A stretch of DNA of 64,000 bases from Bacteroidaceae bacterium. Its GTDB lineage: Bacteria > Bacteroidota > Bacteroidia > Bacteroidales > Bacteroidaceae. The notes under the pieces were generated by a model. It was not told the DNA's origin. It saw only the letters and a list, made by a program, of their open reading frames with translations, and did not search any database. Below are positions 1 through 64,000 of the stretch, piece after piece. Position 1 is the first letter of the stretch, and each line of letters opens with the position of its first letter. The position numbers and the translations under genes are program-made. Location of the stretch: the NCBI GenBank assembly GCA_045534785.1, contig JAZSKJ010000032.1, positions 18,777-82,776 of the forward strand, given 5' to 3'.

Positions 1-3000
1 CGGCAGCCGAAGTGATGTAAGTACGGAACGGAACGGTAGTAACCGTGCTGTTGGCTTCATCATTCTGGAACTTGTCGCCAGCCTGGCTGAGCAGGTAAGT
101 GGTTGCACCGGCCAGAGTCTTGGTCTGATAGGTAGGCATGTAGGTGTAACCGTCAGTTGCATTCCGGGCGGCTGCTGCATACTCATCATCAGTTACCAGA
201 ATGGTTGTACCTTCGTCTGCCGATGCGAATGTAATGTACTGCTTTCTCAGCTGTGCAGGTACGCCATTTGGCTCGGTAGCTGTATATGATACAGTCCATT
301 CTCCACTCAGGTCAAACTCATAGAAACGCTTGCCCGGGAATCCTATCAGATAAGGAGTACCTGCTGCATAGAGCGGATAATCGCTGTACTCGCGTGCAAT
401 TTTGTAGTAATTCTTCTGGTACTCGTCATCGTTCACATCGGGTCCGGCATTATCGGCCGATTCGCTGTTCCAATGGTAGTAATAATCCCAGAGGAATGTA
501 TTGTTGACAGTCTTGCCTCCATTGGTATCCTTTTCGGGAGCACTAAACATAGCCGTGGTTGTTGTAACCTCATTCTCTGTTGTTGTGCTCACACTGCTCA
601 GATTACGCAGCCAGTATTCATGTCCGGTCTTGCTGCCCTGGTAGAAGTGTGTTATCTCACCCTTCTGATGGGTAGTGACATACTTGGCAGTAAACGGCAG
701 GCTTACGGTCTCCCAGCCGGCATCCATGCTCTCAACGTATGTTGAAGGAACGCGCTGATACCAGATGTAGGAGTTGGTAGGTATCTTGTAGCTGATAGGA
801 GCGTTGAAGTCTTGCCTGTCAACCAGGAAGTGGTTGTTAACGCTCACATAACCATTGTCGGTCAGTCTTACCAGATGACCCTTGATATCATCAATAGCTC
901 TCTGCTCAACAGGTCTCACATTCTTATAACCGTCGTCAAACCCGAATATCAGATCTGCATCCTTATGATAGTAGTTGAGCAGTACGTTATTCTGATCCAT
1001 ATTGTCTGTAAAGTAAACCAGCATGTTCTGGGTCAGGCCATCAGTTATATAGCTGCTCAAGCCGTCAAAGTCAGTGATAGGTGTAAAGAACGCATTGTTA
1101 TTGGTACCCAGGCTCCACTCAGTATCATTGTTCTGGGTGAAGTCTATTGCTGTCATAGACTTGTGGATATCAATGTTGTCATAAGTATCCTTCAATGCTG
1201 CGTAACGGTTAAAGTAAACGCTGCTCTTTTCCTTGCTCTGATAGTAGGCCGGAGTCCTGAATACCCTGTTGTCCGATATACCGTTTGTCAACAGTCCGGA
1301 AGACTTTATAATAACTGCAGGATGTACGTCATGCTCACCGCCACCGTTTACTATATCATAGGTCAGGTTCTGACCGAAGTAGATGTAGTCATCAGGCCAG
1401 ATAGGCGAATAAGGCTCGGTACCCTTGTCACGTATATCGGGATCTTCAGGAATAGAACCCTTTGCATAGATGAAGTCAGGATTATAGTAACGCTGCTCAA
1501 CATAATTCTCAACATAATTGGTCGGATTATTGGGATAATATGCTGTAGTAGGTTCAGCGTTAGCTACATTAATGTCTGCTTTATTCCAAGCTGTGTATGG
1601 TGTCGTGTTGGCAGGAGCCTCAGTAGCATCCTTATACAGGTTGTCATAGTAGCGCTTGTTCAGGTAGAACAGGTTGAGGTTATATGCCACTTCACCGTCC
1701 ATGAACGCCTTAAGATCCTTCTTATGGGTGTCTCTGTTGGCAAGTGTAGCGCTATTGTAGTCATTGTAGTAATAACTGTTGATAACCTTAGCCTCATCGT
1801 TTTCTCCACTATAGCCAATGATAGGATAGGTGCTTGAACTTACCGTACCGTCAGTGAGAACCCAGCAGTTAACAGCCTTACCTGAGCCGACATCTGCTAT
1901 ACCGGGTCCGGTAAATGTACCGGTTACACCTAAGTTATAGACGCTGCCGCAAAGTGAGCCGAACAGTGAGTGGTCAAGTCCGCTTATGGTATGACCGTCA
2001 CCATGCAGAGTACCTTCAAAGCAATCGCTTGCATCACCTACAGGTGTCCATCCTGAGGTCAGATTGATATCACCGTCCAGTATAAAGTCAAGTCTCTGTC
2101 CGTTGGATAAATTGCTAACGCTTGAATTTGAAGCGGTGCTCTTGATCCGATTGAAGAACTCATTGAACTGAGCAAGCTCTGAAGCATCCTTGATGTAAAT
2201 CTTAGGATTGCGCTTTCCTTCCTTGACAGCCTCGTCCAGATACATGTAGTCATTAACGGTATGAGATTCCGGCTCATGTGTATCGGGATTAAGCGTAGTC
2301 TCAACATGAGTGCTGCTCATTACCTTATCCATGCGGTGGTAGTTGGCCACTTTGAACGGTACGGCGTTAGAGTAGGTCTTACCCAGATATGTCTTGGTGT
2401 AGTAAGCTACCAGATAGCCGTCCTGATACCAGTACATAGGAGTCTGGTTATTGGTATAAGGTATACCGTTCTTGTGCTGGTCAGCATCTTCCGGAGTGGT
2501 GAACATCTCCCATCCGCTACCCAGGACCTCGTATGCACCCGGAGTAATGCTAGGTATCTTAAGACCAACGGTGGTACTGGGCAGTACAATAGAGGGAGCC
2601 GACAACTCATCAATGAACGGAACGCCGCTCTTGAAGTTGATGTGTATGTTTACAATGTGCTGCTCTGAGATAGGCTCTATATGCTGTCCGCTCTCGTCAC
2701 TCTCCTCATAATCATACTGGTACATAACTGTTATGACCTTACCCTTTGAGAGGTTGAATATGTCAGACTCTCTTGTTACATAAAGGGTTGAAGTTCCTAT
2801 AGGTGCTGTACCCTGAACGCTGAAGTTTCCTTTCTGCAGGTTAGGCAAATCATTGTAGCCGTCGGCATTCAATATGAATCCTACCGGTACAGTTTGTCCG
2901 CTCGTCTTGGTAACTGAAATACTACTACCGGCTACCGAAGTAACGGCATGTCCCATACCATTCTCATTGACTTCATAACTGTCACGGCAGTAATAGTAAG

Positions 3001-6000
3001 TGTTATTCTGAACACCGGCTTGAGCGGCTGTGAATGTTACAACATCAATATTACTCTTCTGCTCTCCCAGACCATTATAAAATTCCTCTGTTATGGTCTT
3101 TCCTGCTATATAGAACGAACCTCCCTTGGAGAAGCCTTTCTTTATGATGTAGTAGGTGCCAGCCTGATCTACCTTAATTGGCGAGTAATGATACTGCTCA
3201 TTAGGAATAGTCTCATACTCTTCGCGTGTCAATACCCGGTTTGGTGAAATTGTCACGTTTTGATTAGCCTTATTGGTATATGTCAGATTTTCAGTTCCAT
3301 TATATGTGGCAGTGTAGTCAATGGATTGGGTCTGTGAATATAATATCTCCTGATTACCCTCCTTGCTGTCATACAGTGTGGTGTTACCCTTGGTGTAGTT
3401 GGGGTCAATCAGAACATCAAATGCATCATAGTTGAATTCAAAATGAGCACGGTCAGCCTCTGACATTGAACTCCAGGTCTCTATGCCGCGGTAGTTCTTA
3501 CCTGTCTCAAAGTAATCACCTCCATAATTTCCTGCGGTAGTGCAGTACCATGCTACGTCAAAGTAATCACCGTAATTAGCGTCGGGTACTGATACCAGTT
3601 CATTGTATCGTGAGTCGGTAATAAGCTCTCCGTAGTAGATGTACTCATCGTCTCCCAAATCAAGTGTACTGGTGCATAAGTATGCCTCAGCCACATTGCT
3701 GCTTATAGATGACCATTCGGTATCAGTGAACTGAGTCCTGTAGACTGCAGCTCCCGGATTGAGTTGCTTGTCGCCTTGAACAATCTTGGACGTTACTACA
3801 TAAGCTCTCTGCACAATGGCCTGATTATTATTGGGCTTATTGGTTATACTTTCATACGTATCATGTATTGCTCCGGGAATGATATCGCCTTCCTCGTATT
3901 GGCGCTGACCGTAAACGCCGCTTTGGCCTGTTTTAACGGTATAAGTGGGACCCTCATGGTAAAGTGCCTTTTGCTCTGCAGTGAGGTCATTATAATCTTT
4001 AAGATTTACTTTGCCTGTACCGTTCATCCGAGTGTGGTATTTGTCCCAAACTATCGGGTTGGCCATATCATAAGTAAGTATGAAACCTGTGTTATGACTC
4101 AGATTGTTTGACGGACGGAATATGTAGTCAAATGTTACATTAGTTTTGGCGTCAACGTTATATACGGTCTTGTTGGCAGATGCGGTCTTCAGAGCCTGAT
4201 ATTCTGAAGGCAGCATAGTATATCCCTTAGAATAGGGCGTGCCGTCTATTGTAGCATTGGCAATAGTAGTGTAAGTCTCCGGTACAAAAATGTTCTGTTC
4301 GGGTGCGCTTAGCAGATACCAATCCCAGTAGCTGATTGTATCGTTGAGCTTATATGTTACGTTGTTTACTGATACCGTCTTCTTTGATCCGTCACGCAGA
4401 TTCTCTGTCTGACCGCTATTGCTGTAGAATGCATATAGGTTAGGCTGAACATCCTTAAGCTGAATCTTACCGTGAGATTGTGCAGTGATGGTAAGAGGTA
4501 TGTTCACAGATTCGGCATAAGCGTTGGCCGATCCTGTGTATGCCGATATGTACTGGTCATATACATAGATGCTACCCTTTATGTACCAATAGTGTGCAGG
4601 CGAACCGCCATCAAGGTAACTGTTCATATCAGGATAGCAGTCATCCACAATCTGTTTCTGCGGATGTATGAAGTTACCCGATGTCTGGAGTTCAGAAGAA
4701 CTGGTAGGAGTTCCATACTCAAATGCCTTGTTGGTTACGGCTTTTTGGTGAGCTTGAGTGGAACCTACGGTCCTGGGCAGATTGTATTGTGACAGAATGG
4801 TTTGCTCGAGTCCTGTAGTGATCCTGCTGCCATGGATATTCTTGGCATATACATAACCGCCGCCCAAGCCGGTCATCACATTAATAAGGTCAAGTTCAAC
4901 CACACCGGTAATGGGTCCCCAGATCTTATTGTCTTTGGTACTCTCCTCTGTGGTCAGTTCCAGATATACACCCGATGCCAAAGCCACCTTGTTGGCACTT
5001 GCACCGTTGTTGCGTCTGCGCTTATCCTTATAATATTTTGTTTTCCAATTCTCGTAAGTCTGACCGTTAAATTCCGGCTTATAGGTTTCTTCATCCTGAT
5101 TGTCAAATTGGCGCGCGTCATTATAGTAATCAACATCACTCGTAAGAGCTCCCATGTGATTCACCACGCTGTAGATACCGAAATAGTTTCCGTGAACCTT
5201 GTCTTCCTTAGTATTATCGCCGGCTATTGATGCAACTTGGTTCAGCGATACCTCGCCTACACGGTTGATTGTGTAGTCTGTATAGTCAACTATTTCAGGT
5301 ACGCGGTCGCGTGCACCCTGAAGCACCATACGGCTTCCGAATATTCCGCAGAAATCAGCACGCTGGATTGTATTGAGCAATCGGCCCGCATAGATTGATA
5401 CGAAACCTTTCTTTACCCAATAGTGTTCGTTATGATATTGCTCTGCAGTGCCGGTAAACAGTTTGTCATAGTCTTCGGCCGTAAGTTCATCAATTTGTGC
5501 TTCATAAGGATTTCCATTCTTGTCCGTACAGTCCTGAACACACAAGTACTTGAGTTCATAATAGGCCTTCTCACGGTCAGTCATTTGTTCGTACTGCTCG
5601 ATATCAATCTTGTCGGGCTGGCTGAAATAGTCTGTACCGTAGTTTGTGATATTGAGCTCACGGTATCCGTCAACAAGAGTCAGGTTTCCGTCGCCGTAGA
5701 TACCGCCTATATGCTCGGTACCAATGGTTATAAGGTCGCGGTTATATACATCCCGCAAAACGGCAGTTGCGTTTCCAAGAACGGTATTGGTGTTGGCATA
5801 AACCACATCACTACCGGCAGATACGTTACCTCCTGCAAATATGGCGTTACGAATGATTATACCGTCAATGCTAACCTTAGCCCATTGTGCTTCATCATAA
5901 TTCTTATTTCTGAGCTTGTCCAGCTCATCTGTGGGAACATATTCCCCCTTTGCGTATGTAGTACCATCTATGGTGATACCGCCATCAGCTTTAACCAGGG

Positions 6001-9000
6001 CATAAGGCTCAACAATTACACGGCTATCGTCTGTGAGCTTGTTCTCATTTTTATCGCCGTCTACTTTGAAAGTAGTTCCGTTGTGCTCATAATAATAACC
6101 CTCAGTGCTGCTTTCCGAATTGAATCCGTTGCCTGTTGCAACTTCACCTTTTTTGCCGGAACCGGAGTATACAAAACCCAGGTCACCGCCACCGAATACG
6201 TTGCCGTATCCCTGCGCCACGTTGTCAGTAGTTCCTATCTCACCACCACGAATAAATACCTCGGTCTGGCCGAATACATAACCCTTGCAACCCCAGTCTG
6301 AACTGCTGATCTCTTCGTCTGACATGAACTTGCGGCCATCTCCTCCCCAACTGTCAATACCGCGGCCTCCGCCGAATACGTTACGCATTACGTGGCCTCC
6401 GTACATCTCAACATGAGTGTGACCGGCTTTGGATATATGGGCCGGGCCGTTTATAAATTGAGTACCTCCGGTGGCCGGCGTATTACTGACATTACCACGC
6501 CCTATGGGGCCTACCTCGCCGCCACCATACAGGTTGCCGCGTACAGTTCCGCCGTACATCTTGACAACGGTTTGGTCAACAAGGCTGTTTATTACATATC
6601 CTCCGCCAAACACATTGCCGCTCTTGTCCAGGTCATTTACATCTTGGTCATTCAGTTCCTCAACATAATCATTATCCTCATACCTGAAACCTACATGGCC
6701 GTTGTTGACAGTAACTTTTGCCACACCATATATGGTTCCACCTTCACCGCCGCCGTATGCGTTACGTGAAATGGCGGGATCACCACCGTATATGCCGTTT
6801 ACATTTAACTTGCCAATAATGACATTTGACTCACCGTCTATATCATTAGCGATACTTGATGTGGTTATATCGTGCTTGCCCACACTGCCACGCCAGCCGC
6901 CTCCATAGACATTACGTACAGAGCCGCTCTCTATATATGCATATGTCTTTGCTACAAAATTCTTTGTACCGTATTCGTCCATAACAGGACCGCTTGAACC
7001 GGCTGCATAAATATCTCTGCTTACTGTACCTCCAAACAGACCGATGAATGTTGTACCGCTAACTGTTGCGGTAGCACCAAGACCGGCTCCGTAACAATAG
7101 CGTGCTGCATATGCACCTTTCTTTATGTTTACGTTGGTGTTGGTCTTGATGACTTGCTCTTCATCATCTACAGTTATGGTATGTGGATGAACAAGTGCAT
7201 TGTCAAGACCGTTATCGGTATAGAAGTCTCCCAATGATTTATAAACCGTGGCTGTTGTGTTTTCACCGGCGTTCTCAGAAGCATCGGGTGTATAGGTGTT
7301 CCATGCGGCAACAGACTCTTTGTTGAGTACTCTTCCGGCATTACCGCCGCCATAAACTTCGCTTACACTTGCGCCATCTTCCAGGTTGATCTCGGTGTAT
7401 TGTGACCATGTTCCGGCGCCCTTGCCGGCTCCATAAATAGTTGCTGTATAATTACGGGGGTTACCATCTTCGGAATATACAGGAGACCAAATGTTTACTC
7501 GTGTATACAGAGTACGGCGTTTATTGTTGTTGCCGCCATATATGGCCTCATGGATGACTGCATTGCTGCTGTTGAAGTTTACGTTTGACTCATATACATC
7601 GCAAGGTGCACTGTTGCGGATTCCGTAAGAACCGCCGAACAACTCATCTGCAATCAAGGTGGAACCTGTGGGTACGTTTACTACGGTTCTACGTGTTATA
7701 CCCTCTTCATAGCTTCCTCCGTATACGGTAGATAATTCGCCGTGAACAAGGTCAATTACAGCAGATACGGACTCTACGGTAAAGTCCGGATTTTCTGTTA
7801 AATTGGGATTTACTCCCATACCAAGTCCGGAGAATGCACCGGCACCGAATATCTCTGTAGAGGTGAACTTCTTGGAACCGTCAGGTATGTTAACGTAAAC
7901 ATAACTGCGGTCCTGCATCATATCCTGCTTAACGTCGGCCTCTGTTGCGCCGGCATAACCCTGACCTGCACCGAATACCTTGGCTATGGTTGTGCTTGAT
8001 GTGCTATTGGGCATGAAGTTTACAAAGGCACTGGCAAGATAAGGATACGGATTGTTGTTGTGATAACTGTCGTCGGCTGCTAATTTGTGTAACTCATAGC
8101 TATCAGCCGAATAATTGTAGTTACCGCAAGAACCGCCGAAAATGTAGTTGCCTATTTTACCGGATATGTACTCGACATAAGCCGATGCCTGGGTTACATA
8201 AGTGTTCTCAGGATGTGATGAGTCGTAGTTGTAAACCTTGGTTATTTCACTGACTTTATTATAGAAATTGTTTGATCCCAGAATGCTGCCGCCAAAGTCA
8301 TTGCCGCCGAATACGTTGTTCTTTATCTCGGGCGATCCCGCTGTGCCGTCAGCTGCGGTACCTAAGAATGTCTGTGCATAGCCCGAAATGTTAGCGTTGC
8401 AGGCACCTCCGAATGAATCATATACCTTTCCTCCGGACAGATAAACAGATGTGTTGCCATTTACGGCTCCTTCAAATCCGCCGCCGTAAATTTTTCCAAT
8501 CTCACCACCTGTCATGTTGATGGTAGTGTTCTTTGTTACTCCACCTCTAAGACCGCCGCCGAATACCTTAAGGGCGCGTCCGGTACCAACTTCATCACTG
8601 GTTATATTGATGGTGGTATTGCCTATTACTGTTGCTTCAGGACCGAAACCGCCGCCAAATACGCTGAACGGGGTGTTGAACAGATTGACCTGATCGGCAA
8701 GATATGTATCCATGTCCGAGCTTATGGTCGAATTTGACGGAATGATATCCTGCTGTAGGTCTATTAATACATTACCGTTAATGATACCGCTGTTGAAACA
8801 GCCTCCGAATATGTTACCCTGATTACCCGAAGAGGCATTGTCAGGATTGGCAAATATAACACCGTTTACTGTCAGATGAATCTTCAGTTCATCAGCACGG
8901 GCAGGCGTAGCAGTAAAACCACCTTCATGGCGCGCATTAAGGTTTTCGGTAGCCTTAACGAATGCATCGTTACAACCGCCCACCAGTTTATGGGTGATAA

Positions 9001-11182
9001 TGATAGGATAGTCAAATTTAATGTCGGTCAATGCGGCCGATGTCATGCTGCCCACATTACCGCCGCAGAAGAACGATCCTATGTGTGCATAACGCGCGTC
9101 GTTGGCTGCAACATATGTGTTGGGGTATCCGGCATCAAAACTGTATTTAGGCATACATGAAACAGCTGCGCCCTCCATGTAAGAATTGAATATGTCTGAG
9201 TTGGTAAGATCCAGGTTGCTTATTGTCCTGTAGGTTTCAAGTGTGCCGTTTGTACTCTTGTCAACCATATCAATACCGTTACTGCCCAGGAATACATTGT
9301 CAATGGTAATATATTCACCAAGAACAAGCTTGATGTCGTCTGTTACTGTGGCGCTGTTACCTCCTCCGTAAACGGTATTTACGACTACAGGATTGGCCTG
9401 AGTTCCAGCCACACGGATGTATGATTGGGCGGTGTGGGGTCTGAAAGCATTCAGGGCAGCCACACTGGCGGTGTTCTGCGTATTGTCAAAATCTCCGTAA
9501 TAGAAATCACCATAGGTGGGGTCATCAGCCTTTGAAGATTTATCGGTATAGACGTAAGAACCGTTACCGCCACCATATACATTACCGCCTATTGAACTGC
9601 GTATGTCAATGGCATTACCTCCCAGTACATTACCTGATATATCATTACCGCCATAGACATTGTTTATGGTTCCGGCCGAAATACGTATATGTGCTGAATA
9701 ACCTGCCGGGAATCCGTAGGTGGCTCCGGGAGTTGTTGCCACTCCGTTAATCTTAGGAGTTACATTGGCACGACGGCATCCTCCATAAACGTTGTTTACG
9801 GTAAGGTTGGCGCTGTTAAGGTCAAGCATAAGACCGTCCCTATATGTCATGTCGCCTGCATCTCCGCCGGAGTAGAGGGCGTTGATGCTGGCTCTTTCCA
9901 GATGCCATTTTGGGTGGATGTACATTTCGGCCTGCTTGTTACCTCCGAATACGCGGTCAAACTGGTAAACCGGAGTGGCAGTGTAGTCAGCCGATGAACC
10001 GGCTGTTTCATCAAAGGTATATGCAGTCTTATCTACATCAATGTTGATGCCTAAGCTGCGCAACTTATCCTGCTTGAATTCATATCGGTCTGATGTGTTG
10101 TTGTCCAGACAGATTACGGTCTCCTGGGTTACCGTAGCCTTGTTACCGCCACCGTACACGTAACCGTAATTACCGCCCTTGAGCTCCAGATATGCGTAGC
10201 TTACCTCAGGCTTGTTGGTTACGGTAAAAGGAGAAGCTGGTGTGTCCCAGCGGTTCTCGGTGCTGTTCAAGACTCTGTCGGTAAGAGCATCTACCGTGTA
10301 ACCTCCTGTTGCAGGAGTATATTCATAGTCTCCGTTTCCACCGCCGAATACCTGGGCTACATAAATCCTGTTGGTGGAATTGGCCGGTATGGCACTGGAA
10401 TGCACAAAAGCGTTCCACTTCTCATCTATACCATAAGACTGGGTTGCGGCTTGACTCAGAATGGAGGGTGGTTCCAAACCACTGATCCAACTCCAGCTGT
10501 TAGTGAATGTCGGAATGGTGATTTCACCAGCTATATCATTACCTCCATATACTGCACCGATAATAAGGTCATTCGTGGCATTCGCACCGTCAATATTAAC
10601 AAAACTGTAGCCGTAAACATTAGCCACACGTGCGCCTCCGTATACATCGCCCTGAATATCACCTCCCTGAAGGGTTACGTTTGTGGTACCCATAAGGTCG
10701 GCCTTGTTACCGCCGCCGTATACGTTCTGTACCAGAGTACCTCCCTTAATGTCAACATGACTGTGTCCGAATACATATGCGCTCTCACCGTCGCCTGCGC
10801 CAAACAGACCGCCGTGAATGGTTCCATTCCAATCAGTGTGGCCTACAGAACCTCCGTTTACGGTTATCTGCGTGTTGCCGAATGTACGTCCGTTCTCACC
10901 GCCGCCGAATACTGTACGGACCGAACCGGCGTTTATCTCAATATTTGTAGTTGTACCGGTCTGGAGGTTATCTTCTATCTCAACGCTTGTCTTTGTTTCC
11001 TCGGCATCATCGACATAATGTGTACCTACATGGCCCTGCTTACCTCCGCCGTAGACATCACCTTTAATGGTTATTGTCACATCAGCAAATAGGGGGGTAA
11101 CCTGCAGGGATATGAACAGCAATACCGCTCCAATCATTCTGAGCGGTCGGCCATTTGTATGTTTACGGGAGAATATATTCAT
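1..11182 (-). CDS. Giant secreted beta-helix-repeat / GLUG-motif adhesin-like protein. Only the first 3,727 codons are present; the 3' end lies beyond the left edge of the window.
   Basis: ATG at 11182-11180. Hand translation gives MNIFSRKHTNGRPLRMIGAVLLFISLQVTPLFADVTITIKGDVYGGG, a signal peptide with no lipobox Cys. I read the frame (codon first positions with p mod 3 = 1) by eye to position 2 without meeting a stop. I translated it exactly at 11041-11182, 8551-8569 (KVFGGGL), 6184-6205 (GNVFGGGD), 1921-2098 and 4-58. The only minus-strand track ORFs inside this span (2059-2307, 2407-2613, 4954-5139) are in another frame. The plus-strand track ORFs here are shadows. It is absent from the track because no stop lies in the window. 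Function is inferred from repeat type only. Confidence 0.8.
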   Translation of the reverse strand, partial: MNIFSRKHTNGRPLRMIGAVLLFISLQVTPLFADVTITIKGDVYGGGKQGHVGTHYVDDAEETKTSVEIEDNLQTGTTTNIEINAGSVRTVFGGGENGRTFGNTQITVNGGSVGHTDWNGTIHGGLFGAGDGESAYVFGHSHVDIKGGTLVQNVYGGGNKADLMGTTNVTLQGGDIQGDVYGGARVANVYGYSFVNIDGANATNDLIIGAVYGGNDIAGEITIPTFTNSWSWISGLEPPSILSQAATQSYGIDEKWNAFVHSSAIPANSTNRIYVAQVFGGGNGDYEYTPATGGYTVDALTDRVLNSTENRWDTPASPFTVTNKPEVSYAYLELKGGNYGYVYGGGNKATVTQETVICLDNNTSDRYEFKQDKLRSLGINIDVDKTAYTFDETAGSSADYTATPVYQFDRVFGGNKQAEMYIHPKWHLERASINALYSGGDAGDMTYRDGLMLDLNSANLTVNNVYGGCRRANVTPKINGVATTPGATYGFPAGYSAHIRISAGTINNVYGGNDISGNVLGGNAIDIRSSIGGNVYGGGNGSYVYTDKSSKADDPTYGDFYYGDFDNTQNTASVAALNAFRPHTAQSYIRVAGTQANPVVVNTVYGGGNSATVTDDIKLVLGEYITIDNVFLGSNGIDMVDKSTNGTLETYRTISNLDLTNSDIFNSYMEGAAVSCMPKYSFDAGYPNTYVAANDARYAHIGSFFCGGNVGSMTSAALTDIKFDYPIIITHKLVGGCNDAFVKATENLNARHEGGFTATPARADELKIHLTVNGVIFANPDNASSGNQGNIFGGCFNSGIINGNVLIDLQQDIIPSNSTISSDMDTYLADQVNLFNTPFSVFGGGFGPEATVIGNTTINITSDEVGTGRALKVFGGGLRGGVTKNTTINMTGGEIGKIYGGGFEGAVNGNTSVYLSGGKVYDSFGGACNANISGYAQTFLGTAADGTAGSPEIKNNVFGGNDFGGSILGSNNFYNKVSEITKVYNYDSSHPENTYVTQASAYVEYISGKIGNYIFGGSCGNYNYSADSYELHKLAADDSYHNNNPYPYLASAFVNFMPNSTSSTTIAKVFGAGQGYAGATEADVKQDMMQDRSYVYVNIPDGSKKFTSTEIFGAGAFSGLGMGVNPNLTENPDFTVESVSAVIDLVHGELSTVYGGSYEEGITRRTVVNVPTGSTLIADELFGGSYGIRNSAPCDVYESNVNFNSSNAVIHEAIYGGNNNKRRTLYTRVNIWSPVYSEDGNPRNYTATIYGAGKGAGTWSQYTEINLEDGASVSEVYGGGNAGRVLNKESVAAWNTYTPDASENAGENTTATVYKSLGDFYTDNGLDNALVHPHTITVDDEEQVIKTNTNVNIKKGAYAARYCYGAGLGATATVSGTTFIGLFGGTVSRDIYAAGSSGPVMDEYGTKNFVAKTYAYIESGSVRNVYGGGWRGSVGKHDITTSSIANDIDGESNVIIGKLNVNGIYGGDPAISRNAYGGGEGGTIYGVAKVTVNNGHVGFRYEDNDYVEELNDQDVNDLDKSGNVFGGGYVINSLVDQTVVKMYGGTVRGNLYGGGEVGPIGRGNVSNTPATGGTQFINGPAHISKAGHTHVEMYGGHVMRNVFGGGRGIDSWGGDGRKFMSDEEISSSDWGCKGYVFGQTEVFIRGGEIGTTDNVAQGYGNVFGGGDLGFVYSGSGKKGEVATGNGFNSESSTEGYYYEHNGTTFKVDGDKNENKLTDDSRVIVEPYALVKADGGITIDGTTYAKGEYVPTDELDKLRNKNYDEAQWAKVSIDGIIIRNAIFAGGNVSAGSDVVYANTNTVLGNATAVLRDVYNRDLITIGTEHIGGIYGDGNLTLVDGYRELNITNYGTDYFSQPDKIDIEQYEQMTDREKAYYELKYLCVQDCTDKNGNPYEAQIDELTAEDYDKLFTGTAEQYHNEHYWVKKGFVSIYAGRLLNTIQRADFCGIFGSRMVLQGARDRVPEIVDYTDYTINRVGEVSLNQVASIAGDNTKEDKVHGNYFGIYSVVNHMGALTSDVDYYNDARQFDNQDEETYKPEFNGQTYENWKTKYYKDKRRRNNGASANKVALASGVYLELTTEESTKDNKIWGPITGVVELDLINVMTGLGGGYVYAKNIHGSRITTGLEQTILSQYNLPRTVGSTQAHQKAVTNKAFEYGTPTSSSELQTSGNFIHPQKQIVDDCYPDMNSYLDGGSPAHYWYIKGSIYVYDQYISAYTGSANAYAESVNIPLTITAQSHGKIQLKDVQPNLYAFYSNSGQTENLRDGSKKTVSVNNVTYKLNDTISYWDWYLLSAPEQNIFVPETYTTIANATIDGTPYSKGYTMLPSEYQALKTASANKTVYNVDAKTNVTFDYIFRPSNNLSHNTGFILTYDMANPIVWDKYHTRMNGTGKVNLKDYNDLTAEQKALYHEGPTYTVKTGQSGVYGQRQYEEGDIIPGAIHDTYESITNKPNNNQAIVQRAYVVTSKIVQGDKQLNPGAAVYRTQFTDTEWSSISSNVAEAYLCTSTLDLGDDEYIYYGELITDSRYNELVSVPDANYGDYFDVAWYCTTAGNYGGDYFETGKNYRGIETWSSMSEADRAHFEFNYDAFDVLIDPNYTKGNTTLYDSKEGNQEILYSQTQSIDYTATYNGTENLTYTNKANQNVTISPNRVLTREEYETIPNEQYHYSPIKVDQAGTYYIIKKGFSKGGSFYIAGKTITEEFYNGLGEQKSNIDVVTFTAAQAGVQNNTYYYCRDSYEVNENGMGHAVTSVAGSSISVTKTSGQTVPVGFILNADGYNDLPNLQKGNFSVQGTAPIGTSTLYVTRESDIFNLSKGKVITVMYQYDYEESDESGQHIEPISEQHIVNIHINFKSGVPFIDELSAPSIVLPSTTVGLKIPSITPGAYEVLGSGWEMFTTPEDADQHKNGIPYTNNQTPMYWYQDGYLVAYYTKTYLGKTYSNAVPFKVANYHRMDKVMSSTHVETTLNPDTHEPESHTVNDYMYLDEAVKEGKRNPKIYIKDASELAQFNEFFNRIKSTASNSSVSNLSNGQRLDFILDGDINLTSGWTPVGDASDCFEGTLHGDGHTISGLDHSLFGSLCGSVYNLGVTGTFTGPGIADVGSGKAVNCWVLTDGTVSSSTYPIIGYSGENDEAKVINSYYYNDYNSATLANRDTHKKDLKAFMDGEVAYNLNLFYLNKRYYDNLYKDATEAPANTTPYTAWNKADINVANAEPTTAYYPNNPTNYVENYVEQRYYNPDFIYAKGSIPEDPDIRDKGTEPYSPIWPDDYIYFGQNLTYDIVNGGGEHDVHPAVIIKSSGLLTNGISDNRVFRTPAYYQSKEKSSVYFNRYAALKDTYDNIDIHKSMTAIDFTQNNDTEWSLGTNNNAFFTPITDFDGLSSYITDGLTQNMLVYFTDNMDQNNVLLNYYHKDADLIFGFDDGYKNVRPVEQRAIDDIKGHLVRLTDNGYVSVNNHFLVDRQDFNAPISYKIPTNSYIWYQRVPSTYVESMDAGWETVSLPFTAKYVTTHQKGEITHFYQGSKTGHEYWLRNLSSVSTTTENEVTTTTAMFSAPEKDTNGGKTVNNTFLWDYYYHWNSESADNAGPDVNDDEYQKNYYKIAREYSDYPLYAAGTPYLIGFPGKRFYEFDLSGEWTVSYTATEPNGVPAQLRKQYITFASADEGTTILVTDDEYAAAARNATDGYTYMPTYQTKTLAGATTYLLSQAGDKFQNDEANSTVTTVPFRTYITSAA
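1921..2098 (-). other. GLUG-like motif segment within the giant ORF
   Basis: Exact hand translation: QRLDFILDGDINLTSGWTPVGDASDCFEGTLHGDGHTISGLDHSLFGSLCGSVYNLGVTG. The F-x-G-T-L-x-G-x-G-H-T-I-S-G-L ... LFG ... N-L-G-V pattern matches my memory of GLUG-motif modules in IgA-protease-type and large bacterial surface proteins. Not HMM-verified. Confidence 0.45.
5330..11060 (-). repeat. Degenerate protein-level repeats with a [VILM][YF]G[GA]G turn motif (parallel beta-helix-like). About 1,900 aa of the giant ORF; boundaries approximate.
   Basis: I saw roughly 40 motif copies by eye (VYGGGK, VFGGGE, VYGGGN, IYGGGF, LYGGGE and similar), spaced about 20-60 aa apart. On the plus strand they appear as recurring gccgcc / accgcc / tccgcc followed by (a/g)ta or gaa. 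They produce the PPPY strings in shadow ORFs 6471-6668, 6702-6908 and 10818-11018. The last recognisable copy is about 5330-5360 (DFCGIFGS). Confidence 0.6.
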
Positions 11183-11199
11183 ATCGGATAGTCAGAGAT

Positions 11200-12357
11200 T
11201 TATTCAATGGGTAGTTTTGTGTCTAAGTCATCATCACTGAGCTGGTACAGATATGACGGCACTACATTGATCTTGACGGCATAACTGGTTCCAGCTCTGG
11301 GTCTTCCGCTGCCGGTAGGCAATATCTTGCCGTTTCTGGCTGTCTGGTCTTTTCTTACCAGACGGTCTTTGTAATTCTCATCGGTAAGAGGATCAGTGCC
11401 GGTATCACCTGTGTAAACGTTATAGGTTACCTCAAGTTCTACGGGCAGGTCTGTCTTGGGCAGATAGCAGAAACTGCCGGCTGTCTGATAGATATAGCTT
11501 TCCACTTCGTTACCATTCCAGGTTACAGTGTTTGATGCATTCAGAACAATGGAATCATTTGGTAAAGGCAGGCTCACCTCAAGATTCTTTGATGTGCAAT
11601 CACCCCAGTTAGGATTAGGGTTGGCACCGAAAGTCAGGCTCATGCTTGAGCTGCCTTGGCTTGAAACCATCTTGATTCCGGTTATCACTACGGTGCGCAG
11701 CTTGCTGTATTTCTCGTGCAGCGTGAAACTCAGGTCAACCTTTGAGTAGAGATGGTTCATGGCCAGCAGTACCTTATCATTCGGTATGTTGTTGGAGATC
11801 TGGCCCAGGTTGAAGGTTCCGGCTACAGGAGTGGGGTCATTGTAGACACCGTTCTGAGCCACAGATCTGGCTGCTGCAATTGATATGGTGGGGTCACCCA
11901 GGGTTACAATATCAATTGGGTTTACATTGAGTGTAAAACTGTTGCCAACTTTAGTAAATGTGCCTCTGGTACTGCTTATACCTCCGGGATGGAAGGCAAA
12001 CATATAGTAACTCTTGCCGCCTTCGGCCTCAACGCTTGAGTACCATTTGCCACCCGAACGGCGGAACTCACCTTCCTTAAGAGTTGTGCCTGATGTGTGT
12101 TCCTGAGCCCAGGCATAAATTAGCTCGCCATCCTGGGGAGTGTAAAGACTGTAACCATCAATAAGGGCTCTGGTGCTGATCTCCATGCCGGCCTGACGGA
12201 AAACGGGAAGAATCTTGAACGGGCCAACACTGGTCTCGTTGTAGAGATTATCCTTCTCAGTTTCAGTCTGGCATGAGACTAAGCATATAAACAGCAACAG
12301 CAGAGTGTTGACAACTCTGCTTATTGAGTGGTGTTTATTATAGCCCTTTTTTATCAT
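11200..12357 (-). CDS. Fimbrillin-like (type V pilin family) lipoprotein, divergent member immediately upstream of the giant gene
   Basis: 385-aa ORF. It has a signal peptide plus Cys (LFICLVSCQ), a candidate maturation site EISTRALI, and the family motif MNHLYSKVDLSF. Its C-terminus differs from the rest of the array (INVVPSYLYQLSDDDLDTKLPIE). The gap to the giant ORF start is 17 bp. Confidence 0.75.
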   Translation of the reverse strand: MIKKGYNKHHSISRVVNTLLLLFICLVSCQTETEKDNLYNETSVGPFKILPVFRQAGMEISTRALIDGYSLYTPQDGELIYAWAQEHTSGTTLKEGEFRRSGGKWYSSVEAEGGKSYYMFAFHPGGISSTRGTFTKVGNSFTLNVNPIDIVTLGDPTISIAAARSVAQNGVYNDPTPVAGTFNLGQISNNIPNDKVLLAMNHLYSKVDLSFTLHEKYSKLRTVVITGIKMVSSQGSSSMSLTFGANPNPNWGDCTSKNLEVSLPLPNDSIVLNASNTVTWNGNEVESYIYQTAGSFCYLPKTDLPVELEVTYNVYTGDTGTDPLTDENYKDRLVRKDQTARNGKILPTGSGRPRAGTSYAVKINVVPSYLYQLSDDDLDTKLPIE

Positions 12358-12395
12358 TTTATTTTTATTTCAAATTGTAAATATAAATAAAATAT

Positions 12396-13553
12396 TTACC
12401 AATTGTGCACATTGGTAGGAATTTCTCCACCATCAGCCCAATTTTTTACCTGTACGGACTCGAGTTCAATACCGCTGGAGGCAGTAAATTTGAGTGTAAT
12501 CAGGTAAGAATAGCCGGGAAGTGTCTGGCCTGGATATGTGGCTGTCACCTCATTCTGGTTATTCTTAACTTGGGTTGTAAGGGTAACTCCATGAGCTGTT
12601 CCTTGAAGTGGAGAATTCTCTATGGAATAGTCTGCCTGGAGGTCTAACCCGTTCCACAGATTACATGGAACTGTAAACCACGAGCATAATGTCTGGAAAT
12701 TCTCAGGCTCGGAATCGGGATCTTCATCAAACCATGTTTCTTCGGGCAGGATGACAGGATCTTCCATCAACTCCTTACTTAATCCTTTCTGGACAGGACT
12801 GCTGTACTGATTGGTTGTGTTGTTCTCACTGAAATTTCTGGTAACTACAGATTTACCGTCTGCCTTGAGTACAATAGGATTGTCTTCGTCAGGTGACTTG
12901 AACGTAAGTTGATTTACTGTTACCTTAGCTTTGGCACCAACATAGTACGCCCTAACCTGCACGCGCGACAAAATATGCTCGAACTGGAAGTTTACGGTAC
13001 CGCCGGCAAATACCAGGGTTGCATCGTCCTCTGTTGACTTGTATTTGCCGCTCCTGGCTGCTACCAGAAGGTCTGTGCCTGTGGATGTTGGCTGCCAGTA
13101 GGGAATGTTGTTGATTGTAAGAACTTTTCCGGTCTCGCTCACAAAGGGGGTTCCGTTATTGGGGTCTTCGTTGGGAAGATAGGGCCAATAGGCTGCAAAC
13201 TGATAGGTTGCATTGGGGTTGGAGTCCCAGTATCTGCGGGGTGTGTAAGACCAGGTGGTGCTCTCGGTGTTCTGGTCGGGGTATACCGGAATGTTGTTGA
13301 ACTGGCGGTACGGAGTCTTGTTGGGGATGGTCTTGTAACCGTATACTCCGAATCCGGTGCTGTTGGTTATACTCAGGCTTATAAGCGAGGCTTTATTGGT
13401 AACAAGAGCCTTGGTGCCTACCGATGTGGTACCAATCTGTATCTCGTCATACATATATGCCTTGTCTGTACGGCTGCAGGAGGATATGATTCCTCCTGTG
13501 AGCACGGCCAGCAATATGACGTGTAACTGTACTTTAAACCTAAGTCTTAGCAT
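12396..13553 (-). CDS. Fimbrillin-like (type V pilin family) lipoprotein
   Basis: 385-aa ORF. Lipobox GGIISSCS. Candidate maturation site uses Lys (TSVGTKALV). Family motif FEHILSRVQVRAYY. C-terminus ends IELESVQVKNWADGGEIPTNVHNW. Confidence 0.8.
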   Translation of the reverse strand: MLRLRFKVQLHVILLAVLTGGIISSCSRTDKAYMYDEIQIGTTSVGTKALVTNKASLISLSITNSTGFGVYGYKTIPNKTPYRQFNNIPVYPDQNTESTTWSYTPRRYWDSNPNATYQFAAYWPYLPNEDPNNGTPFVSETGKVLTINNIPYWQPTSTGTDLLVAARSGKYKSTEDDATLVFAGGTVNFQFEHILSRVQVRAYYVGAKAKVTVNQLTFKSPDEDNPIVLKADGKSVVTRNFSENNTTNQYSSPVQKGLSKELMEDPVILPEETWFDEDPDSEPENFQTLCSWFTVPCNLWNGLDLQADYSIENSPLQGTAHGVTLTTQVKNNQNEVTATYPGQTLPGYSYLITLKFTASSGIELESVQVKNWADGGEIPTNVHNW

Positions 13554-13576
13554 GTTTATAGTTGTAAGCTTATTTC

Positions 13577-15118
13577 TTATCTCAAAACATCGTAGTCAAT
13601 GGAGTATATCTCCTCCCATTCCGTTACTTTTGCGGTGAACTCAATGAATGCGTCCTCCTCTTCGCGGGCAGGTGAGATTACGCCTGTATCGGGGTCTTTC
13701 TCAAGCTGAACCCAACCGTCATCCTCGTCTATATCGCCGTCACCGTCAGTGTCTATGTGGATCAGGATAACATCCTTGCCGTCGGGGTTGTCGGGATTGC
13801 CGTCACTGGGATCCTTCTCGTTGTCTCCGCCGGGCTCCTGCTGGGTTTCATTATCACCGTCCACATTATCTATATGTCCGTCGCCGTCGCGGTCTATACC
13901 GCCTTCCAGCTTGCCGTCATTGTCAATATCCTCCCATACTACCGGATAGGTTACCCATGTATCAGGAATTCCGTCACCATCGGTGTCCTCCCAAACCTTT
14001 ATCTGGTCGGGCTCATCGGGGTTGTACTTCATTACGCCCTCGCTGGGGGTATCATCTGTCTTGGTTATGGTATCGCCGGTTACGGGGTCCACTATTATAC
14101 TTCCGTCACCATCGGCATCCCAAACGCGGGTTGAGCGGGTGGGGTTGAAAGCCAGGGTGTAGTTGTACTTGTAGTTAGGCTCCCATTTTGATATTATGCT
14201 GTTTTTTGATCCTGATGTTCCGGTTATGCCGGCCAGACGGATTCCTTTCTTGGTGAATGTCTGTGATGTGCCATCCTTGTAAGCTACGTGGAATATGGCA
14301 TCCAAGGTTACATCTACGGGCGATGATGCTGTGCTGAATAGTGACTGCGGTATCATCAGGTAGTCCTTGTAGATGGCTGTGGATGTGGTGCTGAGCAGCG
14401 TGTTGGTTACAGTGGGTATCTGCATCAGGCCTGACTGGTTGCTCCAGGCGCCTACTGCCATTTCCTGACTCCATCCGGTCTGCTGGTAGCTTCCGGTGTT
14501 CTTTACGTTGTTGAACTTGATGCTGGTAAGCGTTATGTTGTCCACACCGTCGGTGTTCATTCCACTGCCTATCTTGGCGTACACGTTAACATTACTCAGT
14601 ATGTGGTGGAAATACATCTGTACGGTGTTGAACGGTGATACGTTAAGCCTTTCACTGATCATCAGGTCTGTCTGCTGGTCAGGATCATTGGGCGTAGTAT
14701 ATGTACCTATGGTGATGTAACGGTTATCATCCTCACTCATGGTGTAGAGTGTCTTGGAGTAGGGGAATACTCCGTAGAACATATAGGTTGAGCCTATGTT
14801 CCAGAGCTTCTTGTTATCATAGGTCCAGACGCTGTCGGATGATACGTATCTTACATCCTGGTTGTTGAATATTACATCTATGGTACCGTCAGTGTTCTGG
14901 ATGCCCCATACGGCCATAGTGTCGCCCACTACGAATCCGCTGTTACCGCTGGTCTTGGCGGCACGGGTCATCTTGTTTACAATGTTTCCAAATTCAATGT
15001 AAGCATTCTCGTGGGTTGCATAAGGATCTATCTCATGCAGGATTCCGGACTGCTGGCATGACGACAGAAGTGCCACGCCTGCTATTATGCTCAGTTTAAT
15101 CTTGGTCATTGTGTTCAT
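13577..15118 (-). CDS. Fimbrillin-like lipoprotein with a C-proximal Asp-rich DxDxDG (thrombospondin type-3-like) calcium-binding-repeat insert
   Basis: 513-aa ORF. Lipobox ALLSSCQ, site VNKMTRAAK, motif FHHILSNVNVYAK. After the pilin body (...KWEPNYKYNYTLAFNP) comes about 155 aa of acidic repeats. The family-type terminal strand FIEFTAKVTEWEE follows. Confidence 0.85.
   Translation of the reverse strand: MNTMTKIKLSIIAGVALLSSCQQSGILHEIDPYATHENAYIEFGNIVNKMTRAAKTSGNSGFVVGDTMAVWGIQNTDGTIDVIFNNQDVRYVSSDSVWTYDNKKLWNIGSTYMFYGVFPYSKTLYTMSEDDNRYITIGTYTTPNDPDQQTDLMISERLNVSPFNTVQMYFHHILSNVNVYAKIGSGMNTDGVDNITLTSIKFNNVKNTGSYQQTGWSQEMAVGAWSNQSGLMQIPTVTNTLLSTTSTAIYKDYLMIPQSLFSTASSPVDVTLDAIFHVAYKDGTSQTFTKKGIRLAGITGTSGSKNSIISKWEPNYKYNYTLAFNPTRSTRVWDADGDGSIIVDPVTGDTITKTDDTPSEGVMKYNPDEPDQIKVWEDTDGDGIPDTWVTYPVVWEDIDNDGKLEGGIDRDGDGHIDNVDGDNETQQEPGGDNEKDPSDGNPDNPDGKDVILIHIDTDGDGDIDEDDGWVQLEKDPDTGVISPAREEEDAFIEFTAKVTEWEEIYSIDYDVLR
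13655..14125 (-). repeat. Asp-rich DxDxDG repeat insert (TSP3-like / EF-hand-like Ca-binding loops), residues about 332-488 of the 513-aa pilin-like protein
   Basis: Repeat copies seen: WDADGDGSIIVD, WEDTDGDGIPDTW, WEDIDNDGKLEGGIDRDGDGHIDNVDGDNE, IDTDGDGDIDEDDGW. The plus-strand shadow ORFs here (13749-13949, 13757-14134) come from the same low-complexity coding. Confidence 0.7.
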
Positions 15119-15144
15119 AGTTATATGTGGTTTCCGGGCAGTTA

Positions 15145-16932
15145 TTACTTAATCAGATAAGATGCTTCATACTCATCCTCCCAGTCAGTTACTGTGGCCG
15201 AGAATTCAATGATGGTCTTATAGTATACTATCTCCTCCTCAGGTACCGACGGATCCTTTTCAAGCTCACGCCATATGGTGTTGCCTTCATCATCCTTGTC
15301 CCTGATCAGGATTACATCGTAGTCATTGGGATTGCCGTTGTAATCAACGCCATCGCCATCATAGTTATCGTTCTCTGTAGCTGCGCCGTCGCCGTCCTTA
15401 TCGGCAATACCTTCCAGCTTACCGTCACCGTCAATGTCCTTCCATACTACAGGTATATCGCCCTTGCCGTCGTGGTCGGTATCAATAAAGTACTCACCCT
15501 TATCATCGGTTACTACCCATGCGGTATCGTTCTTATATCCGTCTATACCACCGTCATAGTCAATGAAAGGCTCGGTGGGGTAGTCGGGATCATTCGGGTC
15601 TGACGGAACATCGGGCTTGGTCTTGGGGCGCTCCAGTTCTGTGTCAACTATATCATCGCCGTCTGTATCCATCCATATAACATCGGGATTGCCGTCACCG
15701 TCAGTATCATCGGGCTGGCCGTCCTGGTCGCGGTCGGGCAGAGCCTCTTCCTTACCGTCGCCGTCAATATCATCCCATATGATGGGGTAATCGGGGGTAT
15801 CGTCAATATCCTCGTCAATCCAGTACTCATCGGTAATTCCGTCACCGTCATTGTCTATCTCAATGATGTTGACAACAGGGGTATAGATGCTGTCAGGATT
15901 TGTCAGCTCATCCTGGTCATGGTCCGGGTTGATGTTGGGCAGGTAATGACCGCCGTCGGGTGTGATTGACGGGTCTACTGATACTATGTAGTTGTAGCGG
16001 TAGTTAGGCTCCCACTTGGCAATAGTAACCTTGCTTTCGGGGGTTGACACCTTATTGCCTACAATCTTGTTCAAGGCAACCGAGCGCTCAAATATTGACT
16101 CGGTATCGTCACTGTAAACCAGCTTGAAGGTGATGCTTACCTTGGCGTTGTTGTTAATCTCCTGGGGAAGCAGCAGCAGGTCTGTAGCTAGGTTGGCTGC
16201 CTTGGTGCTACCCATTGTATATGTGGCGCTCTTAACTTCGGGCATATCATAGACCGATGTGTTATCGGCAGTCCAGGCGCCGGTGAATACGCTGTTGCTG
16301 TTCCAGCCTGTCTGGGCAAATGAGCCCTTGCTGTACAGTCCGGTTACGTCAAAGCTAACCACATCCACACTCTTTATGCCTACAGTGTCAAATTCGGATG
16401 ATGACTTGAAGTAGAAGCTTACGTTACTCAGTATATGGCTGAATTCAAAGTCTACCACGTTAAAGGGCTGATGATCTTTTATCTGCTTGGCTATCATCAG
16501 GTCAATCTGGTCACTATCCTTATCGGCTACAGTAAAGTCTGTTATGCTGAAAGTGCGGTTCTCAAAGTCAAAGCTGTTGGCTGCAGCATAGGGATATACT
16601 GCGTAGAAGTCATAAGTTGAGTTCTTCTCCCAATACTTTACGGGGGAGTATGACCATATCTCCTGACCGGTGTTGGTTACAAGCTGGTTGTTGAAAAGCT
16701 TGCCGTATTCGCCGTTCATGTTCTGTAAGCCATAGACCTCAATCTCATCGCCGCTTACAAATGTGGCTCCCACACCTCTTGATGCACGGGTAAGGCCACT
16801 CACGTAGTTGGTAAAATTAATCTGTGTGCTGTGGTCACGGATAGGGTCAACGCTGTTGAGTACTTTACTGTCTTCGCAAGCGCTCAGCAGCATTATTGCT
16901 CCTGTAAGGATTATCAGACTCCTCTTTTTCAT
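15145..16932 (-). CDS. Fimbrillin-like lipoprotein with a longer Asp-rich DxDxDG calcium-binding-repeat insert
   Basis: 595-aa ORF. Lipobox MLLSACE, site VSGLTRASR, motif FSHILSNVSFYFK. The pilin body ends ...KWEPNYRYNYIVSVDP. About 245 aa of acidic repeats follow, then the terminal strand IIEFSATVTDWEDEYE. Confidence 0.85.
   Translation of the reverse strand: MKKRSLIILTGAIMLLSACEDSKVLNSVDPIRDHSTQINFTNYVSGLTRASRGVGATFVSGDEIEVYGLQNMNGEYGKLFNNQLVTNTGQEIWSYSPVKYWEKNSTYDFYAVYPYAAANSFDFENRTFSITDFTVADKDSDQIDLMIAKQIKDHQPFNVVDFEFSHILSNVSFYFKSSSEFDTVGIKSVDVVSFDVTGLYSKGSFAQTGWNSNSVFTGAWTADNTSVYDMPEVKSATYTMGSTKAANLATDLLLLPQEINNNAKVSITFKLVYSDDTESIFERSVALNKIVGNKVSTPESKVTIAKWEPNYRYNYIVSVDPSITPDGGHYLPNINPDHDQDELTNPDSIYTPVVNIIEIDNDGDGITDEYWIDEDIDDTPDYPIIWDDIDGDGKEEALPDRDQDGQPDDTDGDGNPDVIWMDTDGDDIVDTELERPKTKPDVPSDPNDPDYPTEPFIDYDGGIDGYKNDTAWVVTDDKGEYFIDTDHDGKGDIPVVWKDIDGDGKLEGIADKDGDGAATENDNYDGDGVDYNGNPNDYDVILIRDKDDEGNTIWRELEKDPSVPEEEIVYYKTIIEFSATVTDWEDEYEASYLIK
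15229..15969 (-). repeat. Asp-rich DxDxDG repeat insert, residues about 322-568 of the 595-aa pilin-like protein
   Basis: Repeat copies seen: IEIDNDGDGITDEYW, WDDIDGDGKEEALPDRDQDGQPDDTDGDGNPDVIWMDTDGDDIVD, IDTDHDGKGDIPVVWKDIDGDGKLEGIADKDGDGAATENDNYDGDGVDYNGNPND. The module W-x-D-I-D-G/N-D-G-K-L/E-E is shared with the neighbouring gene. Confidence 0.7.
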
Positions 16933-16965
16933 TTTTTGATTGTATTTTATTTTGTTTGTTTTCGT

Positions 16966-18075
16966 TTATAACTTATTGCTCTTGCCTGGCTCCACAGATC
17001 CTTCCCATTCATTGTTATCCCATATCTTGGCGTCGGCATCGAATGTTATTATGTCTGGACCTATCATAAGGTGCAGGATATAGCTGTTGGCGCACCTGAA
17101 AGCACTAAAGGCCTCCTTGAGGCCTATACGTGTATCAAAATGCTCTATGCGTCCACCTGGGTAGTGCATAGAGTAGTCAACAAGTATCATCTGGGTGCTG
17201 TCCACCTGCTGCGGCAAAAGCAGTGACTCTATCACGCAACTTCCGGTTGAGTCAATCAGGGCTCCGTTGGCGCTGCACAGAGCGTAGGTGGGATTAATGG
17301 TGTCAATCTGCCACTCAGTTACGGACTCATCGGCCTCAATACCTACCACAGGACTGTGGTCAAGTATCTGAGTAAAGTCTCCCTTGCTGTAGAACCGGCC
17401 TATGCTCAGGCTGTCTATCACAACTTGGATTCCGCCCTCACTAATGGTCTTGTTAAGGGTTACCATTACAATAAGCTTGGCCATGATGTGCTGCATATTG
17501 AAGGTAACCAGGCTACCTATCTGTTTCGGGTTAACCTTCTTGCCCTCACGGTCAACGAGCCAATCTACATCTGTCACACTGCCGAAAGTGCCACGGGGAT
17601 ACGGCTCGGGACCCGCACTCATGGTGTTGCTGCCCTCCAGTACCACATTATTTATATTAATGTGGCCGGTGGTCTCATCGATAGAGACCGATGCACCCGG
17701 TACTGTTGCAGAATTGGGTGCATAAGCATAGAATCTGTAAGAACTGCCCTTCTCCCAATAGCGTGCGGGAGAGTAGGTCCAATCCTCATGGTCCGGATCA
17801 TAGCTGACCAGATTGTCATTAAACAGACGAATCTCGGGTCTGCCGCTTGCTGTCTGCCATCCCCAGACTCCCATGGTATTAGTGTGCTGGCTAAGCAGGC
17901 TGAGAGCGCGTGTTCTGACAGGATTATCTATTACACCGTTGCCGAAACTGATAGCCAGACTCTCATTGCCACCCTCATCATTTAGATGGCTTACAAAACT
18001 TTCGTACTGACATCCTGCCAGCAGCATTACCGCTGCCAGCAACCCCAGTACTCTATGTCTTGCTACATTCAGCAT
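16966..18075 (-). CDS. Fimbrillin-like (type V pilin family) lipoprotein
   Basis: 369-aa ORF. Lipobox MLLAGCQ, site NPVRTRALS, motif MQHIMAKLIVMV, terminal strand IITFDADAKIWDNNEW. Confidence 0.85.
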   Translation of the reverse strand: MLNVARHRVLGLLAAVMLLAGCQYESFVSHLNDEGGNESLAISFGNGVIDNPVRTRALSLLSQHTNTMGVWGWQTASGRPEIRLFNDNLVSYDPDHEDWTYSPARYWEKGSSYRFYAYAPNSATVPGASVSIDETTGHININNVVLEGSNTMSAGPEPYPRGTFGSVTDVDWLVDREGKKVNPKQIGSLVTFNMQHIMAKLIVMVTLNKTISEGGIQVVIDSLSIGRFYSKGDFTQILDHSPVVGIEADESVTEWQIDTINPTYALCSANGALIDSTGSCVIESLLLPQQVDSTQMILVDYSMHYPGGRIEHFDTRIGLKEAFSAFRCANSYILHLMIGPDIITFDADAKIWDNNEWEGSVEPGKSNKL

Positions 18076-18095
18076 TCTTGTTTTTTAATCCTTTG

Positions 18096-18103
18096 CAAAA
18101 TTA
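18096..18103 (-). promoter_or_regulatory. Candidate Bacteroides-type -7 promoter box (TAATTTTG = TAnnTTTG) ahead of the 16966-18075 gene
   Basis: Plus-strand caaaatta at 18096-18103, about 20 nt upstream of the ATG at 18075. It sits in a 193-bp gap that also contains a hairpin. An 8-mer match alone is weak evidence. Confidence 0.3.
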
Positions 18104-18210
18104 AAAAATACACACACTCTCGCTCTCACTCTGCTGCCCCACTCATTGCAAACTGCATTTTTCCTTTTATAAATATCATTGGTAATATAGCGCTCACGCT
18201 CTCTTGGTGA

Positions 18211-18236
18211 CCATCGGGGCGATCAAACCCCGGTGG
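18211..18236 (-). terminator. Intergenic hairpin downstream of the 18269-19534 gene
   Basis: ccatcgggg / ccccggtgg form a 9-bp stem with an 8-nt loop. One position is T:G on the plus strand, which is an A:C mismatch in the minus-strand RNA. There is no clear U-tract. Confidence 0.35.
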
Positions 18237-18268
18237 CCTATTTAAAGAAAAGAGTTAGTCTGATGGGA

Positions 18269-19534
18269 TTACTGTACAACAACAGGTACATCATTCTTTG
18301 TAGCCCACTCATATACATCAGCATCAAAGTTGATTGCTGCAGGTGCAAGAGTGATTTTCAAAGTGTTCTGCCATCCTTCGCAGAAATCTACTGCTGTTGT
18401 GGCATCAGCATTGAAAACGTCGGCAAGGTTGTAGTAGTATTTATAGCTATCATGCTTAGTATAAACATTATTTTCAGTCTTGCCAATCTCATATTCAATT
18501 ACAATGTATGGTGCACTATCAGCTGTTGCATTGCTACCATTAAGGTAAAGATATGAATCAAGTCCAGTTACACTTTCATTTACCAGTACAGTCTTGCTGT
18601 AAGCAACGCTTTGTGGAATAGCCAGTCCCTCATATACATATTGATAATATGTATTCTCTGTGGTTTCAGTTGAGGTTATTAGCAAACCGGATGCATTCTC
18701 ATAACCAACGCCAGAGGTGAATGTGGCAGGTGTTGATGCTGCTGTCCAACGTGTAACTGTTCCACCTGAAAGGGTTGTGCCAGAAGCCCGTGACTCATCA
18801 AAAGAACCATTGCTTGTCATATTAAACACCTTAACAGATTTCAGATATACGGTATAGTCATCAAGTATAGTAGCTTTACGTACACCTATGTTAAGACGTG
18901 ATAGAATATGATTGAAACTGAGGTTTACGGGGGTATTAGTATAATTCTTATAATCCTCAATATCTGTTGAAATCATAAGATCCTCAGTTGTTAGTGCAGC
19001 TGTCAAAACCTTATTGGTAACAATAGCGGTTGCAGGAGTACCTGTTACGCTGTTATAACCTGTAATTGAGAAATCTGCAATTGAAACCTTCTTGGTAGAG
19101 GAGTTCCAGCTCCAATCATCTCTGCTGGGTGAAGCTGCGTAGAATTTGTAAACAGTTGCAGACTTATCCCAGAAACGAACAGGTGTGTAATACCAGCCTT
19201 CTGTGACAGCAGGGCTAGCAGTATTATCAGCATCCTTATGCTCAACCAACTGACCAGGATATGTATAGGTGTTGTTTGCACTTTCAACAGCTCCTAATAC
19301 AGGAGTTTCAGTACCGCTTACAACTTTATAACCCCATACTTTAAATGTATTGTTGTAAGTTTCAAGATTACCATTGATATTGGCAGATGAGTTCTCTGCA
19401 CGAGTCTGCTTATTGGTAATAGTGCTGAAACCTATTTCAATCTGCTCCTCATGGATGTCTGAGCGCATCTTGTCTTCTGAGCAACCTGTCAATACTAATA
19501 CGGTTGCAGCTATAAGCAATAATTTTTTATTCAT
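18269..19534 (-). CDS. Fimbrillin-like lipoprotein, FCEGWQNTL subfamily
   Basis: 421-aa ORF. Lipobox LVLTGCS, site TNKQTRAEN, motif FNHILSRLNIGVRK. C-terminal block YYYNLADVFNADATTAVDFCEGWQNTLKITLAPAAINFDADVYEW. Confidence 0.9.
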   Translation of the reverse strand: MNKKLLLIAATVLVLTGCSEDKMRSDIHEEQIEIGFSTITNKQTRAENSSANINGNLETYNNTFKVWGYKVVSGTETPVLGAVESANNTYTYPGQLVEHKDADNTASPAVTEGWYYTPVRFWDKSATVYKFYAASPSRDDWSWNSSTKKVSIADFSITGYNSVTGTPATAIVTNKVLTAALTTEDLMISTDIEDYKNYTNTPVNLSFNHILSRLNIGVRKATILDDYTVYLKSVKVFNMTSNGSFDESRASGTTLSGGTVTRWTAASTPATFTSGVGYENASGLLITSTETTENTYYQYVYEGLAIPQSVAYSKTVLVNESVTGLDSYLYLNGSNATADSAPYIVIEYEIGKTENNVYTKHDSYKYYYNLADVFNADATTAVDFCEGWQNTLKITLAPAAINFDADVYEWATKNDVPVVVQ

Positions 19535-19569
19535 GATTGTATTTCTTTATTATTTCGATAAGAAAAACA

Positions 19570-20679
19570 TTACTTTACTTCAACATTTTGATTACCGCCA
19601 TTTTCATCAAAATTGCAAATACTTACTACATCAAACTTGATCTCATTAGGTTTGATGTCTAATGTATAAGTTGTATAAGAATCTGTACCCCAAGTCTGAG
19701 TTGAAGGAACAATTGCAACCTGGTCTGTGAAGGTCTCTTCATAAGTATTTGGAGCTGCAACGCCGTCATTATATGTATATGTTACAGTGAATGTCAAACC
19801 AGCCTCGGTAACGTTTGCAGCGGGAGCTGTGTAAGCAATTTGCTGTGGAACCATAATATACCAGTCAGTAAGAGTGGTAGCTGTGGCAGATGCACCACAT
19901 GTGAGTTCAACGGATGTATTCCCAGTGCCAGTACCAACTAATGCGACGCTGCCGGCTGATGCAGTAGGAATATTCCACTCATCGTAAACTATACTACCAG
20001 GAGCTCCTGTATAAGTCATATTTTGAGTGAAATTACCAACTCCATTATTCCAACCTGTCATAGTAAGGCTATTTACTGTTACTGTACCAGAAGTGAGTGT
20101 GCTCTTAAGAGCAAACTGAACCTTAGCCATGATGTGATGGAAATCAATATCTACTGGTTCATTTGTAGAGCCGGTATGTGCACTTCCAAGTTCACCTTTT
20201 GCTCCGTCACGATCAATCAGATAGTCGTCAGATGCTGTACTTTTATTAGATTTTGCACCTGTGATTGTGATGCGACCAAAATTAGCAGCAGTCGGATCGC
20301 CTTGAATTGCATAAGTTGCACCATCTGTTGGGGCATTAGGAGCTACTGCATAGAAGTTATACGTTGCATTCTTGTCCCAGAAACGTAATCCGTCATATTT
20401 CCAGGCACTATTTGTGGCATCCCAATATACATTCTTACCAGCGAAAATGTCAGGATTTTCTTTTGTGTCAAAATCATCCAAAGATTTATAGCCATATACT
20501 ACGAATCCACCTTCTGTCTTCAAATTATCAATGCTTCCAATATGAGCACGTGTAATCTTATTAATGGACTGTCTGAATGAAATAGGCGCTTCTTGAGTGC
20601 TAATTTCATGAATGATGTCGTTTCCTCCACATGCAGTTAATAATGCAACTGCTGCGATCATCAAATAACTCTTTTTCAT
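19570..20679 (-). CDS. Fimbrillin-like (type V pilin family) lipoprotein
   Basis: 369-aa ORF. Lipobox ALLTACG, site INKITRAHI, motif FHHIMAKVQFALK, terminal strand IKFDVVSICNFDE. Confidence 0.85.
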   Translation of the reverse strand: MKKSYLMIAAVALLTACGGNDIIHEISTQEAPISFRQSINKITRAHIGSIDNLKTEGGFVVYGYKSLDDFDTKENPDIFAGKNVYWDATNSAWKYDGLRFWDKNATYNFYAVAPNAPTDGATYAIQGDPTAANFGRITITGAKSNKSTASDDYLIDRDGAKGELGSAHTGSTNEPVDIDFHHIMAKVQFALKSTLTSGTVTVNSLTMTGWNNGVGNFTQNMTYTGAPGSIVYDEWNIPTASAGSVALVGTGTGNTSVELTCGASATATTLTDWYIMVPQQIAYTAPAANVTEAGLTFTVTYTYNDGVAAPNTYEETFTDQVAIVPSTQTWGTDSYTTYTLDIKPNEIKFDVVSICNFDENGGNQNVEVK

Positions 20680-20726
20680 AATTCTCTTTTCTTTAAGTTT
20701 TTAGTTAATAATAAGTTTTCTAATTA

Positions 20727-20759
20727 GTGACCGGTAGGAGTATCACCTCCTGCCGGCCT
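20727..20759 (-). terminator. 33-nt hairpin element downstream of the 20776-22161 gene, identical to the copy at 22210-22242
   Basis: Sequence gtgaccggtaggagtatcacctcctgccggcct. The stem ccggtaggag / ctcctgccgg is 10 bp with a 6-nt loop. One T:G on the plus strand becomes A:C in minus-strand RNA. No U-tract. Confidence 0.4.
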
Positions 20760-20775
20760 GTATTATGAAATAATA

Positions 20776-22161
20776 TTATTGTATTGTGAATTCTCCATCA
20801 GTATTTTCATCTCCTGTTGGATACTTCTCATCCCATTGGTAAACAACAGGATTAAATTTGATGGCGGAGGGAGCAAGTGTTATATTAAGAGTGTTCTGCC
20901 AACCTTCACAGAAATCAACATCATTATCTTTATTAGCTCCATCTCCGTTGAATACGTCTGCAAGATTGAAATAATAAACGTAGCCGTCAATCTTAGAATA
21001 GTTATTATTTTCGGTAACACCAATTTCATAATCTATTACAATATAAGGATCGCTCCAAGTATCATTGCCTGAGCTTACAGCATTGTAACCATCAATCCTT
21101 AGATAAGAAGACAAACCAGCAACATCCTCATTGGGCATTACAGTCTTAGCATATCCAACTGTTTGAGGCATTATGAGCCCCTCATATACATATTGATATT
21201 TTCCATCTGATACCTTCTGGGTAATTTCTTGCGCAGTTGTAGGCTCAAACTTCATGTTGCCTGGAGTGAATTTATCAGTGTTGCCTGTGGCTTTGGTCCA
21301 ACGCGCCTGAGTCCCAGCCTTTAATTGGGCATCAGTCAGAGTTGTGGCTTCATCAAAAGAACCAAGACTCTTCATGTTGTAAATCTTAATAGATTTGAGG
21401 TTGACAGTATAATCTGCTAAGTCATTACTCTTGCGAATGCCGATATTGAGGCGTGACAAAATATGATTGAATACTAACTGAACTCCATTATTATTGGGAG
21501 CAGTGGAATAAGTATAATCCTTGTAATCTAATATGTCAGACGCAATCATCAAATCTTCTGTATCCTCAGTTGCCATTATCTTGGCCGCATCAATTGTGGT
21601 ATTTGTAGGATCAGAGGCCATGTTAGTGCCACTAACACGGAAATCGGCGAGTGAGATTGTCTTGGGAGATGTATTATCTGTGATAGCCCAAACTTTTGTC
21701 TCTCTGCTCATTGTTTCGCCTTCATACTTTGCACTCTGGGGATTGAACGGAGCAGCTGCATAGAAATCATAATGTGTGGCTGTCTTGTCCCAGAATCTAA
21801 CAGGACTGTAGGCCCAGTGACCTATTAAAGAGGCCTCAGTTGATTGGTATTCAACTTTTTCACCAGGATATAGAAATCCATCAGTCGCATTTCCTGTGAA
21901 ACCAAAAACAGGAGTTCTTGCAAAAGTGCTTTCTCCGTTTTTGATATATTTATTACCCCAAAGTCTGAAAGTCTTGTTATAAGACTGTAGCTCATTTTTT
22001 TCCGTTGCATTTGAGTTGTCAGCACGAGTTTGCTTGCTTGTAAAAGTTGTGAAACTAATAGCGCTATTGTCCTGCTGTTTTATTTCCTTGAAGGTTTCAT
22101 TACCAGCGCAACCATTTAACACCAATGCTGCAGCAGTGATTATTATCAAACTCTTTTTCAT
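20776..22161 (-). CDS. Fimbrillin-like lipoprotein, FCEGWQNTL subfamily
   Basis: 461-aa ORF. Lipobox LVLNGCA, site TSKQTRADN, motif FNHILSRLNIGIRK. C-terminal block YYFNLADVFNGDGANKDNDVDFCEGWQNTLNITLAPSAIKFNPVVYQW. Confidence 0.9.
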   Translation of the reverse strand: MKKSLIIITAAALVLNGCAGNETFKEIKQQDNSAISFTTFTSKQTRADNSNATEKNELQSYNKTFRLWGNKYIKNGESTFARTPVFGFTGNATDGFLYPGEKVEYQSTEASLIGHWAYSPVRFWDKTATHYDFYAAAPFNPQSAKYEGETMSRETKVWAITDNTSPKTISLADFRVSGTNMASDPTNTTIDAAKIMATEDTEDLMIASDILDYKDYTYSTAPNNNGVQLVFNHILSRLNIGIRKSNDLADYTVNLKSIKIYNMKSLGSFDEATTLTDAQLKAGTQARWTKATGNTDKFTPGNMKFEPTTAQEITQKVSDGKYQYVYEGLIMPQTVGYAKTVMPNEDVAGLSSYLRIDGYNAVSSGNDTWSDPYIVIDYEIGVTENNNYSKIDGYVYYFNLADVFNGDGANKDNDVDFCEGWQNTLNITLAPSAIKFNPVVYQWDEKYPTGDENTDGEFTIQ

Positions 22162-22209
22162 AATTCTCTTTTCTTTAAATTGTTAGATAATAGTTCTTTT
22201 TTTTGCTTG

Positions 22210-22242
22210 GTGACCGGTAGGAGTATCACCTCCTGCCGGCCT
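22210..22242 (-). terminator. 33-nt hairpin element downstream of the 22253-23563 gene, identical to the copy at 20727-20759
   Basis: Same 33-nt string as at 20727-20759. On the coding strand it is followed by an A8 tract (T8 at 22197-22204 on the plus strand) and then the shared leader ttaaagaaaagagaattATG. Confidence 0.4.
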
Positions 22243-22252
22243 ATTGCTTGTA

Positions 22253-23563
22253 TCAATCAAATATTGTTACATCTTCATTTTTCTTGTCCTTCCACTCATA
22301 TACCTGAGCATCGAAGACGATTACGTCGGCATCAATCTTGATGTTGAGGGTGTTCTGCCAACCTTCGCAGAAGTTGAGAGTGCTACCCTCGGCTATGCCA
22401 AATGCATTTGCAAGATTGTAGTAAGCTGTATAAGGCTCGCTGCCGATAGTGTAACTAATCTTAAGATAGGGATGAGATACAGCACCACCTTGTTCCTTGA
22501 TGTCATAAATGGTCTTGCCATGTGCAGCTGCGGTATTGTCATTTGCGGCGGCATCAATTTCAGCCTGAGTGAAATATGTATCAGGAAGAGTTGCCTTAGC
22601 TCTGTCAATAACCTCGCTGGTTATGGCCTGCGGGATGATGAGGTACTGGGCAATGTACAGCGGAGTGGTAGCATCAAGTTCCTTGTCGCTGATGTCAGCT
22701 CCAGGAAGGTTGTATGTGCCATCAGTAGAAGTTGTAGGCCAACGTTTGATTGTTCCCTCTTCTAGTACATCAGTTCCAAGATCTGCACCCTCGTTGAATG
22801 TTCCCTTGTTCTTAAGATTAACACCAATAATCTCAAATGAAGTAACCTTTACAACTACATTATTGTTGTCATCACCATCATTGTTTAATTTGTCAATTGC
22901 TCCATCAGCTTTAAGTGCAACAGTAACATTCAGACGAGAGAGGATATGATTGAAAATCTCATTTACCTTATCGGGCTGGTTCTTGTTGTACTTGGGTCTT
23001 GGAACAAGGTTGTCCTCAGCAATCATCAAATCAACATCGTTAACTTCCTTGAAAGACTTAACCTCTGTGGTGACGGTAGGAGTGCCTTTTGAGAGGTTGT
23101 TGTCTATTCCACCGGCCAGTGTAAAGTCTGCGTAGCTTAATTTGCCCTGATCGCCGGTACCAGTAAGAGTCCAAGCTGCATTTGAGGGAGATGCTGCATA
23201 GAAATAATACTTGTCTGCAGATTTATCCCAGAATTTCTCAGGAGTTACATCCCACTTGAAATAAGTCTGGGTCTCTGTTGCATTGTCGTTATATGTCACA
23301 ACACCCTTGTCATAAACCGGAGTGGTAACCCAAGCGCCGTTGTAGAACTTCCAGGCCCAAACGTCAAATGAAGAATTGTGGTTTTCAAGCAACCACAATT
23401 GAGTTGCATTCATATTATTGTCGGCACCTTTTGTCTGGATTCCGGCATAAGTGTCAAAAGCAATAGCGTTCTCGTTATACTGCTTTACGTCGTTCTTGAG
23501 CTCTTTGTCATCGCACGATGCGAATATTGCAACTGCTGCGAGTAAATATAAAGCCTTTTTCAT
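22253..23563 (-). CDS. Fimbrillin-like lipoprotein, FCEGWQNTL subfamily
   Basis: 436-aa ORF. Lipobox AIFASCD. Candidate maturation site uses Lys (AGIQTKGAD). Motif FNHILSRLNVTVALK. C-terminal block YYNLANAFGIAEGSTLNFCEGWQNTLNIKIDADVIVFDAQVYEW. Confidence 0.9.
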   Translation of the reverse strand: MKKALYLLAAVAIFASCDDKELKNDVKQYNENAIAFDTYAGIQTKGADNNMNATQLWLLENHNSSFDVWAWKFYNGAWVTTPVYDKGVVTYNDNATETQTYFKWDVTPEKFWDKSADKYYFYAASPSNAAWTLTGTGDQGKLSYADFTLAGGIDNNLSKGTPTVTTEVKSFKEVNDVDLMIAEDNLVPRPKYNKNQPDKVNEIFNHILSRLNVTVALKADGAIDKLNNDGDDNNNVVVKVTSFEIIGVNLKNKGTFNEGADLGTDVLEEGTIKRWPTTSTDGTYNLPGADISDKELDATTPLYIAQYLIIPQAITSEVIDRAKATLPDTYFTQAEIDAAANDNTAAAHGKTIYDIKEQGGAVSHPYLKISYTIGSEPYTAYYNLANAFGIAEGSTLNFCEGWQNTLNIKIDADVIVFDAQVYEWKDKKNEDVTIFD

Positions 23564-23581
23564 ATTCTCTGCTGTTTTTTA

Positions 23582-24889
23582 TTAGTTAACAGATACATTT
23601 GCTTCAGTCTCAGTTGTCCACTCAATAACTTCAGCATCAAAGTGAATGGGGTCGGGACCTATTGTTAATGTCAGATTGTACTGGCTGCCCTGCTTGAACT
23701 CGAAGTCTTTACCAGGAACTGCTTCTGTTTTAACATCACCAACATTTTTTGTTCCTGCAATCACTTCTGCATCCTCTGCGGTGTAAAGAACTTCTTCAAC
23801 AGGAGCAGTTGTGGGGTCAAATACATATGCTAAATCATAGTATGCATTGTAAACCTCGGTGCCAATCTGATATTGAATGTACAGATAAAGGTCTGTCAAA
23901 TCTACGGCTGTGGGCTGAGCACCTGCAGCCTTACAATTTGTGGTCTGCGGGAATATCAGTGTCTCAATCCAATACTTCTTATCATAGTTGGTCTCAGCAT
24001 TTGCAAGAGCATACGGGGTATTGATATCAATGTCATAAGTGCCCTGAGTGCTCCAGCCGTTGGTTGCCATATCGGTGTTATAGACAAAGTTTCCTTCTTT
24101 TTCAAGACCTGAAATCTTAAGCTCGTTCACTTTCAGAATCTGCTGGCCCATGTAATTATCTGACTTCTGGATTTTTACATTCAGTTTGGTCAGGATGTGG
24201 TGGAATACCAGCTGTACATCTGATGTAGTGACTGTGCCACGAGGAGTTACAACCTTCTTATCGGCAATCATGTAGTCCTTCTTGAAACCGCTGTAGGTCA
24301 GTTCACCTTTTGGTGCTGCAGTTTCTGAAATGGGATCTACTGTAAAGTCTGTACGAGCCAGGTTGTACTCAGTTTCAATGTCATACTTAGCTGCGCTTGT
24401 TGCAATTGAAATGTTGTTTGCGTTAGCTGCAACAGTATAAACCGGATTGCTCTCGTAAGGTGCAATGGCAAAGAACTGATAGCTTGAAGCCATCTTATCC
24501 CAGTAGCGTACGCTCTCATAGTACCATCCGGGGAAAGGATCGGCAAATGACCATTCCTGTGAGGGCTTCTCGCCGTCAGCGTCATAAACCACATCACCCT
24601 TTGCGTCTGAGGTGAAATACTCGTTAGGAGTATTTTCAAACACAGACTGCTCTTCTGTACCGCTGCCATCTAACTTGGCAACAGTCTTCCATCCATATAC
24701 ACCGAATACGGTGTAGAAATCATTGAGCGCTGTTGAGTTGGTGCCTCTTGTTACCTTGTCAGCATATGCTGAGAATGAGAGGGCCTGCTCAGTCTGCTGC
24801 TCGTTAGCGGCACCTTTTAAGGTCTCGCTATCGGAGCAGGCTGTAAACAGGGCAGCAGCGGCTGCAATTATAAATAAACTTCTTTTCAT
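23582..24889 (-). CDS. Fimbrillin-like (type V pilin family) lipoprotein
   Basis: 435-aa ORF. Lipobox ALFTACS, site ADKVTRGTN, motif FHHILTKLNVKIQK, terminal strand IHFDAEVIEWTTE. Confidence 0.85.
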   Translation of the reverse strand: MKRSLFIIAAAAALFTACSDSETLKGAANEQQTEQALSFSAYADKVTRGTNSTALNDFYTVFGVYGWKTVAKLDGSGTEEQSVFENTPNEYFTSDAKGDVVYDADGEKPSQEWSFADPFPGWYYESVRYWDKMASSYQFFAIAPYESNPVYTVAANANNISIATSAAKYDIETEYNLARTDFTVDPISETAAPKGELTYSGFKKDYMIADKKVVTPRGTVTTSDVQLVFHHILTKLNVKIQKSDNYMGQQILKVNELKISGLEKEGNFVYNTDMATNGWSTQGTYDIDINTPYALANAETNYDKKYWIETLIFPQTTNCKAAGAQPTAVDLTDLYLYIQYQIGTEVYNAYYDLAYVFDPTTAPVEEVLYTAEDAEVIAGTKNVGDVKTEAVPGKDFEFKQGSQYNLTLTIGPDPIHFDAEVIEWTTETEANVSVN

Positions 24890-24939
24890 TTGTCTAAACT
24901 CTTTTCTTTAAATTTTCTCCTTATTTGTATTATAAGGTC

Positions 24940-26094
24940 TTACAGCTCGGGAATAATGTCTCTCTCAACGGGATCAATGTCGTTCCAGAGGTCTGTGGTA
25001 GCATCGAAGGTGATTACGTTAGGTCTAACGGTCATCTTAAGGGTGTAGTTGTTCTTCTCCTTGAAGTTTTCGAATACCTTGTTGCCTTCTGCATCCTTGA
25101 AGTTCAGCACGTAGTTGTAGTCCTCCTCGTGGGGATTGCCGTCGGTGCCGGATACGATGGTGTAGTTGATAACGAGCTTCTCAACGTTCTCCTCAATTGC
25201 CTGAGGCATTACAAGTGACTCAATGAAGTAAAGAGGCTTGATAACATCCTTACCTTCTTCTACCTCGCTGTTGGGCAGCTCAACGCCGTTGGCATTTGCC
25301 CATGAAAGCTGGTATGCAGCATTAACCTTGCTTGATGTCCAACCGCTCACGTCACCTGTTGTAGCCTCAGTGTAAACACCGTTATCATCAAGACCTGTAA
25401 CCTTAACGTCGCGGATGACCACCTTTACATTATTATATATGGGGTCCTTGCCTATTGATATGTTCAGCTTGGCCAGAACGTGCTTGAAGTTGAGAACTAC
25501 ATCCTCAAGTTTAGCGGCACCGTCACGCTGCTCTATCTTGGCAGCAGTCATAATGTCTGTATCATTGCCGTCAACGCCGTTAAAGCCAACTCTGATCTCA
25601 GCGGCGGTAGGAGTTGTCTGGAGGTTCTGACCAGTCAGAGTGTAACCTGCAGCATCTGCGGTAACATATGTACCTGCGTTGTCGCCTACATTCTCAGGCT
25701 TGTTGAAACGGATGATGTTTGAGTTGGGAGCTACAGCAACAAATGCATAGGTGGCCTGCTTGTCCCAGTAACGATAGGGGCTGTAAGTCCAGTGGTTAGG
25801 AGCCAGATTCTCGCTGTCAAATGATACAAGGTCAGCGGCATCATCACCGTCAAACACTTTCTGAATTAAAGTCTCGTCGTTCTTGGACTGCTTGGTTGAC
25901 CAAACAGCAAATGTCTGGTGGTAGTACTCAAGGTCAACTTCAGATGCGTTAGCTCTGGTGGCCTTATCTGAGAATGTGTTGAAGCCAATCACAGTAGGAG
26001 CAGCCTCGTTGTCAATCTCGCGGTTAATTGTCTCGGTTTGATAGCAGGATACCATCATTGTGGCAGCTGCTGCAAGAATAAGAATCTTCTTCAT
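24940..26094 (-). CDS. Fimbrillin-like (type V pilin family) lipoprotein, first pilin-like gene of the array
   Basis: 384-aa ORF. Lipobox TMMVSCY, site SDKATRANA, motif FKHVLAKLNISIGK, terminal strand VITFDATTDLWNDID. Confidence 0.85.
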   Translation of the reverse strand: MKKILILAAAATMMVSCYQTETINREIDNEAAPTVIGFNTFSDKATRANASEVDLEYYHQTFAVWSTKQSKNDETLIQKVFDGDDAADLVSFDSENLAPNHWTYSPYRYWDKQATYAFVAVAPNSNIIRFNKPENVGDNAGTYVTADAAGYTLTGQNLQTTPTAAEIRVGFNGVDGNDTDIMTAAKIEQRDGAAKLEDVVLNFKHVLAKLNISIGKDPIYNNVKVVIRDVKVTGLDDNGVYTEATTGDVSGWTSSKVNAAYQLSWANANGVELPNSEVEEGKDVIKPLYFIESLVMPQAIEENVEKLVINYTIVSGTDGNPHEEDYNYVLNFKDAEGNKVFENFKEKNNYTLKMTVRPNVITFDATTDLWNDIDPVERDIIPEL

Positions 26095-26145
26095 AAGTCC
26101 TTTAATTTGTTTTTTTATTTGTTGGTTCTTTATTTTCTCTCTTTA

Positions 26146-26349
26146 TCAATTAATGAAACGCAATGTGGTCTCATTGTACTGATTGTACCTTCCGGTAATG
26201 ACCTGTTCACTGTTGTGGCTGGCTTGTCCGTTAGTTTCTTCTTTGGGACGTGAGGTCCTGAACAGTGTAATCAGGGCTGCCATAACCACGCAGCTTGCTG
26301 CTGCCAGAAGCATGTAGTTCCAATTGCCTTTCTTTAATTTTGTAAACAT
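26146..26349 (-). CDS. Small single-pass membrane protein (hypothetical)
   Basis: 67-aa ORF filling the gap between two same-strand genes. It has one hydrophobic helix (NYMLLAAASCVVMAALITLF) after a basic N-terminus. I recognise no family. It could be spurious. Confidence 0.4.
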   Translation of the reverse strand: MFTKLKKGNWNYMLLAAASCVVMAALITLFRTSRPKEETNGQASHNSEQVITGRYNQYNETTLRFIN

Positions 26350-26405
26350 ACTTATTATATTTTAATACTTATTTTAAATTTTGTTCAAAAATTGTAGAAT
26401 CTTCA

Positions 26406-27644
26406 TCAAATCGTTACCTCAGCGTTAACTTCGTTGGCCCAATCCTCAACACTTGCGTTGAAACCGCCGCCTGTTGACTGCTGACGCTTATCAAGAACTT
26501 CCTGAGGAACCTCGTTGGCATCAAAGTAGATGGTGATAACGCCGCCGGTGGGCTTGTTGTGCATCTGCTCGGTGATATCGCGGGTAATTTTCCAGGTGTA
26601 ACCATTGCGGAGTGTGAAACCTATGCCGATGAAGTTGTTGTCAAATACGGGAGCCTTGGTGCCGGCCTTGGTGGTCTCAATTGGAACGATTCCGGGAAGA
26701 CCCCAAGTCAGTACGCGGGTTGCAATGATATCGGCGTTGTCAACTGTTGAACCGTCGGCCATGCGTACGTTGTCGTGGTTCTGCATGGGCTTTACGTCAT
26801 CGGTTGAGATTGAAATTGTGTTGCTGAATGTTCTGCGGGTGAAGAGGTCAACGCCCTGTGCAAGACCGGTTGTGGTGATACCCTTGGCGCCTACAACTAC
26901 GTTACCCTTATCGTCGCGTACATTGTTTGTAATGATGATCTGGAACAGATATATAAATGAGTAGGGGCGGAGGGCTGCATTCACTCTGTAGATGTAGGTG
27001 ATGTTGCCAAATGCATCGTACTCTTTCTCATAATCTGAAGGATCCTCGCTGATGGTCAGGTTCTCTGCAAGTGAACCGAACAGCTCATCGGGCTGGTTGT
27101 AGTTGGTGTAATCCTGGATTGAATCGGGCATCTCGCTTGTCTCAACCTCTGCACGGGTGCTGATCCATGATGACTGTGTGCTCACACGGGTTGAAGCGGT
27201 ATAGCTCTCATAGTCATCGCTCTGGTAGAATGATGTGTACTCAGTACCGAAGTTGTAGAACAACATGTCATATACAGAACCTGCGGTCAGTGATACGCGG
27301 CCACCGTTTGAATCAAAGATCTTGAAGAATGAGCTGTAACGCTTGCCGGTGTAACGGTCAATGTTATATATGGTACCCTTGATGAGCTCAGGCTTGGTGT
27401 AACCGATGGTGCCGAAGTCTGCGGCTGACTCATACCAGGTGTACTGCCACTCAGTCTCCCAATCTATTCCCCACAGGAGGTCCAGACGTACATCATACAT
27501 CTCTACTGATATCTGGGTTGTGTCAACTCTCAGGAACAAGTCCTTGCGCTCGCAAGAAGTATTGAACAGGATAACCATTGCAAATACCAGAATAAACTGT
27601 ATCTTTGCCATCACCTTGTTGTTTGAATTTGTTCTGTTTGACAT
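26406..27644 (-). CDS. Lipoprotein, first gene of the fimbrial block; possibly DUF5119-like pilus-locus accessory protein
   Basis: 412-aa ORF. Signal peptide plus Cys (ILFNTSCERKDLF). An alternative ATG lies at 27611. The C-terminus reads STGGGFNASVEDWANEV. The DUF5119 assignment comes only from my memory of fimbrillin-adjacent Bacteroides lipoproteins. Confidence 0.65.
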   Translation of the reverse strand: MSNRTNSNNKVMAKIQFILVFAMVILFNTSCERKDLFLRVDTTQISVEMYDVRLDLLWGIDWETEWQYTWYESAADFGTIGYTKPELIKGTIYNIDRYTGKRYSSFFKIFDSNGGRVSLTAGSVYDMLFYNFGTEYTSFYQSDDYESYTASTRVSTQSSWISTRAEVETSEMPDSIQDYTNYNQPDELFGSLAENLTISEDPSDYEKEYDAFGNITYIYRVNAALRPYSFIYLFQIIITNNVRDDKGNVVVGAKGITTTGLAQGVDLFTRRTFSNTISISTDDVKPMQNHDNVRMADGSTVDNADIIATRVLTWGLPGIVPIETTKAGTKAPVFDNNFIGIGFTLRNGYTWKITRDITEQMHNKPTGGVITIYFDANEVPQEVLDKRQQSTGGGFNASVEDWANEVNAEVTI

Positions 27645-27675
27645 TTAAATTTGTTCTTTTCGTTTATTTTCGTTA

Positions 27676-27683
27676 CAAAGATA
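27676..27683 (-). promoter_or_regulatory. Candidate -7 promoter box (TATCTTTG = TAnnTTTG) for the fimbrial block
   Basis: Plus-strand caaagata, 32 nt upstream of the ATG at 27644, in the 276-bp divergent intergenic region. Motif match only. Confidence 0.3.
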
Positions 27684-27920
27684 CGCGTTATTATTATGGT
27701 GATTTTCCAACATTCGCAAAAATGATTCCAAAAATCACAAAACGAATTTCAAACCATAGTTCAAATATCAACAACCGATGTATAATACGTCAATTTATAG
27801 ATAAAACAACAATTCTCAATTTCACAATTATCAAATTTGTAGCAAAAAAGGACGATATTTAGTACTCTGGGGCCGTTTTTATGGTTATTTTTGCTTCAAA
27901 TAACAGATAAAGGACTGAAT

Positions 27921-29153
27921 ATGCTCAGTATTTTTTTGGTTCAATTGCCATTTTCCGTATGTGCCGTATGGAGCTTACTGATACTTTTTAAAAGGAACAA
28001 ATCCCTTCCAGACAGGCTTGCCATGTGGATTATGGGGTTACTTACCGTAAGTTTTTACTGCGGTACGGCCCACATGGATCCGTTCCCGAACTACCATAAA
28101 ATGGTTTTTTGCCTGATTGCACAGCAGTTTTCAACCCTGTCGGTATTTCCTATTATAATATTATATGTAAAGGCCTGCTATGAGGAAAGCGAGGTCAGGT
28201 GGTATTCTTACCTGTTTACCATACCTTCTATTATATTAACGCTGGCTGCCATTATCCTTACAGCTATTGTAGGCATAGACAGGTGTGCAGACATATCTGA
28301 GATGATTCATGATTCAGGTTACAGCTTCTCAGGGTTGTATAACCTTACCCCTACGGAGAACCTTTATGTTCTGTTTGTGTTCAAATTGTACATTGTGACG
28401 TTTTTTGTAGGTCTCTGTGTTTCGTTGATTTGTGTTTTTGCTAAGCTTTTTGCAGGAAGGTTTAAATTTAAACATGTAATTGGTTTTTTTAGAGACGGCA
28501 AATCTTCTTTTGTAGCTAACATAATTTGCCTGCTGTATGTTATATACTTCATACTTTGGGGATTTGTTGTGTTATTCGGACAGTCTTTCCTGGCTACGCG
28601 TTCCATCTTTTCTTCCATATGGTCATTTGGTGTGGCGTTTATTCTGTTCTTGGTGGGTTATGTGTCTGCCATTCCGCCACTTCCGGGCGGTTATCTTAAC
28701 ATGGAGAGGATGCGTCATCCGTTCAATGCCATGCGCCAGTCTACCCATGAGTTCCTGCAGGGTATTGATTCGGGTCCTATGGCGGGTGTAGCTACATCGG
28801 GCTATGACAAGATTATGGAGTCTTTCAAGCAGCATATGGTCAAGGAACAGGCTTTCCTTAATCCCAACCTTACCATAGAGGAGATTGCACATACGCTTAA
28901 CACCAACCGTACTTATGTTTCCAAGCTGGTTAATCTTTATTATGGCGTGCCTTTCCGCGAGTATGTAAATACTCTGCGTATGGAATATGCCAAGCAGCTT
29001 ATGTTGGTTGAACCCGATGCCGGTCTTGAGTATATTGCTGCCAAGAGCGGTTTTCAGAGCTCTACCCAGTTTATACGTAAGTTCCGCGAGGTGGAAGGTA
29101 TTACTCCTACTGTATGGAAGGCCAGCCAGCGCAACAAGAAGAAATTCCTGTAG
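27921..29153 (+). CDS. Polytopic membrane protein with a C-terminal AraC/XylS-type HTH DNA-binding domain
   Basis: The track ORF starts at a TTG (27891); the first ATG is at 27921 (MLSIFLVQLPF...). There are about 6-7 hydrophobic helices in the first 260 aa or so. The C-terminus TIEEIAHTLNTNRTYVSKLVNLYYGVPFREYVNTLRMEYAKQLM...AAKSGFQSSTQFIRKFREVEGITPTVW is a typical AraC double HTH. Confidence 0.85.
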   Translation: MLSIFLVQLPFSVCAVWSLLILFKRNKSLPDRLAMWIMGLLTVSFYCGTAHMDPFPNYHKMVFCLIAQQFSTLSVFPIIILYVKACYEESEVRWYSYLFTIPSIILTLAAIILTAIVGIDRCADISEMIHDSGYSFSGLYNLTPTENLYVLFVFKLYIVTFFVGLCVSLICVFAKLFAGRFKFKHVIGFFRDGKSSFVANIICLLYVIYFILWGFVVLFGQSFLATRSIFSSIWSFGVAFILFLVGYVSAIPPLPGGYLNMERMRHPFNAMRQSTHEFLQGIDSGPMAGVATSGYDKIMESFKQHMVKEQAFLNPNLTIEEIAHTLNTNRTYVSKLVNLYYGVPFREYVNTLRMEYAKQLMLVEPDAGLEYIAAKSGFQSSTQFIRKFREVEGITPTVWKASQRNKKKFL

Positions 29154-29235
29154 TTGGCTTGATTCGTCTCCAAATATTCAATTCTCAGGGACACTGGGTT
29201 AATAATGATTTGTGTGTAAAATAACATTAACGGGG

Positions 29236-29265
29236 TTTGTCATTACCTTGTTTTTATTATATTTG
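29236..29265 (+). promoter_or_regulatory. Candidate Bacteroides-type promoter for the V-ATPase operon (-33 TTTG, -7 TATATTTG)
   Basis: TTTG at 29236-29239 and TATATTTG at 29258-29265 with an 18-bp spacer, 37 nt upstream of the ATG at 29302. Confidence 0.4.
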
Positions 29266-29301
29266 CGAATTATTACATGTTTAGGATATCATTATTAACC
29301 T

Positions 29302-29892
29302 ATGAATACCAAAATCCAGGAACTTACCGACATTATATATAATGAAGGTGTAGCTAAAGGTCAGGCTGAAGCTGACCAGATTCTGGCTCAAGCCAAGGAA
29401 CAAGCCCAAAAGATTGTTGCAGATGCCCGTAAGGAAGCCGATTCCTTGCTGTCTGCTGCCCGTAAGGAGAGTGCCGACAACGCAGAGAATGTGCGTAAGG
29501 AGCTTAAGCTCTACGCAGCACAGGCTGTGGAGGCTCTCAAGAGCGAGATTGCCACTGTAGTTACTGACAAGATTGTGCAGGACTCTGTAAAGGGCTTTAC
29601 CTCTGATCAGAAGGCTTTCAACGATTTTATTCTTAAGATGGCCCAGGAGTGGGGCAAGAACCAGCAGATTGAGATTAAGTCTGCCGATGCCGATGCTCTG
29701 GCCAAGTATTTCAAGGCTAACGCCAAGGAGCTGCTTGACAAGGGTGTCAAGATTACTCAGGTGAACGGCCGCGCCGCTGAGTTCAGCATCCAGCCTGCCG
29801 ACGGATCGTATAAGGTCAACTTCGGTACAGAGGAGTTTGAGAACTGGTTCAAGTCAATTCTGCGTCCGCAGCTGGTTGAGACCCTCTTCTGA
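29302..29892 (+). CDS. ntpE: V-type ATPase subunit E
   Basis: 196-aa protein. The N-terminal half is a charged Ala/Lys/Glu/Gln-rich helix (AKGQAEADQILAQAKEQAQKIVADARKEADSLLSAARKE). It is the first gene of an A/B/D/I/K operon. Its stop overlaps the next start (TGATG). Confidence 0.8.
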   Translation: MNTKIQELTDIIYNEGVAKGQAEADQILAQAKEQAQKIVADARKEADSLLSAARKESADNAENVRKELKLYAAQAVEALKSEIATVVTDKIVQDSVKGFTSDQKAFNDFILKMAQEWGKNQQIEIKSADADALAKYFKANAKELLDKGVKITQVNGRAAEFSIQPADGSYKVNFGTEEFENWFKSILRPQLVETLF

Positions 29893-30683
29893 TGGCAAAT
29901 TACTACTATCTTATAGCCGGCCTGCCTGACATAAGCTTTGATGATGTTAAGGCGGCGCTTACGGTTGATCAGTTCCGCTCGGAGGTATTTGACGCCTTGA
30001 GCGGTGCCGACCGCAAGGTTATGGATATACTCCTGCTTGAGGATGAGTGCCGCAGCCTGATAGGTTCGGAGCGTATGGAGGAGCTTTTGGCCGATGCCAA
30101 AGCCCAGGAGCCGTGCCCCAATGGTGTGCCTCAGTTCATGTATCAGTTTGTGCAGGAGTGGCTTGACGAGAGCTGGCGCGATAAGGCTGCGTTTGCCGAG
30201 GACCGTCTGTGGAGTCTTTTCTACGAGTATGCTATGAGCTCCACCAACGGTTTTGTGCAGAAATGGTATGAGTTCAATATGGATATGAACAATATCCAAT
30301 CGGCCATTACGGCCCGCAAGTACAATCTGGATATGCAGAAGGTGATTGTGGGGCAGAATGAGACCGCTCACGCCCTGCGTACAAGCGGAGCGCGTGACTG
30401 GGGGCTCAGCCAGGAGTTGGAGTATTTTGACGATGTGGTGCGCCTGCTTGATGAGGAGGATCTGGCTCACAGGGAGCGTAGGGCTGACCAGCTGCGTTGG
30501 AACTGGCTCGAGGAAAACAGTTTCTTTAATTACTTTACTGTTGAGAAGCTGTTCTCTTACATGGTGCGCTTAGGTATTGTGGAGCGCTGGACCACTCTGG
30601 ACAAGGAGGAGGGCCAGAAACTGTTCCGTAAATTGATTGGAGACCTCAAAGAACAGACTGAGGTTCCGGCAGAGTTTAAATAA
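29892..30683 (+). CDS. DUF2764-family protein (the V-ATPase subunit C-position protein of Bacteroidetes operons)
   Basis: 263-aa protein with N-terminus MANYYYLIAGLPDISFDD. It sits between the E and A subunit genes, as in other Bacteroidales V-ATPase operons. Family name is from memory. Confidence 0.7.
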   Translation: MANYYYLIAGLPDISFDDVKAALTVDQFRSEVFDALSGADRKVMDILLLEDECRSLIGSERMEELLADAKAQEPCPNGVPQFMYQFVQEWLDESWRDKAAFAEDRLWSLFYEYAMSSTNGFVQKWYEFNMDMNNIQSAITARKYNLDMQKVIVGQNETAHALRTSGARDWGLSQELEYFDDVVRLLDEEDLAHRERRADQLRWNWLEENSFFNYFTVEKLFSYMVRLGIVERWTTLDKEEGQKLFRKLIGDLKEQTEVPAEFK

Positions 30684-30694
30684 AAACAATATAT

Positions 30695-32452
30695 ATGAGT
30701 ACAAAAGGTACAGTGCAAGGTGTCATTGCCAACATGGTCACACTAAAGGTGGACGGCCCTGTTGCGCAGAATGAGATCTGCTACATTGAGACAGGAGGCG
30801 ATAAGCTGATGTCGGAGGTCATCAAGGTGGTGGGCGAGAACGTATTTGTCCAGGTATTTGAGAGCACCCGAGGACTGAAGGTAGGCGCTCCCGCCGAATT
30901 TACCGGTCACATGCTGGAGGTAACACTTGGTCCCGGCATGCTGTCACACAACTTTGACGGTCTGCAGAATGACCTGGACAAGATGACGGGCGTATTCCTT
31001 AAGCGCGGTGAGTATACCTATCCGCTTGATAATGACCGTCTGTGGAAGTTTGAGCCTATCGTAAAGGTGGGTGACAAGGTGCAGGCATCGGACTGGCTGG
31101 GTAAGGTTGAGGAAAACTTCCAGCCGCTCAAGATCATGGCTCCTTTCCAGTTGGAGGGTGAGTATACGGTTAAGAAGATTGCCGCTGATGGTGAGTACCG
31201 CATCATTGATGAGATTGCAGTGCTTGAGAACGCCAAGGGTGACACCGTAAGCGTGAACATGATACAGAAATGGCCCGTAAAGGTGGCTATGACCAACTAC
31301 CGCGAGAAACCGCGTCCTTTCAAACTGCTGGAGACAGGTGTGCGTTCCATAGATACCCTGAACCCCATTGTGGAGGGCGGTACAGGATTCATCCCCGGCC
31401 CGTTCGGTACAGGTAAGACTGTGCTTCAGCATGCTATCTCAAAGCAGGCCGAGGCCGATATCGTTGTAATCGCTGCCTGCGGTGAGCGTGCTAATGAGGT
31501 TGTGGAGATTTTCACCGAGTTCCCGGAACTGGATGACCCGCACACCGGACGTAAGCTGATGGAGCGTACCATCATCATCGCCAATACATCAAATATGCCT
31601 GTGGCTGCGCGTGAGGCTTCGGTCTATACGGCTATGGCTATATCGGAATACTATAGGTCTATGGGTCTGAGAGTCCTGCTTATGGCTGACTCCACCAGCC
31701 GTTGGGCACAGGCTCTGCGTGAGATGTCCAACCGTATGGAGGAGCTGCCCGGTCCGGACGCTTTCCCGATGGATATTTCCAGTATCATTGCAAACTTCTA
31801 TGGTCGTGCAGGTTACGTTTATCTTAACAACGGCCAGCCGGGCTCAATTACCTTTATAGGTACTGTATCGCCTGCCGGCGGTAACCTTAAGGAGCCGGTT
31901 ACGGAGGACACCAAGAAGGGGGCCCGTTGTTTCTATGCTCTGGAGCAGGAGCGTGCCGACCGCAAGCGTTATCCGGCTATCAACCCCATTGACTCTTACT
32001 CCAAGTATCTGGATTATCCGGAGTTTGAGAAATATATCACTGACCGCATCAACGGTGATTGGACCAATAAGGTGAACGAGCTCAAGACCCGCTTGCTGCG
32101 CGGTAAGGAGATTGCCGAGCAGATTAACATCTTAGGCGATGACGGCGTTCCTGTGGATTATCACGTAACGTTCTGGAAGTCAGAGCTGATAGACTTTATC
32201 GTGCTGCAGCAGGATGCGTTCGATGAGATTGATGCCGTGACCCCGATGGAGCGTCAGGAGACAATTGTGGACCGCGTGATTGACATCTGCCACACAGAGT
32301 TCAAGTTTGACACTTTCCTGGAGGTTATAGATTATTTCAAGAAGGTTATCAACCTGTGCAAGCAGATGAACTACCAGCCGTTTGAATCTGACAAGTATTT
32401 TGAGTACGAGAAGGAGCTCAAGGCTCTTCTTGCTGAACGTAAAACCGCTTAA
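30695..32452 (+). CDS. ntpA: V-type ATPase catalytic subunit A
   Basis: 585-aa protein. Walker A GPFGTGKTVLQH. Also CGERANEV and LLMADSTSRWAQALREMS. Confidence 0.95.
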   Translation: MSTKGTVQGVIANMVTLKVDGPVAQNEICYIETGGDKLMSEVIKVVGENVFVQVFESTRGLKVGAPAEFTGHMLEVTLGPGMLSHNFDGLQNDLDKMTGVFLKRGEYTYPLDNDRLWKFEPIVKVGDKVQASDWLGKVEENFQPLKIMAPFQLEGEYTVKKIAADGEYRIIDEIAVLENAKGDTVSVNMIQKWPVKVAMTNYREKPRPFKLLETGVRSIDTLNPIVEGGTGFIPGPFGTGKTVLQHAISKQAEADIVVIAACGERANEVVEIFTEFPELDDPHTGRKLMERTIIIANTSNMPVAAREASVYTAMAISEYYRSMGLRVLLMADSTSRWAQALREMSNRMEELPGPDAFPMDISSIIANFYGRAGYVYLNNGQPGSITFIGTVSPAGGNLKEPVTEDTKKGARCFYALEQERADRKRYPAINPIDSYSKYLDYPEFEKYITDRINGDWTNKVNELKTRLLRGKEIAEQINILGDDGVPVDYHVTFWKSELIDFIVLQQDAFDEIDAVTPMERQETIVDRVIDICHTEFKFDTFLEVIDYFKKVINLCKQMNYQPFESDKYFEYEKELKALLAERKTA

Positions 32453-32464
32453 CCCGCTATAGCT

Positions 32465-33784
32465 ATGACAACAAAGGCATTCCAGAAGATTTACACCAAG
32501 ATTAGCCAGATTACAAAGGCTACCTGCTCGCTTAAGGCACAGGGTGTGGGTTATGATGAGCTGGCCGTTATCGATGGCCGATTGGCTCAGGTGGTTAAGA
32601 TTGTGGGCGATGAGGTTACGCTGCAGGTGTTTGAGGGCACCGGCGGTATTCCTACCAACGCCGAGGTGGTGTTTATGGGCAAGGCTCCTACGCTTAAGGT
32701 GAGTGATAGCCTGGCCGGCCGCTTCTTTAACGCATACGGTGATCCCATTGACGGCGGTCCTGCCGTTGAGGGCACTGAGGTTGAGATTGGCGGCCCCAGC
32801 GTTAACCCCGTGCGCCGTAAACAGCCGTCGGAGCTGATTGCTACAGGTATTGCAGGTATCGACCTTAATAATACGTTGGTTTCGGGCCAGAAGATTCCGT
32901 TCTTTGCCGATCCTGACCAGCCTTTCAACCAGGTTATGGCTACTGTGGCCATGCGTGCCAAGGCCGATAAGATTATCCTGGGCGGTATGGGTATGACCAA
33001 TGATGACTACCTCTATTTTAAGAACGTGTTCTCTAACGCCGGTGCAATGGACCGTATCATAGGTTTCATGAATACCACCGAGGACCCTGCCGTAGAGCGT
33101 CTGCTGGTGCCTGATATGGCGCTGACCGCTGCCGAGTATTTTGCCGTGCAGAAGGATGAGAAGGTGCTGGTATTGTTGAGCGATATGACATCGTACGCCG
33201 ATGCTCTGGCTATCGTAAGTAACCGTATGGACCAGATTCCTTCAAAGGACTCCATGCCTGGTTCGTTGTATTCGGACCTTGCCAAGATTTACGAGAAGGC
33301 CGTGCAGTTCCCATCGGGCGGTTCAATTACAATTATTGCCGTTACGACTTTGAGCGGCGGCGATATTACTCACGCTGTGCCTGATAACACCGGTTATATA
33401 ACCGAGGGTCAGCTGTTCCTGCGCCGCGACAGTGACATAGGTAAGGTTATCGTTGACCCGTTCCGCTCGCTGTCCCGCTTGAAACAGCTTGTGAACGGTA
33501 AGAAAACGCGTGCCGACCATCCGCAGGTAATGAATGCCGCCGTGCGTCTGTATGCCGATGCCGCCAACGCCAAGACTAAGGTGGAGAACGGCTTTGACCT
33601 TACCGACTACGATGAGCGTACGCTTAAGTTCGCTCATGACTACAGCGAGAAACTGCTGGCTATTGATGTGAACCTTGACACCACCGAGATGCTTGACGTT
33701 ACCTGGCAGCTCTTTGCCCAGAACTTCAAGCCCGATGAAGTGAACATCAAGGCTGCCCTGGTAGAGCAATACTGGCCAAAATAG
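32465..33784 (+). CDS. ntpB: V-type ATPase subunit B
   Basis: 439-aa protein. Non-catalytic B-type motifs: LVLLSDMTSYADALAIVS, PGSLYSDLAKIYEKA, GSITIIAVTTLSGGDITHAVPDNTGYITEGQ. Confidence 0.95.
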   Translation: MTTKAFQKIYTKISQITKATCSLKAQGVGYDELAVIDGRLAQVVKIVGDEVTLQVFEGTGGIPTNAEVVFMGKAPTLKVSDSLAGRFFNAYGDPIDGGPAVEGTEVEIGGPSVNPVRRKQPSELIATGIAGIDLNNTLVSGQKIPFFADPDQPFNQVMATVAMRAKADKIILGGMGMTNDDYLYFKNVFSNAGAMDRIIGFMNTTEDPAVERLLVPDMALTAAEYFAVQKDEKVLVLLSDMTSYADALAIVSNRMDQIPSKDSMPGSLYSDLAKIYEKAVQFPSGGSITIIAVTTLSGGDITHAVPDNTGYITEGQLFLRRDSDIGKVIVDPFRSLSRLKQLVNGKKTRADHPQVMNAAVRLYADAANAKTKVENGFDLTDYDERTLKFAHDYSEKLLAIDVNLDTTEMLDVTWQLFAQNFKPDEVNIKAALVEQYWPK

Positions 33785-33815
33785 TACAAAAGGGGACAGA
33801 CCCCAATTGTATCAT
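33784..33815. repeat. REP-like hairpin element, copy 1
   Basis: Sequence gtacaaaaggggacagaccccaattgtatcat, directly after the ntpB stop. The core TACAAAAGGGGACAGnCCCCAATTGTA contains a GGGGAC/GTCCCC-type stem. Confidence 0.6.
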
Positions 33816-33826
33816 TTTTAAGAGAT

Positions 33827-34450
33827 ATGGCGATAAAGTTCCAATATAACAAGACCTCACTGCAGCAGCTGGAGAAGCAGCTGAAAGTGCGTAAGCGCAC
33901 CTTACCTATTATTAAGAGTAAGGAGAGCGCGCTGCGCATGGAGGTCAAGAAATGCAAGGACGATCTGGTCCGGCTGGAGCGTGAGCTGGAGGAGGGCATA
34001 GGCAAGTATGACTCTATGTTTGCGCTGTGGAACGAATTCAACCCGGGGCTGGTCAAGGTGAAAGATGTTCATCTGACCGTGCGCAAGATTGCCGGAACCA
34101 GGATTCCGGTGCTTGATGAGGTTGAGTTCGATATTGCTCCGTTCAGCCTGTTCAGTCAGCCCAAATGGTACTATGACGGCATCAACATACTTCAGAGCCT
34201 GGCTCACGACGCTATCCTGGTGGAGTTCACCACCGCTAAGCTGGGTCTGCTGGAGAAAGCCCGCAAAAAGACCACTCAGAAGGTCAACCTGTTTGAGAAG
34301 GTGCAGATTCCGGGTTACGAGGATGCCATACGTAAGATAAAACGCTTTATGGAGGATGAGGAGAACCTCTCCAAATCAAGTCAGAAGATCCTTAAGTCTC
34401 TGCTTGAGGCCCGTGAAGCGGCTAAAAAAGAGGAGGAGGCCCAGGTATGA
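33827..34450 (+). CDS. ntpD: V-type ATPase subunit D
   Basis: 207-aa coiled-coil protein (KTSLQQLEKQLKVRKRTLPIIKSKESALRME...). Position after B. ATGA overlap with the next gene. Confidence 0.85.
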   Translation: MAIKFQYNKTSLQQLEKQLKVRKRTLPIIKSKESALRMEVKKCKDDLVRLERELEEGIGKYDSMFALWNEFNPGLVKVKDVHLTVRKIAGTRIPVLDEVEFDIAPFSLFSQPKWYYDGINILQSLAHDAILVEFTTAKLGLLEKARKKTTQKVNLFEKVQIPGYEDAIRKIKRFMEDEENLSKSSQKILKSLLEAREAAKKEEEAQV

Positions 34451-36270
34451 TTACAAAGATGAAAAAACTCTCCTTCCTTATTCACAATAAGGAGTATGAG
34501 CAGTTCCTGGAGCATCTGCGCTCTCTGGGTATTGTACACGTAATCCAGAAGCAGCAGGGTGCTGTACAGAATGAGGAACTCCAGGAGGATCTTGCCCTGC
34601 TGAGCCGATGCAAGAACGCTATCAAGGAACTGGAATCCAGCGCCAAGAATGACTTGTCGGGGGCAGACTCTGACAGCAAGACCAAGGGCTTTGTGTTTGA
34701 TACACCTGCCAAGGTCCTTGAAAGGTACGATATTATCTGCGCTGATAAGATAGTTCAGGAGCAGGCTCTTCAGGCTCTGTTGCGCGACCGCGCACAGTTG
34801 CTGCCTTGGGGCGATTTTGAGCCTTCAAAGGTTGAGCGTCTGGCCGATGCAGGTTATCAGATCCGATTCTATACATGCCCTCTGCGCGCATTCAATGACG
34901 AGTGGGTTTCCAAGTTCGGCGTGATAGAGATTGAACGCGATAAGCAGAAGGTCAACTTTGTGACCGTTACTCATAATGATGTGGTGCCCGATATTGACGC
35001 TGAGCAGGTTCATCTGCCGCATATGTCGTTATCGGCCGTAGATGCTGATATTGCTAAGACAAGAGCTGCTATCGATGCAATCCCTGCTAAGATGGCTCAG
35101 TTGGCTCATGTGGGTATCCCTGTGCTGGAAGATGCAGTCAGGGGGTTAGAGAACAATATCGACTTTAGCCGCGTTCGCCTTACGGGTGAGAAACTTGCGG
35201 CCGATACACTGCTGCTGCTTGAGGGTTGGATTCCCGCAGCCGATGTGGATGAGGTGAGCAAGGCTCTTGACATGAAGGGAGTTTTATTTGAGGTGGATGA
35301 TCCCACTCCCGAAGATGATATACCCATTCAGCTGAGTAATAATAAGTTCGCCAAGCTGTTTGAGCCGCTTACCAAGCTCTACATGCTACCCACATATCAG
35401 GAGCTGGACCTGACGCTGTTCTTTGCGCCGTTCTTTATGCTCTTTTTCGGGCTCTGCCTGGGCGATACTGGCTACGGACTGCTTATGATTGTGGCACTGC
35501 CCATTTTCACCAAGCTGTTTCAGCTTATCAACCCCAACTTCAGCAAGTGGCTGGTGGTGCTTTTCGGCACCAGCACTATGCTTTGCGGACTGCTGTCGGG
35601 CACGTTCTTCGGGTTTAACATGTATGACCTTGACATTCCGTTCGTCCAGAAGATGAAGGGAATTCTCTATACCGATAACTCAACTATGTTCACGGTATCG
35701 CTGTGCATTGGTGTGGTTCAGATTCTGTTCGGTATGGCTATCAAGGCCGTTAACCTGAGCATCCAGTGCGGAATCAAGTACGCTCTGGGTACGATAGGTT
35801 GGCTCATGCTGCTTATAACCGTGGGCGTATCGGTCCTGGCGGGATTTGAATTCAGCAATCCTGTGGTGATGGGTATTCTCATTGCCGCTGCGGTGCTGAT
35901 ATTCCTGTTCAACAGCCCGGGCAAGAACCCGCTGCTGAACATCGGACTGGGCCTTTGGGATACCTACAATATGGCTACGGGCCTGCTTGGCGACGTGCTC
36001 TCATACGTGCGTCTGTTTGCGCTGGGCTTATCGGGCGGTATCCTGGCCAACGTGTTCAACAGCATGGCTGTGGGTATGGCTCCCGATAACAAGGTGGCCG
36101 GATTCATTGTGATGGTGCTGATATTCGTGATCGGTCATGCGCTGAACATTTTCATGAATATTCTGGGCGCCATTGTTCACCCCATGCGACTCACGTTCGT
36201 GGAGTTCTTCAAGAACGCCGGATACACCGGCGGCGGAATGGAATACAAACCTTTCAGGGCTAACGGTTAG
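34447..36270 (+). CDS. ntpI: V-type ATPase subunit I (a-subunit, stator/ion channel)
   Basis: 607-aa protein with a soluble N-terminal half and a polytopic C-terminal half. It contains the conserved Arg region LSYVRLFALGLSGG. Confidence 0.9.
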   Translation: MITKMKKLSFLIHNKEYEQFLEHLRSLGIVHVIQKQQGAVQNEELQEDLALLSRCKNAIKELESSAKNDLSGADSDSKTKGFVFDTPAKVLERYDIICADKIVQEQALQALLRDRAQLLPWGDFEPSKVERLADAGYQIRFYTCPLRAFNDEWVSKFGVIEIERDKQKVNFVTVTHNDVVPDIDAEQVHLPHMSLSAVDADIAKTRAAIDAIPAKMAQLAHVGIPVLEDAVRGLENNIDFSRVRLTGEKLAADTLLLLEGWIPAADVDEVSKALDMKGVLFEVDDPTPEDDIPIQLSNNKFAKLFEPLTKLYMLPTYQELDLTLFFAPFFMLFFGLCLGDTGYGLLMIVALPIFTKLFQLINPNFSKWLVVLFGTSTMLCGLLSGTFFGFNMYDLDIPFVQKMKGILYTDNSTMFTVSLCIGVVQILFGMAIKAVNLSIQCGIKYALGTIGWLMLLITVGVSVLAGFEFSNPVVMGILIAAAVLIFLFNSPGKNPLLNIGLGLWDTYNMATGLLGDVLSYVRLFALGLSGGILANVFNSMAVGMAPDNKVAGFIVMVLIFVIGHALNIFMNILGAIVHPMRLTFVEFFKNAGYTGGGMEYKPFRANG

Positions 36271-36287
36271 ATGATACTACTATCTAC

Positions 36288-36320
36288 CCACTACGAATCC
36301 ACTACGAACTCACTACGAAG
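36288..36320 (+). repeat. Three tandem 11-bp direct repeats (ccactacgaat / ccactacgaac / tcactacgaag) between ntpI and ntpK
   Basis: Read directly from the sequence. It lies 18 nt after the ntpI stop and 63 nt before the ntpK ATG. Confidence 0.8.
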
Positions 36321-36373
36321 GATGAAGCATGGTACAGAGAGTTGAAAACTGAAAATATTAACAAATTAAATAA

Positions 36374-36835
<462 letters not shown>

Positions 36836-36837
36836 AA

Positions 36838-36920
36838 ATGATACAAAAGGGGACAGTCCCCAATTGTACTGTTTTCAAAATGGTACAATTGGGGACTGTC
36901 CCCTTTTGTATCATTTTTTA
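36838..36920 (+). terminator. Perfect 32-bp inverted repeat (REP-like copies 2 and 3, head to head) followed by a T-run; likely terminator of the V-ATPase operon
   Basis: Left arm atgatacaaaaggggacagtccccaattgtac (36838-36869), 13-nt loop, right arm gtacaattggggactgtccccttttgtatcat (36883-36914), then tttttta. Confidence 0.65.
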
Positions 36921-36980
36921 TGCGTGTATAAAAATTTTACATATCTTTAGGGTTCAAAAAGGACTCAAAATTATTCTGTT

Positions 36981-39900
36981 ATGAGAAAAATCCTACTCGT
37001 TTTTATGAGCCTGTGCACGTTTTCAGCAATGTGGACAGGGGCAAAGAGTGCTGTCAATCAGAAGGTTATAGACGGCGTAACAAGACAATCGGAGCTTATC
37101 AAACCCGGTGCCGACGGACGCGTTACGGTTACGCCCGATATGATTACGGGTATTCAGGCTGTAAAAGAGAGAATGAACGCTCCGTTCAAATCAAAAGAGA
37201 TTATAGACAAGCTGGAAGCTGAGAAGGCGCAGGCTAATGATGTTTTCATTAAGAATGAGATTAAACTGCGTGAAAACGCCGAGCTGCAGAAGAGACAGAG
37301 GGCGCAGGCTGCTATGGAGAAGGCCCGCGTTGAATCGGCGCCCAGAAAGGCTCCAAGTGGTCCGTCATATTACCATAAGAATCAGTGGAGCCAGCCCTAT
37401 CAGGCCAACGGCAGCGACTGGATTCTTTCACATGTTGACCTGATGGCAAGCGTGAACTCCGGTGCTTTCCAGAAATTCGGTGACAGGGTGTTTACTTACG
37501 ATGAAAAAGGAAATGTTGTGTCATCGGAATACACTTTCAGAAATGTGAACGGAATTGCAAACCAGATTTCCACTTGGAGTGTGAGTATTCCGGAGAATGC
37601 TACTATCAAGATGATCTCCATGGATAATGATACGCTCAGTTACAGCGCATCTTATTATACTGATCCACAGACTGGTGAACGTCATGACATTTCGTTGTAC
37701 AAGAGCGTCTACTACAATGGCAATCTGGTTACGATGATACGTAAGGATCTGGACAATACGGGTAATCTTGTTGATTACGGAAAGGTGGAGTCAGAGTTCG
37801 ACGCCCAAGGCCGTCCGGTTGTTACAACCAGATACACAACAGTTTATGTTACCGATTTATCAACCGGAAAACAGAGAGTTGAATTGAAGCCCAGCCGCAA
37901 GACTGAATATGAATATCAGCCGAACGGTCTTGTTACCGCAGTAGAGTCATTCCTGCAGTATGATTCTTCCACTAATCAAGATGTCTGGACATATCAGAAC
38001 CGCAAGACAGAGGGTACTGATAATGAAGGTGTTTACTACTATGAGTATGTATACTACAGTACTTACTATAATGATTGGGTGGGATCAAGTAAATATTCCC
38101 GGGTTCAGGAAGAGACTGCCGATGGAGGCAGTGAGGAGATGCAGACCAACTGGAATTGGAATAGTACGACCAAGGATTGGCAGATATCAGGCAAGCAGTT
38201 CACCCGTTACAACTCACGTGATAACAGGACCTTATCAGAGTCTTATAACTGGAGTGAACCTCTGCAGACCTTCTATCTGACTTCGGTCTACGGATATGAG
38301 TTTATCGGCGATACTGCCAGATGTGGGGATTGGTATGTCAGATACAACAGGCCCGACTCAATCCAGCAGCTTGACAATATGATGTCTCTGATTTCATATG
38401 GTAACAGGAATGAGTATGCCGATTATACCCAGAAGGAACTGGGATGGACCACATATCCTGATTATATGTCTCTTCCGCGCAAGTATGATATCAGTTACTC
38501 GCTTGACACGAAGAACAAGGAGTCTATAAGTTGGATACCATCAAGCAAGACGGAGTACGACTATGAGTTGCTGGCTATGACTGACTATGACGATCACTTT
38601 GAGGTGTTGACTTCGGGCCAGAGGGATTATTCCTGGGATGACAGTGTCTGGGTTCTTAACGATGAGTACAAATATGCTTATAACGATCACGGCGACAAGA
38701 TAATGGATGAACGTTATCGCGACGGTCATGCGGTATCCCGCCAGACTTATGATTATGCGTATTATTACAGAGTCAATTCATACGGCGACAGTATTTTGGA
38801 GAAAAAAACGATTTCGGAGAAGTACTGGAATTATAACTCGTATTCCGAAAAGCTTCTGCCTTCATCGGAATATACATATGAATATGACAAGGACTACAAC
38901 AACCAGACCCTTTACTCCTATAAATACGGATGGAATGAATCATCCAACAGTTGGAGTTACGGCTACAAGTATGAGTATGAGTATGATGACAACGACCGCC
39001 AGACCCTGAGTGTAAATTACAGCTGGTCTAAAGATAGGGGTATCTGGATAGGAACTACAAAGGAGGCAAGCGTGTTCAATGCCGACGGCGAGGCGCTGAA
39101 ACGTGAGAATTGGAACAACAGTTCCGATACATCGACAGTATGGATCCCGAGTTACATAGCAGTTGTTGAGTACGATGATAACGGCCGTCTGACCAGCGAT
39201 TGGTATTGCAGTTACTGGAACGGCGAATCATGGGATTCCGGAACCAGGTATGATTATATTTATTCGGCCGATGGATTGCTGTTGTCGGATGTTCAGTATT
39301 ATATGTCATCCGGCCAGTGGAGCGGAAGCTATAAGATTGATTATGAGTATGATGACAAGGGGAATATAACTCTTGCCGAGACATTTGGAAATTACACCAC
39401 GGGCACTGACGAATGGGTGCCAAAAATGAAAACTGTATACAGATATACCGATACCAATGAACTTTTGGACCTTTACGAATACAGTTTTAACGGTATTGAG
39501 TGGAATATTGAACAAAAGAAACTTGCCGTGATAGAGGGTGGAGTCATAACTGCATATGTTGACAGCATTTATGATTACGGGTATGATGAATGGTTCCCCA
39601 ACACTATGGTTACCATTACCCGTGATGAGGCAACCGGTATTGTTACATCCTTATATCAGAACTGGGATCCATCGGAAGAGATTTGGGATAATGAAAGACT
39701 TGAGTCCAGTAAGTATGACCAGAAGGGCAGAGTTACTTATACTGAGTCATATTACTGGTCAACATGGTATGATTATAATACCGGCTCATACAAAGATGGT
39801 TGGTCGGGAGATGAAAAGGCTGAATATGCCTATAATGACAAGGATGAAGAGATTATGACAGCCACCTATTACTGGGACAGCTATGATTCGATATGGGTTG

Positions 39901-40895
39901 GTAACTATAAGAGGGAATCCGAATATGATGAGTCCGGCCGCCAGATTCTTTACGGTTCGTACTATTGGGATAACGAAAACAATGAATGGTTTGGATCAGA
40001 CCGTTATATATCGGGTTATGACGACAATGGATACCAGATTCTCTCAATATCATTCTACTGGGATTATGATCAGAAGGATTGGGTTGGCGAAAGCAAGTCT
40101 GAATATGAGTACGATGAAGACGGCAACGAGATAATGAACGCATATTATAACGGAACAGACTCTGAGGGTGACTGGATAGGCTCAAGCAAGTACGGTTACT
40201 ATTACAAGGATAATGTGTCTTACAACGAGAGGTATGAGTGGGATTCAGAAAAGAAAGACTGGTACGGTACTTACAAGTCAGAGAGTACCAGTAGTAAGAC
40301 CTATTATATGTCTGCTGATTATAAGTGGGACTATACCAACTGGTGCTGGGTTGGCGATACGAAGAGAGAAGAGACCTATAAAGATAATGGCCAGGAGGCA
40401 ATCATTTACAGATGGGACCTTGAACAGGCTGCTTGGGTTGCAGAGAGCAAGGAGATGGATGAGATGACAGAGACGGCGTCATCATTTAAGTTCGTCCATA
40501 CCGAGGCCGAATGGAATAACGCCGCCTCAAGTTGGACGTATACAAGACGCGAGACCAATGAGGAGGTCTACAAGGCCGATGACAACCTGGATTATGAGCT
40601 CATGGTGATAGAGGCTTACAATCCTCTGACATCTGCATGGGTTCAGTCTTACTCCATCAAGCAGGTTTATGTGTATAAGTCACTCACCGGTGTTGAGGCT
40701 ATCCCTGCCGAACTGAATATCCGCGTTCAGGACGGTTTGATAGTTGTGAATGCTGAGGGTGATTACGATATCAGCATTGCAGCCGTATCGGGTGCTCAGA
40801 TAGCAAGCGGAAAGGGTAGTGTGGAGGCATCGGTTGCTCCGGGCATTTACCTTATCACCGTAGGCAGCAAAACCACCAAGATTGTGGTGCGCTAA
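36981..40895 (+). CDS. Large secreted YD-like-repeat protein with a T9SS C-terminal sorting domain
   Basis: 1,304-aa protein. Signal peptide MRKILLVFMSLCTFSAMWTGAKSA. At least 14 recurring units of the type (W)xG..K.EYEYDxxGxxI....Y.W. Examples: YEYEYDDNDRQTLSVNYSW, VVEYDDNGRLTSDWYCSYW, IDYEYDDKGNITLAETF, ESEYDESGRQILYGSYYW, EYEYDEDGNEIMNAYY. The C-terminus is a T9SS-type domain. Confidence 0.85.
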   Translation: MRKILLVFMSLCTFSAMWTGAKSAVNQKVIDGVTRQSELIKPGADGRVTVTPDMITGIQAVKERMNAPFKSKEIIDKLEAEKAQANDVFIKNEIKLRENAELQKRQRAQAAMEKARVESAPRKAPSGPSYYHKNQWSQPYQANGSDWILSHVDLMASVNSGAFQKFGDRVFTYDEKGNVVSSEYTFRNVNGIANQISTWSVSIPENATIKMISMDNDTLSYSASYYTDPQTGERHDISLYKSVYYNGNLVTMIRKDLDNTGNLVDYGKVESEFDAQGRPVVTTRYTTVYVTDLSTGKQRVELKPSRKTEYEYQPNGLVTAVESFLQYDSSTNQDVWTYQNRKTEGTDNEGVYYYEYVYYSTYYNDWVGSSKYSRVQEETADGGSEEMQTNWNWNSTTKDWQISGKQFTRYNSRDNRTLSESYNWSEPLQTFYLTSVYGYEFIGDTARCGDWYVRYNRPDSIQQLDNMMSLISYGNRNEYADYTQKELGWTTYPDYMSLPRKYDISYSLDTKNKESISWIPSSKTEYDYELLAMTDYDDHFEVLTSGQRDYSWDDSVWVLNDEYKYAYNDHGDKIMDERYRDGHAVSRQTYDYAYYYRVNSYGDSILEKKTISEKYWNYNSYSEKLLPSSEYTYEYDKDYNNQTLYSYKYGWNESSNSWSYGYKYEYEYDDNDRQTLSVNYSWSKDRGIWIGTTKEASVFNADGEALKRENWNNSSDTSTVWIPSYIAVVEYDDNGRLTSDWYCSYWNGESWDSGTRYDYIYSADGLLLSDVQYYMSSGQWSGSYKIDYEYDDKGNITLAETFGNYTTGTDEWVPKMKTVYRYTDTNELLDLYEYSFNGIEWNIEQKKLAVIEGGVITAYVDSIYDYGYDEWFPNTMVTITRDEATGIVTSLYQNWDPSEEIWDNERLESSKYDQKGRVTYTESYYWSTWYDYNTGSYKDGWSGDEKAEYAYNDKDEEIMTATYYWDSYDSIWVGNYKRESEYDESGRQILYGSYYWDNENNEWFGSDRYISGYDDNGYQILSISFYWDYDQKDWVGESKSEYEYDEDGNEIMNAYYNGTDSEGDWIGSSKYGYYYKDNVSYNERYEWDSEKKDWYGTYKSESTSSKTYYMSADYKWDYTNWCWVGDTKREETYKDNGQEAIIYRWDLEQAAWVAESKEMDEMTETASSFKFVHTEAEWNNAASSWTYTRRETNEEVYKADDNLDYELMVIEAYNPLTSAWVQSYSIKQVYVYKSLTGVEAIPAELNIRVQDGLIVVNAEGDYDISIAAVSGAQIASGKGSVEASVAPGIYLITVGSKTTKIVVR
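40668..40892 (+). other. T9SS (Por) type-A C-terminal sorting domain
   Basis: The last 75 aa or so read ...IPAELNIRVQDGLIVVNAEGDYDISIAAVSGAQIASGKGSVEASVAPGIYLITVGSKTTKIVVR. This shows the pattern of a short beta-sandwich with GxY(L/I)(I/V) ... K(I/V)(V/I) at the extreme C-terminus. Confidence 0.7.
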
Positions 40896-40901
40896 CACAA
40901 A

Positions 40902-40931
40902 ATGATACAAAAGGGGTCAGGCCCCAATGTG
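40902..40931. repeat. REP-like hairpin element, copy 4 (degenerate)
   Basis: Sequence atgatacaaaaggggtcaggccccaatgtg, in the 36-bp gap between the convergent genes ending at 40895 and 40932. Confidence 0.5.
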
Positions 40932-42242
40932 TTATCGGATTGCAAAAGGATAGTTTATGTAATCTGCGGAGTTTTCTTCCAGTACATCCTGATGCTTGGA
41001 AGGAGTGGGCACTACAACCAGCCAGAGGTGGGACAGCGGCTCTGCTGCGGGGGCTGTAAAGGTAATGGTGCCGATATGTCCGATTGTGGATACTGCGGTA
41101 TCGGAATAGATGCAGGAGCCATCGGCCCGGACCGCTACCAGTCCGAAACTCCAGGCGGCATTGTTTATGTACCTTTCGGATTCGGCGTATGTTGTACGTC
41201 CGGGGTTGAAGAGGCCTTTCAGGCTTACAGAGACAGTCTGTCCAGGAGCAGGAACGGTCATCGATATGCCGTTGTAGCCATACTGCTGGGGCACGCGGTC
41301 ATCGGCAATGCGTTGCCATCCCTCCTCATCGGCCTCCTGCAGCACTGATGTGTGGCGGTTGGCGTAGGGCTTCATGACCTCCTTTACGCGGGGCATATCG
41401 TATGTCATGAAGTGGAGCGCGGCGTCAAGCATCTCCTGGCCGAAAGCGGTATCGTCAATGCCCTGCAACTCCTCATAAACATCAATTATATCGTGCCTGT
41501 GACGGGCCGCCCGCCAAAGGTCCGATATAAACTCCCTGCCATGCCTGTATGACCAGTACTCCAGTACGTATGGCGAGTGGTACATGTTTTCCGGGTGCAT
41601 GAAAGCCAGATGGGTCTGCTGCATGAATGCGTCCCAGTGGTATTTTTCATCATCGACCCAATGGGGGTTGACCTGCCACAGCATCCATTGCGATGTCATC
41701 TCAAAGATGCCTCCGCCACTGAATCCGCTCTTGTTGTCAATGCAGAGCTGGCTCTGGAAACTGTGTCCCAGTTCATGGGCTATGCAGTTCATGCGCTCAT
41801 CCTGCGTGCGCAGGGGCGTTACCCAGAGTGCTCCTATCTTTTCATCGTAGTCACCGCCGTAAGCCGTTCCCTCATCGTCATAACGCAGCATTATCATCAT
41901 CTTGAGACTGTCGGCAGCCGATCCGGGAGTGATAAAATGGAGCGAATCCTTAAAGAAATCGTAGAAATATTGTGATTTAGTAAGGAGATTGTCAAGATTG
42001 GCGGTCATCCTATTACCTTTATAATCAGGTGCTTCTGATACATCGGACCCGAAACCTTTCTCCCAGAATACTATTATATCAGGGGTGGAGACACTGCGCT
42101 GGAAACAGTAGTCCGATGCGGTATCATTAAGGTCCATTCCCTGCAGGTCACTCGGGATATAGACCTGCTTGTCAACGCTCTTACCGCATGATGACAGCAC
42201 TATGGCTGCCGTTATACTGAATATTATTTTTCTTAAATCCAT
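40932..42242 (-). CDS. HExxH zincin-like lipoprotein (putative metallopeptidase; paralogue of the C-terminal part of 45192-46976)
   Basis: 436-aa protein. Lipobox AIVLSSCG. HELGH at 41763-41777. A candidate third zinc ligand lies in GIFEMTSQWM, 21 residues after the second His. Shares IIVFWEKGFG and IGALWVTP with the paralogue. Confidence 0.75.
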   Translation of the reverse strand: MDLRKIIFSITAAIVLSSCGKSVDKQVYIPSDLQGMDLNDTASDYCFQRSVSTPDIIVFWEKGFGSDVSEAPDYKGNRMTANLDNLLTKSQYFYDFFKDSLHFITPGSAADSLKMMIMLRYDDEGTAYGGDYDEKIGALWVTPLRTQDERMNCIAHELGHSFQSQLCIDNKSGFSGGGIFEMTSQWMLWQVNPHWVDDEKYHWDAFMQQTHLAFMHPENMYHSPYVLEYWSYRHGREFISDLWRAARHRHDIIDVYEELQGIDDTAFGQEMLDAALHFMTYDMPRVKEVMKPYANRHTSVLQEADEEGWQRIADDRVPQQYGYNGISMTVPAPGQTVSVSLKGLFNPGRTTYAESERYINNAAWSFGLVAVRADGSCIYSDTAVSTIGHIGTITFTAPAAEPLSHLWLVVVPTPSKHQDVLEENSADYINYPFAIR

Positions 42243-42245
42243 ATC

Positions 42246-45164
42246 TTACAGGGTGGAGCGAAGGCGGTTGAGGGCGTTGCTGATCATATCCGGGGTGCCG
42301 CTGCCGTCGTTTACGTACTGTATCACCATGTCTGCGTAGGTTATGGCCTCGCGCAGCGGGGTGGTCTTGTTGGGGATGTTTTCCTTGCAGTCAGTGACCA
42401 GGCGGAGCAGTTCATCCAGATCCTCGGGCTCGGCCAGGTTACCGGGGCGCATCACTGCCAGAGCGGCTTTCAGGGCCGATGCGGCATCATTCACCATCTT
42501 CTGGTCAACTCCCTGCACGTTACTGTCAGTGAGGGCCCGTGCAGCCTGCATGCACTCTTGCATGCGGGCGTATCCGTGCGCTGCCCATGGGGCGAATGCC
42601 GGGGTCTTTACATCCAGGGCGTTCCAGGCATCCTGAGCCTTGACACGTTCTGTAGCAGCGTCTATGGCCTGATTCAGTTCACTATAGTCAATACCGCCGC
42701 GTCTGGACGATGCATTCCGGGACTTGCCGCTAATCATGTTCAGGCGCAGGTAGTGGGTTGAATTGTCACGTATCCAGTAGTCCGGCAGGAACGTATGTCC
42801 GGCAAACTGCAGACCGTACCTGTTTCCGTCCGTTCCATCGGCGGCGGTGACGGGCAGTACATCTACATCGCTCATATCGGCGGTAATGTCAAACTCGGCA
42901 TCGTTCCACGATGTAATATCGGGTGCGGCCATCACCAGCGGTCCGTACATGAGTGCACCCACCCACTGCGGGGCGAACGGGGTGTTGGTCTGGCCTGTTC
43001 CGGTGGCAGCCAGGTCCATCTTGTCCGGGCCCCAGTTGATATGCTTGCTGTAAGGCATTGATATCTCTACCTGGTCTCCCTTGCTCCAGGTGCGCACAGG
43101 AATCTCCACATAACTGCAAGGCTGGCATTTCCGGGCTACGATACGGCCGTTCAGCTTAACGGTAAAGCCCTCTGTAGCCCAATAGGGTACACGCAGCTTG
43201 AGCGTAAACTCTGCACTGCCGTCTGTCACGGTTATCCTGGAACTCTGGGCCGGCCACAGGCACTCCTGCCTGAGCGTTACGCCTTTCTGCTGCCAGCGGG
43301 CCTCGGTGGGCAGATAGAGTGCCACCCACATGGTGTTGTCCGATACAAAATAGGCTGCCTCCTGATACTTGACGTGGTTCTCGGCTCCGGTGCCGCCGCA
43401 GCAGCTCTCCTGCGGGGTCTCATTGCCCCAAGGCTTGGAGGCGTTCATGCCCACCGCATACTGATAGGTGACGCTGTAATGTTCGGGATGCAGCGAGCCT
43501 ACTATCTGGTTGTAGAGTACACGCTCATAATAGTCCATATACTGTGCGTTGTCCGGGTCAAAGCAGTTAAGGTCCTTGGTCAGTTTGGCCAGGTTATAGG
43601 CGCAGCAGGTCTCGTTGATATTGGGGTTGGGGTGTATGTTGCGCCTGTAATCGGACATGACGTTGGTGTTCATGCTCAGTATCTGGGTGTAGGGCTGACG
43701 GAACATCTCGCCGTTGCCCACACCGCCCATGGCGTAGGCGTAGCGGCCCTGCACAAGGCTCCAGAAATTGTATGCCAGATTGTAGTAGTAGGCGTTACCG
43801 TTGGTCCTGTACGAGCGCAGCGCACCTGTTATCATGGGGATATGCTGGTTGGCATGGCGCGTACGTATGTCATCAATGTTCCTTGACAGGGGGTCAAAGA
43901 AGGCGGGCGAGTCAAAATATGATGCAGCCTCAATAAATCGGGCGCGGTCTGTGGCATCCGATGACATCTCGGCCAGTCGTGACAGGGACTCGGCCATGCC
44001 TCCAACTTCGCCTGCAATGTACATGTTCCACATCTCATAGCGGTTGCCGGGGCGGGCCTGACGCTCGGCGCGGGTGCCGTCGGTCTTTACGTATGTGCGG
44101 TAATGCAGGCGGTTCCATACCCACAGTCCCATATCATGGGCTATGAGCAGGGCCTTCTGCGCCACCTCCCGGTCATCGACGTTCACAGCTATGTCGATGA
44201 GTCCGGCCAGCTGCTTGTGGATGGTGTAGTAGGGGGCCCATACGCCGCTCTCATTGTTATAGGCTGCGTATTTCTCTATCAGCACGGCATGCTGTGCGGG
44301 TATGGCGTTCAGGTATCCGTAGCCATAGGCGCGGCAGTCTTTCTTGTACTGGTCAAATGCATCCCAGGTGCCTTTAAGCTGCATGAGCTCGGCCTCGGGG
44401 GCCAGGTCACGGGCCTCACGGTAGCGGCCCAGACGGTTGTCCCATACAAAAGTCAGTTCCTGGCAGGCGCGCATCTCATCGACCATGCGGCGGATGCGCT
44501 CCATCAGCTGGCTGCGCAGCGCTGCGTCATCAGTCCCGGCGTATGCAAACGCCAGAGCCGACAGATAGTGGCCGGTGCCGTGCCCCTTGAGTTTGGTGTG
44601 GGGTGAGTCCCAGCCGTCGGACATGGTATAGCCTTGGGTGGTCAGCCCGTAGGTGTCACGGTAGTTGTAGAGCTGCTGCGTGACATCTAGTGCCAGCAGC
44701 GCACGTATGTCAAGGTCACGGTTGGATGTGAGACGGTTATCGCCTATAAGCCTTACGCTGCCCAGGGGCAGAGGGCTGGCTATGGGCTGCGGGGCAGGGG
44801 CATTCCATCCTTGTCCGGTTACTTTGACGGTTGCTGATATGGGGTAGCCGGCGGGGGTGGTGTTATCGCCGGTAATGAATCCTTTGATGGAATACGTACT
44901 TCCGGCCGGATACCTGGAGGCATCGGCCTGGGTACGCTCCACATCGGCCACATGGTTGGCCCATACGGTCTGCCTGAGTTCGCTCCGGCCATCGGTGTAG
45001 GTGACCCTCACCTGCCAGGGTAGCCTGGCAACGGTACCTTGGGGGGTCTCTACACTGATGGGTTCCACATTCTTGATGGTGCGCATTTGGCTGCGTCCTG
45101 CACAAGATGTGAGAACCAGCGCCAGAGCAAGCTTAAACAGGGTCTTGTTAATCACAGTAGTCAA
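42246..45164 (-). CDS. GH127/GH146-type (DUF1680-like) beta-L-arabinofuranosidase-family glycoside hydrolase, large multidomain form
   Basis: 972-aa protein. Signal/lipobox LALVLTSCAG. N-terminal Ig-like segment (LPWQVRVTYTDGRSELRQTVW). Cys-rich catalytic-type motifs NINETCCAYNLAKL and PQESCCGGTGAENH resemble the E-x-C / CC zinc and nucleophile motifs of GH127. C-terminal helical region. The exact family (127 vs 146) cannot be decided by eye. Confidence 0.65.
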   Translation of the reverse strand: MTTVINKTLFKLALALVLTSCAGRSQMRTIKNVEPISVETPQGTVARLPWQVRVTYTDGRSELRQTVWANHVADVERTQADASRYPAGSTYSIKGFITGDNTTPAGYPISATVKVTGQGWNAPAPQPIASPLPLGSVRLIGDNRLTSNRDLDIRALLALDVTQQLYNYRDTYGLTTQGYTMSDGWDSPHTKLKGHGTGHYLSALAFAYAGTDDAALRSQLMERIRRMVDEMRACQELTFVWDNRLGRYREARDLAPEAELMQLKGTWDAFDQYKKDCRAYGYGYLNAIPAQHAVLIEKYAAYNNESGVWAPYYTIHKQLAGLIDIAVNVDDREVAQKALLIAHDMGLWVWNRLHYRTYVKTDGTRAERQARPGNRYEMWNMYIAGEVGGMAESLSRLAEMSSDATDRARFIEAASYFDSPAFFDPLSRNIDDIRTRHANQHIPMITGALRSYRTNGNAYYYNLAYNFWSLVQGRYAYAMGGVGNGEMFRQPYTQILSMNTNVMSDYRRNIHPNPNINETCCAYNLAKLTKDLNCFDPDNAQYMDYYERVLYNQIVGSLHPEHYSVTYQYAVGMNASKPWGNETPQESCCGGTGAENHVKYQEAAYFVSDNTMWVALYLPTEARWQQKGVTLRQECLWPAQSSRITVTDGSAEFTLKLRVPYWATEGFTVKLNGRIVARKCQPCSYVEIPVRTWSKGDQVEISMPYSKHINWGPDKMDLAATGTGQTNTPFAPQWVGALMYGPLVMAAPDITSWNDAEFDITADMSDVDVLPVTAADGTDGNRYGLQFAGHTFLPDYWIRDNSTHYLRLNMISGKSRNASSRRGGIDYSELNQAIDAATERVKAQDAWNALDVKTPAFAPWAAHGYARMQECMQAARALTDSNVQGVDQKMVNDAASALKAALAVMRPGNLAEPEDLDELLRLVTDCKENIPNKTTPLREAITYADMVIQYVNDGSGTPDMISNALNRLRSTL

Positions 45165-45191
45165 ACTAAATGAAGAAAATTTGTCCTTTTT

Positions 45192-46976
45192 TTATCTATC
45201 ATAGGGTTTAGTGCCATCAAACTTAGCCTGCCAGGGCCATACTGACACGGGCTTGCCGTTGTCTTCACCCCAGGGGTGACGTATGTATCTGGCGGGGGCA
45301 CCGGTTACCACAAACCACAGGTTCTGGCTGTTAGCAGGCACATTAAAGCTCTGCTCAGTGTCCTGGGCGCTCCAGATGGGGCTGTAGGTGGTGGTGCCGT
45401 CAGAGTTGTAGCTTACAAATCCGTAACGCCATCCGGCCAGGTCCTGCGGACCCACGGTGCAGCCTGCCAGCTCGCTCAGACCGTGCAGCGTAACCTTTAC
45501 GGTCTGGCCTGCAGCGGCAGTCATGCGTACTGCATTTGATCCGGTTGACTCCGGGGCCTTGGCTGCCGATATGCGCCACCAGTCTGTATCCACGTTGCTT
45601 ATGGCTGTGGCAGGAATGGCTGTGCGGCCGATATAGCGTTTGCCGTTGTTGCGTATCTCATCCATATCCCAGGTGAGACAGCGGGCGGCGTAGTTCCATA
45701 TATCATCGTTAAAGGCGTTCACATCATACTCCATAAGACGCATGTAGGTCTCGCAGGGGTCCTCGGGGTACTGGGCGTTGCGCCACATCTTGGCCAGGAA
45801 TGTGATGTCATCATTGTTATGGCACCACCACCACTGTATGAAGTAGTTGGCGTAGCGCGGGGTCTCATGCAGCACGTGCAGGTGGGTCTGGTCACAGAAT
45901 GCCCCGAAGTTATAGTTCTCAAACGCCTCGTCCTTATAGGTCTGGTAGCTCTGCCACTGTGCGCACTGCTCCCAGAAAGCGTTGCCGCCGGCTCCGTTCT
46001 GGCCGAATCCGTAACGCCATCCGGGGCCCTGGTTACCGCTTACGTACGGTCTCTGGGCTGCGGGCACGCCGGTGTTCTTAAGCCAGTCACAGAATGTCAT
46101 GTACTGGAATGTGTGGCCTATCTCATGGGCAATGGTGCTGCCTACAGGCTGGCAGGTGCTGGGGTTGACCCACAGTGCACCAATCATATTGTCATATCCG
46201 CTACCGGTGGCAAGCCACTCTGACTGGTAGAGGATGTAGATTTCAAACTTATAGTCGTCCAGGACAGACTTGCCTGTTCCGGGCTCGGAGAACTTGAGTG
46301 TCTCCGTGTTTATCTTATAGAATTCTTCGGCTTTCTTAAGCAGGTCGTCTATATCGACCCTCATTTTTGAACTTTTACAGGTGGTGGGCGATGTGTTTGC
46401 CACTCCCATACGGTCTCCGTAGAGTCCGTACTCACCGTACTGCTTGTCCCAGAACACAACTACGTGCTCTGTCTGCTTGCTGCGGCACCAGCTCCATTTG
46501 CTGTCCGAGCGCAGCATGTCAAAGTCAAACTCCAGCGGTTTGTAGTATTTGTCAAAATCCTGGACATCATCCATGGTCAGGATAAGGCATTTGCGGCCCT
46601 GTGTTACGGTGAACTTCTTGCTGTTGGCGCCCGATACTATCTTGAACTTGGCGGTACGGGTCTCGGCAAGTCCCTCCTCAAGAGCAGTGAACGTGATTCT
46701 CTTGTTCTTGGTTGATACCCCGTGTGTAAGGTCGGCTTCAAGCCAGGTCTGCTCTTCCTTGTCATTTGATACCAGATACCATTCATGGTCAACGGTAAGC
46801 CTGATTATAGCCTTGCCTCCCTTGTCGGCCGGAAGATCCAGGTCTGTGGCGGTAAGGGTTATGGATGATTCATACTTGTCATTGGGATCCGGCCCGATGA
46901 CAGCCTCTTCGTCTTCTTTTGAGCATGATGCCAGCATGGTCATAACCACAGCTGACAGGAATAGTATCTTGCGCAT
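45192..46976 (-). CDS. BACON-domain plus HExxH zincin-like lipoprotein
   Basis: 594-aa protein. Lipobox TMLASCS. N-terminal BACON-like domain (ITLTATDLDLPADKGGKAIIRLTVDHEWYLVS...RTAKFKIVSGANSKKFTVTQG). HEIGH at 46113-46127. AFWEQCAQWQ is equivalent to the paralogue's IFEMTSQW. Confidence 0.75.
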   Translation of the reverse strand: MRKILFLSAVVMTMLASCSKEDEEAVIGPDPNDKYESSITLTATDLDLPADKGGKAIIRLTVDHEWYLVSNDKEEQTWLEADLTHGVSTKNKRITFTALEEGLAETRTAKFKIVSGANSKKFTVTQGRKCLILTMDDVQDFDKYYKPLEFDFDMLRSDSKWSWCRSKQTEHVVVFWDKQYGEYGLYGDRMGVANTSPTTCKSSKMRVDIDDLLKKAEEFYKINTETLKFSEPGTGKSVLDDYKFEIYILYQSEWLATGSGYDNMIGALWVNPSTCQPVGSTIAHEIGHTFQYMTFCDWLKNTGVPAAQRPYVSGNQGPGWRYGFGQNGAGGNAFWEQCAQWQSYQTYKDEAFENYNFGAFCDQTHLHVLHETPRYANYFIQWWWCHNNDDITFLAKMWRNAQYPEDPCETYMRLMEYDVNAFNDDIWNYAARCLTWDMDEIRNNGKRYIGRTAIPATAISNVDTDWWRISAAKAPESTGSNAVRMTAAAGQTVKVTLHGLSELAGCTVGPQDLAGWRYGFVSYNSDGTTTYSPIWSAQDTEQSFNVPANSQNLWFVVTGAPARYIRHPWGEDNGKPVSVWPWQAKFDGTKPYDR

Positions 46977-47004
46977 TGTAATGTCTGTTTAAGGAATACT
47001 TTAT

Positions 47005-47040
47005 AAAAAACAGGGAGCGGGCGTTATTCCGCCCCCTGTT
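47005..47040 (-). terminator. Rho-independent-type terminator downstream of the 47053-48882 gene
   Basis: The minus-strand RNA reads CAGGGGGCGG-AAUAA-CGCCCGCUCCCUG followed by UUUUUU (plus-strand aaaaaa at 47005-47010). The stem is 10 bp and GC-rich with one G:U. Confidence 0.6.
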
Positions 47041-47052
47041 TTGATTTGGGAA

Positions 47053-48882
47053 TTACTCAGTTACGGTAATTGTAAGGGTGCATGTGACATGCTTCATCGT
47101 ATTCAGGTCTGCTACACGGAATGTGGCGGTGTATGAACCGGCAGTTGCATTGTCGGGGTGTATGCCTGTGGCAAGACCCTTGAATACTTCTTCATCATAG
47201 CTGGGCTCTACAAAGAATACGCTCTCAGCTCCATAACCTACAGCCTCACCGTCGGCATTCATCCAGAATCCGCCGTTAGCGGTGTATTCCATTCCACCGT
47301 TAGTATCAAGGATGGTTATGTCTGATACTCCCAGGGTTGTCAGTATGTCTGATATGTCAACAAGCTGGCCGCCGTATCCATCGGCAAGGGCCTGAGTGGC
47401 AGACAAGGTGGCTGTTCCGACCTCGGTTGTCTGATAGATTGCAGGCTCAGCCACTGTTAGGACAAATGTGAGCACGCAGCTCTTATCGCCAAGCTCCAGG
47501 CCCAGCTTGAATGTAGCGGTCTCACCCGAATCCTTCCAGAGTCCGCAACCGAATGTGTTGTTGCCTCTGTACTCTATAAAGCCACCTAAGTCAGGATCAG
47601 ATGTAACAGTGGTATAGTCTGATACGTTTCCGTTGGCCAGATACCAGTAACCGTTATTGGCTGTAAATTCACCGTCAAAGCGTGAATTGTCTGCGTTAAC
47701 ACCGAATATCGTTACCTTTGAAAGGTCAACTGAGTCAACACCCAGGGCCTGGGATATGGCAGCGATGTTGTTGGCGGTGAGAACGTGATCTATGTCACCA
47801 GTCTCAAGCGGTACCAATTCGTTGATAACGGTATAGTCAATACCTGTTACGTTTATGGCTACCTTAACGATGTATGCGTCACCATTGTCATTTGCAAATG
47901 CTATGGCACCGTTTACTGTGGTTCCGGCAATTGTCTCATCGGGGAACAGACAGTAAATCCAGTGGTCCTGCTCGTTGTTGTTAAGGCATACGGCTGCGCC
48001 CTCGCCCCATGCGCCCTGTTTTCCGTCCTTCATGAACCAGAAGTTGTTGCCCATGACTGCTGAGTATGAACCGTCTGGGTTCACGGCGTATGCCTTGGCG
48101 CTCTGAGCATCGACACCAATCTTAGCCTTTATCTCCTCGACAGGCAGATCAATGGCATAATGGATGTATTCTGAATCAAAGTCAATATCATAGCTGAGCT
48201 CTGTGGTGGCTACGACATTGAGATTAATCTCCTGGGCGGCTACGATGTTGAATGTGATCTCTACATAGCAGTACAGGTCAACCTCATCAGCGTCCTCAGC
48301 CTCCTTGAGGAAGAAGTATGTGGCCTTAACCTTGTCGCCGGCCTTGTACTGGTTCTGTCCGGGCTTGAAACCGATGGTGAATTTCCACATGTTGGCAAGC
48401 TCTTCATCGGACGGATCCTCAAGACCCCACTCAATGTTGCTCTCGTGATAGAACACGCCTCCGTCACCCCATGTGGTAACTGCTGACTCTGCGTTCATCC
48501 AGCAACCGAAATTGTTTGTGCTTGAAGGGCAGAAATTCATCTTGTCATGGTCATTGCCTGTGCAGACACCAAAAGATATGGTGTTGTCAACCTGTGTGGT
48601 TGACGGGGCGGTACCTGTAAATGAACCCATAGCCTTGTAGAATTCCACCTCGGTCATGTCAAAGAAGTCCAGGATCTCATCACCAGGCATAGTTATCTCG
48701 CCAGTGCCGTAGTCATTTGTCTCAACGCCTTCAATGAGGTCTATTGAGCAGGACAGGGTCAGTTCCTTGTAGTCCTCGTCGCCTCCCTCGGGAGCCAGCT
48801 TGGTCTCGTCGTCATTACATGCCGTGATTGCAATGGCTGCCAGTGCAACTGTGGCAAATCTTAAAAACTTTCTCATAATCAA
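47053..48882 (-). CDS. PUL-encoded surface lipoprotein with about 4 internal repeats (SusE/F-position; putative surface glycan-binding protein)
   Basis: 609-aa protein. Lipobox AIAITACN. Located immediately downstream of SusD. Recurrent module motif: GCWMNAESA, NFWFMKDGKQG, GYWYLANGNV, GFWMNADGEA. Confidence 0.7.
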   Translation of the reverse strand: MIMRKFLRFATVALAAIAITACNDDETKLAPEGGDEDYKELTLSCSIDLIEGVETNDYGTGEITMPGDEILDFFDMTEVEFYKAMGSFTGTAPSTTQVDNTISFGVCTGNDHDKMNFCPSSTNNFGCWMNAESAVTTWGDGGVFYHESNIEWGLEDPSDEELANMWKFTIGFKPGQNQYKAGDKVKATYFFLKEAEDADEVDLYCYVEITFNIVAAQEINLNVVATTELSYDIDFDSEYIHYAIDLPVEEIKAKIGVDAQSAKAYAVNPDGSYSAVMGNNFWFMKDGKQGAWGEGAAVCLNNNEQDHWIYCLFPDETIAGTTVNGAIAFANDNGDAYIVKVAINVTGIDYTVINELVPLETGDIDHVLTANNIAAISQALGVDSVDLSKVTIFGVNADNSRFDGEFTANNGYWYLANGNVSDYTTVTSDPDLGGFIEYRGNNTFGCGLWKDSGETATFKLGLELGDKSCVLTFVLTVAEPAIYQTTEVGTATLSATQALADGYGGQLVDISDILTTLGVSDITILDTNGGMEYTANGGFWMNADGEAVGYGAESVFFVEPSYDEEVFKGLATGIHPDNATAGSYTATFRVADLNTMKHVTCTLTITVTE

Positions 48883-48918
48883 AAAATGTTTTGGTTGTTA
48901 ATTATATTAATTGTATTG

Positions 48919-50829
48919 TTATTCCTGCGGCTCGTTGTCTGCAAAACCTGAGTTCTGAACCAGCTTTACGTTTGATGTGAGGAACTCGTTGTAGATGGGG
49001 AACACGTTGTTGTGCCAGTCGCCCACGGCTGCCTTCTCCTTGTGGCAGAACCATGTCTTGCCATTATATACGTTGCGTCCGTCGGAGCACATGAAACGGA
49101 TAAGGTCCTGACGGCGGTGATGCTCACCTACAAACTCCCATGCCAGGTCATCCAGCAGTCCGCCAAGCTCTATGGTAGCCTCGTTGTCAACGGTATAGGT
49201 GGTGAATGACGATGACTTTACATTGCCGTCGGCATCATACTGGAAATCGTTGTAGGGATTGGATGATCCGCTGGTGGAGCACTCGCGTACGCCGTAGTCA
49301 TAGACGCTGTTGCCCTTAAGCTGGGCTGCGGTACGGGTAGCCTTGGCGGGGTTGTCCTTGAATGCGCGCTGGCGAACCTCGGTAACCCATGCGGCTGCAT
49401 CGTCCTCGGTCTTGCCGTCATACGTGCCGCCTATGCGCAGCAGAGCCTCGGCCTTGATGAACATGGCATCGGCCAGACGGTAGAAACATACGTCATCTCC
49501 GTAGGTGCCTGTGTTACCGGGCACTATCTCCTGTTTCTGGAACCTGGCACCCTCAAAGTCGTATGCTCCGGGGTTGTTGATGGAGTGGACTTCGACAGTG
49601 TAGCTGAGAGGGTAGAATCCTACTGAGTTTCCGAACTTGGCATGACGCTCATCGGCATCATACTGGGCCTTGGTGAGACGCAGCGGGTCATCGCTTGCCA
49701 CTTTCTGCTCCTCCTCATATATGGGCATGGTCTTGTCCTCAAAGTAGTACTGCTGGCCTATTGCCCATGTGTCGGTAAGACGGGTGTCGGCGGGGTCATA
49801 GCTGTGTATGAACTGCGGTACTGCGCAAGAGCCGTTCCAGGGGGTTCCGCTGTAGCCGTATGCCTGTCCGCCACGGCCCACAAAGCACTTGTTTATAAGG
49901 TAGTTGTGGCTGGCCTTGGCACCGTCCAGAGGCAGTACGAATATGGCCTCGGGCGATGTTATCTTGGCCCTGCTGTTGTCCTTGTAGTTGGGGGCAAGGG
50001 TGTAGCCGCCCTCATCGGTAACTATCTTGGCGTAATCGTATGCCTTCTTGTACCACTTGTTGTCATTCTGGGCGTTGGTCTTAAACCACTCGCTCTCAAG
50101 GTTGCGGTTGTCCTTGGCGTTGGGGGCCATGATAAGGGTGCTGTTCTCATCCCAGCCGCGCAGCCATGCGTCATGGTTAAGGAATATCTTGGCGGCAAGC
50201 ATGCTTGCGGCATACTTGTTCATGCGGCCGTACTGCTTCTCGGTGCTCATGTCGGGCACAGCCTCCTCAATCTCCTTGACCAGGAAATCCCATACATGCT
50301 CAGGGGCCACCTGCAGGGGCAGATAACCCTGTTCTGTAATCAGTTCGGTCTCAAGCGGTATGTTGCGCCACAGGTCAAACAGGATGTAGTAGTACAGTAC
50401 ACGCAATGCGCGGACCTCGGCCTTGGCCTGAGGGTTGTTCTGTATGGTGGGAACCTCCAGAAGCTGGTTGGCCTCGGTTATTCCCTTGTTGCAGTAGTAC
50501 CACTCCTGCCACAGATGGGGTATGCCTGCATAGAAGGTGTGCTGATGCAGGTTGATGTACTGCGCTCCCCAGCCGCCGTATGTGCGGTAAGGTGTCATGA
50601 GCAGGTCACTGGACTCCTCGTTGATGTCAAAGTAGCCTTCCCATGCCCAGTACATGAAACGCAGCTGTACATAGAGGTTGCCAAGTATATCCTGTGTCTC
50701 CTCATCAGAGCCGGTCAGGTTGGATGGTGACAGGCTGTCATAGATGTTCTCATCCAGGTTTGTGCATGAGCTGGTAATGAGGGTCATGCCCAGCAGCACT
50801 GACGTAACATAGTTAAGTATCTTTTTCAT
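48919..50829 (-). CDS. SusD/RagB-family nutrient-binding outer-membrane lipoprotein
   Basis: 636-aa protein. Lipobox LITSSCTNLDENIYDSL. TPR-like helical N-terminal half (RALRVLYYYILFDLWRNIPL). 17-bp gap after SusC. Confidence 0.9.
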   Translation of the reverse strand: MKKILNYVTSVLLGMTLITSSCTNLDENIYDSLSPSNLTGSDEETQDILGNLYVQLRFMYWAWEGYFDINEESSDLLMTPYRTYGGWGAQYINLHQHTFYAGIPHLWQEWYYCNKGITEANQLLEVPTIQNNPQAKAEVRALRVLYYYILFDLWRNIPLETELITEQGYLPLQVAPEHVWDFLVKEIEEAVPDMSTEKQYGRMNKYAASMLAAKIFLNHDAWLRGWDENSTLIMAPNAKDNRNLESEWFKTNAQNDNKWYKKAYDYAKIVTDEGGYTLAPNYKDNSRAKITSPEAIFVLPLDGAKASHNYLINKCFVGRGGQAYGYSGTPWNGSCAVPQFIHSYDPADTRLTDTWAIGQQYYFEDKTMPIYEEEQKVASDDPLRLTKAQYDADERHAKFGNSVGFYPLSYTVEVHSINNPGAYDFEGARFQKQEIVPGNTGTYGDDVCFYRLADAMFIKAEALLRIGGTYDGKTEDDAAAWVTEVRQRAFKDNPAKATRTAAQLKGNSVYDYGVRECSTSGSSNPYNDFQYDADGNVKSSSFTTYTVDNEATIELGGLLDDLAWEFVGEHHRRQDLIRFMCSDGRNVYNGKTWFCHKEKAAVGDWHNNVFPIYNEFLTSNVKLVQNSGFADNEPQE

Positions 50830-50846
50830 AACTGTATTCTCATTGT

Positions 50847-53800
50847 TTATTTGTCACCGAAAGTGAAATTAACACCGAATGTGAAAGCACGGATTGTGGG
50901 ATACTTGTTACGGTAGTCCACGCCGAATGAGTAGATGTCACCGTATGACATTTCGGGGTCAATGCCCTTGTATGCGGTCAGGCAGAGCAGGTTGGTTCCT
51001 GATACATATACTCTGGCCTTATCGACATACTTCCAGTTCTTTGTGTTGAAGTTGTAGCCCAGTGTGGCGTTGTCCAGCTTGACGTAGTCACCTCTTTCAA
51101 GATAGTAGCTTACGGCTACAGGCTCCTGGGCGGTGTTGAGTGTCCTTCCGTAGACAGGGTCAACGGCAGACTTGTAGCGGTTGAGACCTATGTTGAGGTT
51201 CTCATAGAACATACGCTGGCTATTGTAGATCTTGTGGCCGAAAGCACCGCTCATCTGCAATGCCAGGTCAAAGTTCCTGTAGCGCAGGTTGTTGCTCCAA
51301 CCGATGTTGATCTTGGGCAGACCGGAGCCCATGTACTGGCGGTAAGCGGACTCGGAGTCACGCATGCCGGATACGAACATCTCGCTCTTGCCGGTCTGGG
51401 GATTCTCAATCATCCAGTAGCCCTTACCCTTCTTGGAGTTGGACAGGCCTGTTGACTTGAGCATGTAGAAATCACCCACTGAGTGGCCCTCATATACTCT
51501 CTGTACCGGCATGGAGGTAGGCTCCTCAAGCCAGCCTGCATCAATGTAGTTGTCTGTCTCATACATATCATTTGACAGGCTTACCAGGATGTTCTTGTTA
51601 TGGGACATGGTCACTGTGGTGCTCCATTCAAAGTCCTTGGTGCGCACGGGTACTCCGCCCAGCATGACCTCGATACCGCGGTTGTCCATCTCACCTACGT
51701 TTGCTGTCTGCAGGTTGTAGAGATTTGGCGGAACGGGTACGTTGTACTCCCAGAGCATATCGGTGGTCTTCTTGCTATAGACATCGACCGAACCGAACAG
51801 ACGGCCGTCCAGGAATCCGAAGTCAATACCGGCATTGAGCTCGGCTGTCTTCTCCCAGCGCAGGTCATCGTTGGGGTTCTGGGTGGTGGTAAGAGACGGA
51901 CGCCAGTTACCATCGGCATCAACATAGTTTCCGTATGATGTGTCATAGTCATAAAGCAGCAGTGACATGTATGAACTCTGCGGGATGACACCGGTAACAC
52001 CATAGCCGGCACGCAGCTTGAGGTTGTCAAGCCACTTGACCCTGCGCAGCCATTTCTCGTTTGAAAGGGTCCAGCCTCCTGATATGGCTGGGAAATTACC
52101 CCACTTGTGATCGGCACCGAACTTGGTGGAGCCTTCACGACGGAAACTTACCAATACATTGTAACGGTTGTCATATCCGTAAGATATACGGCCAAAGAAA
52201 CCTATAAGGCGTGACTGGTTCTTGTATGATGATACGCCTCCGTAGGTCTTAAGATATGCGGTGCTCTTGTCTTCGGGGTCTGAATACAGGAGCTCTGCGT
52301 ATTTACCGCGCTGCAGGGCGTTATACAGGTATGCATCGGTGGGGAACTCTGAATTGGAGGCACCGAATCCTGTTGATGTGCTCTCCATCCAGCTGTAACC
52401 CAACATGCCGCTGAAACGGTGTGCATCCCACTCTTTCTCATACTTTGATGTGACCTCAAGCATGTCCTGCACAAAATCGCTCTGGCTCTTGCCTGCCGAT
52501 CCCTTTACGTCGTTCCAGCGGTTGCTCTGGAATAGCGGGGTGTTGTAATACTCGTTAAGTCCGTTGTTGGTGCGGCGGCTTACCTGAAGGTTGGTCTCCC
52601 ATCCTGAAAGGGGAGTGACTGTGATGTTTCCTGTCATGCGTGTGCTCTCGCTGCGTGAACCACCCTCGTGCTCGTTGATGTAGGGCAGGGGGTTGTAATA
52701 ATAAAGAGGTGCAGACTGCTCATAGTAGTCACCGTTTTCACGGTAGACCGGCATGGTGGGGTTACGGATTACAGCCTGATGATATATCGTGTAGCTGTCC
52801 TGATTGTCTCCCTTGGAGAGTGACTTGAGCAGGTTCATGTTCAGTTTCACAATGTCATTGAACATGTACTGTGTCAGGTCTACCTGTACGCGAAGGTCGT
52901 TTGAGTATGAGCCTTTCATCACACCCTTGTCATCATTCCAGGTCAGGTTGGCCGAATATGCCATATTCTTGGTGCCGCCCTCAAGAGCCAGGTTGTGATT
53001 CTGGGTGAAACCTGTGCGTGTTACCAGGTCAAGCCAGTCTGTGGTGGCGCCCAGGTCACCGAAAGCCGAGTACTCTGACTTGCCGTCGGCAATGAGGTCA
53101 CGTATGAATGCGGCATCCATGAAATCAATCTTCTTGGAGAAGTTTGATGCTGATGCGTAACCTGAGTAAGAAACAGTATGATGCTCGCCGCGCTTGCCGG
53201 ACTTGGTGGTGATAAGGATTACACCACTGGCTCCGCGCGTACCATATATAGCTGCTGCCGATGCATCCTTAAGGACCGAAATCTCCTCGATGCTCTCGGG
53301 GGCAACGGTCTCAAGGCTTCCCTCTATTCCGTCAACAAGGATAAGCGGGGTGTAACCTCCCATCAGCGATGTGACACCACGGAGCATTATGGTTGATGAG
53401 GCTTTGGGGTCACCGTTACCTTTTGTTACGGAGAGTCCGGCTACCTTACCCTTTACCAACTGTGCGGCATCGGGTACATAACCGGTCAGAAAGTCTTCGG
53501 CCTTGACTGATGATACGGCCGATGTGATATCACCTTTTCTTTGGGTACCGTAACCTACTACCACAACCTCGTCAAGCAGAAGCTGGTCTTCCTCGAGTGT
53601 GATGTTGATTGTTGCACGGTCTGCAACAACCTCCTGATTCTTGTATCCCAGGTATGATACCCTGAGAGTAGAGCCACGTTTTACAGTAAGTGAATAGTGG
53701 CCGTCCAGATCTGTAGTTGTTCCTACAGATGTGCCCAACTGGAGTATACCTGCGCCAATGACGGGCTCGCCATTCTGGTCGCTGATCACTCCGGATACTG

Positions 53801-53906
53801 TGATGGTACTCTGGGCATAGGTCTTGCCGGGTACCATTGTCATGCCGACTAAGGCCAATACTGAAATGATGGCCAGACGGATTCCTTTGCGATTCATAAT
53901 TCTCAT
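50847..53906 (-). CDS. SusC/RagA-family TonB-dependent outer-membrane transporter
   Basis: 1,019-aa protein. Signal peptide, carboxypeptidase-regulatory-like domain (ITVSGVISDQNGEPVIGAGIL), plug region LDEVVVVGYGTQRKGDITSAV, and a terminal aromatic barrel end (FGVNFTF). Confidence 0.95.
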   Translation of the reverse strand: MRIMNRKGIRLAIISVLALVGMTMVPGKTYAQSTITVSGVISDQNGEPVIGAGILQLGTSVGTTTDLDGHYSLTVKRGSTLRVSYLGYKNQEVVADRATINITLEEDQLLLDEVVVVGYGTQRKGDITSAVSSVKAEDFLTGYVPDAAQLVKGKVAGLSVTKGNGDPKASSTIMLRGVTSLMGGYTPLILVDGIEGSLETVAPESIEEISVLKDASAAAIYGTRGASGVILITTKSGKRGEHHTVSYSGYASASNFSKKIDFMDAAFIRDLIADGKSEYSAFGDLGATTDWLDLVTRTGFTQNHNLALEGGTKNMAYSANLTWNDDKGVMKGSYSNDLRVQVDLTQYMFNDIVKLNMNLLKSLSKGDNQDSYTIYHQAVIRNPTMPVYRENGDYYEQSAPLYYYNPLPYINEHEGGSRSESTRMTGNITVTPLSGWETNLQVSRRTNNGLNEYYNTPLFQSNRWNDVKGSAGKSQSDFVQDMLEVTSKYEKEWDAHRFSGMLGYSWMESTSTGFGASNSEFPTDAYLYNALQRGKYAELLYSDPEDKSTAYLKTYGGVSSYKNQSRLIGFFGRISYGYDNRYNVLVSFRREGSTKFGADHKWGNFPAISGGWTLSNEKWLRRVKWLDNLKLRAGYGVTGVIPQSSYMSLLLYDYDTSYGNYVDADGNWRPSLTTTQNPNDDLRWEKTAELNAGIDFGFLDGRLFGSVDVYSKKTTDMLWEYNVPVPPNLYNLQTANVGEMDNRGIEVMLGGVPVRTKDFEWSTTVTMSHNKNILVSLSNDMYETDNYIDAGWLEEPTSMPVQRVYEGHSVGDFYMLKSTGLSNSKKGKGYWMIENPQTGKSEMFVSGMRDSESAYRQYMGSGLPKINIGWSNNLRYRNFDLALQMSGAFGHKIYNSQRMFYENLNIGLNRYKSAVDPVYGRTLNTAQEPVAVSYYLERGDYVKLDNATLGYNFNTKNWKYVDKARVYVSGTNLLCLTAYKGIDPEMSYGDIYSFGVDYRNKYPTIRAFTFGVNFTFGDK

Positions 53907-54053
53907 AAGCGTTAAGATTATTTTGCTCCAAAGGTCCGTCTTTTATAATATGATGTGTGCCCAATAAATCTAAATCCGTAGTAAAAAAGTCCAAATAATG
54001 GATATTTGAACAAATTTGGACTGTAAAATGGTACTATTCGGGACTGTTTTCTG

Positions 54054-56705
54054 CTATTGGTTGTTCCAGTCCCTCGGGGTGCAGCCGTATTTCTGCTTAA
54101 AGCACTTGGAGAAATAGTTTGATGAGTTGAATCCAACCATTTCGCATACGTCATGGACTGTGTGCGTGCCCTCCTGCAGCAGACGGGCCGCCTCTTCAAG
54201 CCTGGCGTCCTGAATAAGCTGGTGAGGCGTGGACCCGGTTATCTCCTTGACCTTGGCAAACAGGCCGGAGCGGGACACATACAGGCTGTCGGCCAGCATC
54301 TCGCTTGACAGGTCGGGGTTGGACAGGTTCTGCATTATGATCTCTCTCATCTTCTTCTCAAAATCCATGGTCCGGCGCTCCTTCTCGGACTGCTCGAATT
54401 CTCGCACGAAACTCTCCATTTTCCTTTGTGACAGTTCCTGCACCTTGTAGTTGAAGTAGTGAAGCGCCTTGATGCCGGCCAGTATGACAAGCAGCAGGTA
54501 GATAGCAATGGCCAGGTTGCTGAACACTATCCTGGGGCGTATGGTGAATTGAAAGGCGGTCTGGGTATCGCTCCATATCCTGTCGCTGTTGCAGCTCAAG
54601 ACCTTGAATGTGTATTGGCCGGCAGGAAGGTTGGTGTAGGTGGTGCTGCTCAGTCCTGTCTCAATCCAGTCTTCGTCAAACCCTTCAAGCATGATCTTGT
54701 AGCTGTTCCTGGACGGAACCCTGTAGCTTAGCGCCGAATAGCTGAAAGACACGTTGTTGTATCTGTGCGGGGTCGCGGTCTCATGCGTGTCGTCTTCAAG
54801 GTCTATCCGCAGGGCGGGCCTGATTGTACCGGACCTGCTACGGTTCCTGAACGTCACGTCTGTAAGGACTGCAGGAGGCGAATACTGGTTTATCTGTATA
54901 TTGCCCGGATGGAATGATGTGACTCCCATGTAGGTGCCCAGCCATATACGGCCGTCATCGCTTGTGAATCCGGACCCGGCTATGAATCCGCCGTCGTGCA
55001 GTCCGGCCTCGCCGCCATAATACTCGGTGCTGCCATCGTGGGTGTTGTACCGGTACAGGCCTTTTGATGTGGTGTACCAGATGTTGCGCATGTCGGAAGT
55101 GGCGTAAAGCACGTTGGGGTTGTCCCGGGGATAGAGCGGCGTGAATCTGCTCAAGCCCGGCTGAAGGTATGACAGGCCCTCATTGCCGGCGGCTATCAGC
55201 AGTCCGCTTGCCGAAATGTACAGTGAATTGATGCTTTGGCTCTCCACGCCGTCCTGTCTGGTGTATTGTTTCCATGTCCCTTCTATGGGGTTGTAGGACA
55301 GCAGTCCTTTATCCAGTGTGGCAAACCATACGGTGCCGTCCTGCGACACTTTTATTGATGTCACCAGTCCTACGTCGCTCTGTACCAGTTCCGGCTTGCC
55401 TTGGGGCAGGCGCATCCTGAATATGTCATTCATGGTACCGAACCACAGGCAGTCATCCGCATCGGCAGCAAGAGAATAGACGCTCTCTGATACCAGGCTG
55501 GCGGAGCGTCCCGTGCTGTAGTCAAGCAGGTCTATGCCTCCTGAGTATGACCCGGCCAGCAGTTTCCCTTTCCATGGCAGCAGTGCGTGCACGTTCCTTT
55601 CCGGCAGGAACCGCGCCAGCGGACGCCCGGTCTCCCTGTCATACCTTATTACCCCCATGTTGTCCGATCCGGCCCACATGGCGCCGTCGGGGGTCTGGGT
55701 GAAACAGCTTACTATGCACTCCTCGGTGTCGGACAGCGGGTAGGTTATGAACCTTCTGTAGTCATCCAGAATACGGTAATGGACTCCGCTGAAGTATGAT
55801 CCCACCCATAGCCCGTACTCTGCGTCATTATAGATGGCGTAGATGAATTTCTTGCGACCGTCTGTGCGCATGGTGCCCGAGAGCAGGTCCAGGCGGGCCA
55901 GTCCGTCATCGGAACCCACCACAAGTATGTAGGGCTCTGTGTTGTGGGCAGAATGGATGTGGTTCATTCCGGGGGCTCCGGTAAAAACGGTCGGCTGTAC
56001 GTCAAGGCTGTTGGGCTCCAGTCGGTAAACACCGTCGTCCCAGGTGCAGAGCCAGATGTCGCCCGACGGGTCCTGATATGCCTCGACAACTCTTTTAGGA
56101 GTGTCCTGCTGCCATCTCATTCCGGCGGGCTGCATCGTCTGGGACAGATTGTCAAAGTTGAGGGCGGTGCCGTCCATACAGAACACCCACAGCAGTCCGT
56201 TACGGTCAACAAATATCTTCTCTACGGTCTGCCCGTCGGCAAACTGCTGCTGATGCCATTCCCCGTCTGTCTCATCCGGATAGTATCTGAAAATGCCTCG
56301 CGCGCGCGTACCTATCCATATATTGCCTTTCCCGTCATCGGTGATACAGTTGACGACTGTCTCTGTCAGAATCATTGGGGCCGTGGGGGAGTTGAGACGG
56401 TAGACAGCATCGTCTGTCCCTATCCAGGTGTTGCCGTCATGGTCCAGAGTGATGCAGTTTACGTATTGGCTCATGCCCTGGCTGGCAAAAGGCTCTATCT
56501 TGACATTGTTTCCGTCAAAACTGCACAGCCCCTGACCGGTGCCTATCCAGATAAGGCCGTGGCGGTCCTGGATTACCGCCCTTACGGAATTGGACGGCAG
56601 ACCGTTGCTGGTGTCTAATGTGCGGAACTCATATTGCGCATGAACGGGCAGGGCGGTCAATGCGGAGATCAGAATCAGGATTGCTGTACGGATAGTCCTT
56701 GTCAT
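54054..56705 (-). CDS. HTCS-like sensor/regulator lacking kinase and receiver modules: periplasmic beta-propeller repeats + Y_Y_Y domain + one TM helix + AraC-type HTH
   Basis: 883-aa protein. Repeated G(x)IWIGT..GL propeller motifs. Y_Y_Y-type segment YSYKIMLEGFDEDWIETGLSSTTYTNLPAGQYTFKV. TM helix FSNLAIAIYLLLVILAGIKALHYF. About 60 aa after the TM helix the AraC HTH begins (LADSLYVSRSGLFAKVKEITGSTPHQLIQDARLEEAARLL...GFNSSNYFSKCFKQKYGCTPRDW). There is no room for HisKA/HATPase/REC. Confidence 0.85.
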   Translation of the reverse strand: MTRTIRTAILILISALTALPVHAQYEFRTLDTSNGLPSNSVRAVIQDRHGLIWIGTGQGLCSFDGNNVKIEPFASQGMSQYVNCITLDHDGNTWIGTDDAVYRLNSPTAPMILTETVVNCITDDGKGNIWIGTRARGIFRYYPDETDGEWHQQQFADGQTVEKIFVDRNGLLWVFCMDGTALNFDNLSQTMQPAGMRWQQDTPKRVVEAYQDPSGDIWLCTWDDGVYRLEPNSLDVQPTVFTGAPGMNHIHSAHNTEPYILVVGSDDGLARLDLLSGTMRTDGRKKFIYAIYNDAEYGLWVGSYFSGVHYRILDDYRRFITYPLSDTEECIVSCFTQTPDGAMWAGSDNMGVIRYDRETGRPLARFLPERNVHALLPWKGKLLAGSYSGGIDLLDYSTGRSASLVSESVYSLAADADDCLWFGTMNDIFRMRLPQGKPELVQSDVGLVTSIKVSQDGTVWFATLDKGLLSYNPIEGTWKQYTRQDGVESQSINSLYISASGLLIAAGNEGLSYLQPGLSRFTPLYPRDNPNVLYATSDMRNIWYTTSKGLYRYNTHDGSTEYYGGEAGLHDGGFIAGSGFTSDDGRIWLGTYMGVTSFHPGNIQINQYSPPAVLTDVTFRNRSRSGTIRPALRIDLEDDTHETATPHRYNNVSFSYSALSYRVPSRNSYKIMLEGFDEDWIETGLSSTTYTNLPAGQYTFKVLSCNSDRIWSDTQTAFQFTIRPRIVFSNLAIAIYLLLVILAGIKALHYFNYKVQELSQRKMESFVREFEQSEKERRTMDFEKKMREIIMQNLSNPDLSSEMLADSLYVSRSGLFAKVKEITGSTPHQLIQDARLEEAARLLQEGTHTVHDVCEMVGFNSSNYFSKCFKQKYGCTPRDWNNQ

Positions 56706-56787
56706 AAGCCTGAATGACGGTTATATGCAGATGATGCAATTATGGACAAACATAATACAAAAATCCCAATATTGGACTATTGTTCTA

Positions 56788-56795
56788 TATTTTTG
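56788..56795 (+). promoter_or_regulatory. Candidate -7 promoter box (TATTTTTG) upstream of the GH97 gene
   Basis: Matches TAnnTTTG, 70 nt upstream of the ATG at 56865. It overlaps one of three TTGGAC/TGGAC repeats in this gap. Confidence 0.3.
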
Positions 56796-56864
56796 GACAT
56801 TTGTTAGTGTAATGGCACCCCCTAAAAACTACTTTTGCCAGAAAAGAATACAAAAAAACCACTT

Positions 56865-58868
56865 ATGAAATCTATTCTGTCCCGTTTATCGGCAATTGCC
56901 GGACTGGCCTGCATCATGGCCGGCTGCTCACACCATGACAGGTTCACGCTGAGCTCTCCCGGCGGCGATGCCGTTCTGAGAATAAATCCGTCACAAGGGA
57001 CATACAGCATATTCCACTCTGGGCGTTGCCTTGTGAACGATGCCAGGGCGGCATTGGTGACTGCCGGTGATACCATTGACATGACAGATGCCGTTAGAAT
57101 AGAGAAGGGGCAGCGCACCGAGACAGAAAGCACTGTCCTGTACAGGCAGAAAGAGGTTTGCGTAACATATAACTACGCCATATACCGTATTGGTGAGGCA
57201 TGGCAGATAGAGTGGCGAGCCTTTGATGACGGCATTGCATACCGTTTCTGCAGCCTGGCTGATACGGAGACAGTTATAGACGATGAGGTGCTGCTTATCC
57301 CGTTCAGTGGTGACAGCCGGGTTACATGGGCGCACAGTAACGGGCAGACAGACCCTTTCAAGACATCGTTCGAGAACTCTTATACCACAGGGCCTCTGGC
57401 CGAATCCTCTGATGTCCCGGCTTTCCTGCCGGCCAGCGTGGAGTGCGGTCATGGGGTGCGCCTGACTCTTGTGGAGAGTGACCTGGAGTCATATCCGGGC
57501 ATGTTTGTGGTCCCTGCACAGACCGCTGCCGCCGGTGATGAGCCCGAATGGGGCATAAAGGCTGTGTTTGCGCATTATCCTGCAACGTTTGCAAAATATT
57601 CATGGAGGGATATGTCATACGTTGAATCCACGTGCAGTTACATATCGGTCTCAAAAGGCGCCCGCACCTATCCGTGGCGCATACTCAAGATTACCGGGCG
57701 TGACAGCCAGCTGCCGGTGGACAATCTGGTATATGCGCTGGCCAAGCCTATGGACAAGGCGGCGTTTGCCAATGGCACAGACTGGATCAAGCCCGGTTTC
57801 TCGGCATGGGAGTGGTGGAATGACTGGGGGCTTGAGGGAGTGGATTTCAAGCCCGGCATCAACCAGCGCACATACGAGTACTATATAGATTTTGCGGCCC
57901 GCAACGGCCTGGAGTATGTGGTGCTTGACGAGGGCTGGTATCCTGTGGACCAGGGGCTCATAATGCAGCCTGTTCCTGAGATTAACCTGCCGGCTTTGGT
58001 GCAGTATGGCCGCCAGCGTGGGGTCAGGCTGATCCTGTGGGCTATATTCAATACTGTCGATGAACAGCTGGAGGACGTGATGAGCCATTATTCGGGAATG
58101 GGTATCGCCGGATTCAAGATAGATTTTCTGGACCGTAATGACCAGACTGCGGTGGAGATGGCTTGGAGGATTGCCGATGCAGCCGCACGTCATCGTATGA
58201 TACTGGATTATCACGGTATATTTCCGCCGGCCGGACTGAGCCGCACATATCCCAATGTGGTTAATTATGAAGGCATACTGGGGTTGGAGAACTGCAAGTG
58301 GAATGATACAGAAGCAATGGACCACCCGCTGTATGACGTTACGGTTGCCTATCTGCGCGGAATGTGCGGTTATGCCGACTATACTCCCGGCGCAATGAAG
58401 AACGCCTACCGTAAGGATTTCAGGGTAGACTACTCTAAACCCATGTCCATGGGCACCAGGGCACATCAGCTTGCGCTATATATAACTATGGATTCGCCAT
58501 TGTCCATGCTGGCCGATACCCCCACCAATTATGAGCAGGACCAGGTTACCACATCGTTCCTGGCATCACTGCCCCGTAGTTATGATGAGAAGAGAGTGGT
58601 GGCAGGAGAGATGGGACAGTACATTGTGGTGGCCCGCCGCAGCGGTCAGGACTGGTATGTGGGCGGACTTACCAACTGGGACAGCCGTAACATAGATATG
58701 GACTGGAGTTTCCTGGACAGCGGGCTCAATTACACCATACAGGCATACACCGATGCCGACAGGGCACAGAGTTTCAGGCTGAGCCAGACCACTCCGTCAG
58801 AGTGCAGGAGCATACATCTGGCCAGCGGCGGAGGGTTCCTGCTTAAGGTTATAGCTGACCGTAACTGA
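56865..58868 (+). CDS. GH97-family glycoside hydrolase (alpha-glucosidase/alpha-galactosidase type) lipoprotein
   Basis: The track ORF begins at a TTG (56835); the first ATG is at 56865 (MKSILSRLSAIAGLACIMAGCS). Motifs as I remember them from SusB-type GH97: EYVVLDEGWY, GIAGFKIDFLDRNDQ, LDYHG, YPNVVNYEG. Confidence 0.75.
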   Translation: MKSILSRLSAIAGLACIMAGCSHHDRFTLSSPGGDAVLRINPSQGTYSIFHSGRCLVNDARAALVTAGDTIDMTDAVRIEKGQRTETESTVLYRQKEVCVTYNYAIYRIGEAWQIEWRAFDDGIAYRFCSLADTETVIDDEVLLIPFSGDSRVTWAHSNGQTDPFKTSFENSYTTGPLAESSDVPAFLPASVECGHGVRLTLVESDLESYPGMFVVPAQTAAAGDEPEWGIKAVFAHYPATFAKYSWRDMSYVESTCSYISVSKGARTYPWRILKITGRDSQLPVDNLVYALAKPMDKAAFANGTDWIKPGFSAWEWWNDWGLEGVDFKPGINQRTYEYYIDFAARNGLEYVVLDEGWYPVDQGLIMQPVPEINLPALVQYGRQRGVRLILWAIFNTVDEQLEDVMSHYSGMGIAGFKIDFLDRNDQTAVEMAWRIADAAARHRMILDYHGIFPPAGLSRTYPNVVNYEGILGLENCKWNDTEAMDHPLYDVTVAYLRGMCGYADYTPGAMKNAYRKDFRVDYSKPMSMGTRAHQLALYITMDSPLSMLADTPTNYEQDQVTTSFLASLPRSYDEKRVVAGEMGQYIVVARRSGQDWYVGGLTNWDSRNIDMDWSFLDSGLNYTIQAYTDADRAQSFRLSQTTPSECRSIHLASGGGFLLKVIADRN

Positions 58869-58897
58869 TTTAGAATCAAATAAAAACCAACTATATT

Positions 58898-61315
58898 ATG
58901 AGAAGAGTATTTTTCCTGTTGACGGTATTGACCGTTACCACATCCAGCCTAAATGCACAGCTCAAAGGGAGCGGTTATCCTACAGACCCTGTGCCGTTCA
59001 CTAATGTAAAGGTAGTGGAGAACTCATTCTGGGGCCAGCGCCTCAAGGCCAGCCGTGAGGTTACCATACCTCTGGCTTTCAGCAAGTGCCAGGAGACCGG
59101 CCGTTATGATAACTTTACCAAGGCTGCACAGCAGATGCACGCCGACCATAACCTGGGATTCGAGGTGGGCGGCTACTCTTTTGATGACACCGATGTCTAT
59201 AAGACCATCGAGGGTGCCAGTTACCTGCTGCAGACATATCCTGACAAGAAACTTAAACTGTACATAGACAGCGTGCTCAAGGTGGTGGCTGCCGCACAGG
59301 AGCCGGACGGCTATCTGTACACGGCACGTACCATGAACCCCGAGCATCCGCACGAGTGGGCAGGCCCCACACGCTGGAGCATGGTAGAGGACCTGAGCCA
59401 TGAGTTCTATAACCTGGGCCACATGGTGGAGGGTGCTATTGCCCACTATCAGGCTACAGGCAAGCGCAATTTCCTGGATATAGCAATCAGGTATGCGGAC
59501 TGCGTGTGCCGTGAGATAGGCGACGGTCCGGACCAGGTGGTGCGTGTGCCGGGACATCAGATTGCCGAGATGGCGCTTGCCAAGCTCTATACGGTGACCG
59601 GTCAGAAAAAGTATCTGGATATGGCTAAGTTCTTCCTTGACAAGCGCGGATATACCGAGCGCCGGGACGAGTACAGCCAGGCTCACAAGCCGGTTCTGGA
59701 GCAGGACGAGGCGGTGGGTCATGCAGTACGTGCCGCCTACATGTACTCAGGTATGGCCGATGTGGCCGCACTGACAGGTGACAAGGGTTATATCGATGCC
59801 ATTGACCGTATATGGGACAATATAGTAAGCAAGAAGCTCTACATAACCGGCGGTATAGGCGCCACATCGAGCGGCGAGGCTTTCGGAGCAAACTATGAAC
59901 TGCCCAACATGAGCTCCTACTGCGAGACATGCGCTGCCATAGGCAATGTATATGTGAATTACCGCATGTTCCTGCTGCATGGTGACAGCAAGTATTTTGA
60001 CGTACTGGAGCGTACCCTGTACAACGGCCTTATCAGCGGCGTGAGCCTGGACGGAGGCGGGTTCTTCTATCCCAATCCGTTGGAGAGCATCGGCCAGCAC
60101 CAGCGTCAGGCTTGGTTCGGGTGCGCATGCTGCCCCAGCAATATATGCCGTTTCATCCCGTCACTGCCGGGTTACATCTATGCAGTCAAGGATGACAACC
60201 TGTACGTGAACCTGTTTGCATCGAACACCCTGACACAGAAGGTTAACGGCAAGGAGGTCCGTCTGACCCAGACCACAAACTATCCCTGGGACGGCGATGT
60301 TACCGTAAGTATAGACAAGAATGCCGGCAAGAAAGGATTCAACCTTAAGATAAGGATTCCGGGATGGGTGCTCAACGATGTGGTGCCGAGTGACCTGTAT
60401 TACTACTCGGACGGCAAGAACCCGGGTTATTCAATCACCGTGAACGGTCAGCCTGCCGACGGTACTCTGACTTCCGACGGCTACTTTACCATCGGCCGCC
60501 AGTGGAAGAAGGGTGATAAGGTGCAGATTCATTTTGACATGGAGACCCGCACCGTGAAGGCTCATCAGAACGTAAAGGCCGATATAGGCCGTATTGCCGT
60601 AGAGCGCGGTCCTATAGTATATTGCGCCGAGTGGCCCGACAACGATTTCTCGGTACGTAACATCATAATCAACCAGAACCCCACATTCACTGTGGAGCAT
60701 TCGGATGATCTCTATGGACTGAACAAGATTACCACACAGGCCCAGAGCGTAGGTTTCGGAGAGGACGGACGCCTTAATGTGGTGGACCGCAAGCTGGTTA
60801 TGATTCCATACTATGCATGGTGTCATAGAGGTAGCGGCGAGATGACCGTATGGATTCCGCAGGAGCTGCGCGCCACACGTGCCAGCATGCCGGCAACGGT
60901 TGCATCGCAGAGCAGGGTGGAGGCATCGACCCCGACACAGGCCCTGAGTGCCGTGAATGACGGAATGGCTCCCGGCAGTACCGACGAGGCCGTACCTTAT
61001 TATCACTGGTGGCCCAAGAACGGCGGTACAGAGTGGCTGACTTATACATTCAGGCAGAAGGCTACAGTAAGCCGCAGCTGGGTCTACTGGTTTGAGGACC
61101 AGCCCTGGGGCGGTTGCGGACTGCCCAAGGCATGGAGGATATACTACCTGGATGATAATGGCTCATGGCAGCCGGTGAAGGCCGAGTCATACCCGGTGGC
61201 CAAGGGGACCAACTGCACTGTCAAGTTTGAGCCCGTAACAACTACTGCCGTCAAGCTTGAGGTTGACCTGCCCGCCAACCTGTCGGCCGGCATCTATGAG
61301 TGGGATGTAAGATAA
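58898..61315 (+). CDS. GH127-family beta-L-arabinofuranosidase
   Basis: 805-aa protein with a signal peptide. SYCETCAAIGN and WFGCACCPSNICRF match the Glu/Cys and Cys-Cys zinc/nucleophile motifs known from HypBA1-type GH127. The C-terminal region resembles a carbohydrate-binding/discoidin-type module (YYHWWPKNGGTEWLTY...IYEWDV). Confidence 0.85.
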   Translation: MRRVFFLLTVLTVTTSSLNAQLKGSGYPTDPVPFTNVKVVENSFWGQRLKASREVTIPLAFSKCQETGRYDNFTKAAQQMHADHNLGFEVGGYSFDDTDVYKTIEGASYLLQTYPDKKLKLYIDSVLKVVAAAQEPDGYLYTARTMNPEHPHEWAGPTRWSMVEDLSHEFYNLGHMVEGAIAHYQATGKRNFLDIAIRYADCVCREIGDGPDQVVRVPGHQIAEMALAKLYTVTGQKKYLDMAKFFLDKRGYTERRDEYSQAHKPVLEQDEAVGHAVRAAYMYSGMADVAALTGDKGYIDAIDRIWDNIVSKKLYITGGIGATSSGEAFGANYELPNMSSYCETCAAIGNVYVNYRMFLLHGDSKYFDVLERTLYNGLISGVSLDGGGFFYPNPLESIGQHQRQAWFGCACCPSNICRFIPSLPGYIYAVKDDNLYVNLFASNTLTQKVNGKEVRLTQTTNYPWDGDVTVSIDKNAGKKGFNLKIRIPGWVLNDVVPSDLYYYSDGKNPGYSITVNGQPADGTLTSDGYFTIGRQWKKGDKVQIHFDMETRTVKAHQNVKADIGRIAVERGPIVYCAEWPDNDFSVRNIIINQNPTFTVEHSDDLYGLNKITTQAQSVGFGEDGRLNVVDRKLVMIPYYAWCHRGSGEMTVWIPQELRATRASMPATVASQSRVEASTPTQALSAVNDGMAPGSTDEAVPYYHWWPKNGGTEWLTYTFRQKATVSRSWVYWFEDQPWGGCGLPKAWRIYYLDDNGSWQPVKAESYPVAKGTNCTVKFEPVTTTAVKLEVDLPANLSAGIYEWDVR

Positions 61316-61325
61316 ACGGTTGGCT

Positions 61326-63392
61326 ATGAAAAGAGTAACGCTGTCAGCTGTGGCTGTCTGCATATCTGTACTGATGCAGGCCCAGCCTACGCTTAAGATT
61401 GATACCCGGGCCCGTGAGATTCCGGTTCAGGAGACCATGTACGGCCTGTTCTTTGAGGATATAAACTATGCTGCCGACGGCGGACTGTATGCCGAGCTTG
61501 TCAAGAACCGTTCCTTTGAGTTTGACAACCCGCTTATGGGGTGGACCACATTCGGGAATGTGCAGGTGCGCGATGACGGCCCGTTTGAGCGCTGTCCGCA
61601 CTATGTGCGCATAGGTTATGCCGGCCATCCGGTCATGTTCAGCGGCATAGAGAACGAAGGTTTTTTCGGAATGGGCATAGAGGAGGGCAAGCAGTACAGG
61701 TTCAGCGTATGGGCACGTACGGCCCCTTTCGGAAAGAAAGGCAAGCCTGCCGCCAAGGAGTTTGTCACTTTCCATCTGTGCGATGACGACACCATGGGTG
61801 AGAACCAGATGTTCTTTGATGAGGTAATAGAGGTGGAGGGCAAGGAGTGGAAGAGATATGAGGTGGTGTTTACCGCCCCACGAACCGTGAGCGATGCCAC
61901 CCTGAGGATCTATCTGGAGACCTGGAGTGAGGATGAGAGCGTGGAGTACCGCAAGGACTGCTGCGTGGACCTGGAGCATATATCGCTGTTTCCGGTAGAT
62001 ACATATAACAACGATGAGAACGGGATGCGTGCCGATATTGCACAGGCTCTGGCTGACCTCAAGCCGGGTGTACTGCGTTTTCCGGGCGGCTGTATTGTAG
62101 AGGGTACCACACTGGAGCAGCGCTACCAGTGGAAAAACAGCGTGGGTCCGGTAGAGAACCGTCCAGTAAACATGAACCGCTGGAACTACACCTTTGCCGA
62201 GCGGCAGTTCCCTGACTATTACCAGAGCTACGGCCTGGGATTCTATGAGTTTTTCCGTTTTGCCGAGGAGATAGGCGCCGAGGCCCTGCCGGTAATAAGC
62301 TGCGGTATGGCCTGCCAGTTCCAGAACGATCCCAACGATAAGCCCCATGCCGCTCTGAAAGAGCTACAGCCTTATATTGATGACGCTCTGGACCTGATTG
62401 AGTTTGCAAACGGTCCCGCCACATCAAAGTGGGGTAAGGTGCGTGCCGACATGGGTCATCCTGCTCCGTTCAACCTGCACTATCTGGCTGTGGGTAACGA
62501 GCAGTGGGGCGATGATTTCATAGAGCACCTTAAGCCGTTTGTGGAGCAGATACGAGCCAAATATCCGGATATCAAGCTGATAGGCTCATCGGGACCGTAC
62601 TCCGGCGGCGAGTGGTTCAATGACCTGTGGCCGCAGATGCGTGAGCTGGGCTGTGACCTGGTAGATGAGCATTTCTACAGCAGCGAGTCATTCTTTGAGA
62701 ACAACGCCACACGTTATGACAACTATCCGCGCGAGGGGACCAAGGTGTTTGCCGGAGAGTATGCTTGTCATGGTGCCGACGGCAAGAAACTGAACCATTT
62801 CAATGCGGCGCTGGTGGAATCGGCCTTCATGACCGGAATGGAGCGCAATGCCGATGTGGTATATATGGCTACTTACGCCCCGCTGCTGGCGCACGTCAAG
62901 GGTTGGCAGTGGCGTCCGGACCTGGTCTGGTTTGACAATACCCGCATAATGCGCAGCTGCAGCTATTATGTACAGCAGCTTTACTCACTGAACAAGGGTG
63001 ATTATGTGCTGCCTGCGCTTGTTGACGGCAAGCCGCTTACCGGACAGCAGCAGCTGTATGCATCGGCAGTGATGCAGGACAGTGAGATAATAGTCAAGAT
63101 TACCAACCTGAGCCGTTACAGCCAGACTCTGAACATTGAGCTGGATGGCCTGCAGGGCCCGGTGACCGGGGGTACGCTGACCACCTTGTATTCATCGGAC
63201 GCCATGGCCGAGAATACTCTGGACAATCCGGACAAGGTGGTGCCCGTGACTGTCAATGTGGATATGGCGCCCTGCCTGAATCCGCAGGACTACTGGCAGA
63301 AGGGATGGTACACAAATGAGCAGGGTGACCGGGTGCTCAAGACATCGGTTGCCGGCAGCACTTTCTCTGTGTTCAAGTTTAAGATAAGATAA
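61326..63392 (+). CDS. GH51-family alpha-L-arabinofuranosidase
   Basis: The track ORF begins at a TTG (61320); the first ATG is at 61326 (MKRVTLSAVAVCISVLMQA). Motifs: GLFFEDINYAADGGLYAELVKNRSFE, LRFPGGCIVEG, LAVGNEQWG (acid/base Glu context), FAGEYA (nucleophile context). Confidence 0.8.
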   Translation: MKRVTLSAVAVCISVLMQAQPTLKIDTRAREIPVQETMYGLFFEDINYAADGGLYAELVKNRSFEFDNPLMGWTTFGNVQVRDDGPFERCPHYVRIGYAGHPVMFSGIENEGFFGMGIEEGKQYRFSVWARTAPFGKKGKPAAKEFVTFHLCDDDTMGENQMFFDEVIEVEGKEWKRYEVVFTAPRTVSDATLRIYLETWSEDESVEYRKDCCVDLEHISLFPVDTYNNDENGMRADIAQALADLKPGVLRFPGGCIVEGTTLEQRYQWKNSVGPVENRPVNMNRWNYTFAERQFPDYYQSYGLGFYEFFRFAEEIGAEALPVISCGMACQFQNDPNDKPHAALKELQPYIDDALDLIEFANGPATSKWGKVRADMGHPAPFNLHYLAVGNEQWGDDFIEHLKPFVEQIRAKYPDIKLIGSSGPYSGGEWFNDLWPQMRELGCDLVDEHFYSSESFFENNATRYDNYPREGTKVFAGEYACHGADGKKLNHFNAALVESAFMTGMERNADVVYMATYAPLLAHVKGWQWRPDLVWFDNTRIMRSCSYYVQQLYSLNKGDYVLPALVDGKPLTGQQQLYASAVMQDSEIIVKITNLSRYSQTLNIELDGLQGPVTGGTLTTLYSSDAMAENTLDNPDKVVPVTVNVDMAPCLNPQDYWQKGWYTNEQGDRVLKTSVAGSTFSVFKFKIR

Positions 63393-64000
63393 TGGTGAGA
63401 CGTTATATCAGACTGATGGCAGGCATGATGGCCATGATTCTGGTGGCCGGATGCGTTAAGGAGGATGAAGACTTTGAGTTACCGGAGAAAGGGCAGGAAG
63501 GCCCCCCTGCAAAGGAATCTTTCAGTTTTACTGACCCTGCCCGGGACAGTTTCTATAATTTTGACGTAACCGAGGTCAGCATCAAAACGGAACGCAACCG
63601 CAGGATAAACTCCAAGAAGACCTATATCCCGTGTACCGTGACTGTTACGGCCAATGAGTCTATAAAGGGCTTTGAGGCGACGGCGAAGATTCGCGGACGC
63701 GGCAACTCTACCTGGGAGTGGTATGCCAAGAAACCGTACAGGCTCAAACTGGACGAGAGCGCACAGTTTCTGGGTTTGCCCAAGAACCGTGACTGGGTGT
63801 TTATGGCCGATTACCGTGATGTTACCCATCTGATGAATATGGTGGGATTCGGGCTGGCACGCTGTCTGGAGGTTCCTTACGCCAATCATATACGTTACGT
63901 GCATCTGGAACTGAACGGTGATGACATGGGACTGTACGCCGTTACCGAGCAGGTGGAGGAGGGCGGTCACCGTGTTGTCCTGGACCCCGATGAGGGTATC
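63392..64000 (+). CDS. CotH-like (CotH kinase family) lipoprotein, 5' 203 codons only; runs off the right edge
   Basis: Not in the track because no stop lies in the window. The ATG overlaps the GH51 stop (TAATG). Hand translation: MVRRYIRLMAGMMAMILVAGCVKEDE...YIPCTVTVTANESIKGFEATAKIRGRGNSTWEWYAKKPYRLKLDESAQFLGLPKNRDWVFMADYRDVTHLMNMVGFGLARCLEVPYANHIRYVHLELNGDDMGLYAVTEQVEEG. The pattern RG(N)S(T/S)...KK(P/S)Y.LKL...W.L.A...D.T..N..Y(V/I).L..NG...G(L)Y is what I remember for CotH domains. Confidence 0.6.
   Translation, partial: MVRRYIRLMAGMMAMILVAGCVKEDEDFELPEKGQEGPPAKESFSFTDPARDSFYNFDVTEVSIKTERNRRINSKKTYIPCTVTVTANESIKGFEATAKIRGRGNSTWEWYAKKPYRLKLDESAQFLGLPKNRDWVFMADYRDVTHLMNMVGFGLARCLEVPYANHIRYVHLELNGDDMGLYAVTEQVEEGGHRVVLDPDEGI

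Follow-up and report, generated by a model that had tools for sequence, protein, structure and literature searches.

Type V pilins have been described by a protease-mediated strand-exchange model (PMC13655056). In Bacteroides, the pilins are surface lipoproteins that mature through cleavage by a surface clostripain, and the tip pilins described there carry a ligand-binding domain in cis at the C-terminus (PMC12632263). In Porphyromonas gingivalis, the pilus component Mfa5 is located at the tip and depends on the T9SS (PMC7835359). T9SS cargo of type A normally loses its C-terminal domain (CTD) and is then attached to the cell surface by way of a glycolipid (PMC11969387). We used sequence, profile and model comparisons to analyze a locus in which an array of pilin-like genes is followed by a giant ORF.

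Gene content of the locus

The window, i.e., the whole stretch of DNA analyzed here (64,000 nt), is carried by an uncultured gut or rumen Bacteroidales bacterium. The ORF listing contains twelve large minus-strand genes, g1-g12, from 27644 to 11200, with a giant ORF downstream. An additional 67-aa ORF has similar counterparts at the same position in two related genomes (L016 and L017, 55-64% identity), which brings the gene count to thirteen. ORF listing and translation thus bear out the original prediction of thirteen consecutive minus-strand genes at 27644-11200 followed by a giant ORF from 11182. The genes are as follows.

27891-29153, plus strand: AraC/HTH_18 regulator, divergent from g1, with a multi-helix hydrophobic N-terminal part
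26406-27644, minus strand: g1, DUF5119 lipoprotein, Cys31
26146-26349, minus strand: small ORF of 67 aa between g1 and g2, one hydrophobic helix
24940-26094, minus strand: g2, pilin-like lipoprotein
23582-24889, minus strand: g3, Mfa_like_1 pilin-like lipoprotein
22253-23563, minus strand: g4, pilin-like lipoprotein, about 30% identical to its paralogues g5 and g7
20776-22161, minus strand: g5, Mfa_like_1 pilin-like lipoprotein, 47% identity to g7, low GC3 (0.34)
19570-20679, minus strand: g6, pilin-like lipoprotein, low GC3 (0.28)
18269-19534, minus strand: g7, Mfa_like_1 pilin-like lipoprotein, low GC3 (0.31), followed by a stem-loop
16966-18075, minus strand: g8, Mfa_like_1 pilin-like lipoprotein, opens the conserved downstream module
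15145-16932, minus strand: g9, Mfa_like_1 pilin-like lipoprotein (8.5e-31) with an acidic insert
13577-15118, minus strand: g10, pilin-like lipoprotein with an acidic insert
12396-13553, minus strand: g11, Mfa_like_1 pilin-like lipoprotein, deviant C-terminal strand IELESVQVKNW
11200-12357, minus strand: g12, pilin-fold lipoprotein of a separate family
1-11182, minus strand: giant ORF, 3,727 codons up to the window edge, its 3' end (about 100 codons) lying outside

The pilin-like array g2-g11

All-against-all BLASTP interlinks g2-g11 with E values from 1e-4 to 1e-124. In a Pfam HMM search, g3, g5, g7, g8, g9 and g11 score above the gathering threshold for Mfa_like_1 (PF13149), and g2, g4, g6 and g10 are BLASTP paralogues of these six genes. 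Together with DUF5119, which is likewise above its gathering score in g1, this answers in the affirmative the proposed check against fimbrillin families. The same search returned no match of any window gene to P_gingi_FimA, the stalk family, or to PF08842, the Mfa2/FimB anchor family. A profile of g2-g11 matches the type V pilin structures 4QB7 (4.4e-20), 3UFI, 4K4K and 3T2L, and its alignment with 4QB7 runs from end to end.

All eleven proteins from g2 to g12 have a signal peptide with a terminal Cys (position 17-29) and, 21-33 residues past this Cys, a T(R/K)(A/G) site. The central motif F/M-x-H-(I/V/L)-(L/M)-(S/A/T)-(K/R/N)-(L/V) is exact in g2-g11, and a C-terminal strand of the form P-x-x-I-x-F-D-A-x-V-x-x-W is common to the same ten proteins, being degenerate in g6 and g11. 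The locus had been described as eleven tandem paralogues of one architecture, nine of them with the terminal strand. Eleven pilin-fold lipoproteins are indeed present, and the Cys signal and T(R/K)(A/G) site hold in 11/11; however, only the ten proteins g2-g11 form one family, g12 belonging to a separate, specialized family with a near-match to the central motif and no such strand, and the strand, although real in type, occurs in ten proteins rather than nine. Judged by sequence, g2-g11 carry the hallmarks of polymerizing type V pilins, and these hallmarks (lipobox Cys, T(R/K)(A/G) site and C-terminal strand) agree with the protease-mediated strand-exchange model (PMC13655056) and with clostripain cleavage (PMC12632263). 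All ten subunits look able both to donate and to accept strands, unlike the model operons with one stalk pilin.

Ahead of its C-terminal strand, g9 carries a DxDGDG-rich acidic insert of ~240 aa, and an insert of the same kind (~150 aa) separates the pilin body from the C-terminal strand in g10; neither matches a Pfam family. The most conserved protein of the locus is g2 (97% identity to the genome A orthologue), followed by g1 (90% to the genome A copy). Divergence between genomes is fast for g11, with 59% identity to genome A. In the g5-g7 cassette, GC3 looks foreign, and the closest genome has no orthologues of these genes, the best match of g6 there reaching 28% identity.

The head of the locus

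The g1 protein matches DUF5119 (PF17145) with 34.7 bits against a cut-off of 27 (E 2e-8), and the g1 homologues listed all carry PF17145. It lacks a T(R/K)(A/G) site. The invariant C-terminal GGGFNASVEDW of g1 resembles the pilin strand motif, and among non-members its FNASVEDW portion scores highest against the strand profile, at a weak 4.7 bits; no sequence or profile link of g1 to pilins was detected. The AF2 model of g1 is so poor (pLDDT 42) that the best Foldseek match, 5CAG, and the next, Mfa4, amount to a hint at most. We regard g1 as a candidate anchor or assembly component, and the AraC/HTH_18 protein, whose gene is syntenic in related genomes, as a candidate regulator of the locus.

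The giant ORF

Translation of the giant ORF from 11182 to 1 gives 3,727 codons with no stop, open to the window edge. At its N-terminus, the product has a signal peptide of the Sec type (..PLFA/DV). A Gly-rich stretch spans residues ~40-1700 (Gly content 17-20% over residues 1-1750), with 27 (V/I)(Y/F)GGG repeat cores spaced irregularly (25-190 aa); the remainder, residues ~1700-3727, lacks repeats and has a high content of Tyr and Thr. Going only by its Gly-rich VYGGGN repeats, which match no Pfam repeat family, the giant may be a beta-helix protein. We found no Pfam, NCBIfam or PDB sequence match for it and no profile match in the PDB; searched quarter by quarter, it gave no Pfam family at E<=10. 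Searches for a vWA domain, for Ig-like domains with an isopeptide bond and for a pilin-like domain were likewise negative; since no vWA or Ig-like domain was detected, we consider the giant an analogue of Mfa5 and not a homologue.

The N-terminal 1,200 residues of the giant match 675 cluster representatives, and 83 of the best 150 are longer than 3,000 aa. Its orthologues (3,734-3,791 aa) extend about 100 aa past the window end and finish in a sorting domain of T9SS type A. Exactly at VPFRTY, the VPFRxY motif that precedes the T9SS CTD in homologues, the window copy breaks off; it is 63.8% identical to P0259 (3,780 aa), which extends 101 aa further. The search for a T9SS CTD that had been suggested for the giant gave a type A CTD in its relatives: TIGR04183 was the top family in 27/30 C-terminal fragments (best E 8.5e-8), one fragment scoring 29.6 bits against a cut-off of 23, and the five closest full-length relatives gave E values of 1.8e-4 to 1.3e-2. 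Because the last ~100 codons lie beyond the window, we infer the giant's own CTD from its orthologues. The giant is thus predicted to be a Sec-exported protein of ~3,800 aa, with orthologues that end in a T9SS type A sorting domain.

The g12 family and its linkage to the giant

In g12, Cys29 is followed by TRA at 62-64 and by the near-match MNHLYSKV at the central motif. The IxFDAxVxxW strand is absent, and a family-specific tail, PSYLYQLSDDDLD, occupies the same position. The tail motif P(T/S)YLYxLS(D/E)xDLDNPT is found in 85/85 distinct g12-family members versus 1/150 A1-type pilins, and the pilin-type Arg/Lys site is kept at the expected position in 66/85 members. The family is rare, a word-indexed search of 5.8 billion proteins yielding only 14 homologues of g12. 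No BLASTP, Pfam or NCBIfam link connects g12 to g2-g11, which it joins by fold and by iterated profile search only; the iterated profiles of the two families converge, with 197/204 matches in common. For g12, the AF2 model (pLDDT 76, low confidence in the tail) matches 4QB7, 3T2L, 3SY6, 4RDB, 4H40, 4K4K, FimA (6JZJ) and Mfa2 (5NFI) with a Foldseek probability of 1.0 (TM 0.25-0.52). The structural check for a pilin fold was therefore positive, and g12, a lipoprotein of a separate family, has the pilin fold according to the model.

The neighborhood of the giant was assessed in 80 metagenome loci picked by the giant N-terminus alone, the test set being the 74 loci with at least 1.3 kb of upstream sequence. 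A g12-family gene lies directly upstream of the giant in 70/74 of these, and the order g12 then giant was seen in 15/15 of the loci L001-L015; the gaps are usually <70 nt. The two genes are almost always adjacent across many genomes, and as the near-constant upstream neighbor of the giant, g12 is proposed to be its adaptor. Locus L001 has a second giant directly downstream, without a second g12. In distant loci, the g12-giant pair occurs alongside genes of the FimA type, Mfa2 type, DUF5119, DUF3575 and Mfa_like_1, and with a C11 clostripain-family peptidase, whose gene is adjacent in L012. As anticipated for co-occurrence of array and giant, pilin-fold genes were found in every related locus examined with sufficient upstream sequence; only one or two pilin-superfamily ORFs were detectable with the profiles used here in 13/29 loci with at least 9 kb upstream.

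The conserved downstream module

Two related genomes show full synteny and intact giants (3,791 and 3,779 aa). Across related genomes, g8-g12 and the giant are kept, and the number of upstream pilins is 4, 6 or 7. Even between genomes with giants of only ~45% identity, g8-g12 keep their order and sizes, which suggests a defined assembly and not a set of interchangeable monomers. The non-coding elements of the array are listed below.

22214-22239, minus strand: intergenic stem-loop after g4
20731-20756, minus strand: intergenic stem-loop after g5, identical to the stem-loop after g4
18141-18266, minus strand: conserved non-coding block at the module junction (alignments of 3 and 8 loci, consensus fold)
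18211-18236, minus strand: stem-loop in the conserved block, with an imperfect inverted repeat on its flanks
18096-18103, minus strand: promoter-like box TAATTTTG, just downstream of the conserved block

The conserved block has no Rfam match, and the hairpin within it has a dG of -19.2 kcal/mol (z -4.0). A hairpin plus a promoter-like box at 18.1-18.2 kb had been taken to suggest a separate transcription unit for the last six genes. The hairpin proved real; the box TAATTTTG is present but not conserved in relatives. In the compared sequences, the block from g8 to the giant has been conserved in evolution as a module, with a conserved non-coding element ahead of it.

Proposed function and alternative explanations

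The results support the view of array and giant as an enlarged type V pilus-like locus, the proposed computational tests that were run all being favorable. The locus is probably an expanded type V (Mfa-like) pilus system, with a cassette of g12 adaptor and giant that parallels Mfa3/4 and Mfa5. The pilins would arrive at the cell surface as lipoproteins, and their anchor strands would be removed by an Arg/Lys-specific surface protease, clostripain- or gingipain-like, encoded outside the window; no protease gene was found within it. The cleaved pilins would then join through strand exchange into a heteromeric fiber. The stalk, or alternative stalk variants, might come from g2-g7, which vary in number and content, and the distal adaptor segment from g8-g11, conserved in order and size and including two subunits with long acidic spacers; g1 could serve as anchor or assembly factor. 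The giant, exported separately via the T9SS, would be coupled by g12 to the distal end of the fiber, much as in P. gingivalis, where Mfa3/Mfa4 are adaptor and tip proteins and Mfa5 depends on the T9SS. Since the giant is almost always encoded beside g12, the fiber is probably built to display it as an adhesin, and we infer a filament that forms and displays the giant. The likely function is attachment, within the herbivore gut, to particles, to other cells or to host surfaces; the sequence indicates no ligand.

The giant could instead be a T9SS adhesin and not a pilus tip, linked via a glycolipid to the outer membrane by a PorU-type sortase like most type A CTD proteins, with g12 as its private pilin-fold lipoprotein partner in folding, retention or positioning; the array would build a separate fiber or none, and the genes would lie together because adhesive surface structures are co-regulated. 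The type A CTD in homologues predicts such anchoring (PMC11969387), which would need no pilus, and no pilin-like or vWA domain was detected in the giant for attachment to g12. The g12-giant pair is also far more constant than the array, as the 13/29 loci with one or two detectable pilin-superfamily ORFs illustrate, and the second giant of L001 does without a second g12. However, g12 has kept the pilin fold and, in 66/85 family members, the Arg/Lys site, which points to strand-exchange chemistry; distant loci, where visible, again have type V pilus genes upstream (FimA-type, Mfa2-type, DUF5119 and Mfa_like_1); and the case of Mfa5 shows that having a CTD does not keep a protein out of a pilus. 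We consider glycolipid anchoring apart from a pilus rather unlikely.

It is distinctly improbable that the Mfa_like_1 array encodes non-polymerizing surface lipoproteins of the 'cell adhesion protein' kind, displayed singly as monomers or short oligomers and forming a diversified binding or decoy set exchanged by recombination. Conservation of the C-terminal strand motif and the Arg/Lys site in 10/10 proteins is hard to explain without strand exchange, and the constancy of g8-g12 beside strongly diverged giants suggests a defined assembly. Some observations nevertheless fit such a set: the best structural match is the accessory-type 4QB7, named BvuFim1C (bioRxiv 2024.11.15.621889), and not a stalk pilin; the window has no match to the FimA/Mfa1 stalk family or the Mfa2/FimB anchor family, which also speaks against a pilus in general; the foreign-looking GC3 of g5-g7 and the lack of their orthologues in the closest genome fit antigenic diversification; and fimbria-like appendages have historically been hard to demonstrate for such Bacteroides loci (PMC12632263).

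Comparison with known systems

With the type V loci of Bacteroides and Phocaeicola (4QB7, i.e. BVU_2522, 3UFI, 4K4K and 3T2L), g2-g11 share the same Pfam family and, as predicted from sequence, the same fold. Unlike in their tip pilins, the presumed binding module is here a separate giant T9SS cargo. The T9SS is missing from many gut Bacteroides. Like SprB and RemA of Flavobacterium johnsoniae, the giant is a very large, repeat-rich protein, predicted to be exported by Sec and T9SS to the cell surface, and its family CTD profile gives a weak match to the RemA CTD (8GL6_D, E 0.11); no sequence similarity to SprB or RemA was found outside the CTD. SprB has a type B CTD, PorP/SprF-type partners and a role in gliding motility, whereas the constant partner of the giant is a pilin-fold lipoprotein inside a pilus locus. 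By analogy only, the paralogous donor/acceptor subunits could assemble in a fixed order ending in an adhesin, as in the chaperone-usher tip fibrillae PapK-E-F-G, and gene order could mirror subunit position; such ordered assembly is hypothetical, and the Pap fold and machinery are unrelated, with no chaperone or usher here.

The closest parallel is with P. gingivalis mfa1-5. Each is an operon on one strand, a putative one here, that codes for lipoprotein pilins with sites for Arg/Lys maturation and a donor strand at the C-terminus, both features being predicted from sequence in the present locus. In both, the series ends with its largest gene, which codes for a non-pilin protein bearing a T9SS C-terminal domain (seen here in the giant's relatives), and a pilin-fold protein of a distinct type, g12 here and comparable to Mfa3/Mfa4, is encoded right before it. 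Unlike mfa1-5, the locus has no recognizable Mfa1/FimA-family or Mfa2-family member in the window, and the giant, presumably roughly three times the length of Mfa5, has no vWA or any Pfam domain and no likeness to Mfa5 beyond the CTD. It further differs in the number of pilin-fold genes (eleven against four), in the DUF5119 lipoprotein and small membrane ORF at its head, in two subunits (g9 and g10) with long acidic inserts, and in a candidate adaptor, g12, with an invariant tail motif of its own.

Gene Organization and Array Pilins

A mechanical ORF listing returned twelve large minus-strand genes in 27644-11200 together with a 67-aa ORF at 26146-26349, and translation gave 3,727 codons without a stop from 11182 to base 1. 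The original observation of a thirteen-gene minus-strand run followed by a giant ORF was thereby borne out. Intergenic gaps within the locus are mostly 17-50 nt, with wider gaps between g1 and g2 (311 nt, containing the small ORF), on either side of g5 (91 and 96 nt) and between g7 and g8 (193 nt).

Features of the locus (window coordinates)
26406-27644 (-): g1, DUF5119 lipoprotein
26146-26349 (-): small ORF, 67 aa, one hydrophobic helix, between g1 and g2
12396-26094 (-): g2-g11, ten array pilin-like lipoproteins
22214-22239: stem-loop after g4
20731-20756: stem-loop after g5
18211-18236: stem-loop after g7
18141-18266: conserved non-coding block at the g7-g8 junction, ~110-125 nt, containing the stem-loop
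15238-15960: g9 acidic insert with DxDGDG / DIDGDGK motifs, between pilin body and C-terminal strand
13679-14137: g10 acidic insert with DxDGDG / DIDGDGK motifs, between pilin body and C-terminal strand
11200-12357 (-): g12, pilin-fold lipoprotein directly upstream of the giant
11200-11260: coding region of the g12 tail, 3' end of g12
1-11182 (-): giant ORF, running off the window edge

A motif scan detected in all of g2-g12 the architecture proposed for them, namely a signal peptide ending in Cys at position 17-29 and a T(R/K)(A/G) site 21-33 residues after this Cys. Ten genes match the central F/M-x-H motif exactly, and g12 has the variant MNHLYSKV; the C-terminal strand I-x-F-D-A-x-V-x-x-W is present in g2-g11 and absent from g12. 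The expected relationship to fimbrillin families was confirmed by Pfam, with Mfa_like_1 above its curated threshold in g3, g5, g7, g8, g9, and g11 and DUF5119 in g1, while g2, g4, g6, and g10 are BLASTP paralogues of the six Mfa_like_1 genes. Over its whole length, the ten-gene profile aligns with BVU_2522, a type V pilin of solved structure (4QB7; E 4.4e-20) that a recent preprint names BvuFim1C (bioRxiv 2024.11.15.621889); the profile also matches the PDB entries 3UFI, 4K4K, and 3T2L. Eleven fimbrillin-like paralogues had been claimed; ten of them (g2-g11) do form one family, whereas g12 belongs to another and is joined to them only by the pilin fold and by iterated profile searches. Both families together, the pilin-fold lipoproteins of the locus number eleven. 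The acidic inserts of g9 and g10 keep their size in related loci and matched no Pfam family, so that the term 'calcium-binding' describes a resemblance in pattern only.

g1 has no pilin-type Arg/Lys site. Its DUF5119 family is very conserved (71-92% identity among the homologues listed) and the C-terminal residues GGGFNASVEDW are invariant in it; this C-terminus is the best non-member match in the window to the pilin C-terminal strand profile, at only 4.7 bits. Searches of g1 against PDB (phmmer and profiles) and by hhalign against the pilin profile gave nothing usable. The AF2 model of g1 is poor (pLDDT 42, from a shallow alignment with Neff 1.5), and its single strong Foldseek match, the Bacteroides 'putative adhesin' 5CAG, followed by Mfa4, is a hint only. 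We hypothesize that g1 might be the anchor of the fibre; a literature search returned no description of DUF5119 function and nothing on 5CAG. The neighbouring 67-aa ORF matched no family, and its position and sequence (55-64%) are kept in two related genomes. A 17-nt inverted repeat flanks the g1 start (27591-27607 / 27676-27692, 82% complementary, 68 nt apart), and TATCTTTG, a box of the Bacteroides -7 type, is found in both arms, on opposite strands. The two arms might serve as promoters that face each other, one for g1 and one for the divergent AraC-type gene, or the arrangement could be due to chance. An invertible promoter (phase variation) and a diversity-generating retroelement were both set aside: near the g1 start this short repeat, with 68 nt between its arms, is the only one, and the ORFs scanned included no recombinase or reverse transcriptase.

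The Giant Protein

The giant begins with a Sec-type signal peptide. Residues ~40-1700 contain 27 (V/I)(Y/F)GGG repeat cores and 17-20% Gly, features compatible with a putative beta-solenoid, and the remaining 2,000 residues are non-repetitive. No family was matched in Pfam (E<=0.01, then E<=10) or in NCBIfam, no PDB match was obtained with the single sequence or a 17-member profile, BLAST self-comparison found no internal repeats, and the pilin profiles did not match. The protein nevertheless belongs to a large family: its first 1,200 residues match 675 cluster representatives (clusters at 50% identity) at E<=0.001 and 208 at E<=1e-30, and 83 of the best 150 among the 675 exceed 3,000 aa.

The last 1,000 aa were used as query against a database of 5.8 billion proteins. 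All homologues extend ~95-110 aa beyond the window end, and the closest full-length relative (P0259; 3,780 aa, 63.8% identity) extends 101 aa further; the complete giant should therefore be about 3,830 aa. The extra residues of the homologues are a T9SS type A sorting domain. Of 30 C-terminal fragments, 27 had TIGR04183 as their highest-scoring family (best E 8.5e-8; 29.6 bits in one fragment, against a cut-off of 23), and so had the five closest full-length relatives; Pfam supports the assignment more weakly, and one homologue is named T9SS-sorted by NCBI. A sorting domain at the giant's C-terminus was thus found in the orthologues, while the window copy ends before its position; judging from these orthologues, the window giant probably carries a T9SS CTD beyond the window edge. 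On the metagenome scaffold L001 (3451-23182) the giant is split by a frameshift into 2,201 and 1,696 aa (overlap 10001-10056), with a second giant-family gene (>=2,683 aa) directly after the first and no second g12. Among the database homologues, many of those 1,000-1,700 aa long are also fragments truncated at the N-terminus.

The g12 Family and Its Invariant Tail

g12 showed no BLASTP link to g2-g11 and no sequence match in Pfam, NCBIfam or PDB, and a search of 5.8 billion proteins yielded only 14 homologues. The AF2 model built from these 14 (pLDDT 76) had Bacteroidales type V pilins, FimA and Mfa2 among them, as all of its best 20 Foldseek matches in PDB, with probability 1.0. TM-scores reach only modest values (0.25-0.52), in line with the variable hinge angles of two-domain proteins. 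Iterated profiles started from the g12 family or from the array family converge, 197 of 204 hits being common to both. Single-sequence hhalign of g12 against the pilin profile was set aside, since it gave a motif-level match only and the link needed the fold and the iterated profiles.

In place of the array strand, g12-family proteins end in a signature of their own. The tail P-(T/S)-Y-L-Y-x-L-S-(D/E)-x-D-L-D-N-P-T lies ~21 residues from the C-terminus in 85 of 85 distinct family members from the related loci L001-L097, but in only 1 of 150 array-type pilins, and the IxFDAxVxxW strand occurs in none of the 85, so that tail and strand are mutually exclusive. The same conserved Pro precedes both. 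The tail is the most conserved part of the family, was chosen as search pattern by the locus-finding tool, and is modelled with low confidence in the AF2 monomer. We infer that it may be a partner-specific docking or donor element, for which the giant, as constant neighbour, would be the obvious candidate partner.

Linkage of g12 and the Giant across Loci

Gene tables of two related genomes showed the same layout as the window: a divergent AraC-type regulator, DUF5119, a 62-68-aa ORF, pilins in variable number (7 and 4; the window has 6), a long stretch of conserved spacer, four pilins (~370, ~600, ~510, and ~385 aa), g12, and an intact giant (3,791 and 3,779 aa). Scanning species-representative genomes for the g12 family gave ten more loci, all from MAGs of rumen or gut origin that carry the labels Bacteroidaceae, Bacteroidales or Prevotella, and a giant follows g12 in every one (10/10). 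In the unbiased converse test, metagenomes were scanned with the giant N-terminus only. Upstream sequence of at least 1.3 kb was available for 74 loci; 70 of these had a g12-family ORF within 300 nt upstream of the giant, and one more had it at 422 nt. In 29 loci the upstream sequence reached 9 kb or more; each of them contained at least one pilin-superfamily ORF, and 16 contained at least three (maximum eight). Where profiles detected few pilins, in two distant loci, Pfam identified the upstream genes as other type V components (P_gingi_FimA, Mfa2, Mfa_like_1, DUF5119, DUF3575, and a C11 clostripain-family peptidase). g12 and the giant therefore form a near-constant unit within type V pilus loci of varying make-up, and giant and pilin-fold genes occurred together in each related locus whose upstream sequence was long enough for this test. 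At the level of homology and gene linkage, the sequence evidence thus supports the original interpretation.

The peptidase gene (Peptidase_C11, L012 1211-2347) heads one distant g12 and giant locus, beside DUF3575 and DUF5119. It is a candidate pilin-maturing protease; a clostripain-family protease has been reported to mature Bacteroides pilins (PMC12632263).

Intergenic Elements and Mosaic Evolution

A hairpin and a promoter-like box had been noted at 18.1-18.2 kb. The hairpin at 18211-18236 is real (dG -19.2 kcal/mol, z -4.0) and belongs to a GC-rich stem-loop family of the form AGGCC-GGCAGGAGG-TGATA-CTCCTACCGG-TCAC, of which two window copies are identical. In at least ten other loci, members of this family immediately follow particular pilin genes (stem-loops were located in L002, L004, L006-L008, L010, L011, L016, L019-L021, L024, L026-L028, L043, and L097). 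Across 22 distinct variants, 91.7% of cells pair and 5 of 12 pairs show compensatory changes; the covariation score observed was reached by 0 of 500 shuffles. Because A-rich sequence and no T-run follows in the sense orientation, the element would more likely be an attenuator or mRNA-stabilising element setting subunit ratios than a classical terminator.

In eight genomes with giants that share only ~45% identity, the junction block around the hairpin is conserved, far better than the flanking proteins. Within it, an imperfect inverted repeat (CTCTTTTCTTTAAATA / TATTTATAAAAGG) surrounds the stem-loop and a second small hairpin is formed by AGCGTGAGCGCT; Rfam matched no family in the whole window or in the 18.2 kb spacer. 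The box noted there fared less well: TAATTTTG, located 21 nt ahead of the start of g8, agrees with the Bacteroides -7 consensus, but the relatives lack it in locus alignments. Overall, the -7 motif TAnnTTTG is about as frequent as chance predicts (37 copies vs 34 expected), and its only intergenic occurrences on the gene strand are upstream of g1 and g8. A sigma-70 promoter scan was set aside as not meaningful for Bacteroidota. The segment from g8 to the giant is conserved as an evolutionary module, and a conserved element precedes it; the segment could be a separate transcription unit, as first suggested.

Identity of locus proteins to genome A, the closest related genome
g1: 90%
g2: 97%
g3, g4: 83%
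g5: 52%
g6: 28%, no orthologue
g7: 47%
g8, g9, g10: 87, 84, 81%
g11: 59%
g12: 57%
giant: about 64%

Genes g5-g7 (18269-22161) are without close orthologues in this genome, while flanking genes are 81-97% identical, and their GC3 is 0.28-0.34 vs 0.44-0.60 elsewhere in the locus. From identity and GC3 together, g5-g7 therefore look like a replaced cassette in the variable half of the array, accompanied by a fast-diverging distal end (g11, g12, and the giant), a pattern that fits exposed, selected surfaces.

Surrounding Genes

The flanks (29302-36270 and 40932-63392) hold a V-type ATPase operon, syntenic in relatives, and then a polysaccharide utilisation locus. The latter encodes SusC/SusD, GH127, GH97, DUF6055 and an arabinofuranosidase as well as a Y_Y_Y-domain hybrid regulator, and is typical of plant-glycan-degrading Bacteroidales. 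At 36981-40895 (+) lies a 1,304-aa ORF with a signal peptide and W/Y/D-rich repeats, matching no Pfam family. Its C-terminus (..APGIYLITVGSKTTKIVVR) resembles a T9SS type A CTD and is the second-best, though weak (E 0.047), window match to the giant-family CTD profile, which suggests that the organism may have other T9SS cargo. Locus L016 has a 1,302-aa gene at the same position.

Proposed Assembly and Comparison with Known Systems

The current type V model has surface lipoproteins as subunits, cleaved by an Arg/Lys protease behind the anchor strand, and the C-terminal donor strand of each incoming subunit occupies the groove of the one before it. Donor strands are present in anchor, stalk and adaptor (Mfa3) subunits and missing from the tip proteins Mfa4 and Mfa5 (PMC13655056). 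Mfa5 has a T9SS CTD, and its integration by strand exchange is not expected (PMC7835359). We tentatively propose, as a possible though doubtful joint reading, that the g12 and giant families constitute a portable tip cassette linking two export routes. The giant would exit through T9SS and be captured on the surface by strand complementation with the invariant g12 tail, while the g12 lipoprotein would plug into type V fibres built of different pilin families, i.e., Mfa_like_1 arrays in the window and FimA/Mfa2-type genes in Prevotella-like loci. The window fibre would be an ordered heteropolymer whose gene order mirrors subunit order, with two acidic, Ca-binding-like spacer subunits. The main rival is that the giant is a glycolipid-anchored T9SS cargo and g12 its private partner. 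Anchoring through a glycolipid is described for T9SS type A cargo (PMC11969387), the class of sorting domain seen in the giant's homologues, and a private partnership would accommodate the g12-giant pairing; on the other side stand the pilin fold of g12 and the type V components upstream of the pair. We regard this rival as unlikely.

Detailed accounts of type V pili are limited to a few model operons, and Mfa5 is the one known T9SS-dependent pilus component. If true, the tip cassette would be a new type V pilus architecture and a general rule for mounting very large T9SS cargo on type V pili, and the g12 tail motif offers a concrete, testable proposal for the T9SS-to-pilus hand-over. Spanning dozens of Bacteroidales genomes from rumen and gut, the loci form a natural series for comparison: the number of stalk-type paralogues varies, and a dark-matter T9SS protein of ~3,800 aa is linked to a single pilin-fold gene whose tail is invariant. 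The giants are a large unannotated family without a Pfam domain, and since attachment to plant particles or host surfaces plays a central part in the rumen, they could be major uncharacterised rumen adhesins. This locus type is not described in the literature we searched. What the present analysis adds is that g12 and the giant are paired almost without exception, that the g12 family carries a tail signature, that the array is modular and mosaic, and that the intergenic elements are structured.

Like the Mfa system, at larger scale, the locus combines putatively donor-competent pilins (ten), a specialised pilin-fold protein as candidate adaptor and a predicted T9SS cargo as last gene. Unlike Mfa5, the giant has no vWA domain (Pfam, E<=10) and falls outside that family, and unlike the Mfa system the window contains no recognisable Mfa1/FimA or Mfa2 family member. 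With the layout shared and these components missing, the locus therefore seems to work like the Mfa system rather than to be a copy of one.

Follow-up and report, generated by a model that had tools for sequence, protein, structure and literature searches.

Our data place a giant secreted protein at the end of a cluster of pilin-like genes. [quoted passage not shown]

The giant ORF occupies positions 2..11182 of the minus strand, starts with an ATG at 11182 and runs for 3,727 codons to the window edge, where it is still open. Recomputation found 0 stops in its frame, which agrees with the preliminary description of the first 11.2 kb as a single minus-strand frame. The other two minus-strand frames over the same interval hold 359 and 182 stops, and at those stop densities an open frame of 3,727 codons arises by chance with P <= 10^-81; an in-frame stop lies just upstream of the ATG (11192-11194). 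The ORF was absent from the ORF track because frames running off the end of the sequence go unlisted, and this gene, the largest of the window, was invisible to annotation because it runs off the contig. A signal peptide of the Sec / signal peptidase I type can be read from the sequence at aa 1-33 (11084..11182, minus strand). It reads MNIFSRKHTNGRPLRMIGAVLLFISLQVTPLFA, followed by DV after the putative cleavage point, and combines a basic n-region with a hydrophobic core and an A-x-A-like site (LFA before DV), while Cys is absent; these features assign it to the signal peptidase I type and not to the lipoprotein type, so the classical non-lipoprotein signal peptide described earlier holds. 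Homologues carry equivalent signal peptides, which end in AQAQ ahead of ITIGG. Rfam had no match in the 64-kb window, and a scan of the window for sigma-70 promoters and terminators was uninformative because Bacteroidota promoters differ from the scanned sigma-70 consensus.

The protein belongs to a family represented at 43 related loci in rumen and gut Prevotellaceae/Bacteroidales MAGs. Homologous ORFs end about 95-128 aa beyond the point at which the window cuts the gene and, since they run just ~100 aa past its edge, the full-length protein is estimated at about 3,830 aa, which settles by homology the total size that had first been given as unknown. Full-length homologues number 35 and range from 3,386 to 4,387 aa. 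The giant protein is collinear with these homologues over its whole length, at 35-59% identity (34-59% in the middle region); a drifting repeat array is ruled out by this collinearity. Their tails point to the export route. Six homologue tails were compared with the TIGR04183 Por_Secre_tail model (cut-off 23 bits) and gave 24.5, 23.1, 21.9, 21.4 and 14.9 bits and, for one, no match, so that two of the six attain the curated threshold and another two miss it by less than 2 bits; Pfam PF18962 scored at most 14.3 bits on homologue tails and did not reach its threshold. By homology, the window protein would carry a T9SS type A C-terminal sorting domain (CTD) just past the window edge, and the earlier proposal of a cell-surface protein that a T9SS could export is strengthened by the TIGR04183 matches. 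Named relatives are annotated as 'hypothetical', and one NCBI record reads 'T9SS type A sorting domain-containing protein'. The support that had been drawn from another presumed T9SS cargo of the window (36981-40895) is weak: neither Pfam nor NCBIfam has a match to that protein at E <= 1e-3, and a home-made CTD profile scores 8 bits on it.

Behind the signal peptide, degenerate Gly-turn repeats extend from aa 34 to ~1840 (5663..11083, minus strand), as delimited by motifs, self-BLAST and an AlphaFold model, and are predicted to form a beta-solenoid stalk. The pattern [VILMF][YFHWLC]G[GAS] occurs 40 times in aa 43-1662, versus 4.3 +/- 2.1 times in whole-protein shuffles, which reproduces the roughly 40 glycine-turn motifs first reported; 15 of the 40 are strict [VI][YF]GGG, and clear Gly-turn motifs extend to aa 1672. 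The anchored consensus of the repeat unit is roughly t.V.i.gG.i.GnVYGGGn.g.V.G. Here and there a canonical 26-aa unit can be made out; the motifs are irregularly spaced (9-106 aa), and the autocorrelation of glycine has peaks at lags of 9, 26 and 51 that rise only weakly above shuffles. BLAST self-similarity of the protein is confined to aa 1 to ~1725, and the repeat region contains no tandem repeat at the DNA level. At about 1,650-1,800 aa, the region is slightly shorter than the ~1,900 aa first proposed, although the repeats themselves are confirmed.

Most likely, the repeat region folds as a long beta-solenoid. The beta-helix type suggested before is compatible with the 9/26-residue pattern and with an AlphaFold segment that is confidently modelled as all-beta (aa 1330-1930, block pLDDT mostly 80-95), whereas the fold search gave no significant match: the best solenoid rows returned by Foldseek for this model against the PDB (RTX beta-roll, PL6 lyase at E 2.9 and VacA p55 at E 4.8) were all non-significant, at E 1.3-4.8. 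Profiles of the repeat region found no relative in Pfam or the PDB, and Beta_helix, Chlam_PMP, PATR and related Pfam models had no match in the giant protein. The repeat family had not been recognised on first reading, and it matches nothing in Pfam, NCBIfam or the PDB with family profiles included. In autotransporter passengers, the chlamydial Pmp GGA[ILV]/FxxN repeats and VacA p55, short Gly turns alternate with hydrophobic beta positions at a ~25-aa period, a pattern that the repeats of the giant appear to share, as they would the role of an extended secreted stalk. Unlike these beta-helix passengers, the giant protein has neither a C-terminal beta-barrel translocator nor a Pfam match, and its Foldseek rows are non-significant. 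An autotransporter was rejected, as a beta-barrel is lacking and the tail, judged by the homologues, is a CTD, and so was an RTX protein, given the lack of a GGxGxD nonapeptide register and a fold match at E > 1.

In the C-terminal half T, Y, N and D abound and internal repeats are absent, composition and self-BLAST both bearing out what had been noticed before. It includes a non-repetitive middle region (aa 1841-2930; 2393..5662, minus strand), which is conserved across the family and poorly predicted in fold (AlphaFold pLDDT is low for aa ~1930-2300), and whose profile found no relative in the PDB. Next comes a conserved C-terminal module, delimited by homologue searches (aa 2931-3727; 2..2392, minus strand), which would run on into the CTD beyond the window. 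A word-indexed search with this module gave 154 matches, and an exhaustive search of 50%-identity clusters gave 2,326 representatives at E <= 1e-3, of which 356 also pass E <= 1e-30. The module recurs joined to different N-terminal parts: in one protein (P0044) it is fused to a GDSL esterase, and a stand-alone version of 1,214 aa (P0006) adjoins phage-like genes and other giant surface proteins. Its polar residues H3060, D3264/D3265, R3306, R3309, D3347, E3622 and D3624 are invariant (protein numbering, equal to A1 positions + 2529). The AlphaFold model of the module has a pLDDT of 81, and Foldseek returned no match to it at E <= 1e-3 in the PDB or BFVD; the searches were made with whole multi-domain models, for which a domain-level match could be missed, and hence we make no claim of a new fold. 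Pfam and NCBIfam found no family match in the whole giant protein, nor did a PDB sequence search find any. In 38 family members Pfam detected no GLUG, Beta_helix, Por_Secre_tail or enzyme family, except for one GDSL fusion. A confident match of the repeats to a well-characterised family, which the preliminary description would have taken as a refutation, was found in none of Pfam, NCBIfam and the PDB.

Within the module lies a short beta-helix segment that resembles GLUG and Peptidase_M26_N (aa 3032-3190; 1613..2089, minus strand) and contains CFEGTLHGDGHTISGLDHSLFGSLCGSVYNLGV. The motif on which the earlier proposal of a GLUG-like module was based, FEGTLHGDGHTISGLDHSLFGSL, was found at aa 3055-3077 (nt 1952-2020), inside the interval claimed for it (1921-2098). 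The proposal itself survives in part. Pfam GLUG (PF07581) and Peptidase_M26_N (PF05342) have no match at E <= 1 in the giant protein and none at E <= 0.1 in the 38 family members, but the family profile shows a weak kinship (E 0.003 over 128 profile positions) to the M26_N-type beta-helix start of PDB 3n6z_A, a 'putative IgA1 protease', with which it aligns over the pattern F-x-G-x-(F/L)-x-G-x-G-(H/Y)-x-I-x-(G/N)-L ... (L/F)FG ... CG ... N(L/V)G. In a three-sequence search, moreover, the matches of the segment profile (E ~2e-8) coincide with the Peptidase_M26_N sites in giant proteins encoded next door at two related loci (L021 and L037). The segment differs from a full GLUG/M26_N region in that it spans just ~130-160 aa of 3,830, stays below both Pfam thresholds and comes without an M26 catalytic domain; neither this domain nor an HExxH motif was detected in the giant protein.

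The genes next to the giant ORF form a pilin-like cluster, which the preliminary description had overlooked. A partner gene for a lipoprotein of 385 aa lies 17 nt upstream (11200..12357, minus strand). Its product is a divergent fimbrillin-like protein, related to the fimbrillin paralogues of the window by hhalign with a probability of 97.3% and E 1.7e-11. In at least 14 loci, tblastn placed relatives of the partner gene immediately before the giant gene, and a lipoprotein ORF of 330-400 aa occupies the same position in ~33 of 36 related loci. Further upstream are ten paralogous genes for type V pilin-like (Mfa_like_1) lipoproteins (12396..26094, minus strand), identified by Pfam and BLAST: seven of the ten match Pfam PF13149 (Mfa_like_1), and BLAST links them all. 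All possess a lipobox Cys, most have an I-x-F...TRA motif, whose Arg lies 26-31 aa past the Cys, and a C-terminal I-x-F-D-A-x-V-x-x-W strand motif is likewise seen in most. FimA and Mfa1, both exported as lipoproteins, are known to be cleaved at Arg46 and Arg49, respectively (PMC13655056); the position of the Arg and the C-terminal strand motif of the paralogues appear consistent with type V pilin processing of this kind. The first gene of the cluster encodes a DUF5119 lipoprotein (26406..27644, minus strand; Pfam PF17145 at 2e-08, lipobox-like NTSC). A divergently transcribed gene for an AraC-family regulator (27891..29153, plus strand; Pfam HTH_18 and HTH_AraC) follows, and its position suggests that it possibly controls the cluster. 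Altogether, 12 co-directional lipoprotein genes with gaps of 17-311 nt lead to the giant gene as the last one, and a lipobox Cys is present in 12 of 12 lipoproteins. Their link to fimbrillin families is provided by PF13149 in seven genes and PF17145 in one, and by BLAST paralogy or hhalign in the others. As for related loci, one (L047) has a FimA/Mfa2-like gene and a DUF3575 gene upstream, and in some the upstream genes have no detectable pilin signature.

Because the giant gene is last in the cluster and is preceded by a fimbrillin-like partner in most loci, we propose that its product is an adhesive component. The gene would be co-transcribed as the last of the 12-gene pilin-like lipoprotein cluster. 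The protein would cross the inner membrane via Sec, by means of its signal peptidase I signal peptide, and the outer membrane via the T9SS, by means of the type A CTD, and would then be displayed on the cell surface. There, its first ~1,700-1,800 aa, made of ancient and degenerate Gly-turn repeats, may form a long beta-solenoid stalk, followed by ~1,100 non-repetitive residues and by a C-terminal module of ~900 aa with putative Ig-like domains, the M26_N-like beta-helix segment and further beta-rich domains, next to which the sorting domain would stand. Physically associated with the pilins, it could provide a surface structure of the type V pilus kind with an adhesive component delivered by the T9SS, as Mfa5 does for Mfa1 pili. 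Adhesion is suggested here by the architecture of the protein, and in the rumen or gut its targets might be plant particles, other microbes or host surfaces.

Mfa5, a component of the Mfa1 type V pili of P. gingivalis, is encoded last in the mfa operon, depends on its CTD and on PorU, and is located at the tip of the pilus (PMC8512630; PMC7835359). It combines a conserved C-terminal part with variable N-terminal parts (PMC8512630), and its ~1,200 aa comprise a vWA domain as well as IgG-like domains that an isopeptide bond stabilises (PMC7835359). The giant gene is similarly distal in a type V pilin-like cluster, and its product would similarly unite a Sec signal peptide with a T9SS CTD (the latter seen in homologues only), while the other products of the cluster are lipoproteins; a conserved C-terminal part with variable N-terminal parts and a presumed adhesive role are shared too. 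It differs from Mfa5 in its length of ~3,830 aa, its predicted Gly-turn repeat stalk and an apparently unrelated C-terminal module, and in having 12 pilin-like genes in its cluster versus four. Neither sequence nor fold similarity to Mfa5 was detected: there was no VWA match in Pfam, and the family profiles matched no Mfa5 chain of the PDB (6tnj/6to1) at E <= 10.

The same export could deliver an autonomous surface fibril, anchored to A-LPS after PorU has cleaved the CTD and linked to the pilin-like genes by location or regulation but not by physical contact of the products, and this we regard as doubtful but deserving of attention. PorU generally cleaves the CTD of type A cargo and the protein is linked to anionic LPS, so that an A-LPS anchor would be the usual fate of such a protein. 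Moreover, the C-terminal module is found away from pilin genes, for example in P0006, and several upstream genes in related loci bear no pilin signature. It should be noted, however, that a fimbrillin-like gene stays immediately upstream in ~33/36 loci even though the giants share just ~40% identity, that the intergenic gap to the partner gene is as short as 17 nt, and that Mfa5 is a precedent for a CTD protein ending up in a pilus.

It is unlikely, in our view, that the protein is a surface-displayed enzyme, in which the solenoid or the C-terminal module would be catalytic (as a polysaccharide lyase or hydrolase acting on the plant cell wall, or as an M26-like protease) and the remainder a spacer. 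The many invariant polar residues of the module could be taken in this sense, as could the fact that right-handed beta-helices often host lyase or hydrolase sites, the weak Foldseek rows to PL6 and pectin methylesterase and the weak link to 3n6z, a structure annotated as 'IgA1 protease'. Yet Pfam, NCBIfam and PDB profiles reveal no catalytic family in any region, neither the M26 catalytic domain nor an HExxH motif was detected, every fold match to enzymes lies at E > 0.3, and the part of M26 proteins to which the 3n6z-like segment is equivalent is their N-terminal, non-catalytic region. The GDSL esterase fusion of one family member, which might seem to favour catalysis, points to the module as a carrier and not as a catalyst. 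For the enzyme scaffold that had been offered as an alternative to an adhesin we found no evidence. Hardly credible at all is a non-functional ORF, whether it be a pseudogene, a chimera of the assembly or a frame open by chance. The homologous gene is broken into 2-4 ORFs in some ENA scaffolds, but >30 independent MAGs carry the ORF intact at 3,400-4,400 aa, the exhaustive search contains many full-length representatives and family identity is about 35-59% over the entire length. Together with a frame open over 3,727 codons and its negligible chance probability, intact homologues and full-length conservation effectively refute the pseudogene reading.

Another well-known giant among T9SS-secreted adhesins is SprB of Flavobacterium johnsoniae, which has a type B CTD and a PorP-like adaptor and functions in gliding motility. 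Like SprB, the protein described here would be a very large, repeat-rich, filamentous surface protein exported by Sec and T9SS and encoded beside accessory genes. Unlike SprB, its family has a type A-like CTD, different repeats without a Pfam match and pilin-like neighbours. A SprB-like gliding adhesin was rejected, since the CTD is type A-like and SprB repeats are absent.

The family is abundant yet unannotated, as no part of these ~3,800-residue proteins matches Pfam, NCBIfam or the PDB, and three new domain families are to be defined, one each for the repeat, for the middle region and for the C-terminal module. Prevotellaceae are generally seen as major degraders of fibre and protein in the rumen. 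The relatives come from herbivore-gut Prevotellaceae/Bacteroidales MAGs, and attachment to feed particles and to partners could matter for such bacteria. If the link to the pilins is functional, the Mfa5 principle, in which a pilus derived from lipoproteins takes up a T9SS cargo, would no longer be confined to one oral pathogen but would be a widespread design, one that uses entirely different and far larger adhesins.

A further arrangement, which we consider a long shot, is that the giant is the cell-anchored base of a multi-protein solenoid fibre. Uncapped solenoids would be stacked end-to-end to >6,000 residues, a distal head would piggy-back on a single CTD subunit, and the fimbrillin-like partner would connect this base with a scaffold of the type V pilus kind; if true, such a stacked fibre would give rumen Prevotellaceae a surface organelle of a new, hybrid T9SS / type V kind. 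The mature N-terminus of the giant protein opens directly with a repeat rung and has no cap. The genes that come next in related loci encode further large secreted proteins with lectin/Ig/M26_N-like heads, which have no T9SS tail and end in the same kind of rung, and the terminal repeats of these CTD-less neighbours are most similar to the first 200 aa of the giant.

The minus-strand frame that runs from the ATG at 11182 to position 2, at the window edge, contains no stop in 3,727 codons on recomputed translation, against 359 and 182 stops in the other two minus-strand frames of the same DNA. From those stop densities the probability of such a long open frame arising by chance is ≤10^-81, and the possibility that this giant ORF is a pseudogene is excluded. 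Since an in-frame stop lies at 11192–11194, ATG 11182 is the first possible start; the ORF was absent from the ORF track because ORFs running off the source are not listed there. Its product begins with MNIFSRKHTNGRPLRMIGAVLLFISLQVTPLFA|DV, which reads as a signal peptide of the classical type, with no lipobox Cys. The preliminary description of a single open frame with a non-lipoprotein signal peptide is confirmed, and its account of the ORF is real and correct apart from small corrections.

A pattern scan over one genome per GTDB species returned 43 related loci, every one of them in a Prevotellaceae/Bacteroidales MAG of rumen or gut origin; the host animals were cattle, goat, sheep, buffalo, yak, deer and horse. 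Identity to the giant protein is 62% in the best locus and 37–47% in the others. The homologous stop-to-stop ORFs span 3,386–4,387 aa and terminate merely 94–128 aa past the point where the window cuts the gene, which would give a full protein of ∼3,830 aa with ∼97% of it inside the window, a size that had been left open. Aligned with 35 full-length homologues, the protein is collinear over its whole length, each 100-aa block sharing 35–59% identity; variability is confined to the first ∼400 aa. Each repeat is thus individually conserved, so that the architecture is fixed and the array is not a fast-evolving one. When a profile of the C-terminal 1,140 positions was searched exhaustively, 2,326 representatives (one per 50%-identity cluster) scored at E ≤ 1e-3, and 356 of them reached E ≤ 1e-30; many representatives are full-length proteins of 3.4–4.7 thousand aa. 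The family to which the giant protein belongs, in herbivore-gut Bacteroidales, is large and unannotated. In three ENA rumen scaffolds (L045, L046 and L047) the homologous gene is called as 2–4 overlapping ORFs, for example 1,515 + 2,457 aa overlapping by 58 nt in L046, while it is intact in the GTDB MAGs; the split calls are probably assembly frameshifts.

In aa 43–1662 there are 40 matches to a loose Gly-turn motif, [VILMF][YFHWLC]G[GAS], compared with 4.3 ± 2.1 in whole-protein shuffles; the strict form [VI][YF]GGG is found 15 times. Where the array is regular its unit is ∼26 aa (t.V.i.gG.i.GnVYGGGn.g.V.G); spacing between motifs ranges from 9 to 106 aa, and the autocorrelation of glycine rises only weakly above shuffles at lags 9, 26 and 51. 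Because self-BLAST restricts self-similarity to aa 1 to ∼1725, spacing is irregular and no tandem repeat was found at the DNA level in the gene, the repeats are read as old and degenerate. They span about 1,650–1,800 aa, so that the ∼40 motifs described earlier are present but the proposed extent of ∼1,900 aa was too long. Outside them the protein is T-, Y-, N- and D-rich and, by self-BLAST, devoid of internal repeats, as had been noted.

No match was found for the whole protein in Pfam, NCBIfam or PDB sequences, in keeping with the initial failure to recognise the repeat family. The matches listed from three segment searches include no informative Pfam domain, and those that a source names are called ‘hypothetical protein’ or, in one case, ‘T9SS type A sorting domain-containing protein’; no PDB chain is related at E ≤ 10 to profiles of the repeat and middle regions. 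AlphaFold modelled aa 2530–3727 with pLDDT 81 and pTM 0.68, and aa 1330–2529 with pLDDT 66 overall but 80–95 across most of the repeat part. Used as whole multi-domain queries in Foldseek, neither model matched the PDB at E ≤ 1e-3, nor did the C-terminal model, again whole, match BFVD at that threshold; as only whole models were searched, we do not claim new folds. Sub-threshold rows were Ig-like domains for the C-terminal model and solenoids (RTX beta-roll, PL6 chondroitinase B, VacA p55) for the repeat model. Sequence pattern and the confident all-beta prediction together suggest that the repeats fold as a beta-solenoid. The beta-helix assignment made at the outset fits both but was over-read, as no fold match is significant.

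The same applies to the proposed GLUG-like module. Its motif FEGTLHGDGHTISGLDHSLFGSL maps to aa 3055–3077 (nt 1952–2020), and Pfam GLUG matches neither the giant protein nor any of 38 family members scanned. The family profile does match a single PDB chain, 3n6z_A (‘putative immunoglobulin A1 protease’, E 0.003), exactly over the CFEGTLHGDGHTISGL...SLFG..CG..YNLGV segment. Moreover, Pfam Peptidase_M26_N matches giant proteins encoded downstream in related loci, and in a three-sequence search a profile of aa 3020–3200 hit two of these at the same places (both E about 2e-8): residues 765–868 in locus L021, where Peptidase_M26_N covers 765–832, and 643–743 in L037, where it covers 662–724. This coincidence and the 3n6z_A match argue that the segment is related, though divergently, to the non-catalytic beta-helix start of M26_N/GLUG proteins. 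The segment makes up ∼4% of the protein and tells little about function.

Overlooked in the preliminary description was the pilus-cluster context. Thirteen co-directional genes, with intergenic gaps of 17–311 nt, extend from 27644 to the window edge, and the giant ORF comes last, 17 nt after the stop of its neighbour at 11200–12357. All 12 upstream products carry lipoprotein signal peptides; seven are matched by the fimbrillin-like Pfam family Mfa_like_1, and that of the first gene by DUF5119. Ten of the 12 are mutual paralogues, most of which share an I-x-F...TRA motif, with its Arg 26–31 aa past the lipidated Cys, and a conserved C-terminal strand, I-x-F-D-A-x-V-x-x-W. At the sequence level these features match type V pilins, which are exported as lipoproteins, processed by cleavage at a conserved Arg that follows the anchor strand (Arg46 in FimA, Arg49 in Mfa1) and polymerised via C-terminal donor strands (PMC13655056). 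The partner gene at 11200–12357 represents a family separate from the ten paralogues, aligned with them by hhalign at 97.3% probability (E 1.7e-11). By tblastn, at least 14 loci have one of its relatives immediately upstream of the giant gene, and in about 33 of 36 loci this place is taken by a lipoprotein ORF of 330–400 aa. In the more distant locus L047, a FimA/Mfa2-like and a DUF3575 protein are among those encoded upstream.

As to export, TIGR04183 (T9SS type A sorting domain) matches the last ∼60 residues of homologues, with 24.5, 23.1, 21.9, 21.4 and 14.9 bits in five of six and no match in the other (cut-off 23); the tails do not reach the threshold of the Pfam sorting-domain model. Together with the signal peptide, these tails make Sec + T9SS the best-supported route, which for the copy studied here, whose tail lies beyond the window, we infer from the homologues. 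The earlier suggestion of T9SS secretion is thus probable. Its original argument, a T9SS cargo at 36981–40895, was weak: this secreted 1,304-aa ORF has no Pfam or NCBIfam match at E ≤ 1e-3, and its last 62 aa score 8.4 bits against a CTD profile from giant-family tails, a weak likeness that leaves the label plausible but unproven.

The closest functional precedent is Mfa5 of P. gingivalis. Encoded at the end of the mfa operon, it is the sole mfa product with a T9SS CTD in place of a lipobox, requires its own CTD and PorU, and is found at the pilus tip; across Mfa5 genotypes the C-terminal half and CTD are retained and the N-terminal part differs (PMC8512630; PMC7835359). Likewise, the giant gene is terminal in a pilin cluster, its family has a CTD, as seen in homologues, and its conserved C-terminal module (aa 2931–3727) is reused with other N-terminal parts. 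The module has a stand-alone form of 1,214 aa (P0006) and in another family member (P0044) is fused to an N-terminal GDSL lipase/esterase domain (PF13472, 3.8e-12); this fusion suggests that the module is a display or anchoring carrier. Unlike Mfa5, the giant protein lacks a vWA domain and matches no Mfa5 structure, and it is not in the Mfa5 family. On the three shared features we propose a T9SS-exported giant solenoid adhesin that would function jointly with the pilin-like lipoproteins. The main rival is that it works by itself, as a fibril anchored to A-LPS; for a possible enzymatic role nothing speaks positively. As a giant T9SS surface adhesin and Mfa5-like pilus accessory the protein is of a known kind, while its domains and scale were not known before.

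Downstream of the giant gene, each of the 21 loci examined has 1–3 further large same-strand ORFs (about 700–3,000 aa). Further giant secreted proteins are encoded there at L001 13772–22510, L037 13950–22988 and L021 13557–21008, and also in L044, L045 and L047; a weak RicinB match is included among them. The three downstream giants scanned carry CHB_HEX_C_1/Fn3_assoc or Big_2 domains together with Peptidase_M26_N. Many downstream ORFs share the YGGG-type repeats of the giant protein. Some, with a signal peptide and no T9SS tail (L021 13557–21008; L003 13285–19764; L007 13518–20321; L032 13332–16697 and 16703–20278), terminate directly in a repeat rung, ...NVYGGGNxAxVTGxTNVxIG; others, of 920–1,320 aa, have a CTD-like tail at their end. 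The next gene after a rung-ended protein, or the giant itself, opens with a signal peptide and an immediate rung, the mature giant protein starting straight with one. Speculatively, this suggests end-to-end assembly of several solenoid proteins. In L044 (1–9900), P0006 directly follows a phage- or mobile-element-like block (VapE-like, DNA pol A, PD-(D/E)XK, ssDNA-binding protein, MerR), which could reflect mobility of these surface-protein genes.

Within the pilin cluster, an identical 26-nt GC-rich hairpin, CCGGTAGGAGTATCACCTCCTGCCGG, occurs at 20731–20756 and 22214–22239, in gaps just 3' of the paralogous fimbrillin-like genes 20776–22161 and 22253–23563. It could be an intra-operon attenuator setting subunit stoichiometry, or a small repeat element. 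G+C is 0.39–0.42 across 18000–24000, compared with 0.46–0.49 in flanking parts of the cluster, and the most similar paralogues (18269–19534 and 20776–22161, 46.6% identity) lie in this stretch, which suggests recent duplication or acquisition. An AraC-family regulator (27891–29153) is divergent from the cluster, and directly beyond it lies a V-type ATPase operon (29302–36270; DUF2764/subunit C-like, A, B, D and I subunits). On the minus strand, two Svx/AvrXca-like putative metalloprotease paralogues (40932–42242 and 45192–46976), a SusD-like gene (48919–50829) and an adjoining 1,019-aa ORF (50847–53906), which may be its SusC partner, form a block at 40932–53906 that may be a protein- or glycan-utilisation locus.

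Follow-up and report, generated by a model that had tools for sequence, protein, structure and literature searches.

A conserved, repeatable aspartate-rich module lies between the body and the C-terminal strands of two type V pilin-like lipoproteins from a rumen Bacteroidales bacterium

The window, a 64,000-nucleotide stretch of DNA from an uncultured rumen Bacteroidales bacterium, carries a long array of genes for pilin-like lipoproteins (Table 1). Many fimbrillin-like lipoproteins of Bacteroidales are uncharacterized. The first gene of this array matches DUF5119. Two adjacent genes within it, here called A and B, are paralogs with an identity of about 40%, and a first-pass annotation of this DNA had described them as pilin-like genes with Asp-rich DxDxDG inserts. 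We confirmed both open reading frames (ORFs) and both inserts; the interval originally singled out, 13655 to 15969, runs from the end of the insert of A to the start of that of B. Gene A has more than 100 full-length ortholog clusters, and gene B has 133 homologs with lengths of 355 to 914 aa. A PUL is found in the same window, and the organism is a polysaccharide degrader.

Table 1. Positions of the genes and protein regions discussed, counted from the first nucleotide of the window
Feature	Position	Strand	Basis
Gene A: type V (Mfa-like) pilin lipoprotein, 513 aa, one calcium-loop module copy	13577..15118	-	ORF
Gene B: type V (Mfa-like) pilin lipoprotein, 595 aa, two module copies	15145..16932	-	ORF
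A, pilin body, residues 51-327, ends in KWEPNYKYNYTLAFNP	14138..14968	-	Mfa_like_1, AlphaFold2, Foldseek
A, inserted module, residues 327-490, 5 DxDxDG loops	13649..14140	-	motifs, shuffles, conservation, AlphaFold2
A, C-terminal strands, residues 491-513: FIEFTAKVTEW + YSIDYDVLR	13580..13648	-	paralog alignment
B, insert, residues 322-573, 7 DxDxDG loops	15214..15969	-	motifs, insert profile
B, module core 1, about residues 354-439	15616..15873	-	insert-profile match
B, module core 2, about residues 480-562	15247..15495	-	insert-profile match
B, C-terminal strands, residues 574-595: IIEFSATVTDW + YEASYLIK	15148..15213	-	paralog alignment
Array of 12 pilin-like lipoprotein genes; B is the 9th and A the 10th	11200..27644	-	
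Giant ORF downstream of the array, >3727 aa, runs off the window; putative tip/adhesin protein	2..11191	-	

A and B are type V (Mfa-like) pilin-like proteins, in agreement with the first-pass annotation. B matches the Pfam family Mfa_like_1 (PF13149) over residues 48-321 with 108.3 bits (E = 8.5e-31), against a cut-off of 27. The acidic insert prevented a Mfa_like_1 match when the whole A protein was scanned against Pfam; matches of whole proteins are suppressed by the HMMER bias filter. Residues 1-330 of A, however, score 80.5 bits against the same cut-off of 27, with E = 2.6e-22 once the insert is left out. The signal peptides end in LLSSC (A) and LLSAC (B), and the lipobox cysteine (Cys21 in A), the predicted site of lipidation, is invariant in the 12 paralogs and in 44 ortholog sequences. 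Invariant in the same 44 sequences is Arg52 of A, which follows the first strand. The motif I.F....K.TRA, which contains this Arg and is a putative counterpart of the Arg/Lys protease maturation site behind the N-terminal anchor strand of type V pilins, is present in 11 of the 12 paralogs. The body of A was modeled by AlphaFold2 as two beta-sandwich domains with a pLDDT mostly above 90, and Foldseek matched this model to solved type V pilins with E values of 5e-10 to 1e-4. The matches include FimA (6jzk/6kmf), Mfa2 (5nfi), Mfa3 (5nf4), and Mfa4 (5dhm), as well as the Bacteroides pilin-like structures 4k4k, 3sy6, 3ufi, and 3t2l (all from JCSG) and 3up6.

An alignment of the 12 paralogs places the insert between this body and the conserved C-terminal strands, where it had been put originally. 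Each insert is flanked by the last body strand, KWEPNY[KR]YNY...NP/DP, and by the terminal IEF(T/S)A.V..W strand. The body ends as first read from the sequence: KWEPNYKYNY spans residues 311-320 in A, and KWEPNYRYNY spans residues 306-315 in B, while the terminal strands begin with FIEFTAKVTEWEE (residues 491-503 of A) and IIEFSATVTDWED (residues 574-586 of B). The stretch ..Y.L.I.P..I.FDA.V..W is unbroken in the other paralogs, whereas the inserts of A and B interrupt it immediately behind the conserved N/D-P. Earlier, nine paralogs had been counted as free of the insert; they do lack it, but there are ten of them. Likewise, the inserts are real, but with about 164 aa (A) and about 252 aa (B) they somewhat exceed the 155 and 245 aa first given. 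In two relatives that lack an insert and are 52% identical to B, P0244 and P0245, both flanking elements are contiguous; P0244 reads '...YNYIISVKPDENNAIEFSAQVEDW'.

The terminal strands themselves are conserved. As first proposed, the FIEF/IIEF strands of A and B are homologous to the corresponding strand of the other paralogs: they align with the I.FDA.V..W ends of those ten proteins and with the C-terminal strand of the solved structure 4k4k. Residues I492, F494, A496, V498, and W501 of A are invariant among orthologs. In the full AlphaFold2 model the C-terminal strands of A are poorly placed, with a pLDDT of about 35-50. The donor strands of Mfa1 swing outward from a loop that contains a Pro and lies about 24 residues before the C terminus (PMC13655056), and the paralogs without an insert have the same spacing from Pro to C terminus. 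By analogy, the C-terminal strands of A and B would be the counterpart of type V pilin donor strands and would presumably be donated in the same way.

The inserts consist of 22-24% Asp and no Cys, are also rich in Gly and Pro, and reach a net charge of about -40 in A. There are 5 sites of the pattern D-x-[DN]-x-[DN]-G in A and 7 in B, whereas composition-preserving shuffles (n = 20,000) gave 0.33 and 0.52 sites, an enrichment of about 15-fold (P = 5e-5 for A and <5e-5 for B). Most sites have the longer form DxDxDGxx[DE] (4/5 in A, 6/7 in B). The generic Dx[DN]xDG fit and its strong enrichment bear out the calcium-loop pattern noticed at the outset, and the motif W-x-D-I-D-(G/N)-D-G-K-(L/E)-E, reported as common to both proteins, has one copy in A and two in B. 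Among 43 orthologs, mean pairwise identity is higher in the insert (60.6%) than in the body (50.0%). Depending on the site, Dx[DN]x[DN]G is retained by 27-42 of the 43, with DRDGDGHID retained by 42, and the ortholog alignment also reveals invariant W, Y, P, and D residues. AlphaFold2, run without ions, modeled the insert on its own with a mean pLDDT of 81.8 and a pTM of 0.78; this confidence may be partly due to the strong conservation. The model is about 67% coil and has no helix of 4 or more residues. It suggests a loop-rich module in which a few short beta-strands around conserved Trp, Tyr, and Pro would be joined by DxDxDG(xx[DE]) loops. Given conservation above that of the body, a pLDDT of 82, and the loop enrichment, the inserts are a conserved, repeatable module of about 120-165 aa and not a loose spacer. 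Rigden et al. (2011; PMC3123361) describe near-identical Ca2+ binding by the Dx[DN]xDG loop in 16 or more structural contexts, and judging from its loops, the module probably binds Ca2+ as well.

We surveyed relatives for the same insertion point, as the first-pass annotation had proposed. Among 209 relatives, insert length changes in steps of about 0, 1, 2, 3, and 4 units: 0 aa in 2 proteins, 100-199 aa in 127, 220-299 aa in 69, 360-399 aa in 5, and 480-579 aa in 6. The motif count tracks insert length (r = 0.85), and Pro-rich linkers separate the units. The module is rare, found in 34 clusters among 1.84 billion representatives. It is also portable. Whole copies are present within the giant non-pilin surface proteins P0133 and P0134, and the pilin P0159 has a core module at a different site, so the module is not specific to the donor-strand position. 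The giant adhesin-like carriers have Flg_new, Cthe_2159, and Calx-beta domains; the giant ORF downstream of the array contains no module copy. Since the module is found inside loops of other host domains, its two ends are apparently close together, which favors a side-projecting decoration over an in-line spacer.

Gene order in the array is conserved in loci L001-L008 and in the divergent locus L012. Gene A is a core gene, present in 8/8 related loci, and gene B is found in only 2/8. Every related locus has a giant gene downstream of the array, and the insert-bearing pilins always directly precede two small pilin-like genes and the giant gene (8 loci). L012 has the same arrangement, with two insert-bearing pilins of 2 and 4 units. 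Since the insert-bearing pilins always adjoin the small genes and the giant surface protein, A and B most likely serve as tip-proximal accessory or adaptor subunits rather than as the main stalk. It is gene order that points to the adaptor role, and the conserved position beside the giant gene fits it. The extensible tether or joint and the adaptor towards the giant tip protein that were originally suggested are both putative roles.

We infer that the module would most likely fold only once its 5 (A) or 7 (B) loops fill with Ca2+ outside the cell, given the net charge of about -40 and the absence of disulfides. It lies in the hairpin that connects the last strand of the body to the pair of C-terminal strands. 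If Mfa1 and FimA are a guide, this hairpin would be the hinge where the donor strands swing out to fill the groove of the following subunit toward the tip. Before assembly, in the prepilin, the module would protrude at the pole of the subunit that faces away from the membrane; once strands have been exchanged, it would lie at the junction of its own and the next subunit. Its role there could be that of a rigid, strongly acidic projection or spacer scaffolded by calcium, whose length evolution would tune through copy number, from 0 to 4 units. We are confident that a real, conserved, portable module occupies the hinge position; its role as a projection or spacer at the junction is a tentative proposal. 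For the whole explanation, a Ca2+-scaffolded module at the donor-strand hinge serving as a junction projection or spacer, we estimate a probability of roughly 0.4. A more specific version, in which the module is a new Ca2+-dependent fold that forms only on arrival at the cell surface and then becomes a rigid joint of 0-4 units between type V subunits, is unlikely. If that version were true, this would be the first pilus with a domain built into the donor-strand hinge, and the fiber would be segmented, with Ca2+ governing how widely spaced or how stiff it is close to the giant tip protein.

The module could instead be an adhesive or ligand-binding domain, for example for Ca2+-mediated recognition of plant cell-wall or microbial glycans. 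The subunit would then present it at its distal pole, and additional copies would increase avidity, not length. In favor of such a role, the module is portable, being shared by pilins and by giant adhesin-like proteins that contain Flg_new, Cthe_2159, and Calx-beta domains; it is housed in host-domain loops, a frequent location of inserted functional domains; and it is more conserved than the pilin body. The host also degrades polysaccharides and has a PUL within the same window. However, the module bears no likeness to a lectin or carbohydrate-binding module in sequence or fold. Its extreme negative charge, about 67% coil, and lack of an evident pocket do not suit a binding domain either, and tandem units with Pro-rich linkers look more like the extender regions of adhesins. 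We regard adhesion as somewhat unlikely. It is quite improbable that A and B are non-polymerizing, stand-alone surface lipoproteins whose C-terminal strand only completes their own fold, the insert being a surface decoration that plays no part in a pilus joint. The homologous terminal strand does belong to the monomer fold in solved 4k4k, the module tolerates another insertion site in P0159, and assembly of A and B is putative. But the lipobox, the first strand with its invariant Arg, and the two conserved C-terminal strands are all kept, and the genes belong to a conserved array of 10-12 pilin genes that ends in a giant gene, as the fim and mfa operons do.

Two other explanations concern the nature of the insert itself, and both are very improbable. 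Intrinsically disordered, low-complexity acidic linkers, acting as an entropic spring or charge brush, would be expected to have the high Asp, Gly, and Pro content seen here, to trigger the HMMER bias filter on whole proteins, and to be modeled largely as coil, about two-thirds in this case. They would not be expected to show position-specific conservation above that of a folded body with invariant hydrophobic and aromatic residues, quantized rather than continuous lengths, a pLDDT of 82 with a pTM of 0.78, or intact transfer into unrelated proteins with alignment over the full length. The inserts could also be divergent members of a known calcium-binding family, and the first-pass annotation had named the TSP3, EF-hand, and dockerin types. 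There are weak matches at the level of the loop (E = 0.021 for TSP_3, 0.055 for TSP3_bac, 0.19 for FG-GAP_3, and 0.18 for EF-hand_6), the tail of the insert-profile search reaches FG-GAP and SdrD_B proteins, and hhalign gave 45% probability to an FG-GAP protein. Yet searches of the insert against Pfam, NCBIfam, PDB sequences, and PDB folds (Foldseek) returned nothing above threshold, nor did the insert profile match any PDB sequence. The TSP3, EF-hand, and FG-GAP profiles reached 6-15 bits against cut-offs of 22-28, and all matches fell far below gathering thresholds and covered 10-25 residues of the loop core.

We rejected each candidate on its own account. The best scores for TSP3 repeats (PF02412/PF18884) were 14.9 and 13.8 bits, where the cut-off is 25, and spanned only 10-20 residues; the profiles did not match the whole inserts, which lack the Cys residues that stabilize the eukaryotic repeats. 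For EF-hands, the profiles EF-hand_1, _5, _6, and _8 gave 6-12 bits against 25-28 on the loop only, in places about 10 residues, and the model has no flanking helices. Dockerin_1 (PF00404) had no match at E <= 10 to the inserts or to 45-70 aa segments, and here too helices are missing from the model. FG-GAP blades scored 8.5 (FG-GAP) and 12.8 bits (FG-GAP_3) against cut-offs of 22-27, and the SdrD B-repeat (PF17210) had no Pfam match and an hhalign probability of 17% over 25 columns; Foldseek found neither a propeller nor a beta-sandwich. The absent Foldseek matches could be due to an irregular model instead of a new fold. A literature search found no paper describing such a pilin architecture, consistent with the original impression that it was new. 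On our preferred reading, the module at the hinge appears to be a previously undescribed extracellular, aspartate-rich, and probably Ca2+-binding domain, for which literature and family searches produced no match.

A and B resemble FimA and Mfa1-4 of P. gingivalis (type V) in being lipoprotein precursors in which a first strand is followed by a conserved Arg. They share with type V pilins the two beta-sandwich domains and the two C-terminal strands behind a Pro-containing hinge, and with type V pilus operons the multi-gene organization with a very large protein last. No described type V pilin carries an extra domain at the hinge that precedes the donor strands. Mfa1 has only one Ca2+ site, which is located in a C-terminal-domain loop, whereas the hinge of the pilins studied here holds 1-4 modules of 120-165 aa.

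Asp-rich DxDxDGxxD loops in series with little regular secondary structure recall the TSP3 "calcium wire," and as in TSP3 the fold is expected to need bound Ca2+ (PMC3123361). In contrast to TSP3, the module of A and B has conserved Trp-containing beta-strands between its loops and no cysteines, and its TSP_3/TSP3_bac matches are sub-threshold, limited to the loop core and unaccompanied by a Foldseek match. The calcium-rigidified extender repeats of surface adhesins, such as SdrD B-repeats, BIg repeats of RTX adhesins, and FG-GAP blades, are likewise tandem, copy-variable extracellular units with DxDxDG-type loops. The module motif vvWeDiDgDGk.e.Gi resembles the start of SdrD_B and the loop of an FG-GAP blade, a likeness at the motif level only. 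However, those repeats are in-line beta-sandwiches of a stalk or blades of a propeller, and the units of A and B lie inside a pilin hairpin. In RrgA and GBS104, tip pilins of Gram-positive sortase-assembled pili, a vWA domain is nested in an Ig-like domain. These proteins are similar to A and B in that an additional functional domain is nested in a loop of the pilin fold of an accessory subunit. They differ in belonging to an unrelated, covalently assembled pilus, and in that their insert is a known adhesive vWA fold.

Two neighboring lipoproteins, A (513 aa) and B (595 aa), carry, in the hairpin that leads into their C-terminal strands, a conserved, portable DxDxDG-rich module whose copy number varies among relatives. 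They belong to a single long gene array that runs on the minus strand from position 27644 down to the start of the window and consists of 12 paralogous lipoprotein genes with a giant ORF behind them. Six of the 12 lipoprotein genes pass the Pfam cutoff for Mfa_like_1 ("fimbrillin-like"). Elsewhere in the window are a divergent AraC-type regulator, V-ATPase genes, and a polysaccharide utilization locus (SusC/SusD, GH127, GH97). A 1,304-aa ORF (36981..40895, plus strand) lies between the latter two and had no Pfam match at E <= 1e-5.

Genes of the pilin array, in order of transcription
Feature	Coordinates	Strand
Array gene with DUF5119 match, 412 aa, first in array	26406..27644	-
Array paralogue	24940..26094	-
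Array paralogue	23582..24889	-
Array paralogue	22253..23563	-
Array paralogue	20776..22161	-
Array paralogue	19570..20679	-
Array paralogue	18269..19534	-
Array paralogue g16966	16966..18075	-
Array paralogue B	15145..16932	-
Array paralogue A	13577..15118	-
Array paralogue g12396	12396..13553	-
Array paralogue g11200, last small gene before the giant gene	11200..12357	-
Giant ORF, >3727 codons, runs off the window start; start near 11182-11191	2..11191	-

A and B are type V pilin-like lipoproteins. Without its insert, A (residues 1-330) matches Mfa_like_1 at E = 2.6e-22, and B matches it at E = 8.5e-31. As a whole protein, A returned no Pfam family in hmmscan, because the acidic insert triggers the HMMER composition correction; many of these pilins are therefore unannotated, and the precomputed Pfam entry is "-" in many orthologues. 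AlphaFold2 modeled full-length A from a 44-sequence alignment with pLDDT 78.9 and pTM 0.75, the body being mostly above pLDDT 90. In Foldseek, the body of A groups with the Bacteroides pilin-like crystal structures 4k4k, 3sy6, 3ufi, 3t2l, and 3up6 and also with FimA, Mfa2, Mfa3, and Mfa4. The C terminus of A consists of a conserved "I.F.A.V..W" strand and then a final alternating-hydrophobic strand, and a paralogue profile aligns the former with the C-terminal strand of the solved 4k4k. Orthologues invariably have a lipobox Cys and, just past the first strand, an Arg ("K.TRA"), and paralogues generally share both; in A and B these residues fit the maturation of type V pilins by a lipoprotein and protease route (PMC13655056).

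The first-pass annotation had described A and B as pilin-like proteins with an Asp-rich insert before the terminal strand, and motif positions together with an alignment of the 12 paralogues bear this out. In A, KWEPNYKYNY occupies residues 311-320 and FIEFTAKVTEWEE residues 491-503; the counterparts in B are KWEPNYRYNY (306-315) and IIEFSATVTDWED (574-586). The last body strand, a short Pro-containing turn, and "I.FDA.V..W" are unbroken in 10 of the 12 paralogues, one more than the nine previously said to lack an insert, and A and B are split exactly behind N/D-P. The long inserts are real, but their true size is a few residues more than the 155 and 245 aa reported at first: about 164 aa in A (327-490) and about 252 aa in B (322-573). 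P0244 and P0245, insert-less relatives that are 52% identical to B, read "...YNYIISVKPDENNAIEFSAQVEDW" instead. Both inserts are 22-24% Asp with zero Cys, and their net charge is about -40 (A) and -63 (B). The motif Dx[DN]x[DN]G occurs five times in A and seven times in B, versus 0.33 and 0.52 expected from 20,000 composition-preserving shuffles, and most of these sites conform to the longer DxDxDGxx[DE]. Of the shared W.DID(G/N)DGK(L/E)E module that had been proposed, A has one copy and B two. In Mfa1, a Pro-containing loop about 24 residues before the C terminus is the point at which two C-terminal donor strands flip out, and these take the place of the next subunit's strands (PMC13655056). 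The insert-less paralogues share this layout, a Pro and then about 23 residues, and by this analogy the insert would sit at the equivalent of the Mfa1 donor-strand hinge.

The insert of A is better conserved than the body that carries it. We found more than 100 full-length clusters of A orthologues (503-538 aa, 41-100% identity); among 43 of them, mean pairwise identity is 60.6% in the insert versus 50.0% in the body, and Trp, Tyr, Pro, and Asp positions of the insert are invariant. Modeled alone with AlphaFold2, the insert reached pLDDT 81.8 and pTM 0.78, with short beta-strands making up about one-third, loops the remainder, and no real helices. We then pooled the A and B homologues and, in 209 complete proteins, took insert length as the distance from the body profile to the C-terminal profile. 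The lengths fall into discrete classes of about 0 aa (2 proteins), 100-199 (127), 220-299 (69), 360-399 (5), and 480-579 (6), and motif count correlates with insert length (r = 0.85). Long inserts are tandem units with Pro-rich linkers between them. Total length is nearly constant among A-type proteins and ranges from 355 to 914 aa among B-type proteins. A recent duplication behind the inserts is rejected, since a DNA repeat search gave only short stretches at DGDG codons, and the best match between A and B is 44 nt at 86% identity.

The first-pass annotation had also pointed to thrombospondin type 3, dockerin, or EF-hand loops. Pfam and NCBIfam scans of whole inserts and whole proteins gave zero matches on the inserts. 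When we rescanned segments of 45-70 aa to get around the composition filter, TSP_3, TSP3_bac, FG-GAP, and EF-hand touched the loop cores only, over 10-20 residues and at 6-15 bits against cutoffs of 22-28; the dockerin profile did not appear in any insert or segment scan. With loop matches alone, all of them sub-threshold, membership in the TSP3, EF-hand, FG-GAP, and dockerin families is rejected. B had no match in a PDB sequence search, the insert profile gave nothing meaningful against PDB sequences (best E = 0.14 over 28 residues), and Foldseek with the insert model found nothing in PDB and BFVD (best E > 1, TM <= 0.22). The Dx[DN]xDG loop binds Ca2+ in a nearly identical manner in at least 16 unrelated structural contexts (PMC3123361), which makes it reasonable to infer from the motifs that the insert loops bind Ca2+ as well; the earlier idea of calcium loops is plausible in this sense.

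A word-indexed search for the insert by itself gave 13 fragments and was uninformative; an exhaustive insert-profile search took its place and covered 1.84 billion representatives. This search found just 34 clusters, nearly all of them pilins of the same architecture. Its weakest matches were FG-GAP and SdrD_B repeat proteins, to which profile-profile comparison gave motif-level similarity only (45% and 17% probability). Two of the 34 clusters are giant non-pilin surface proteins, P0133 (3,578 aa) and P0134 (1,667 aa), with Flg_new, Cthe_2159, GLUG, and Calx-beta domains. The module is complete in both, at residues 1132-1293 of P0133 (L009:10001-20737) and residues 1062-1220 of P0134. Pilin genes are absent from the P0133 locus, where the neighbors are more giant proteins. 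After the module was cut out in silico, the flanks weakly matched Flg_new_2 across the junction (E about 0.03), a hint that a small B-repeat domain may enclose the module in these two proteins, at differing points. P0159, another Mfa_like_1 pilin (497 aa), has one core module at residues ~190-265, inside the body, ahead of the "HIL" motif region, and not at the C-terminal hinge. The range of the module is narrow: mostly rumen, other anaerobic gut, or digester Bacteroidales.

We examined eight related loci from a species-level genome collection, all from uncultured rumen or gut "Prevotellaceae/Bacteroidaceae" MAGs (cattle, sheep, buffalo, reindeer). Their gene order is the DUF5119 gene, variable paralogues, a g16966-like gene, B where present, A, g12396-like and g11200-like genes, and the giant gene; A is found in all eight and B in two. 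The DUF5119 gene has the highest conservation in the operon (68-79% identity versus 28-70% for the others) and could encode an anchor or assembly factor. The operon also exists in a more diverged form, L012 (GCA_024697785.1, JAILEU010000024.1, 8063-12742), whose giant protein is about 44% identical and which has, at the B and A positions, a 625-aa pilin with two units and a 913-aa pilin with four. Upstream of its DUF5119 gene lies a DUF3575 gene, which the window lacks at the corresponding place. All related loci keep the giant gene 3' of the pilin array, at 35-64% identity over the first 1,000 aa. In the window, the giant ORF has a signal peptide and no lipobox Cys, is rich in G, T, N, and Y, and carries N-terminal "VYGGG/VFGGG" repeats; a scan in 1,000-aa pieces gave zero Pfam domains, and the module is absent from it. 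The protein of g11200, next to it, has no "I.FDA.V..W" terminal strand, ends in "...VVPSYLYQLSDDDLDTKLPIE", and had no hit in a Pfam scan. Mfa4 has no donor strands (PMC13655056), and by this analogy g11200 may encode a tip-type subunit that lacks them.

A and B hold a conserved place beside two small genes and the giant gene, which suggests that they are accessory or adaptor subunits near the tip. Given its charge and loop-rich model, the module would probably require Ca2+ to fold, and it would then fold only after export, in calcium-rich surroundings; rumen fluid outside the cell is calcium rich. If strands are exchanged as in FimA and Mfa1, the module would come to lie where its subunit joins the next one toward the tip. 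There it would form a rigid acidic projection or spacer, with copy number setting its size; this is the function we infer. The main rival explanation is that the module is adhesive, and the joint or tether proposed in the first-pass annotation is one of the two live readings. The module is also found in loops of other host domains, so its two ends are probably close together, which argues for a projecting collar over a long in-line tether.

Type V pili abound in Bacteroidia of the gut, mouth, and rumen, and knowledge of them comes almost wholly from two P. gingivalis systems. If our reading is true, the hinge ahead of the donor strands is able to take whole domains, one accessory-pilin clade carries anywhere from 0 to 4 inserted units, and an uncatalogued calcium-loop module is common to pilins and giant adhesin-like proteins. 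The natural variants with 0, 1, 2, and 4 units would allow the geometric tolerance of donor-strand exchange to be probed, and the module is a candidate new domain family for databases. We found no description of this architecture in the literature searched. The type V pilin is a known system; the domain inserted into it is novel and founds a new, narrowly distributed domain family.
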